Part shown: positions 1-25,178 of the stretch, piece by piece
Layout of the letters: every line of letters starts with the position of its first letter
How positions within the stretch are numbered: position 1 is the first letter of the stretch
DNA from: a virus
Lineage: Duplodnaviria > Caudoviricetes
Virus record (IMG/VR): IMGVR_UViG_3300005764_000080
Location: 1-25,178 of that record
DNA: 25,178 nt
Strand: one strand, 5' to 3'
Notes under the pieces: model-generated
What the model saw: the letters and a program-made list of their open reading frames with translations, nothing else
Database searches by the model: none
What the model was told of the DNA's origin: nothing
Translations under genes and position numbers: made by a program

Positions 1-91
1 GGCGCGGAGAGCACCCGGATTTCAGCTTGACAATGACCATCGCAAAAATGACGTTCGCCGCGCAATAACCTGCGCAGGAAATTCCGCTGGA

Positions 92-117
92 CAGTTATAT
101 CGTTTTCAATATAACTG
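92..117 (-). promoter_or_regulatory. Palindromic junction motif, variant B, copy 1 (CAGTTATATCGTTTTCAATATAACTG on +)
   Basis: Identical to 15830-15855 and the reverse complement of 18408-18433; ends 9 nt before the terS ATG. The regulatory role is inferred. Confidence 0.8.
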
Positions 118-126
118 CCGTTCACT

Positions 127-735
127 ATGGCGATCAAAGCGGTAACACTGGACACGTCACAACTGGCAAAGCTACTGGACATCACACCGCAGCATGTGCG
201 CCGACTGGCAGGCGAAGGCATCCTTGAACGGGCACGCGATGAGACGGGCGAACTGTTGCAGGGCCGCTGGGAGATGATCAAAAACAATCACGCTTACATT
301 CACTATCTGAAAAGTCAGGCCCGATGGGACGATAGCAGTGAGACTAAGCGGGCCACGCTGACCAACCGCAAAATTGGCGCTGAAGCAGAGCTAGCGGAGC
401 TCCGGCTCATGCAATTCAAGGGCAAACTGTTCCCGTGGTCGGACGTGGCGTTCTTCATCGGCAGCATGCTGACGCGCTTCAAGGCCCGCATGCAGTCCAT
501 CCCGCAACGAGTGGCAAAGCAGTTGCGCGGGCAGACCGATGAGAAGATCATTCGTAGGGTCATAGGCGACGAGATCGATCGTGGCTTGAAGGAATTGAGC
601 ATGCCGACACCGGACGATCTGCGACGCCAGAGCGAGGAATTACTGGCCACTGAAGGTGCCGATGAAGCAGCATTGAAAGCCAGCGCCAATGGCAGCGAAG
701 AAGAAAGCGACGACACGCCCGACGCTGACGCGTGA
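127..735 (+). CDS. Terminase small subunit (Nu1-like)
   Basis: N-terminal HTH-like segment (QLAKLLDITPQHVRRLAGEGIL) followed by a helical/coiled region; lies directly upstream of and overlaps a GpA-type terL. Confidence 0.85.
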   Translation: MAIKAVTLDTSQLAKLLDITPQHVRRLAGEGILERARDETGELLQGRWEMIKNNHAYIHYLKSQARWDDSSETKRATLTNRKIGAEAELAELRLMQFKGKLFPWSDVAFFIGSMLTRFKARMQSIPQRVAKQLRGQTDEKIIRRVIGDEIDRGLKELSMPTPDDLRRQSEELLATEGADEAALKASANGSEEESDDTPDADA

Positions 736-2659
736 GCAGATCATCGAGCGTCGCAGGCAGCACTATCGCTCGATGGCGCAGCTGAACACGCTGCTCATCG
801 CCGTCCGGCCCGCACGCAAAATCACGCTCACCCAGTGGGCGGACCGCTATCGCATCCTCTCGAGTGAGAGTTCGGCCGAGCCCGGCCAGTGGCTTACGTC
901 CAAAGCGCCATACGAGCGCGATATAATGAACGCTATCAGTGACCCCGAGACACCGCGAGTCGTTGTTCAAAAGGCGTCACAAGTGGGCATCACTGATAGC
1001 GCCATCCTTAACCCATGCGGCTACTTCATCACCGAAGACCCATGCCCCATCCTCATCGTGCAGCCCACCATCGAGCTCGCGGAAGCGTTCTCCACCGATC
1101 GCCTGTCGCCCATGTTGCGCGACAGTCCGCGCCTGAAAGGACGCGTGGGCGATCCGCGCTCGCGCGACAGCGCCAATACCATGAGGCGCAAGGCATTCAA
1201 AGGCGGCTACATCGCACTAGGCGGTGCCAATAGCGCGGCCAGCTTGAGCGGACGCCCGGTGCGCGTGGCGCTACTGGACGAGGTGGACCGCTACCCGGCC
1301 AGCGCGGGCACGGAAGGCAACCCCATCCAGCTTGCCATAGCCAGGACTAGTGCATTTTGGAATCGCAAGGCTGTCATAGTGAGTTCGCCGGGAACGAAGG
1401 GTGTCAGCCATATCGAGCGAGAGATGGAGCAATCCACGTGCGAGCACTGGTATCTGCCATGTCCCGCCCGCAAGTGCGCCTTCATGCAGGAGCTCGACTG
1501 GGATCGCGTGCGGTTCAGCGACCGCACCCATCGTTGCCTGCAATGCAACGAACACTTTCCCAAGTGGAAATGGCTGCAAGGCGAAGGCGAGTGGCGGGCG
1601 CATCGCCCATATGACGAGCGCGGGCGCAAGGTGACCACGCGCGGATTTTACATCAGCGGGCTCTACAACCCGTGGATCGAATGGGACATCTTCATTGACG
1701 AGTTCGTGCAGGCGGTGCGCGCCTACGAGGAGGGCGACGTGGAGCCACTGAAAGCGTTCCGCAACACGCGCCTAGGGCAACTGTGGGAGGACCGGGGCGA
1801 GAAAGTCGATATCGACCTCTACAAGCATCGCCGGGAGCCATACAGCGCGGAGGTGCCCGATGGCGCGTTACTCCTGACCGCAGGCGTGGACGTGGGCGAC
1901 TATGGCGTCAACTATGAAGTCATCGGCTGGGGCAAGGGCCGCGAAAGCTGGGGCATCGAGTATGGGATCATCGATGGCGATCCGCGCGATCGCGACGTGT
2001 GGCTGGCACTGGACGAGCTCGTGTTCTTTCGCGCGTTCGCCGCGAGCGACGGGAAGTTTATGCGCGTGCGCAAGATGGCCGTCGATAGCGGGCACGCTGC
2101 CGACTACGTTTACGCCTACACCAAACAGCGCCAGCCACGCGCCATCGCAGTCAAAGGCGAAGGCGGCATAGGCAAGCCACTGATCAAAGGCGCTGGCACT
2201 CTCACCAAGGGCAACCGGGCGCGACTGCAAATCCTCGGTGTCGATAGCGGGAAGGAGGAAATCGTCAATCGGCTGCTGGTGGGCAAGGTCGGGCCGGGCT
2301 ACTGCCACTTTCCCAAGCTGATGAACGGGGAGGCCTGTCGCGGCTACGACGAGGAGTATTTCAAGGGTCTGACCGCCGAGCGCCGTGTAGTGAAAGCCAA
2401 GAACGGTTTCCGCACCTACATCTGGACAAAAAGGCTGAGCCAGCGCAATGAACCGTTCGACTGCCGCAACTATGGACTGGCTGCGCTGGCCATGATGACC
2501 TTCATCAAGCTCGATGAGATCAAGCGCGACCTATGGACGCCACAGGATACTAAAGCCGAGGGCGAGCGACCGTTCGGTGCCCGGAAGATGGTGGTCGCGT
2601 CTGACGCACGACAGCCTCCACGAGGGCGTTTCGGCGCTCAGAACCGTCCGCTCTCGTGA
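689..2659 (+). CDS. Terminase large subunit, lambda GpA family
   Basis: 656 aa; Walker A-like VVQKASQVGIT, Walker B VALLDEVD, Cys pairs (CPARKC, CLQC), nuclease motifs AGVDVG, AVDSG and NEPFDC. Confidence 0.96.
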   Translation: MAAKKKATTRPTLTREQIIERRRQHYRSMAQLNTLLIAVRPARKITLTQWADRYRILSSESSAEPGQWLTSKAPYERDIMNAISDPETPRVVVQKASQVGITDSAILNPCGYFITEDPCPILIVQPTIELAEAFSTDRLSPMLRDSPRLKGRVGDPRSRDSANTMRRKAFKGGYIALGGANSAASLSGRPVRVALLDEVDRYPASAGTEGNPIQLAIARTSAFWNRKAVIVSSPGTKGVSHIEREMEQSTCEHWYLPCPARKCAFMQELDWDRVRFSDRTHRCLQCNEHFPKWKWLQGEGEWRAHRPYDERGRKVTTRGFYISGLYNPWIEWDIFIDEFVQAVRAYEEGDVEPLKAFRNTRLGQLWEDRGEKVDIDLYKHRREPYSAEVPDGALLLTAGVDVGDYGVNYEVIGWGKGRESWGIEYGIIDGDPRDRDVWLALDELVFFRAFAASDGKFMRVRKMAVDSGHAADYVYAYTKQRQPRAIAVKGEGGIGKPLIKGAGTLTKGNRARLQILGVDSGKEEIVNRLLVGKVGPGYCHFPKLMNGEACRGYDEEYFKGLTAERRVVKAKNGFRTYIWTKRLSQRNEPFDCRNYGLAALAMMTFIKLDEIKRDLWTPQDTKAEGERPFGARKMVVASDARQPPRGRFGAQNRPLS

Positions 2660-2858
2660 CCTGTTCATAGGCCCAACTACATATGACGTTGGCGGCCACG
2701 CGTGTGCGATAGACGTTCGTGCGCGTTTCAGCTGCCACCAGCTGCTCATAGGCCTCGCGCGGGATCATGCACTCCACGCGCACGTTGTTTAAGCGCGGAC
2801 GCCCACGGCTGCGCCCGCTGGATAGCGCTTCGCTGACACGTTGCTGTAGTGATTGCAT
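2550..2858 (-). CDS. Putative ribbon-helix-helix DNA-binding protein with an RGRPR (AT-hook-like) motif
   Basis: RSRGRPRL, then a strand (NVRVECMIP), helix (REAYEQLVAAETRT) and helix (YRTRVAANVICSWAYEQ), judged by eye. Fills the otherwise empty gap 2660-2968; its 3' end overlaps terL. Confidence 0.6.
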   Translation of the reverse strand: MQSLQQRVSEALSSGRSRGRPRLNNVRVECMIPREAYEQLVAAETRTNVYRTRVAANVICSWAYEQVTRADGSERRNALVEAVVRQTRPPSSGHRTVARPRL

Positions 2859-2968
2859 AACTGCCTACGAAGTAGGTCGAAACCCCATGGGAAGTCAAGG
2901 AATTTCCTGAGTATTTTATTCCACAGGCTTGACGCCGACATTTGCACTAGGCGTAACCTCCGCGCCGA

Positions 2969-3265
2969 ATGGGACAGCCAGTCACAGTTGTTACTCCACC
3001 TGAGGAGGTCGTGCTTGAGCCGCTAACTTGTCCATGGGCCAAGGATGGCCTCCAAAAGGCACTCAACGGCATGGTGGGCGCGTCGGCGGGCGTGCACAGT
3101 TACGGCATAGGCAGCCGCCACGTGCGTTTCAAGGACGCTGCCGAGCAAGCCAAGAGCGTGGACTACTGGATGAAGATGGTGGAGTTCTACTGCGGCGCGG
3201 ATGCACTCCCGCCAGCCATAACCGGGCGCGACACCGCCATGCGCGTCATACCGCGCGACCTATGA
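2969..3265 (+). CDS. gpW-like head-tail joining protein
   Basis: Small gene between terL and portal; SYGIGSRHVRF resembles the gpW beta-hairpin. Confidence 0.65.
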   Translation: MGQPVTVVTPPEEVVLEPLTCPWAKDGLQKALNGMVGASAGVHSYGIGSRHVRFKDAAEQAKSVDYWMKMVEFYCGADALPPAITGRDTAMRVIPRDL

Positions 3266-3269
3266 AAAG

Positions 3270-3294
3270 CAGTTATATTGAATTCAATATAAGC
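3270..3294 (+). promoter_or_regulatory. Palindromic junction motif, variant A, copy 2 (CAGTTATATTGAATTCAATATAAGC)
   Basis: Perfect 20-bp palindrome TTATATTGAATTCAATATAA at 3273-3292, between the gpW-like gene and portal. Confidence 0.8.
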
Positions 3295-3305
3295 TGTCAC
3301 GCCCC

Positions 3306-5000
3306 ATGAGAACTGCCACTCTCACCAGTGGCCGCAATGGCCACGATAGATTCGCCAGCGGGCGCATGCCACCGGGCGTGTTGTTAGATCACACGGGCGC
3401 ACCCATCAACGTGCGGAACGCCATCGTGCCCAGCATAGGCTTCGGCACCACTGGCTACGGCCAGTATGGCGCGAGCCTGCACAAGAACGCACTGGCCGGG
3501 TGGCTGTGGCGCGGCAGCGATGCCGATGGCGACATAGGGCTGAACATCCAAATCCTGCGTGAACGCTCGCGCGACGCGTTCATGGGCATTCCGCTGGCCA
3601 CGGGCGCGGTGGAGACCTTGGACACCAACGTCATAGGCACAGGCTTGGAAGCCAATCCGCAGGTGGATGGCGAGTCCCTAGGGCTGACCCCGGATGCTAC
3701 CATGAAGCTCAACAAGGAACTGAAGCTCAAGTTCGGCTGGTGGGCCAACGATCCGCGCGAGTGCGACTATGAAGCCAAGCACACGTTCGGCACCCTTCAA
3801 CACATCGGCTTCCAATCCATGTTGCTCAGCGGCGATTGCCCTGTGCTTTTCCCATTGAAGCCTCGTCCGGGCGTTCTGTTCGACTTGCGAGTGCGCATAC
3901 TCGAGGCCGATCGCATCCGCGACCCCATGCCCTTCGATCCATCGAAGAACATCTTCAACGGCGTGGAGCAGACCGACGATGGCGAGATACAGGCGTATCA
4001 CATTAGCGAGATACACCCGCTGGCGATGCTGCGCTTCCGATGGCAGGGCATCATCGCGCCCGGTCGCACGTTTCGCGTCGAGCCCTATGGCCCGCTGTCA
4101 GGAAGGCGCAACATGGTGCTGTTAATGCGGCCCGAGAGACCGGAACAGCGCCGTGGTGTGCCTATACTGGCCGTGTGCCTAGAGTTGCTCAAACAGATGG
4201 GCCGCTACGTGGACGCCACCGTCCTAGGCGCTGTCATCCAGAGTTACTTCACAGCGTTCATCACATCGGAGTTCCCTGACCCCACCATTTTCGAGTCGTT
4301 GCTCACCGATGAGCAGAAAAAGGAGATTTTCGACTTCAACCCCTACAACGTCCAGCTGGGACCGGGCATAGTGAATTTCATGAGGCCCGGCCATCAGGTC
4401 AATTTCGCCACGCCCACACAGCCGCAATCCACGTTCGGCGATTTCACCATAGCGGTAGCCAAGTTCATAGGCAGCGCCACGGGCGTGCCCTACGAGGTGT
4501 TACTCAAGCAGTATAACAGCAGCTATAGCGCGTCTAGGGCTGCGCTGCTGGACTTTTGGAAGCGGGTGCGCAAGTTTCGCGCTCTCATGGCGGAAGGCAT
4601 GTGCCAGCCTGCCTACGAGGAATGGATGGCCGATGCCATGGCACTCAACGTCATCGAGGGCTTCAAGGGCAACTTCGATGATCCCTACGTGCGGCGTGCC
4701 ATGACGCGCTGCATCTGGACTGGCGCGAGTGCTGGCTCGATCGATCCCGTCAAGGAAGTGGCCGCAGCTGATCAGAAGGTGCGCTGTGGCTTTTCCACCA
4801 TTGAGCGCGAGTCGTCCGAACTCAACGGGAGCGACTATCGCGACAACATTCGCCAAGCGGCAGTCGAGAAACAGGACTTTGAAGACGAAGGCCTCGTCTA
4901 TCCGCCATACCGCCCATTGGCGGGCGCTGGATCGGGCCTGAGCGCAGCCGCACCTCCGGGCTCCACGTCGCCCGGCCAACCCGCAGGAGCACAATCATGA
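3306..5000 (+). CDS. Portal protein, lambda family
   Basis: 564 aa; motifs LRERSRD, RPEQRRGVP, YNSSYSASRAALL and IDPVKEV; position after terminase/gpW. Confidence 0.95.
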   Translation: MRTATLTSGRNGHDRFASGRMPPGVLLDHTGAPINVRNAIVPSIGFGTTGYGQYGASLHKNALAGWLWRGSDADGDIGLNIQILRERSRDAFMGIPLATGAVETLDTNVIGTGLEANPQVDGESLGLTPDATMKLNKELKLKFGWWANDPRECDYEAKHTFGTLQHIGFQSMLLSGDCPVLFPLKPRPGVLFDLRVRILEADRIRDPMPFDPSKNIFNGVEQTDDGEIQAYHISEIHPLAMLRFRWQGIIAPGRTFRVEPYGPLSGRRNMVLLMRPERPEQRRGVPILAVCLELLKQMGRYVDATVLGAVIQSYFTAFITSEFPDPTIFESLLTDEQKKEIFDFNPYNVQLGPGIVNFMRPGHQVNFATPTQPQSTFGDFTIAVAKFIGSATGVPYEVLLKQYNSSYSASRAALLDFWKRVRKFRALMAEGMCQPAYEEWMADAMALNVIEGFKGNFDDPYVRRAMTRCIWTGASAGSIDPVKEVAAADQKVRCGFSTIERESSELNGSDYRDNIRQAAVEKQDFEDEGLVYPPYRPLAGAGSGLSAAAPPGSTSPGQPAGAQS

Positions 5001-6193
5001 ACACCGATTGGTATCGTTTCATAGTGAATCAGGCTGAGCCCGAGCCCGAGAGCGCGGAACTGCTCATCTTCGACGCCATAGGCAACTGGGAGGAGATAGG
5101 CGAGGTGAGCGCGAAAGCATTCTCCAACTCGCTGTCGCAGCTGCCCAAGAGCGTGAAACGCATCGAGCTCCACATAAACTCGCCGGGAGGCTCGCTATTC
5201 GACGCCAGTGCGATCTTCTCGCGTCTCGCCGATCATAGGAGCGAAAAACTTGTTTACCTCGATGGCCTGTGCGCCAGCGCGGCCACGCTTGTCGCGATGG
5301 TGGGGCACAAGATTTACGCGCGAGCGAACTCGACCATGATGATCCATTTGCCATCTGGCCTGTCTGTTGGAAATGCCGACGATATGCGCAAGATGGCGAC
5401 CGCGCTCGATACGATCACGGACTCGATGGTGAACGTGTATGAGCGTCGCACGCGCCAGCCACGCGACGTGATACGCGCGATGCTGGCAGCGGAAACGTGG
5501 ATGTCACCCGAACAGGCGGTAGCCAATGGCTTCGCCGATGAAGTGCGCGGCGTCATCAAGGCCGCAGCCATGGTGGGCGACAAGAAAGCCGTGTTCAACG
5601 GCGTCACTTTCGATCTGTCGAGATTTCACAATGTCCCGGCGTTTAGCGCCACTCAACAACAAACAGAAGGAGAACCTATGGCACAGCCAACACCACAACC
5701 CACGCCGACGCCTGCGCCACCTGCGCCGACGCCGACACCAAACCCGGCACCGCCGCAACCGCCGGAAAATGCCGGGCAACCGCCCGCAGAACAGCCCGTC
5801 CCCGGCACGAGGATTGCCGAGAACGCGTCCGGCGACCCCGGACAAGGTCAACGTCCACCGGATGACCCAAAAACGGCAGGAGCACGAGCGGAGCGTGCCC
5901 GAATCACGGCACTCATGAAGCTCGACAGGCCAGCCACCCATGAGATCGTCAACAAGGCCATCGAAGACGGTCGCACCGCTGGCGACATTGCAGCGGAATG
6001 CATGGAGGCCATGGACAAGGTGCGTGGCCAAGATCGACGTCGCGCAGACGCGCGAGTTCTGGATGGTATTCCGGGCTCGGATGCGACGCCATCGGGCGAC
6101 GGTGGCACCGACTTCGGCGAGCGACTGAAGACTGCGGTCACCAACAAGCTCAAACATCGCAATCGCTCTGCGATCCTCAACGGTCGTAACTAA
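4997..6193 (+). CDS. ClpP-type head maturation protease with C-terminal scaffold region
   Basis: LHINSPGGS, DGLCASAAT (catalytic Ser), MMIH and ETWMSPEQAVANGFAD; then a Pro-rich linker and helical ERARITAL region. Confidence 0.93.
   Translation: MNTDWYRFIVNQAEPEPESAELLIFDAIGNWEEIGEVSAKAFSNSLSQLPKSVKRIELHINSPGGSLFDASAIFSRLADHRSEKLVYLDGLCASAATLVAMVGHKIYARANSTMMIHLPSGLSVGNADDMRKMATALDTITDSMVNVYERRTRQPRDVIRAMLAAETWMSPEQAVANGFADEVRGVIKAAAMVGDKKAVFNGVTFDLSRFHNVPAFSATQQQTEGEPMAQPTPQPTPTPAPPAPTPTPNPAPPQPPENAGQPPAEQPVPGTRIAENASGDPGQGQRPPDDPKTAGARAERARITALMKLDRPATHEIVNKAIEDGRTAGDIAAECMEAMDKVRGQDRRRADARVLDGIPGSDATPSGDGGTDFGERLKTAVTNKLKHRNRSAILNGRN
5678..6193 (+). CDS. Probable nested in-frame scaffolding protein (lambda Nu3-like), 171 aa
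   Basis: GAAGGAGA SD at 5666-5673, then CCT-ATG in frame at the end of the protease domain (MAQPTPQPTP...). Confidence 0.65.
   Translation: MAQPTPQPTPTPAPPAPTPTPNPAPPQPPENAGQPPAEQPVPGTRIAENASGDPGQGQRPPDDPKTAGARAERARITALMKLDRPATHEIVNKAIEDGRTAGDIAAECMEAMDKVRGQDRRRADARVLDGIPGSDATPSGDGGTDFGERLKTAVTNKLKHRNRSAILNGRN
5784..5910. repeat. Inverted-repeat (MITE/REP-like) element, copy 1, in frame within the protease/scaffold linker
   Basis: 5784-5819 is the reverse complement of 16180-16214 apart from one extra T. The right arm is degenerate and the end is approximate. Confidence 0.7.
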
Positions 6194-6225
6194 CCTCAAC
6201 CCATAGAGAAAGGACACAACCAACC

Positions 6226-6630
6226 ATGGCAATCAAAGACTCAGTCAACTTCGCCAACATCCAGTCGTTCGATAGCGAGGACTGGTTTGTCAGGCGTTAC
6301 CCATACACGGACGCTGGCGCACTCACAGTGGCGGTGGCGAAGATCGGCCACCTCGTGAAGTTCGACGCCACGCGCTCGGCAGTTCTGGGCGCAGTAGCGG
6401 CGGACGACGCGGCGCTGGAAGGCATCATCGTCGATCTGCCCGACAACACCGAGGTCCCATCGGGTGCCAACAAAAAGACGGTCGCCGTCGCACTCAATGG
6501 GTCGTTCGACAAGACCACGGTCATGTATTCGGACAACACGCAGCCCATCTCAGCGGCTGGGCTGGCGCGTCTGCGCGACATGAACATCTTCCTCGATCCA
6601 GCCACACCAGCTGGGCCGTTCGCACCCTAA
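6226..6630 (+). CDS. Head decoration protein (gpD-like)
   Basis: 134 aa directly upstream of the major capsid gene; C-terminal LARLRDMNIFL pattern; GAAAGGA SD. Confidence 0.8.
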   Translation: MAIKDSVNFANIQSFDSEDWFVRRYPYTDAGALTVAVAKIGHLVKFDATRSAVLGAVAADDAALEGIIVDLPDNTEVPSGANKKTVAVALNGSFDKTTVMYSDNTQPISAAGLARLRDMNIFLDPATPAGPFAP

Positions 6631-6663
6631 CCGCAACCCACCAATCGAAAGGACACTACCAAC

Positions 6664-8106
6664 ATGGCTAACATGAATCCCAACTACGAGCCTCGCACGC
6701 TGCTCGCTCCATTCGAGCAAGGCCCGCTCGTTCACACGTTCCTGCGCGACACGTTCTTCAGTGCGCGGGAGTATCCACCGACGAACCTAGTGGAGTTCGA
6801 CTTCCGTCGAGGTCGCCGGAAAATGGCTCCATTCGTGGCACCGCTGGTGGGCGGCAAAATCATGGAGCGTCAAGGCTTCGAGACTCGCTTCTATCGGGCA
6901 CCACGCATCGCGCCTGTGCGCGCACTGCGCATCCCCGATCTGGAGGCGCGTCTGCCCGGAGAGACGATCTATCAGGGGCGCACCGCAGCCGATCGCGCGG
7001 CGGACCTGCTCGCAGAGGATGCGATCTACCTCGATGAGGCCATCACCCGTCGCGAGGAATGGATGTGCCGTTCACTGTTGATCAATGGTGGGATCACAGT
7101 GACAGCCGACAACGGCTACACCAACGTCATCAACTACATGGAGTCGAGTCAGGGCGCACCCAACAACCACTTCGTGCCCACTATCAAGTGGGACCAGACG
7201 AACAGCGATCCGCTGGCTGACTTGGAAGCTGCCCGCCTAGCGGTCATCCGCGATAGCGGCATCAGCCCGAACATAGTGTTGTTTGGAGCGACGGCCAAGA
7301 CGGCGTTCCTCAACAACGCCAATGTAGCGAAGTTCCTCGATTCCATCCGGTTCCAGATCGCCACCATCAAGCCCGTCATCCAAGACGAGGCGGTGGTCAT
7401 CTTCGGCCAGCAAGCGGGCCTGCAATACTACTCCTATGCGGAGTATTTTGAAGACGATGCAGGCACACTCTACCCGATGCTCCCGCCAGAGCTCGTGCTA
7501 CTGGCGAGCACTAACACGCCCAACAAGATCGTGTATGGCGCATACACCCAGCTGGAGGACGCGAAGGCCCAACGCTTCGTGACCTACCAGTCGAGCCGCA
7601 TCCCGTTCGTCTATGGCGAGGAGGATGACGGTCAGCTGTTCTATCGGCTCACCTCGTGCCCGCTCCCAATGCCCGTGGACGTGCTCGGGTGGCGGATCGT
7701 GGAAGCGATCACAGGCGCCAGCTATCCGTTCCCGACACCGGGCTCCAGTGGGGCGCAGTTTGAGCAGCCCTACTTCGCGCCTGACAAGGTCACAGAGCAG
7801 GGCGTCGAAGGCGGGAAAGAGCCCGAAGGCAAGGAAGGCATCGACTTCGTGCCCGGCCCATCGACCGTGAAAGGCGAGGAGGCCCGCAAGAAAGCCATCG
7901 AGGCTCAGACCAAGCCGCAGAAGTCCACCGTCGATGGGACCACAGCCGAGGAGGAAGCCAATGGCGACGATTTGGAAAGCAAGACGGTCGCCGAGTTGAA
8001 GGAGATCGCGGCAGACGAGGGCGTTGACCTCGAAGGTGCACATCGCAAGGATGACATCATCGCGGCCATCGAAGCCCACCGCGAAGAGGAACAGGGCAAT
8101 AGCTAG
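6664..8106 (+). CDS. Major capsid protein (lambda E family) with an extra C-terminal Rho-N/HeH-like domain
   Basis: FLRDTFF, MAPFVAP, ITRREEWMC and KW..SDPLADL motifs; about 130-aa extension ending DDLESKTVAELKEIAADEGVDLEGAHRKDDIIAAIE. Confidence 0.93.
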   Translation: MANMNPNYEPRTLLAPFEQGPLVHTFLRDTFFSAREYPPTNLVEFDFRRGRRKMAPFVAPLVGGKIMERQGFETRFYRAPRIAPVRALRIPDLEARLPGETIYQGRTAADRAADLLAEDAIYLDEAITRREEWMCRSLLINGGITVTADNGYTNVINYMESSQGAPNNHFVPTIKWDQTNSDPLADLEAARLAVIRDSGISPNIVLFGATAKTAFLNNANVAKFLDSIRFQIATIKPVIQDEAVVIFGQQAGLQYYSYAEYFEDDAGTLYPMLPPELVLLASTNTPNKIVYGAYTQLEDAKAQRFVTYQSSRIPFVYGEEDDGQLFYRLTSCPLPMPVDVLGWRIVEAITGASYPFPTPGSSGAQFEQPYFAPDKVTEQGVEGGKEPEGKEGIDFVPGPSTVKGEEARKKAIEAQTKPQKSTVDGTTAEEEANGDDLESKTVAELKEIAADEGVDLEGAHRKDDIIAAIEAHREEEQGNS

Positions 8107-8114
8107 GAGAAGTC

Positions 8115-8139
8115 GCTTATATTGAATTCAATATAACTG
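8115..8139 (-). promoter_or_regulatory. Palindromic junction motif, variant A, copy 3 (inverted)
   Basis: GCTTATATTGAATTCAATATAACTG is the exact reverse complement of 3270-3294; 9 nt before ATG 8149. Confidence 0.8.
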
Positions 8140-8148
8140 CTTTCACCT

Positions 8149-8307
8149 ATGGGATTGCTCACCATCATCTACTGGATCTTGCTGGTGTTGATCTTGATCG
8201 GCGCGTTCGCGCATCCGACTTGGACATGGGCTCCGCGTATGTCCGAGTTGGTCATCGTGGCGCTGTTCATCATCATCGGCCTCAAGATTCTTAAGCCGAC
8301 TTGGTAA
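8149..8307 (+). CDS. Small two-TM membrane protein, 52 aa (not in the ORF track)
   Basis: Hand translation MGLLTIIYWILLVLILIGAFAHPTWTWAPRMSELVIVALFIIIGLKILKPTW*; fills the gap between capsid and the next gene; CCT-ATG start context as in other genes. Confidence 0.8.
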   Translation: MGLLTIIYWILLVLILIGAFAHPTWTWAPRMSELVIVALFIIIGLKILKPTW

Positions 8308-8313
8308 CTGCCT

Positions 8314-8682
8314 ATGAGTTTGCGTGACCAGTTCGTCCCCGATATCGACAACATCTTCATGAACACGGGCGAGTTCGCCACCATGAGGGAGTTTCGGATC
8401 GGGGATGGACAGGGCGGCTTCACAGTATTCACCGCGCCCGTAGTCTGGGACAAAGACGCCGTGCGCCAACAACCGCTGGTCACTGTCCATGGAGTGTTTA
8501 TGGGCGATGTTCGCTGCTACATCGCGCATAAGTATCTGCCACGTGCCCCGGTGGCGGGTGAGATCATATACTCGCCCGCCAATCAACCGTGGGAGGTGCT
8601 CGATTGCACCGACGCGGAGAGCCTCTACGAGCTCTCGCTTGCGGCTGCGCGAAGTCAGCCCACCATGTATGGGAGGAATTAA
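8314..8682 (+). CDS. Head-tail joining/closure protein (Gifsy-2/FII-like)
   Basis: MSLRDQFVPDIDNIFMNTGEFA N-terminus is typical of this small beta-rich family; position after capsid. Confidence 0.65.
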   Translation: MSLRDQFVPDIDNIFMNTGEFATMREFRIGDGQGGFTVFTAPVVWDKDAVRQQPLVTVHGVFMGDVRCYIAHKYLPRAPVAGEIIYSPANQPWEVLDCTDAESLYELSLAAARSQPTMYGRN

Positions 8683-8684
8683 CC

Positions 8685-9254
8685 GTGCCAGTGGACGTCA
8701 ACATCGACCCCAAGGACTTGAAGTTCCTAGAGCACGTCCTCAAAAACGTGAAGGATGGCGTCCCGCGCGTGCTAGCGCCAGCTATTAATCGCGCACTGGA
8801 GAGTGGGCGCACGGTGGTCAAGCGCGAGATACGGCAACACTATGTAATCAAGGCCAAGGATATCCCGGTCAAAATCCAGAGGGCCACGCGTAGCAATCCG
8901 CAGGGCGCGATGGTGTTGGCCGATAAGATGCTCGACCTAGGCAAGTTCAATGTCTCGCCCAGTCGCCTGCTCAAACGCAAGCGCACCATACGCGCACAGG
9001 TGAAGGTGGGCGGTGGCGGCCCGCTGCCGGGCGCATTCCATACGCCACTCACCTATCCCGGCCCATACGTGCGCAAGGGACGCTCGCGCCTGCCCATCGT
9101 GAAGCTGCTGGCGATCAGTGCACCCATCATGGCGTCACAACCCAGCGTAGGCCCGGCAGTGGAGAAGGCCATGGGTGACACACTGGAAAAGCGCATTGAC
9201 CACGAGCTCGAGCGCGTGTTACATGGCGCAGGCGGAAAGATAACGAGCCCATGA
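8685..9254 (+). CDS. Minor tail protein Z-like (neck/tail completion)
   Basis: Basic protein, AINRAL...LEKRIDHELERVL. GTG 8685 after GGGAGGA is preferred over the track start at 8589. Confidence 0.75.
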   Translation: MPVDVNIDPKDLKFLEHVLKNVKDGVPRVLAPAINRALESGRTVVKREIRQHYVIKAKDIPVKIQRATRSNPQGAMVLADKMLDLGKFNVSPSRLLKRKRTIRAQVKVGGGGPLPGAFHTPLTYPGPYVRKGRSRLPIVKLLAISAPIMASQPSVGPAVEKAMGDTLEKRIDHELERVLHGAGGKITSP

Positions 9255-9958
9255 GCGCACCCACCGAGCCCACACGCACCACGCCCGATCTGCCGCTGCG
9301 CTCTCACAGCGTGGATGACCTAGAACGCGTCATGGTGAAGTTCCTAGAGCAGCTATTCCAAGACGCCTATCGCCTAGACAATCCCGGCGTCAATGCCATG
9401 CAAAAGCCCGGCGCAGAGTTCACCGATACACCGGGCGAAGTGCCATACGACTACAGCGAGCGCGCACAAACACTCACGGGCAAGGTGCCTCCGCAGATCG
9501 TTCGCGGGCGCATTCCACGCACTCTCGCGGGCGAAATAGAACTGGACAAACTGCCCGACTATCCGTCCATAAGCGTGCAGGTGATCGCTGCCGACGTGGA
9601 CAGCGACTGCACCCATGTGACGCTGCGACTGTTCTTCCACGCTTACGATGAGAACCCCGATAGCCAAGGCTATCAGGACTGCCTTAACATGATGGAAACA
9701 GCCTCCATAGCGCTCACCAGCTGGGGTCAGAAAGGCATCGACCACGCTTACCCCATCGTCATGCCTATCAAGTGGAAGCTCCTAGAGCTAGGCACATGGC
9801 CGCATTTCATAGGAGAAATGACTACCGAATGGCAACTGCCTAGCGCCCGGCCACTGCCTGACTTCGGGGAGACCCTTATACCGGAAGAGCACATCGAAGT
9901 GATGGGCACCTACGATAGAACAGCGCCCGTGGCCGACCTAATGGGAGCAACACCATGA
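9251..9958 (+). CDS. Putative tail terminator/completion protein
   Basis: Position between Z and sheath; ATGA coupling on both sides; function inferred from synteny only. Confidence 0.5.
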   Translation: MSAPTEPTRTTPDLPLRSHSVDDLERVMVKFLEQLFQDAYRLDNPGVNAMQKPGAEFTDTPGEVPYDYSERAQTLTGKVPPQIVRGRIPRTLAGEIELDKLPDYPSISVQVIAADVDSDCTHVTLRLFFHAYDENPDSQGYQDCLNMMETASIALTSWGQKGIDHAYPIVMPIKWKLLELGTWPHFIGEMTTEWQLPSARPLPDFGETLIPEEHIEVMGTYDRTAPVADLMGATP

Positions 9959-10278
9959 TACGCATCACCGGGCAGGTCATCTACTGCGGGCCAACCATCC
10001 CGCAACTGGGCCTCAACTATGGCATGATCTTCCGCGACGGCATTTTCGAGTCGCTTTACACGTGGATAGGCAGGTGCCCGGCGCTGGGGAGCCTGTTCGT
10101 CCCCGTGGCCGAATACGCGCTGGTGCGCAAAGAACTCAACTTCGACATAGCCCGTAACATGCGTGGCACCAGCGGGAAATACGTGACTTTCTATCGAGAA
10201 GTGCAAAACTGGCTTGCAGCGAAAAAGAAAACCGAACAACCTCAACCCATAGGAGTGAAACTTAAAACCCATGTCTAA
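9955..10278 (+). CDS. Hypothetical phage protein upstream of the sheath gene
   Basis: 107 aa, translationally coupled (VIYCGPTIP...LFVPV). Confidence 0.65.
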   Translation: MIRITGQVIYCGPTIPQLGLNYGMIFRDGIFESLYTWIGRCPALGSLFVPVAEYALVRKELNFDIARNMRGTSGKYVTFYREVQNWLAAKKKTEQPQPIGVKLKTHV

Positions 10279-11857
10279 CCTAGGCCCATTCCCACACGGC
10301 GTCAGCTGGGCTGACGTTCCCACTAGCGTAATTGCACCCGTTGCTGCCTATCCCGGCATGAACGTGGTCATCGGCTCCGCGCCGATGCATCTAAGCCCAG
10401 ACGGGCTCAACACCATCAACAAGCCACGCATCTACAACCGCTACGAAGATGCGGTAGCGGAGTTGGGCTATTCCCGCGACTGGGCCACGTATGACATTTG
10501 CGAGCACATGGACTCTGTGTTCGTGGAGTTTGGAGTGTTCCCGGTGTGTTACATCGCGGTCAACGATCCCACGAAGAACGCAGTCACGGTCCCGCCCACC
10601 AGCTACACGCTAGTGAACGGGAGCATAAACACGGGCAAGGAACTCATAGCGTGGCTGGTCACTGTCACCAGTGTCACCACAGCCGCAGCCGAGGCCAAGG
10701 CCAAGAAAGGCGGCGAGAAGGAAGGCGAAACGCCCACGCCACAGCTGACCAACTACGTGCTAGGCGTGGACTACCTGCTCACCTATGACGCCAACAATCA
10801 TGCCATCATCACGCGCATTCCCGGAGGCGCGATCCTGACCGACACATCGGCAGTCCTCATCGGCGGCCAGACGCCCGGCACCACGCCCATCACGGCCACG
10901 GACATCATCGGTGGCGTCGATTCGGTCACGGGCAAGCGCACAGGCTTGGAGGTCATCGAGGACGTGTTCCAAGCGACAGGCCTAGTCCCCGGCATCATCA
11001 TCTGCCCGGCTTGGAGCCATGACTCGACAGTCGCTGCGGCCATGGAAGCCAAGTGCGAGAACATCAACGGCTGCTTCGCGTGCACGTGCCTGATCGACGT
11101 GGACGTGTCGGCTACGGCCACTCCGCCCGTGAAGAAGGCGCAGGACGTGCTGGCGTGGAAGACCGCCAAGAACATCACTTTCCCACGGCAGGAGCTATTG
11201 TTCGGCTTGCCTACGCTGGTGGCCGACGATGGCACCAAAAAGCAGTTCCACTTCGCATCGCAGCAAGGCCCGCTCATCCAGTGGACGGACACCTATCGCG
11301 GCGGTGGCCTCCCGTATCAGTCGCCATCGAACAAGCCTCTCAAGATGAATTCGCTACAGCTGGGCGACGGCAGCGAGGTGCCCATGCACCTGCTCGACGC
11401 CAACATGCTCAACGGTCAAGGCGTGGTCACGGCGCTCAACTGGATCGGCGGCTGGCGCAGCTGGGGCAACCGCACAGCGGCTTACCCGGCCAACACCGAT
11501 GTGAAGGACATGTTCATCCCGGTGAGGCGCATGTTCGACTTCATCGGCAACACGGTGGTGCTCACCATCTGGCAAAAGGTTGACGAGCCCGGCAACCGCC
11601 GTCTCATCGACGCCATCGTCAACTCGTTGCAGCTGTGGCTCGATGGCCTCAGCAATCAGGAGGCGCTCGTGGGCGCACGGCTGGAGTTCCGCCACGATGA
11701 GAACCCGACCACGGAAATCCTCAACGGCCACTACACGTTCCACATTTACATCGCGGTCCCAACCCCGGCAGAATGGCTCGACTTCCGCATCGAATACTGG
11801 GTGCCATACATCCAAAACCTATGGCCCGAGGAAGACACTGCGGCAGCAGCGGCCTAA
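10271..11857 (+). CDS. Contractile tail sheath protein
   Basis: PHGVSWADVPTS, PYQSPSNK, ANMLNGQGV, WRSWGNRT, FIPVRR and VPTPAEWL motifs. Confidence 0.95.
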   Translation: MSNLGPFPHGVSWADVPTSVIAPVAAYPGMNVVIGSAPMHLSPDGLNTINKPRIYNRYEDAVAELGYSRDWATYDICEHMDSVFVEFGVFPVCYIAVNDPTKNAVTVPPTSYTLVNGSINTGKELIAWLVTVTSVTTAAAEAKAKKGGEKEGETPTPQLTNYVLGVDYLLTYDANNHAIITRIPGGAILTDTSAVLIGGQTPGTTPITATDIIGGVDSVTGKRTGLEVIEDVFQATGLVPGIIICPAWSHDSTVAAAMEAKCENINGCFACTCLIDVDVSATATPPVKKAQDVLAWKTAKNITFPRQELLFGLPTLVADDGTKKQFHFASQQGPLIQWTDTYRGGGLPYQSPSNKPLKMNSLQLGDGSEVPMHLLDANMLNGQGVVTALNWIGGWRSWGNRTAAYPANTDVKDMFIPVRRMFDFIGNTVVLTIWQKVDEPGNRRLIDAIVNSLQLWLDGLSNQEALVGARLEFRHDENPTTEILNGHYTFHIYIAVPTPAEWLDFRIEYWVPYIQNLWPEEDTAAAAA

Positions 11858-11869
11858 CCCATAGAAACA

Positions 11870-11894
11870 CAGTTATATTGAATTCAATATAAGC
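11870..11894 (+). promoter_or_regulatory. Palindromic junction motif, variant A, copy 4
   Basis: Exact match to 3270-3294; lies between sheath and tube. Confidence 0.8.
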
Positions 11895-11918
11895 ATCAAC
11901 CCATAGGAGGCACCTACC

Positions 11919-12446
11919 ATGCAAATCCCAAATCATGTTACCAACTACAGCATCTTCAAGGATGGGCGTAGGCTCATTGGCCTCGCCGATGTTACCCTGC
12001 CCGACTTGAAGAACCTAGAGGACAACCTCAAGGGCAGCGGCATCTTTGGCGAGATCGCCATGCCCGTGCAGGCGCATTTCCAGCCCTACAGCGTGAAGCT
12101 CAAGTGGCTGACCGTGGTGGACGATGCAGTGTTTGCCACCATCCAAGATGGCGCGCAGTTGGACGCGTGGGCCGCGCACCAGCTGCACGACAGCGGGACC
12201 AACCGCATCATCCATACTGGCTGGCGCTACGTCATGGGCACCGCGCCCAAGGGCTTCAACTTTGGCAAACTGGAGGTGGGAACGAAGGGCGACGCCGAAA
12301 CCGAGTATGAACTCATATCGCTGCGGGTGCTGCGCAACGATCGCATCATGCTCGAGATCGACAAGGAGAATGCCGTGTGCAGGTGGTTCAATGGCGTCCA
12401 GCTGGTGGACACCGCGCTGCGCATCCGGCAACTCATAGGGTTGTAA
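11919..12446 (+). CDS. Major tail tube protein (P2 FII-like)
   Basis: 175 aa after the sheath; GLADVTLPDL...GSGIFGEI and LEIDKEN..NGV motifs; AGGAGG SD. Confidence 0.92.
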   Translation: MQIPNHVTNYSIFKDGRRLIGLADVTLPDLKNLEDNLKGSGIFGEIAMPVQAHFQPYSVKLKWLTVVDDAVFATIQDGAQLDAWAAHQLHDSGTNRIIHTGWRYVMGTAPKGFNFGKLEVGTKGDAETEYELISLRVLRNDRIMLEIDKENAVCRWFNGVQLVDTALRIRQLIGL

Positions 12447-12470
12447 GCACTTGACACCTGTGAGTATAGT
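12441..12470 (+). promoter_or_regulatory. Possible sigma70-like promoter TTGTAA-N18-TATAGT
   Basis: Consensus resemblance only; would give a nearly leaderless mRNA for the chaperone ATG at 12479. Confidence 0.25.
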
Positions 12471-12478
12471 GTCCGCCT

Positions 12479-12946
12479 ATGGACAAGACACTACTGCAAT
12501 CACGAGACGCCGAGGCCACCGACCTCGGCGATCCCGCAAATAGGCTAGGCACTACCAACAGCGAAACACCTACACCCGAACCAGCTGCCGATGACACGCT
12601 CTATCGCGAGCTAGAGGCGGATGCCGCTCAGCCACCGTGGAGGCTCCGCTTGGAGCCGCCAGTCGAGTTCGATGGCCAGTCATACAAGGAACTGATCTTC
12701 GACTACGACGCGATGAACGGCAAAGACTTCCAGCGCGTGGAGCGTAGCTTCACACGACTCTACAAGTCGGAGAAGAACGAGTTTGTTATGCCCGAGACTA
12801 AGCACCTTTTCCACTCGCTGCTCGCAGCGCAAGTGGCGGACGTGCCTGTTGGCCTCATCCTGAAACTGCCGCGCCGTTATTACATAGCGGTGCGCAATAG
12901 CGCTTTAAAAGCCTGTGGCAGCTCGTCGGAAGAGGAGAAAGCGTAA
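12479..12946 (+). CDS. Tail assembly chaperone (gpE/gp41-like)
   Basis: Between tube and tape measure; LEPPVEFDGQSYKELIFDYDAMNGKD pattern. Confidence 0.85.
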   Translation: MDKTLLQSRDAEATDLGDPANRLGTTNSETPTPEPAADDTLYRELEADAAQPPWRLRLEPPVEFDGQSYKELIFDYDAMNGKDFQRVERSFTRLYKSEKNEFVMPETKHLFHSLLAAQVADVPVGLILKLPRRYYIAVRNSALKACGSSSEEEKA

Positions 12947-13101
12947 ACAAGAACCTGCGCTCCATAGCAGTGCGGATGGCGCGGGCCACGGGCGGAGGCG
13001 TGGGCTTCTGGCTAGAGCTGCCGATACGAGAGTTGATAGCTTACTTGGCCGAACTGGGCGACCAGCTACAGGCCGAGCAAGAGGCTGCGGAAAGGAGGTG
13101 A
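12904..13101 (+). CDS. -1 frameshift extension of the tail chaperone (E+E'/G-T-like)
   Basis: In-frame slippery heptamer T-TTA-AAA at 12904-12910; the -1 frame is open (KSLWQLVGRGESVNKNLRSIAVRMARATGGGVGFWLELPIRELIAYLAELGDQLQAEQEAAERR*) and stops 9 nt before the tape measure ATG. Confidence 0.8.
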   Translation, partial: FKSLWQLVGRGESVNKNLRSIAVRMARATGGGVGFWLELPIRELIAYLAELGDQLQAEQEAAERR

Positions 13102-13110
13102 GCGTATAGG

Positions 13111-15519
13111 ATGGCTGCGCCCAAGCAATACCAAGCGGTATTCTCCATCGGCGCGAAGCTGACTGGATCGTTCAACGCCTCGATCGCGACTGCCCAGGCA
13201 CGCCTGCGATCGCTGGCGACGACTGCGCAACGCGTGGGCGTGTCCATGCGCGCGGGACTGGCACGCGCGAACGCGGCCATGTCGAGCATGGGCGCAGGCA
13301 TCACGCGCGTGTTGGGCCTAGTGAAGAAGCTGGCCTTGGGCCTAGGAGGTCTAGGTGTCATCTTGGGCGGCTTTGCCGCATCGAAGATCTTCCATGAGAT
13401 AACTGCGGGCGCAGCTGAGGCAGCTAAGGAACAGGCACAGGCCCACAGGCAGTTAGTGGGCTACCTCATGACCAACAACGCTGTAGCGGCGAAGGGCATG
13501 GAGTATTCCACCAAGCAGGCCGAGATGATCGAGGACTATAACAAAGCCCTAGGCAAGCAGCAGATATACGGGCAACAAATCCTCAACCAGATATCGGCTG
13601 GCGTGGCCAAGAGTGGGATGCCAGCCAACGCGGTAGAGCAGACTACCACCGCGCTCACCAACGTGCTCGCGCTCTCGCGTGGAGTGCACGCCAGCGCGGA
13701 AGATGGCGCGAAGCTGGGCACGCTATGGACGATCGCGGTCAAGACGGGCATGACACGCGGGCTGCGTAGCTTCGGCATCATCCTGAGCAAGGCTGAGCAG
13801 GCCTACATGACCGCCAAGACCACCAGCGCCTATGAACGGCAGATGCTGCTCATGACCAAGGTCACAGGCAGGATGTATGCGGGCCAAGCGGCGGCGCTCA
13901 TGAAGACGCCCGAGGGCCGCATCTACCTGTTCGACCGGGCGCTGCACGAGATGTCAAAGCGCATAGGGCACGAGGTGTTGCCCGCGCAAGCGGCCATGGC
14001 GGACGCGTGGCGCGAAGTGTTGCCCGAGCTAGAGCCCATCATCAAACAGTTTTACGAGGTGGTCACACAAGGCGCGATAGCTGCCGCGCACTGGGTGCAC
14101 GATCGCCTGATTCCCGCGTGGAAGGAGTTCGTCGCATGGTGGAAAGGACCGGGCGGCGCTGCATGGAACAAGCTGGCCAAGTCGTTCATGGACATGGGCG
14201 GCAAGCTGCTGGCTGCACTGATAAAGCAGTTTGCGGCCCTAGGCGGCAAGGGCAAGAGCGCAGGCGAAACGCTCGTGAGCATCATGGGTGCGCTGGCGAA
14301 CATATTCGAGTGGATAGGCGATAACGCGGACGAGGTCATCCACGTGGTGGAGGCGCTCACCATCGCGTTCATCGCGCTCAAGATCGCCACGTTCGCCACC
14401 AGCGGCGGCATGGGATCGCTGCGGGCAAACATGCTGACGTTGGCGGGCATAGGCGCTTTCGTGGCGGTGCAAAAGCTCAACAGCGAGGTGGAGAAATTCA
14501 CCGCGCTCATGAAAGGCCAAGCGGTAAGCGATCCAGAGCATTTCACCAAACACTGGTATCTGCTCGGTATGTCGTGGACCGAACTCATAGCTGGCGCACG
14601 CGGGCTCAATGCCGAGAGCTTGAAGTGGGATGACGCCGTGGAAGGTGCGTTCAAGCGCATCTGGGACGACATGAAAGATTTCGACTGGACGTTCGGTTTC
14701 AAGAAACAATGGGACGACGCCATCCAGACGTTCAAGACCTACTGGCGCGATGTGAAGGACGCCATCAAACATCCATTTGGCGGTCACGATATGTTCCGTG
14801 GCGCGGGCGCAGGCTCGTCGTGGGCAGGCGGACCCGTGGGCACGTCCACATATACCGCTCCTCCGGGCCTGCCCGATTCCACGCTGGCGGCCCTGCGCGC
14901 ATCGAAGATCGCCGAGCTAAAAGACCCCATCGTGGCATCCCGGTTTTACTCCAATCTGGAAACCGAAGTGGGCAGCGGCAATGCCGTCCGCACACAGGCT
15001 TACATGGAGGCGACCATCAACCGCTCCATAGCCCGCAACAAGTCGCTCATGGAGACGATCAGCGACACTGGCTATTACCCCGGCGTGAGCCTGCGCAACG
15101 TGGCCGTGAGCGCGAAAGCGATACAGGCCTACAACGCTGCCCTCGATCGGGTGGCGGCAGGCAGCAACATCACCAATTACGCCACTGGCAACGCATCGCT
15201 GGGTGTGGGCTTCGCTGGTGGCCCGCGCACGTTCTCCTCTGGCGGCGAGGACTTCGGACGCGAAGGGCCGGACCTGTGGTGGGCCAACAAGATGAGCCGG
15301 GGCACGCCACCGCTACTGAGGCGACCGCCCGACCAGCCACCGCCGCAGGCGTCCAACATGCACTTCAACCCGCACATCGTGATCAATGGCAACGCCACCG
15401 AAGCGGATCAGCGGGCCATGGACTCGCGCCTGCGCGACCTTGCCAAGGATTTCATAGCGCAGTTCAAGGCAGCACAGTATCAGGAACGTCGGTTATCATA
15501 CGAAAGTGGATATGGCTAA
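13111..15519 (+). CDS. Tape measure protein with a possible C-terminal cell-wall hydrolase-like domain
   Basis: 802 aa, Ala-rich and helical with Trp/Phe periodicity and hydrophobic segments; follows the chaperone. Confidence 0.9.
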   Translation: MAAPKQYQAVFSIGAKLTGSFNASIATAQARLRSLATTAQRVGVSMRAGLARANAAMSSMGAGITRVLGLVKKLALGLGGLGVILGGFAASKIFHEITAGAAEAAKEQAQAHRQLVGYLMTNNAVAAKGMEYSTKQAEMIEDYNKALGKQQIYGQQILNQISAGVAKSGMPANAVEQTTTALTNVLALSRGVHASAEDGAKLGTLWTIAVKTGMTRGLRSFGIILSKAEQAYMTAKTTSAYERQMLLMTKVTGRMYAGQAAALMKTPEGRIYLFDRALHEMSKRIGHEVLPAQAAMADAWREVLPELEPIIKQFYEVVTQGAIAAAHWVHDRLIPAWKEFVAWWKGPGGAAWNKLAKSFMDMGGKLLAALIKQFAALGGKGKSAGETLVSIMGALANIFEWIGDNADEVIHVVEALTIAFIALKIATFATSGGMGSLRANMLTLAGIGAFVAVQKLNSEVEKFTALMKGQAVSDPEHFTKHWYLLGMSWTELIAGARGLNAESLKWDDAVEGAFKRIWDDMKDFDWTFGFKKQWDDAIQTFKTYWRDVKDAIKHPFGGHDMFRGAGAGSSWAGGPVGTSTYTAPPGLPDSTLAALRASKIAELKDPIVASRFYSNLETEVGSGNAVRTQAYMEATINRSIARNKSLMETISDTGYYPGVSLRNVAVSAKAIQAYNAALDRVAAGSNITNYATGNASLGVGFAGGPRTFSSGGEDFGREGPDLWWANKMSRGTPPLLRRPPDQPPPQASNMHFNPHIVINGNATEADQRAMDSRLRDLAKDFIAQFKAAQYQERRLSYESGYG

Positions 15520-15829
15520 AAAAACAGCAGCAAAACCGCAGCAAGAGGAAATCCCCATGGAGGGCACTGGCGTGGCACCAGTGAAAATACCAAAGGTGGA
15601 CAAGCTGGCCCGCAGCTATGTCGAGGCACGCGATTCGCGCATAGACGCGCTCAACACGGAAGTGGACGCGAAAGCGAAACTGGTGGAAGCCCTGCATTTC
15701 CACAAGGATCAGCTGACACTGCCCGATGGGCGCATCGTGTATCACTACGACGAGAGCGTCATCACGCTGGAGCCGGGCAAGGAAAAGCTCAGCGTCAAAG
15801 CCTCCCATACCGGAGAGGAGGTGGAGTGA
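15512..15829 (+). CDS. Hypothetical protein
   Basis: MAKKTAAK... overlapping the tape measure stop; start could be 15506. Confidence 0.65.
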   Translation: MAKKTAAKPQQEEIPMEGTGVAPVKIPKVDKLARSYVEARDSRIDALNTEVDAKAKLVEALHFHKDQLTLPDGRIVYHYDESVITLEPGKEKLSVKASHTGEEVE

Positions 15830-15855
15830 CAGTTATATCGTTTTCAATATAACTG
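15830..15855 (-). promoter_or_regulatory. Palindromic junction motif, variant B, copy 5
   Basis: Identical to 92-117; starts right after the stop at 15829 and, like copy 1, is followed by TTCACT-ATG. Confidence 0.8.
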
Positions 15856-15865
15856 ACTTTTCACT

Positions 15866-16099
15866 ATGAGGACTTACACGAGCATACAGGGCGACTGGTG
15901 GGATTTGATCGCGCTCCGGGTGTATGGGATGAAGCGCGGAGACGATCACCTCATGCACAAGCTCATCGAGGCGAACTACAACATCAGGGAGATTTGCAAC
16001 TTCCCCGCTGGCGTGGTCGTCATAGTGCCAGACCTCCCCGTGAAAGCCACCATCCCGCTAGTCCCGTGGAAGAGCACTTCCATCGTGACCAACCCGTAA
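15866..16099 (+). CDS. Tail protein X (LysM-like)
   Basis: YTSIQGDWWDLIALRVYG...LIEAN...FPAGV..VP...PW pattern. Confidence 0.92.
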   Translation: MRTYTSIQGDWWDLIALRVYGMKRGDDHLMHKLIEANYNIREICNFPAGVVVIVPDLPVKATIPLVPWKSTSIVTNP

Positions 16100-16214
16100 A
16101 ATGCCGAGGATGCCGTTAAAAGCATTTTGTTTGGCGGTGCTGGGCGTTGATCCACCAAGCACCCCAAACGGCACGAGAACGGCATCCTCGTGCCGGGGAC
16201 GGGCTGTTCTGCGG
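16098..16214. repeat. Inverted-repeat (MITE/REP-like) element, copy 2, intergenic and highly structured
   Basis: 13-bp perfect IR at 16105-16117/16178-16190 plus internal stems; arm sequence shared with 5784-5819 and 24061-24080. Confidence 0.8.
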
Positions 16215-16266
16215 CTGATCAAAACCCGTTTTTTGACCGGGAGGCCCGGAAAGTGAAGGTTGCACT

Positions 16267-17571
16267 ATGATCTTCCAAGTCCGCGCCGCACGCCCGCAGC
16301 TGACCCTCAACGGCACCGACTATTACAACAAGCTGGCTCCATACTTCCTCAACATGACCTACACGGACAGCTGCGATGGACAGAAGGCCGATGACTTCCA
16401 GCTGCAACTGGCTGACCGCGATCGCAAGTTCATCAACGAGTGGATGCCCAAGCCCGGCACGTTCCTCGACGTGGGCGTCTATTGCGAGCGATGGTTCGCG
16501 CCTTTCGCTTCCGCGCTGGTGCTCAATTGCGGGCGCTTCTGGATCGACTCGGTCGAGTTCGAGCTCCCGCAACACACGGTGAGTATCAAGGCGGCTTCCA
16601 TACCCACGAACGTGCGCGTAAAGGCCGCGAATGACACACGCGGATGGGACAAGAACACGCTGCGCGACATAGCGCAACAGGTGGCAACCGAGAGCAAGAT
16701 GGAGTTGAAGTATGCCGATGGTGCCACTAACCCCAAATACGATCGAGTGGAGCAGACCGAGGAGAGCGCACTGGCGTTCCTTCAGAAGCGGTGCCACGAC
16801 GCCAAGCTGTGCATCAAGGTCAGCAACAATACCATCTACATTTTCGATGAGCAAAAGGCGGAGGAGGCCGCGCCTGCGTTCACGCTCGTGTATGGAGACG
16901 GGAGCGCACCCTCGCCCATAGGCGCATTCGGCGGACTCCTAAGCGGCGCGAGCGACGTGACAGGCGCACTTTCGGGCGGAGGCAAGGTGTTCCGCCTAGC
17001 GGGAGCAGTGTTCACGCTCATGGTGAACGACACTGCCAAGACCGCCAACGTGCGCTACACCAAACCGGGCACAGGCGATACCACGCTGGAGACGTTCACG
17101 GACACTGGCTCCCCATCGCGTGGCGGACTGATCAGCGGTGGCGGTGGCGCGAGCCAGCCCATCACTGGCGTTAGCGTGCCATCGTCCGAAAGCGCAGACG
17201 AAGGCACAGGCGATCCGGAAGATGTTGACACCAACTACAACGAGAATCCCGGCACCGAGGATCAGGACGAGGGCAGCAGCGGAGATGGCGCACCCACCAC
17301 TCGCGTGGACGAAGGGCTGGGTTCCACGTGGAACAAAGAGGACATGGAGGGCCAGCTGGCCAAGGCCAAGCTGCGATCGAAGAACAAGGACAAGATTCAT
17401 GCCAAGATCGAAATGTCCATCGGCAACCCGCTGGTGGCTGCGGGCCAGACATTCACGATGGTGGGCGTGGGGCAGTTCGATGGCAAGTGGTTCGCGGAAA
17501 CGATCGACCATCGCGTAGGCCCGGAATACACCACGATCATCAATGCCCGGCGCTGTTTAACAGGTTACTAA
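16267..17571 (+). CDS. Baseplate hub / late control protein D
   Basis: YTDS.DGQKADDFQLQLADRD, EQTEESALAFL and GNPLVAAG..GVGQFDGKW motifs; contains Gly/Ser/acidic insertions. Confidence 0.9.
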   Translation: MIFQVRAARPQLTLNGTDYYNKLAPYFLNMTYTDSCDGQKADDFQLQLADRDRKFINEWMPKPGTFLDVGVYCERWFAPFASALVLNCGRFWIDSVEFELPQHTVSIKAASIPTNVRVKAANDTRGWDKNTLRDIAQQVATESKMELKYADGATNPKYDRVEQTEESALAFLQKRCHDAKLCIKVSNNTIYIFDEQKAEEAAPAFTLVYGDGSAPSPIGAFGGLLSGASDVTGALSGGGKVFRLAGAVFTLMVNDTAKTANVRYTKPGTGDTTLETFTDTGSPSRGGLISGGGGASQPITGVSVPSSESADEGTGDPEDVDTNYNENPGTEDQDEGSSGDGAPTTRVDEGLGSTWNKEDMEGQLAKAKLRSKNKDKIHAKIEMSIGNPLVAAGQTFTMVGVGQFDGKWFAETIDHRVGPEYTTIINARRCLTGY

Positions 17572-17572
17572 C

Positions 17573-18430
17573 ATGGGACTCAAAAACCTACTGGCTGACA
17601 CCAACTACACGGCGGCTTTCGACAATCGCTTCAAGAACGCCATCGTCATAGGCAAGGTGTCCAAGATCGAGTGCAGCGACAAAGGCGCGAACGTGCGCGT
17701 CATGCTCAACGACAAGGTCGATCTGAACAAGCAACCCCTCATCACCAAGCCCATCCCGGTGTGGCAGGCCAGTGCTGGCGTCCAGATGCAGGGCAGCGGT
17801 GCGGGCGCAAGCAACGGCTCGGGCCACCAAAAGAAAAGTTTCGCCATGCCGCGCATAGGCCAGAACGTCGTCCTAGTGAAGCTGCCCAATGCCACTGGCG
17901 ATTACCTGCTCCTAGGCACCTTCTATACGAAGAACGATCCGCCACCTGTCACTGATCCGCGCGTGGACTACTGCGAGTGGGAGAACGGCCACACGGAGAA
18001 ATTCGACAGCAACGACAATGCAGACGTGTTTCTCACGCAGGATTTCAAGGCTGGATGGAAAGGCACCTACAAAAAGGACGTCAGCCTCAAGACCACCGAC
18101 AGCGCCAAGTTCAACATCGAAGCCGATGGCGACGTGCTGGTCAAATCGGCCAACGGCAACGTCACAGTGGAAAGCCCCACTGGCACGGTCACCATCAGTC
18201 AGGACACGATTGAGCTACAAGGCAACAGCGCCATCAACATCACCGCGCCCGAAATCAAGTTGACAGGCCATGTTACCATCATAGGCGACATGATCGAGAC
18301 AGGCCACCACGTGGACAGCAAAGGCCCGCACGCGAGCTCCATGCAGGAACGCGACGAACTACTGGCCCGCGTGAACGCGCTCGAGGAGAGGGTGAAACGA
18401 TTGGAGGCAGTTATATTGAAAACGATATAA
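17573..18430 (+). CDS. Baseplate spike protein V
   Basis: OB-fold IGKVS and MPRIGQNVV motifs, beta-helix-like repeats, His cluster GHHVDSKGPH and a short C-terminal coiled coil. Confidence 0.88.
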   Translation: MGLKNLLADTNYTAAFDNRFKNAIVIGKVSKIECSDKGANVRVMLNDKVDLNKQPLITKPIPVWQASAGVQMQGSGAGASNGSGHQKKSFAMPRIGQNVVLVKLPNATGDYLLLGTFYTKNDPPPVTDPRVDYCEWENGHTEKFDSNDNADVFLTQDFKAGWKGTYKKDVSLKTTDSAKFNIEADGDVLVKSANGNVTVESPTGTVTISQDTIELQGNSAINITAPEIKLTGHVTIIGDMIETGHHVDSKGPHASSMQERDELLARVNALEERVKRLEAVILKTI

Positions 18431-18433
18431 CTG
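18408..18433 (+). promoter_or_regulatory. Palindromic junction motif, variant B, copy 6 (CAGTTATATTGAAAACGATATAACTG)
   Basis: Exact reverse complement of copies 1 and 5; encodes the last codons and stop of gpV; 9 nt before the next ATG. Confidence 0.8.
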
Positions 18434-18442
18434 GTTTTACCT

Positions 18443-18907
18443 ATGGCAATGGAAGGACTTTTTGGCGCAATAGTGTTCGGCAAGCTACAGGGCCGCATCA
18501 TGACCTTCCACGAGATCGAGCGCAGTTATCGCGGGCGCTTTGGCTCGCACATGGTGCACATGCGCAAGCCATTGCTGGAATGGGCGGGCAACGATCTGCT
18601 CAAGCTGGACTATCGCATCGGGCTCAACGCTTCATGGTGCGGCGATCCCAACCCGCTGCTGGCCCAATGGCATTTCTTCCATGAGAACGCGCTGGCCGCA
18701 CCGCTCATCGTGGGCGGCAAACCGATGGGACCGGGCTTGTCCATGTTCGTCATCACCGAACTCAAGGAACGCCACAAGCACTGGCTCAAAGGCGGCAAGC
18801 TCATAGCCGTGGAGCTAGACGTGCACTTTGAGGAATACATACCGTTCACCGAGGGCTTGCTATCGCAGTTCGGTGTGCCGGGCTTCGTGGGAAGTGGGGC
18901 CATATGA
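18443..18907 (+). CDS. GpU-like tail tube initiator
   Basis: GLFGAIVF, H...KPLLEWAG, PLIVGGK and FEEY motifs. Confidence 0.85.
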   Translation: MAMEGLFGAIVFGKLQGRIMTFHEIERSYRGRFGSHMVHMRKPLLEWAGNDLLKLDYRIGLNASWCGDPNPLLAQWHFFHENALAAPLIVGGKPMGPGLSMFVITELKERHKHWLKGGKLIAVELDVHFEEYIPFTEGLLSQFGVPGFVGSGAI

Positions 18908-19698
18908 TAGGCGTTGCACCTCTCCCATCGCAGACGGGTAACACGGTCGAGCTAGGCGCTAACTGGCGCGTCCAATTCGCGGACGTGGATGGCACGCCAT
19001 TGAGCATGATCTCGTTCCGCTACATCGACTTTGGAGCAATCAGCTACAAGGAGATTTTTCAGAATGTAAAGACCATACTCGCGACCCCGTTGTTTTCGGC
19101 CGCGCTAGAGCGCACGTTAGGAGTCGATCAGTCCATCGTCGATCGTCCCATCAACGAGGCCGCAAACGTCACCATCGCCATCCTGCAAGCACTCACGTAT
19201 TGGGAGCCTAGGTGCGAGATCATGGACATAGCGTTTGAAGCTGACGCGCTCAATGGGCACCTCACAGTGTTGTTACAACTCAAGATCAGGAACGTCATCT
19301 ATGGCACCGACACTCCTTACACTAAGAATCACGCTTTCACCGCAACGGGGACACCCAAGCTGCCTGCACCTAGCCTGCCGCCCATCTTGGAGCCAGTGGA
19401 AGGGCCACCCGGCCCGCAAGGGCCGACGGGCGAACGCGGGAGCCTGTGGTTCACGGGCGAGGGCGCACCACCCGCGCCCACGGCCATGCGCCCGATCGTA
19501 AGCGGCGGCACCCCGGTGCCCGGCCCAGTCGGGCCAAAGGGCGAGGCAGGCACGCGCAGTAGCATCTGGCTGCAAGGCACAGGCGATCCCACCAGCGCCA
19601 CGGGCGTGCTCCCATACGACATGTATCTGAACACCGCCAACGGCGACGTGTGGCAGTTCGATGGGACAACCTCAACGTGGAGGAAACTAGGGCGATGA
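18904..19698 (+). CDS. Baseplate W/gp25-like protein with a collagen-like C-terminal extension
   Basis: IFQNVKTILAT...RTLGV...WEPRC core; then GPPGPQGPTGERGSLWFTGEG and GPVGPKGEAGTRSSIWLQGTG repeats. Confidence 0.85.
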   Translation: MIGVAPLPSQTGNTVELGANWRVQFADVDGTPLSMISFRYIDFGAISYKEIFQNVKTILATPLFSAALERTLGVDQSIVDRPINEAANVTIAILQALTYWEPRCEIMDIAFEADALNGHLTVLLQLKIRNVIYGTDTPYTKNHAFTATGTPKLPAPSLPPILEPVEGPPGPQGPTGERGSLWFTGEGAPPAPTAMRPIVSGGTPVPGPVGPKGEAGTRSSIWLQGTGDPTSATGVLPYDMYLNTANGDVWQFDGTTSTWRKLGR

Positions 19699-20210
19699 GT
19701 TGGGACCTAATAGGCAACATCAGAGGGCCACAAGGGCCACCCGGCGTGGTCGCGCCAGCGGGCTATGTCATGGGCGAAGCGGCTGGTGGCGCGATCAATG
19801 GCACCAACAAGCTGTTCTCCACGGTTCAATCATACCTAGGCAGTTCATTGGAAGTCTATCTGAACGGGCTGCGCATGAGGCGCATCGACGATTACACGGA
19901 AGTCAGCGGCACCACCTTTCAATTTGTCATAGCGCCGTTGCCCGGTGACACCATCTCTCTCGATTACCTGCTGCCTAGCGAGGCTGGTGGCACTAACATC
20001 TACGGCGAAACGCCCGCTGGCCTAGTCAACGGGAGTAACAAGGTTTTCACTACCAGCTTCGTCTATTCGCCCGGCCTCATCGCCATCTTCCGCAGTGGAC
20101 TGCGACTGAGAAATCCGGATGACTACAGCGAAACTGGCCCTAAACAATTTACACTGGTAGATGCTCCATTATCGGGCGATAACTTGAGCGTTGACTACAT
20201 ACAACCCTAG
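19695..20210 (+). CDS. Virion structural protein with two tandem ~65-aa beta-rich repeats
   Basis: ATGA overlap at 19695 preferred over 19650; repeats GE..G..NG.NK.F...GLR....DY.E.....F....AP..GD....DY. Confidence 0.75.
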   Translation: MSWDLIGNIRGPQGPPGVVAPAGYVMGEAAGGAINGTNKLFSTVQSYLGSSLEVYLNGLRMRRIDDYTEVSGTTFQFVIAPLPGDTISLDYLLPSEAGGTNIYGETPAGLVNGSNKVFTTSFVYSPGLIAIFRSGLRLRNPDDYSETGPKQFTLVDAPLSGDNLSVDYIQP

Positions 20211-20221
20211 AAACAAGCACT

Positions 20222-21283
20222 ATGAGCGCAACACAAATCCATGGTAACAAACAAATCCAGAATGCCACCATTCTCGATGCCAACATCGCGGCGGCAGCTG
20301 CGATCCAAACGTCCAAGCTGGCGCAGGGCGCATTGTTCATCAAGAGCGATGGCTCGCTAGCGTTTGGTGCCGATCAGTCGCATGGCGGCTTCAAGATCAC
20401 CAACCTAGCTGACCCAGTGAATCCCACTGATGCCGCGACTAGGCAGTGGGTGCTGGCCAACATCGCTGGTGGCGTGGTGTCATCGTGCACCGTGAAGGCA
20501 GCTACCACGGCCAACATCACGCTCTCGGCCACGCAATCGGTCGATGGCATCGCGCTTAGCGCGGGCGACCTGTGCCTAGTGAAGAATCAAACCACGGCAT
20601 CGGCCAATGGCGTTTACACGGTCGCATCTGGAGCGTGGACGCGTTACGCGGCCATGGACACGTGGGCTGAGGTGCCGGGCATGCTGGTGAGCGTGCAACA
20701 GGGCACGATCAACGGGGATACGGTGTGGCTCTCCACAGCGGACGCAGGCGGCACCCTAGGCTCAACCAGCATCACCTTTGTCCAGCTGCCCGGTCCAAGT
20801 GACATCACTGCGGGCGCGGGTATGACGCGCACAGGTCAGCAGATCGACATAGTGGCTGCCGACAACTCGCTCACTATCAACGCCGATAACATGCAGGTGA
20901 AAATCGACCCGGCCACGGGCGGCAACCATGGCGGCTTGACTGTGGCGGCAGGCGGCGTGGGCGTTGCCATCGACACCACGATGCTCTCCATCCTGGCAGG
21001 CCCACTTCTCAGTCTGAAACCCAACATTTTCATAGCGGCGTCCAACATGATCACGCGCGAGACGCCCAGTGGCACGATCGATGGCGCGAACACCGCATTC
21101 ACGTTAGCGAACACGCCATCGCCTGCTGGCAGCGAGCAACTCTTTCTCAATGGCATCCTGTTGGAGCCGGGCGCGGGCAACGATTACACCATAACCGGGG
21201 CAGCGATCACGATGCTGTCAGCGCCACCTACGGGCAGTCGCCTCAAGGCAAACTACCTCAACCGAGCGCTAGCCCCGACATAA
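20222..21283 (+). CDS. Fibre-like virion structural protein
   Basis: KITNLADPVNPTDAAT and VKAATTANITLS...LVKNQT..NGVY motifs, common in phage fibres; a third copy of the beta repeat at the C-terminus. Confidence 0.78.
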   Translation: MSATQIHGNKQIQNATILDANIAAAAAIQTSKLAQGALFIKSDGSLAFGADQSHGGFKITNLADPVNPTDAATRQWVLANIAGGVVSSCTVKAATTANITLSATQSVDGIALSAGDLCLVKNQTTASANGVYTVASGAWTRYAAMDTWAEVPGMLVSVQQGTINGDTVWLSTADAGGTLGSTSITFVQLPGPSDITAGAGMTRTGQQIDIVAADNSLTINADNMQVKIDPATGGNHGGLTVAAGGVGVAIDTTMLSILAGPLLSLKPNIFIAASNMITRETPSGTIDGANTAFTLANTPSPAGSEQLFLNGILLEPGAGNDYTITGAAITMLSAPPTGSRLKANYLNRALAPT

Positions 21284-21287
21284 AACT

Positions 21288-21608
21288 ATGCCAGCAACAC
21301 AGATACGCGGCACACAAGTCCAAGATGGCACCATCCAGCGTGCCGATGTGGACACGACTACGTCAGCGAAGGCGCTCATTACGAAGGTGCTCGATGGCCA
21401 AGGCATCAAGTCCTCGGCCTCGGGCGTGGATGCTGGCACAGGCGACGTTACCGTCGCGATCGATCAGACGGGCGCGAATCCCGTGACCACGTTCTACATC
21501 GGCACCAAGGCGCGGCTGGTGCAGCATCCCACGCTCAACGGGCTACGACTGGAAGTGAAAGGCACCGATAACAACTGGTATACTGCGGCAGATTGGACAC
21601 ACGCATGA
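21288..21608 (+). CDS. Small structural protein sharing an N-terminal motif with the upstream gene
   Basis: MPATQIRGTQVQDGTIQRADV versus MSATQIHGNKQIQNATILDANI. Confidence 0.7.
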   Translation: MPATQIRGTQVQDGTIQRADVDTTTSAKALITKVLDGQGIKSSASGVDAGTGDVTVAIDQTGANPVTTFYIGTKARLVQHPTLNGLRLEVKGTDNNWYTAADWTHA

Positions 21609-23638
21609 AAACTAATTCACCGACTCGTTACGCATCGGCGATCCTTGTTGCCCTCATTCTGGTGCTCTTGTGGTTTTGCACTAAAACGACCTATGGAGAC
21701 ACCACGCTTTATGGCACCACGACTGTAACCAACCCCGGCACGTTCACCATCCAAAGCGGAGTGACCGTGAGCGCACCACAGCTGGAGCCCGCTCTGGGCA
21801 ACCCATCGACCAACGGCTACGTGCTATCGAGCACGACAGCGGGCGTGCGTTCGTGGATTGCGCCCGCGACGGGCGGTGGCGGTGGAACACCGGGCGGCAG
21901 CGACACCTATGTTCAGTTCAACGATGCCGGAGTATTCGGTGGGGACTCCACGTTCTTTTGGCAGAAAGCCAACCATCGGCTTTGGCTGCCAGCTACAAGT
22001 GGCGGCTTGGGGCAGGGCATGTTTCTCGGCGGCTATGGGCAGTTGCAAACATATGACTCAGGCACCGTCAGCTATTTGTTCTTCGCTACTAACAAGTATT
22101 GGACTGGCTCGGCATGGGCTGACGTAGGCTATAACCGGGTAGGTGGGATGCTACAGGTGGAAAACGACCAATTGGTATATTACACTATGAACACTGGCAC
22201 GACTTCGACGGAACAGTGGAGGGCTAATCCCAATGGTATATTCGATCTAAGGGCTGCGGGAATGTTCGGCTGGGGTTCTACTACGCCGACTTCAGCCGTT
22301 GACACTGCTCTCGCCCGTAACTCCGCTGGGGTAGTCGAGATCAACAATGGCACAGCAGGGCAGTATCGGGATTTGTTTCTGCGTAACCTGACCGTTAGCG
22401 GAACCTGCACGGGATGCGGTGGCGGTGGCGGTGGCACAGTAACCAGCTTCAGCGCGGGCGATCTGTCACCGCTGTTCACTACCAGCGAAACAAATCCCAC
22501 GACAACGCCAGCCCTGAGTTTCACTCTGTCCACGGCGGCAGCCAACACAGTCTTTGGCAATGCCACAGCGTCCACGGCTGCGCCCACATTCAGTTCGTCG
22601 CCCCGGTTCACTGCAATTGGCAACCTGACAACCAATGGATTTGTCACCACGAGTGGAGGAGTGGGAACACTGGGAGTGGACGCTACAGTCTATACGCCAT
22701 CGACTCGCTTGCTCACCATAGCAGGGCTGGCAGCTAACTTGAGCGTTGATCGCACATGGACGCTGGATCAAATCTTAGCCAACAACGGTGCCACACTCGG
22801 CACAGGCATCATCAAACGCACAGCCGCAAACACGCTGGCGATCGCCACCGCTGGCACTGACTACCTCACAGGCAACCAGACAATCACGCTCACGGGAGAC
22901 ACGACAGGCAGCGGGACTACGGCGATCACAACCACGACAGGCAAGGTCAATGGAGTAACATATCCAGCCAGTCCCGGCACCAACACCGTCCCGGTAATCA
23001 CCACCACTAACACGGTAACTTATCAGGCTGTCCCGACTTTGGCTGGCGGCTTGCCCACAGGCGGCACGGCCAATCAGGTGCTATCGAAAGTCGATGCTAC
23101 CAATTACAACACAGCGTGGGTAAGCCAGCCGTTGTTCATCGTCAATGGCAACAGCGGCACCGGGCAGAGCGTTGGCACAAGCGATACCTACATCACCAAT
23201 TCCACCTGCACGCTGCCATCGGGCACACTGTTCGCCGCTGGCGGTCAATACAAGCTGCGCTTCGTAATGTCCAAGACTGCGGCTGGCGTAGCCAGCTGGG
23301 TTTTGTCAATCAGGCTGGGCGCTTTCGGGAACACATCGGACACCGTTGTTGCCACGACCACCATCGGCCCGCAGACGGCTGCTGTCGATGCACTATCTTG
23401 CGACCTCAGCGTCAATATCGGCTCAACTGGCGCAACGGCTAACACCATCAGCTACATGCTTTACTCGCACGCCCTAGCTGCCAACACAGGTTATGGCGGC
23501 CCGGCGGTTACACCCGTGAACTTTACTCAGTCCGCCACGTTCAACCAGACCACTGCCAAATCCATCGGTATCAGTTTCAATGGCGGCGCAGCACACGCAG
23601 GAACAGTAAACATCGTCCAAGCCCAATACACCCAATGA
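21605..23638 (+). CDS. Thr/Gly-rich fibre/adhesin-like protein with an N-terminal signal peptide or TM anchor
   Basis: ATGA-coupled start MKTNSPTRYASAILVALILVLLWFCTKTTYG; fibre-type motifs PGGSDTYVQFND, GGGGGGTVTS, TITLTGDTTGSG and PTGGTANQVLSK. Confidence 0.72.
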   Translation: MKTNSPTRYASAILVALILVLLWFCTKTTYGDTTLYGTTTVTNPGTFTIQSGVTVSAPQLEPALGNPSTNGYVLSSTTAGVRSWIAPATGGGGGTPGGSDTYVQFNDAGVFGGDSTFFWQKANHRLWLPATSGGLGQGMFLGGYGQLQTYDSGTVSYLFFATNKYWTGSAWADVGYNRVGGMLQVENDQLVYYTMNTGTTSTEQWRANPNGIFDLRAAGMFGWGSTTPTSAVDTALARNSAGVVEINNGTAGQYRDLFLRNLTVSGTCTGCGGGGGGTVTSFSAGDLSPLFTTSETNPTTTPALSFTLSTAAANTVFGNATASTAAPTFSSSPRFTAIGNLTTNGFVTTSGGVGTLGVDATVYTPSTRLLTIAGLAANLSVDRTWTLDQILANNGATLGTGIIKRTAANTLAIATAGTDYLTGNQTITLTGDTTGSGTTAITTTTGKVNGVTYPASPGTNTVPVITTTNTVTYQAVPTLAGGLPTGGTANQVLSKVDATNYNTAWVSQPLFIVNGNSGTGQSVGTSDTYITNSTCTLPSGTLFAAGGQYKLRFVMSKTAAGVASWVLSIRLGAFGNTSDTVVATTTIGPQTAAVDALSCDLSVNIGSTGATANTISYMLYSHALAANTGYGGPAVTPVNFTQSATFNQTTAKSIGISFNGGAAHAGTVNIVQAQYTQ

Positions 23639-23644
23639 TTGTAT

Positions 23645-23669
23645 GCTTATATTGAATTCAATATAACTG
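23645..23669 (-). promoter_or_regulatory. Palindromic junction motif, variant A, copy 7 (inverted)
   Basis: Identical to 8115-8139; 12 nt before ATG 23682. Confidence 0.8.
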
Positions 23670-23681
23670 ACCCAACACCCT

Positions 23682-24140
23682 ATGAAAACACTAATCGCTC
23701 TCGCCTCTCTCGCCCTCGTGCTCGCCCTAGCGTCCTTCGCAGCCACGCGTCCCACGCCCACGCCACGCCCACCACCCTCGGGCGGAAGTGGAATCGGCTA
23801 TTGCATCGACGTGAACGGCGACATGGCCCGCGTGACGGAGGCGTTCGGATGGATACATCAACTGAAGGACGAGAACGGCAACCTGCGCCCGGCCACGTCG
23901 GAGGAGATGGAGATTTACATCTACCGATGGGTGGAGGCGCAGACGCACGATTACGAGCGGCGCAAGAACATGCGCGAGTTCACTCCGCCTCCATTCGGCA
24001 ATGAAAGCAAATACGCCGAACCGGGCCAAAACGTGATTACGTCAATTCCTCCGACACCCCTCCCCGGCACGAGGATGCCGCAGAACGCGCTTTTAACCCC
24101 TTCAGCGCCCAAAGTTACACCCACCCCGAAAAAGAATTGA
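23682..24140 (+). CDS. Hypothetical exported protein
   Basis: Signal-peptide-like MKTLIALASLALVLALASFA-A, with Pro/Thr-rich ends around a small core. Confidence 0.75.
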   Translation: MKTLIALASLALVLALASFAATRPTPTPRPPPSGGSGIGYCIDVNGDMARVTEAFGWIHQLKDENGNLRPATSEEMEIYIYRWVEAQTHDYERRKNMREFTPPPFGNESKYAEPGQNVITSIPPTPLPGTRMPQNALLTPSAPKVTPTPKKN

Positions 24141-24168
24141 CTACGGCAATCCTCGTGCCTTTACGGGC
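24061..24168. repeat. Inverted-repeat (MITE/REP-like) element, copy 3
   Basis: GGCACGAGGATGCCG (24066-24080) and CGGCAATCCTCGTGCC (24144-24159); 24061-24080 is the reverse complement of 16180-16199. Confidence 0.78.
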
Positions 24169-24177
24169 CATTCACCT

Positions 24178-24534
24178 ATGAACCTATTCATGCTCGCGCA
24201 ACAGGCGCTCGATAAGGTGGCCATATGGCCGCAGCGTTTCTTTAACGTAGTGTCCTGCATCGTCACGTGGGGATTGTTCATGTTCGTGCAATATTGGCGA
24301 GCCCATCCACAGGACTTCAACTTCGCTTCATGGTGGAAGGACGATAGAACGCGCATTATTGCCGCGTCCGTGGTCACGTTCGCGCTCGTGATACTCAAGG
24401 CCACCAGCAACGATGTGGACAAGCTGCTGGAGTTCCTAGGCTTCAAGGTCACTAACTCCAGTGGCATCGCATATGGCCTGGCGATAGCAGCCTTCCTAGG
24501 CATGGCCGTCAAACCCAAACCCAACGGCAAATGA
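24178..24534 (+). CDS. Putative holin
   Basis: Three hydrophobic segments and a basic C-terminus; coupled to the endolysin. Confidence 0.65.
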   Translation: MNLFMLAQQALDKVAIWPQRFFNVVSCIVTWGLFMFVQYWRAHPQDFNFASWWKDDRTRIIAASVVTFALVILKATSNDVDKLLEFLGFKVTNSSGIAYGLAIAAFLGMAVKPKPNGK

Positions 24535-24995
24535 GGATCATAGGCACACGTGGATTGGAGCTAGTGAAGCACTTCGAGTCGCTGCGCCTGTATGCGTATC
24601 AGGATCCAGTGGGCGTATGGACGATCGGGTGGGGGCACACGGGCTTGAAGCACGAGGATGGCACCGTCCATCGCGGGCGCAAGATCACGGAACAGGAGGC
24701 CGAAAACCTCCTAGTGCACGACATGAAGCACTTCTGCTCGCGCGTGGAAAAGCTCATCACCGTCGCGCTTACCGACGACCAGTTCGATGCACTGGTATCG
24801 TTTGACTTCAACACTGGCGGGCTGGGCAAGTCCACTCTGCGCAAACTGCTCAACAAGGGCGACTATGAGGGCGCAGCCGAGGAGTTCCCCAAGTGGAACA
24901 AGGCTGGCGGCAAGGTGTTGCGCGGCCTCACTAGGCGTCGTAAGTCTGAGCAAAACCTGTTTAACGGCAAGGAGGATTATATCGTTCCATCATGA
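24531..24995 (+). CDS. Endolysin, GH24 phage lysozyme
   Basis: E-x8-D-x5-T triad (FESLRLYAYQDPVGVWTIGWGHT); QFDALVSFDFNTG and GLTRRRKSE motifs. Confidence 0.96.
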   Translation: MRIIGTRGLELVKHFESLRLYAYQDPVGVWTIGWGHTGLKHEDGTVHRGRKITEQEAENLLVHDMKHFCSRVEKLITVALTDDQFDALVSFDFNTGGLGKSTLRKLLNKGDYEGAAEEFPKWNKAGGKVLRGLTRRRKSEQNLFNGKEDYIVPS

Positions 24996-25178
24996 GCACC
25001 GACAACCTCGCACTCTCGCCACCGAGCACGCCCGACTACGGCGTCAACCTCGTTCCTGACATCGACTTCGCGGTCAAAGACCCGGCAGTCATCGAGGCCG
25101 AGGTGATCGCCGACTACGAGAGCGCGTTCCTCACGCTCACGGGCATCGCGAAAACTCTCGCGCCCGGCGACCCCGTTC
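24992..25178 (+). CDS. Baseplate J/gp47-like protein, 5' fragment running off the window
   Basis: Hand translation MSTDNLALSPPSTPDYGVNLVPDIDFAVKDPAVIEAEVIADYESAFLTLTGIAKTLAPGDPV...; ATGA overlap with the lysozyme stop. Confidence 0.75.
   Translation, partial: MSTDNLALSPPSTPDYGVNLVPDIDFAVKDPAVIEAEVIADYESAFLTLTGIAKTLAPGDPV

Follow-up and report, generated by a model that had tools for sequence, protein, structure and literature searches.

Evenly spaced palindromes in soil phage genomes as probable loading sites for an orphan ParB-type protein

On the IncP plasmid RK2, a replicon of ~60 kb, the KorB protein acts from twelve palindromic OB sites; in the accessible text of the sources describing it, KorB is a sliding CTP clamp capable of long-range repression (PMC11790492, PMC13768133). 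Orphan ParB-fold proteins are also common in phages, often as fusions to methyltransferases, and the available part of the paper reporting them gives no DNA target for the phage proteins (PMC12704722). In the Cluster O mycobacteriophages the ParB-like gp90 is one of three predicted DNA-binding proteins, and the binder of their dispersed repeat is left unassigned in the portion of the source at hand (PMC4351075). In our literature search, which covered mostly papers outside subscription, no publication linked an orphan ParB of a phage with dispersed sites in that phage's genome. Here we describe repeated palindromes in a soil phage at which a phage-encoded protein of the ParB/KorB type, working without a ParA, probably loads onto the DNA; we infer its gene for this phage from the relatives.

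The window, i.e. the whole 25,178-nt stretch of DNA analysed, has a GC content of 59% and carries the palindromes listed in the table. An earlier note had reported seven exact copies in two variants and both orientations, and exact matching confirms all of this: a scan for TTATAT-N8-ATATAA returns 7 copies with up to 2 mismatches allowed, as against a mean of 0.07 and a maximum of 1 in 100 shuffled sequences. Since the tolerant scan still finds only seven, no degenerate copies are hidden in the window. The gaps between neighbouring sites measure 3178, 4844, 3756, 3960, 2578 and 5236 nt, in agreement with the spacing of 2.6–5.2 kb first given, and are more even than expected for random gene starts (CV 0.23, p=0.006). 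Each copy does lie at a gene boundary, 9 to 24 nt before an ATG, and the gpU junction is the one most conserved among relatives. At this junction the copy overlaps a stop codon as claimed, but the gpV label given to the ORF derives from its position and a weak PHROG baseplate-assembly match (E 8e-7). Likewise, the palindrome is real but its architecture is better captured by arms of 11 bp flanking an A/T centre of 4 bp than by arms of 9 bp with an 8-bp spacer. It may resemble the ModE box, dif/lox sites and the phiC31 conserved inverted repeats; a literature search for the latter found no paper. As side observations, an out-of-frame ATGA at 3262-3265 is a remnant of the stop/start overlap present in relatives, and the window copies have similar flanks 3′ of the palindromes, suggestive of cassette copying.

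Table. Palindromes, displaced Shine–Dalgarno-like motifs and gene context in the window.
Feature	Position	Orientation/strand	Context	Match
Palindrome variant B	92..117	reverse (-)	9 nt 5′ of terS ATG (127)	exact
Palindrome variant A	3270..3294	+	after stop of gpW-like gene (3265), 11 nt before portal ATG 3306	exact
Palindrome variant A	8115..8139	reverse (-)	3′ of major capsid gene, 9 nt to ATG 8149	exact
Palindrome variant A	11870..11894	+	sheath/tube junction, 24 nt to ATG 11919	exact
Palindrome variant B	15830..15855	reverse (-)	abuts stop of ORF 15506-15829; gpX-like ATG 15866 10 nt on	exact
Palindrome variant B	18408..18433	+	overprints the 3′ end of ORF 17573-18430 (last codons plus stop); gpU ATG 18443, 9 nt on	exact
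Palindrome variant A	23645..23669	reverse (-)	ATG 23682, 12 nt downstream	exact
Shine–Dalgarno-like AGGAG	8105..8109	+	5′ of palindrome; split RBS of 52-aa gene at 8149	
Shine–Dalgarno-like AGGAGGT	15816..15822	+	5′ of palindrome; split RBS of gpX-like gene 15866	
Shine–Dalgarno GGAGG	18403..18407	+	abuts palindrome; split RBS of gpU	
Late operon	127..25178	+	lambda-type terminase, portal, Clp protease, gpE-type capsid, P2-like contractile tail, lysozyme, start of baseplate J	

The window represents the left half of a soil phage genome, and the contig L001 is very likely its continuation because the window stops and L001 starts inside the baseplate J gene, and because a contig from run X1, which extends 5 kb beyond the window, contains a variant-A copy with the same flank as in L001. 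L001 adds an eighth and a ninth exact copy about 5.2 and 3.9 kb further along, and a loose end found in run X2 hints at one more, the tenth. The motif at the window start also opens L002, L003, L006, L008, L013 and L036 and is probably a fixed genome end. No close prophage was found among genome contigs (best TerL 46%), named phages reach at most 45% identity, a nucleotide search against them gave no meaningful match (E about 4), and the Atlas taxa consulted for host clues were viral entries alone.

About 44 of the 75 loci recovered in a TerL scan form a close clade (61–77% identity), many members of which carry a repeated dyad of their own. All follow one design, the 11-bp arms and 4-bp A/T centre seen in the window, in which TT at arm positions 4–5 is nearly invariant and YG usually stands beside the centre; the sequence differs from one sister phage to the next and is uniform inside each genome. 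Copies per record number 16 in G001, 7 in G002, 6 in G016, 9 in G017, 13 in G018, 6 in G015, 12 in G004 and 9 in G003, with two each in G007, G010 and L135; the variant-A core of the window recurs in G018, and the inner portion of variant B in L135. No such palindrome family was found in G005, G006, G011, G012 and G014 or in the fragments G008 and G009 (G013, a copy of G011, was left out of the counts). The copies in the late operon, where the earlier note described them, are real, but the arrays of the relatives are genome-wide and span early as well as late regions. In 8 of 11 records the sites are spaced more evenly than random gene starts would be (p<0.03, with a null built on crude ORF calls); in G015, G017 and G027 the difference is not significant. 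In G001, the orientation of the sites stays constant across oppositely transcribed arms.

Two of the roles first considered find no support in these data. AT-rich dyads close to start codons could be host transcription-factor boxes or late promoters of the phage. However, a sequence that is private to each sister phage and present in early regions too does not fit this idea, and none of the sigma-70-like promoters on the + strand overlaps a site (5 in 20 kb versus 6.3 by chance); late promoters of the sigma-70 type are thus unsupported, and the reading as a whole appears highly improbable. The arm-spacer-arm appearance, the identical copies and their similar 3′ flanks could equally suggest recombinase targets or linkers that bound exchangeable modules. 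Against this, profile searches of 13 records for tyrosine integrases and resolvases detected none of the latter and a single one of the former, in the site-less G005. Public contigs, which cannot show absence, contain no joint linking two sites, and profiles of relatedness run unbroken across the sites (mean rho 0.41 for 5 junctions that have a site and 0.04 for 15 that do not). The proposal of recombinase sites at module boundaries is hence unsupported and very unlikely. What the sheath and capsid trees do force is at least three gains or losses of the sites, with the site-less lineages scattered, and the sites in the structural operon therefore follow the early module and not structural ancestry.

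The candidate binder emerged from Pfam and PHROG scans of selected ORFs and from profile searches, as a ParB-fold/helix-turn-helix protein of 230–300 aa encoded in the early regions of the relatives. Its 54 homologues (ParB-HTH) form a tight family, and in the 49 that were aligned G54, R57 and N91 are invariant, that is, the GxxR P motif and the Box III Asn are kept. An AF2 model (pLDDT 87) has pNOB8 ParB, KorB, Noc and ParB as its top Foldseek matches, over 200+ aligned columns, with a helix-turn-helix formed by helices 144-152 and 156-168. In an HMM search Noc was the best match (E 6e-6) and ParB was also matched, while a PDB search with the single sequence came back empty. The C-terminal 41 residues are predicted to form a homodimer: the modelled pair scores 0.42, which is at the pass mark (a level that 20 of 30 solved pairs and 1 of 23 single chains attain), compared with 0.01 for the best of three controls, and its predicted contacts agree to 100% between runs with a pLDDT of at least 77. 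Among named phages there was one weak match, in Gordonia phage Ecliptus, and in other phages the ParB-HTH module is fused to methyltransferases. Both catalytic glutamates, one in the GERR box and one just before the Box III Asn, are replaced (GltR aligned to GERR, srN aligned to IEN), which makes CTP hydrolysis doubtful; E93 is named as a hydrolysis residue in the text available of PMC13229309, and nucleotide specificity is described as not predictable from sequence in that of PMC12704722. A different ParB-like gene, located in modification clusters, was rejected as the binder, being absent from the site-rich G018 and G015 and present in the site-less G005.

A ParB fold with a helix-turn-helix and a predicted dimer domain, in site-bearing genomes without an integrase, may recall a plasmid-like prophage of the N15 type, its sites serving as centromeres moved by a host ParA or an undetected motor. 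Dispersed centromere-like sites have indeed been reported for N15 and RK2, according to the accessible part of PMC3235114. However, no AAA_31 ParA was detected in the 13 records by a profile search whose control succeeded in 14 of 14 cases, nor any HTH_3 (CI-type) repressor in the same 13. The ParB fold stands at the very start of the protein, and the alignment consensus is devoid of the LG-R/K-GL arm for ParA binding. The whole system is moreover missing from sister phages, and a centromere function seems quite improbable to us.

The gene and the sites occur together, and ParB is probably the protein that binds the palindromes. The ParB-HTH profile matched 9 of 32 records, three loci lying outside the search. 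All six clade records with the protein have sites, and four of five ParB-negative records that are at least 85% complete do not; the exception, G004, ends where parB lies in G001. This association is significant by Fisher's test (p=0.015 on 6/0/1/4, the table including G005, which is a distant provirus). In 5 of 6 genomes parB has a site no more than 250 nt away, while the other early genes reach 3 of 8 or 3 of 7 at best; such adjacency is not confined to parB, since gpU has a site in 7 of 8 genomes. Metagenomic parB loci, 1.1–6.8 kb long in the site-less cases, have a site in or near parB in 9 of 16 instances and none in the other 7. Among 29 further, distant homologues (clade loci and one duplicate left out), 10 contain, inside parB itself, a palindrome of the same design in which 9 or more of the 10 pairs match, compared with 1.2% of 2090 background windows; the interval of 300–460 nt used for this was picked after seeing the data. 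A second copy of this internal palindrome was present in G022 only, among three whole records checked, and in L135 the internal palindrome is unlike the flanking sites. Across 20 pairs the distance between sites tracks the distance between the ParB proteins (Mantel r 0.67, p 0.0005). Covariation specific to the recognition helix is weak (partial r 0.29, p 0.025 for the 20 pairs, p 0.10 in 13 clade pairs, and one of many tests). At position 3 of this helix, Arg goes with C as the innermost arm base (3 cases) and His or Ser mostly with G (10 cases), a rule framed after seeing the data; G018, L135 and L140 have His here. The gene is present neither in the window nor in L001, and the pairing proposed for the window phage itself accordingly comes from its relatives.

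The same co-occurrence is confounded by the company that parB keeps. ParB-positive genomes share an early module with ERF and an SF2 helicase whereas the site-less genomes carry RecT and DnaB, and another protein of the module, for example a three-helix protein encoded upstream of ERF or the replication initiator, might bind the sites while ParB simply travels along. The three-helix protein is in fact found in all eight large site-bearing genomes, with a site within 250 nt in three of them. On the other hand, its model has no PDB match at E<=0.001, a query with the wHTH initiator matched just 3 of the 8 genomes, and palindromes of the same design occur inside parB homologues on the contigs G023 and G024, which are without the module. 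What singles out ParB itself is the nearness of sites to its gene, the palindromes inside its distant homologues and the covariation of protein and site. We consider it unlikely that ParB is a mere passenger.

The position of the palindromes relative to ribosome-binding sites raises the question of a function in the RNA. In the window, a palindrome splits the RBS at 3 of 6 qualifying starts; at the tube gene the RBS is intact (AGGAGG 11905-11910, ATG 11919) and the palindrome precedes it. Overall, a site comes within 16 nt of 22 late-gene starts, eight of which are the gpU junction. In 12 of these the Shine–Dalgarno sequence is displaced to just 5′ of the palindrome (versus 20 of 181 other starts at equal distance), and only one has a Shine–Dalgarno sequence nearby (versus 104 of 181). 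At gpU it is displaced in 7 of 8 site-bearing genomes and normally spaced in all eight genomes without a site there. All seven window palindromes fold as hairpins, six of them with z below -2. Hence the sites could mainly be RNA hairpins, which would damp translation or be points of processing and in this way fix the proportions of the virion proteins. However, 19 G·U mismatches stand against 37 A·C on the transcribed strand (copies not being independent and strands taken from gene maps), and the transcribed strand folds better than its opposite in 4 versus 5 cases at split sites and in 30 versus 42 elsewhere. The palindrome is thus not tuned as RNA, since A·C outnumber G·U and neither strand folds better, even if the split sites alone, a small sample, have 6 G·U versus 3 A·C. 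Many copies are far from any start, an Rfam search with the palindromes gave no match, and their identical sequence, even spacing and link to ParB would go unexplained; a primarily RNA function is accordingly improbable. To judge from the sequence, the hairpin in the mRNA probably does matter for translation, and the split RBS would reflect a DNA site accommodated in a crowded junction, possibly with some translational tuning. The earlier note had concluded in favour of a DNA-level site for a dimeric protein in a distributed array, and this is supported by copies in both orientations, A·C mismatches at least as frequent as G·U and an orphan ParB/HTH candidate in the relatives. It dismissed a role in the RNA too fully, as many copies sit between Shine–Dalgarno sequence and AUG.

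A ParB-type loading site at each palindrome leads to the following model. A ParB dimer would bind each palindrome and close as a nucleotide-gated clamp; closure and sliding are, on balance, what we expect. If the clamp slides a few kilobases, the even spacing of the sites would allow it to cover the whole genome. Such a cover would most likely damp or time transcription, a purpose that we regard as possible rather than probable; coating or organising the phage DNA is a slightly more doubtful alternative, recruitment of an enzyme is unlikely and partition even more so. Deazaguanine enzymes were rejected as generally recruited partners, since G018 and G015 have sites and no FolE/QueD match. The palindromes would have been fitted into tight gene junctions, often between Shine–Dalgarno sequence and AUG, where folding out as an mRNA hairpin may restore the proper spacing between the two. 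In its widest form the model remains tentative: apparently lytic soil phages might each label their DNA with an address code not shared with others, in which the reading helix of ParB and the 26-bp site co-diverge between sisters, a ParA-less clamp loads at intervals of a few kilobases and coats the genome, a swap of the early module removes the sites from the entire genome, and the palindrome doubles as an RBS hairpin.

The clade offers a stand-alone version of the orphan ParB with about twenty protein–site pairs, which makes binding, nucleotide use, sliding and the rules of specificity directly testable, and it may supply orthogonal ParB/site pairs. If the model is correct, whole-replicon control in the style of KorB extends to phages without partition or integration genes. 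The split RBS illustrates how a compact genome absorbs 26-bp sites, and one element would then act at both the DNA and the translation level.

Several known arrangements resemble parts of this one. Hairpins between Shine–Dalgarno sequence and AUG shorten an over-long spacing in T4 genes 25 and 38, according to the accessible text of PMC3014915; those are features of single genes, whereas here the hairpin would be a repeated DNA-binding site present in several RBSs. ParB-like activators of DNA-modifying enzymes are a further instance of a phage ParB fold outside segregation, and the modification clusters of the clade carry such genes, but as described in the part available of PMC13229309 these activators have no DNA-binding domain. 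With Noc and the orphan ParB-CTPases, as far as the text at hand of PMC12704722 goes, our candidate shares the ParB fold, the helix-turn-helix, a (here predicted) dimerisation domain and the lack of a ParA-binding motif. HerB differs in binding the host chromosome (PMC13370423, accessible portion), while the targets proposed here are on the phage itself. The 17-bp repeat of Cluster O mycobacteriophages is likewise a dispersed dyad with an A/T centre and no orientation bias, in genomes without integrase or parAB; in the available text of PMC4351075 it differs by its 34 copies, about a third of them inside genes, its uneven spread and its unrelated sequence. The stoperators of Cluster A mycobacteriophages are likewise spread over the genome, with upwards of twenty repressor sites in the short gaps between genes. 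Each is, however, a 13-mer without symmetry that points along transcription and is bound by a monomer (PMC9283540, in the part available), in contrast to dyads that occur in both orientations under + genes and have a ParB-type candidate.

The likeness to KorB–OB lies in a ParB-family candidate, with KorB among its top fold matches, and in 6–16 dispersed palindromes per phage genome. The differences are that the phage site is 26 bp long, compared with the 13-bp core of the KorB operator, and varies between sister phages, which are apparently non-integrating, and that the candidate ParB has no catalytic glutamates. KorB, as portrayed in the available text on that system, has a further role in partition, and its clamp locks only with the help of KorA or TrbA, whereas neither ParA nor any known locking partner came to light in the phages. 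The ParB/site arrangement would work like KorB–OB, yet with no ParA it is not a member of the ParABS family, nor is it a stoperator system.

Relatives of the window's phage carry their own variants of the palindrome. In two site-bearing relatives, G001 and G004, every orientable site has one common direction along the chromosome, and this holds even across arms transcribed oppositely. A record with a more distant parB homologue, G024, carries an array of six tandem units of ~72 bp, each with one palindrome. Homologues of a small gene of the late operon, which in relatives lie near terS or in early regions, often adjoin a site.

Positions of features in the window and in related records
Feature	Record	Position (strand)	Remark
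Motif containing GCGGAGAG	window	1-25	opens the window
Major capsid protein gene	window	6664-8106	C-terminal extension
Predicted sigma-70-like promoter	window	12441-12470	ends 8 nt upstream of tail chaperone ATG (12479)
Small gene	window	15506-15829	between tape measure and gpX
Second, GC-rich repeat family	window	5784-5814 (+), 16184-16214 (-), 24057-24089 (+)	
DNA-modification cluster	L001	2083-6471 (-)	in the very likely continuation of the window's phage
Tandem palindrome array	G024	35693-36080	end of record

The GC-rich family consists of an exact inverted pair of 31 nt and one partial copy, all of them inside genes or spanning gene ends. A relative's locus, L003, has kept one of the copies, and similar short repeats recur in intergenic positions in G001 and G004.

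The motif opening the window also starts six related contigs, ~0.6-0.7 kb upstream of terL, and is probably a cohesive end. Because the predicted promoter ends so close to the tail chaperone start codon, its position suggests a near-leaderless internal transcript; in relatives, similar elements come after the tube gene. The major capsid extension has PHROG matches of Rho_N-like and endonuclease VII-family type.

The modification cluster comprises a ParB-like gene (distinct from the orphan ParB/HTH gene), a TGT-like gene, a glutamine amidotransferase and unknowns, whereas G001, G002, G004, G016 and G017, all site-bearing, carry a FolE/QueD/QueE cluster instead.

Other repeats occur elsewhere. 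The early region of the site-less relative G006 (L102-L103) contains repeated asymmetric motifs, namely AAGTGCGCAAGTGGAA and a start cassette present more than once, which are possibly early promoters. In an unrelated phage group (L046-L050, TerL 46%), another palindrome, GTGTCAC-TTT-GTGACAC, is present in many scattered copies.
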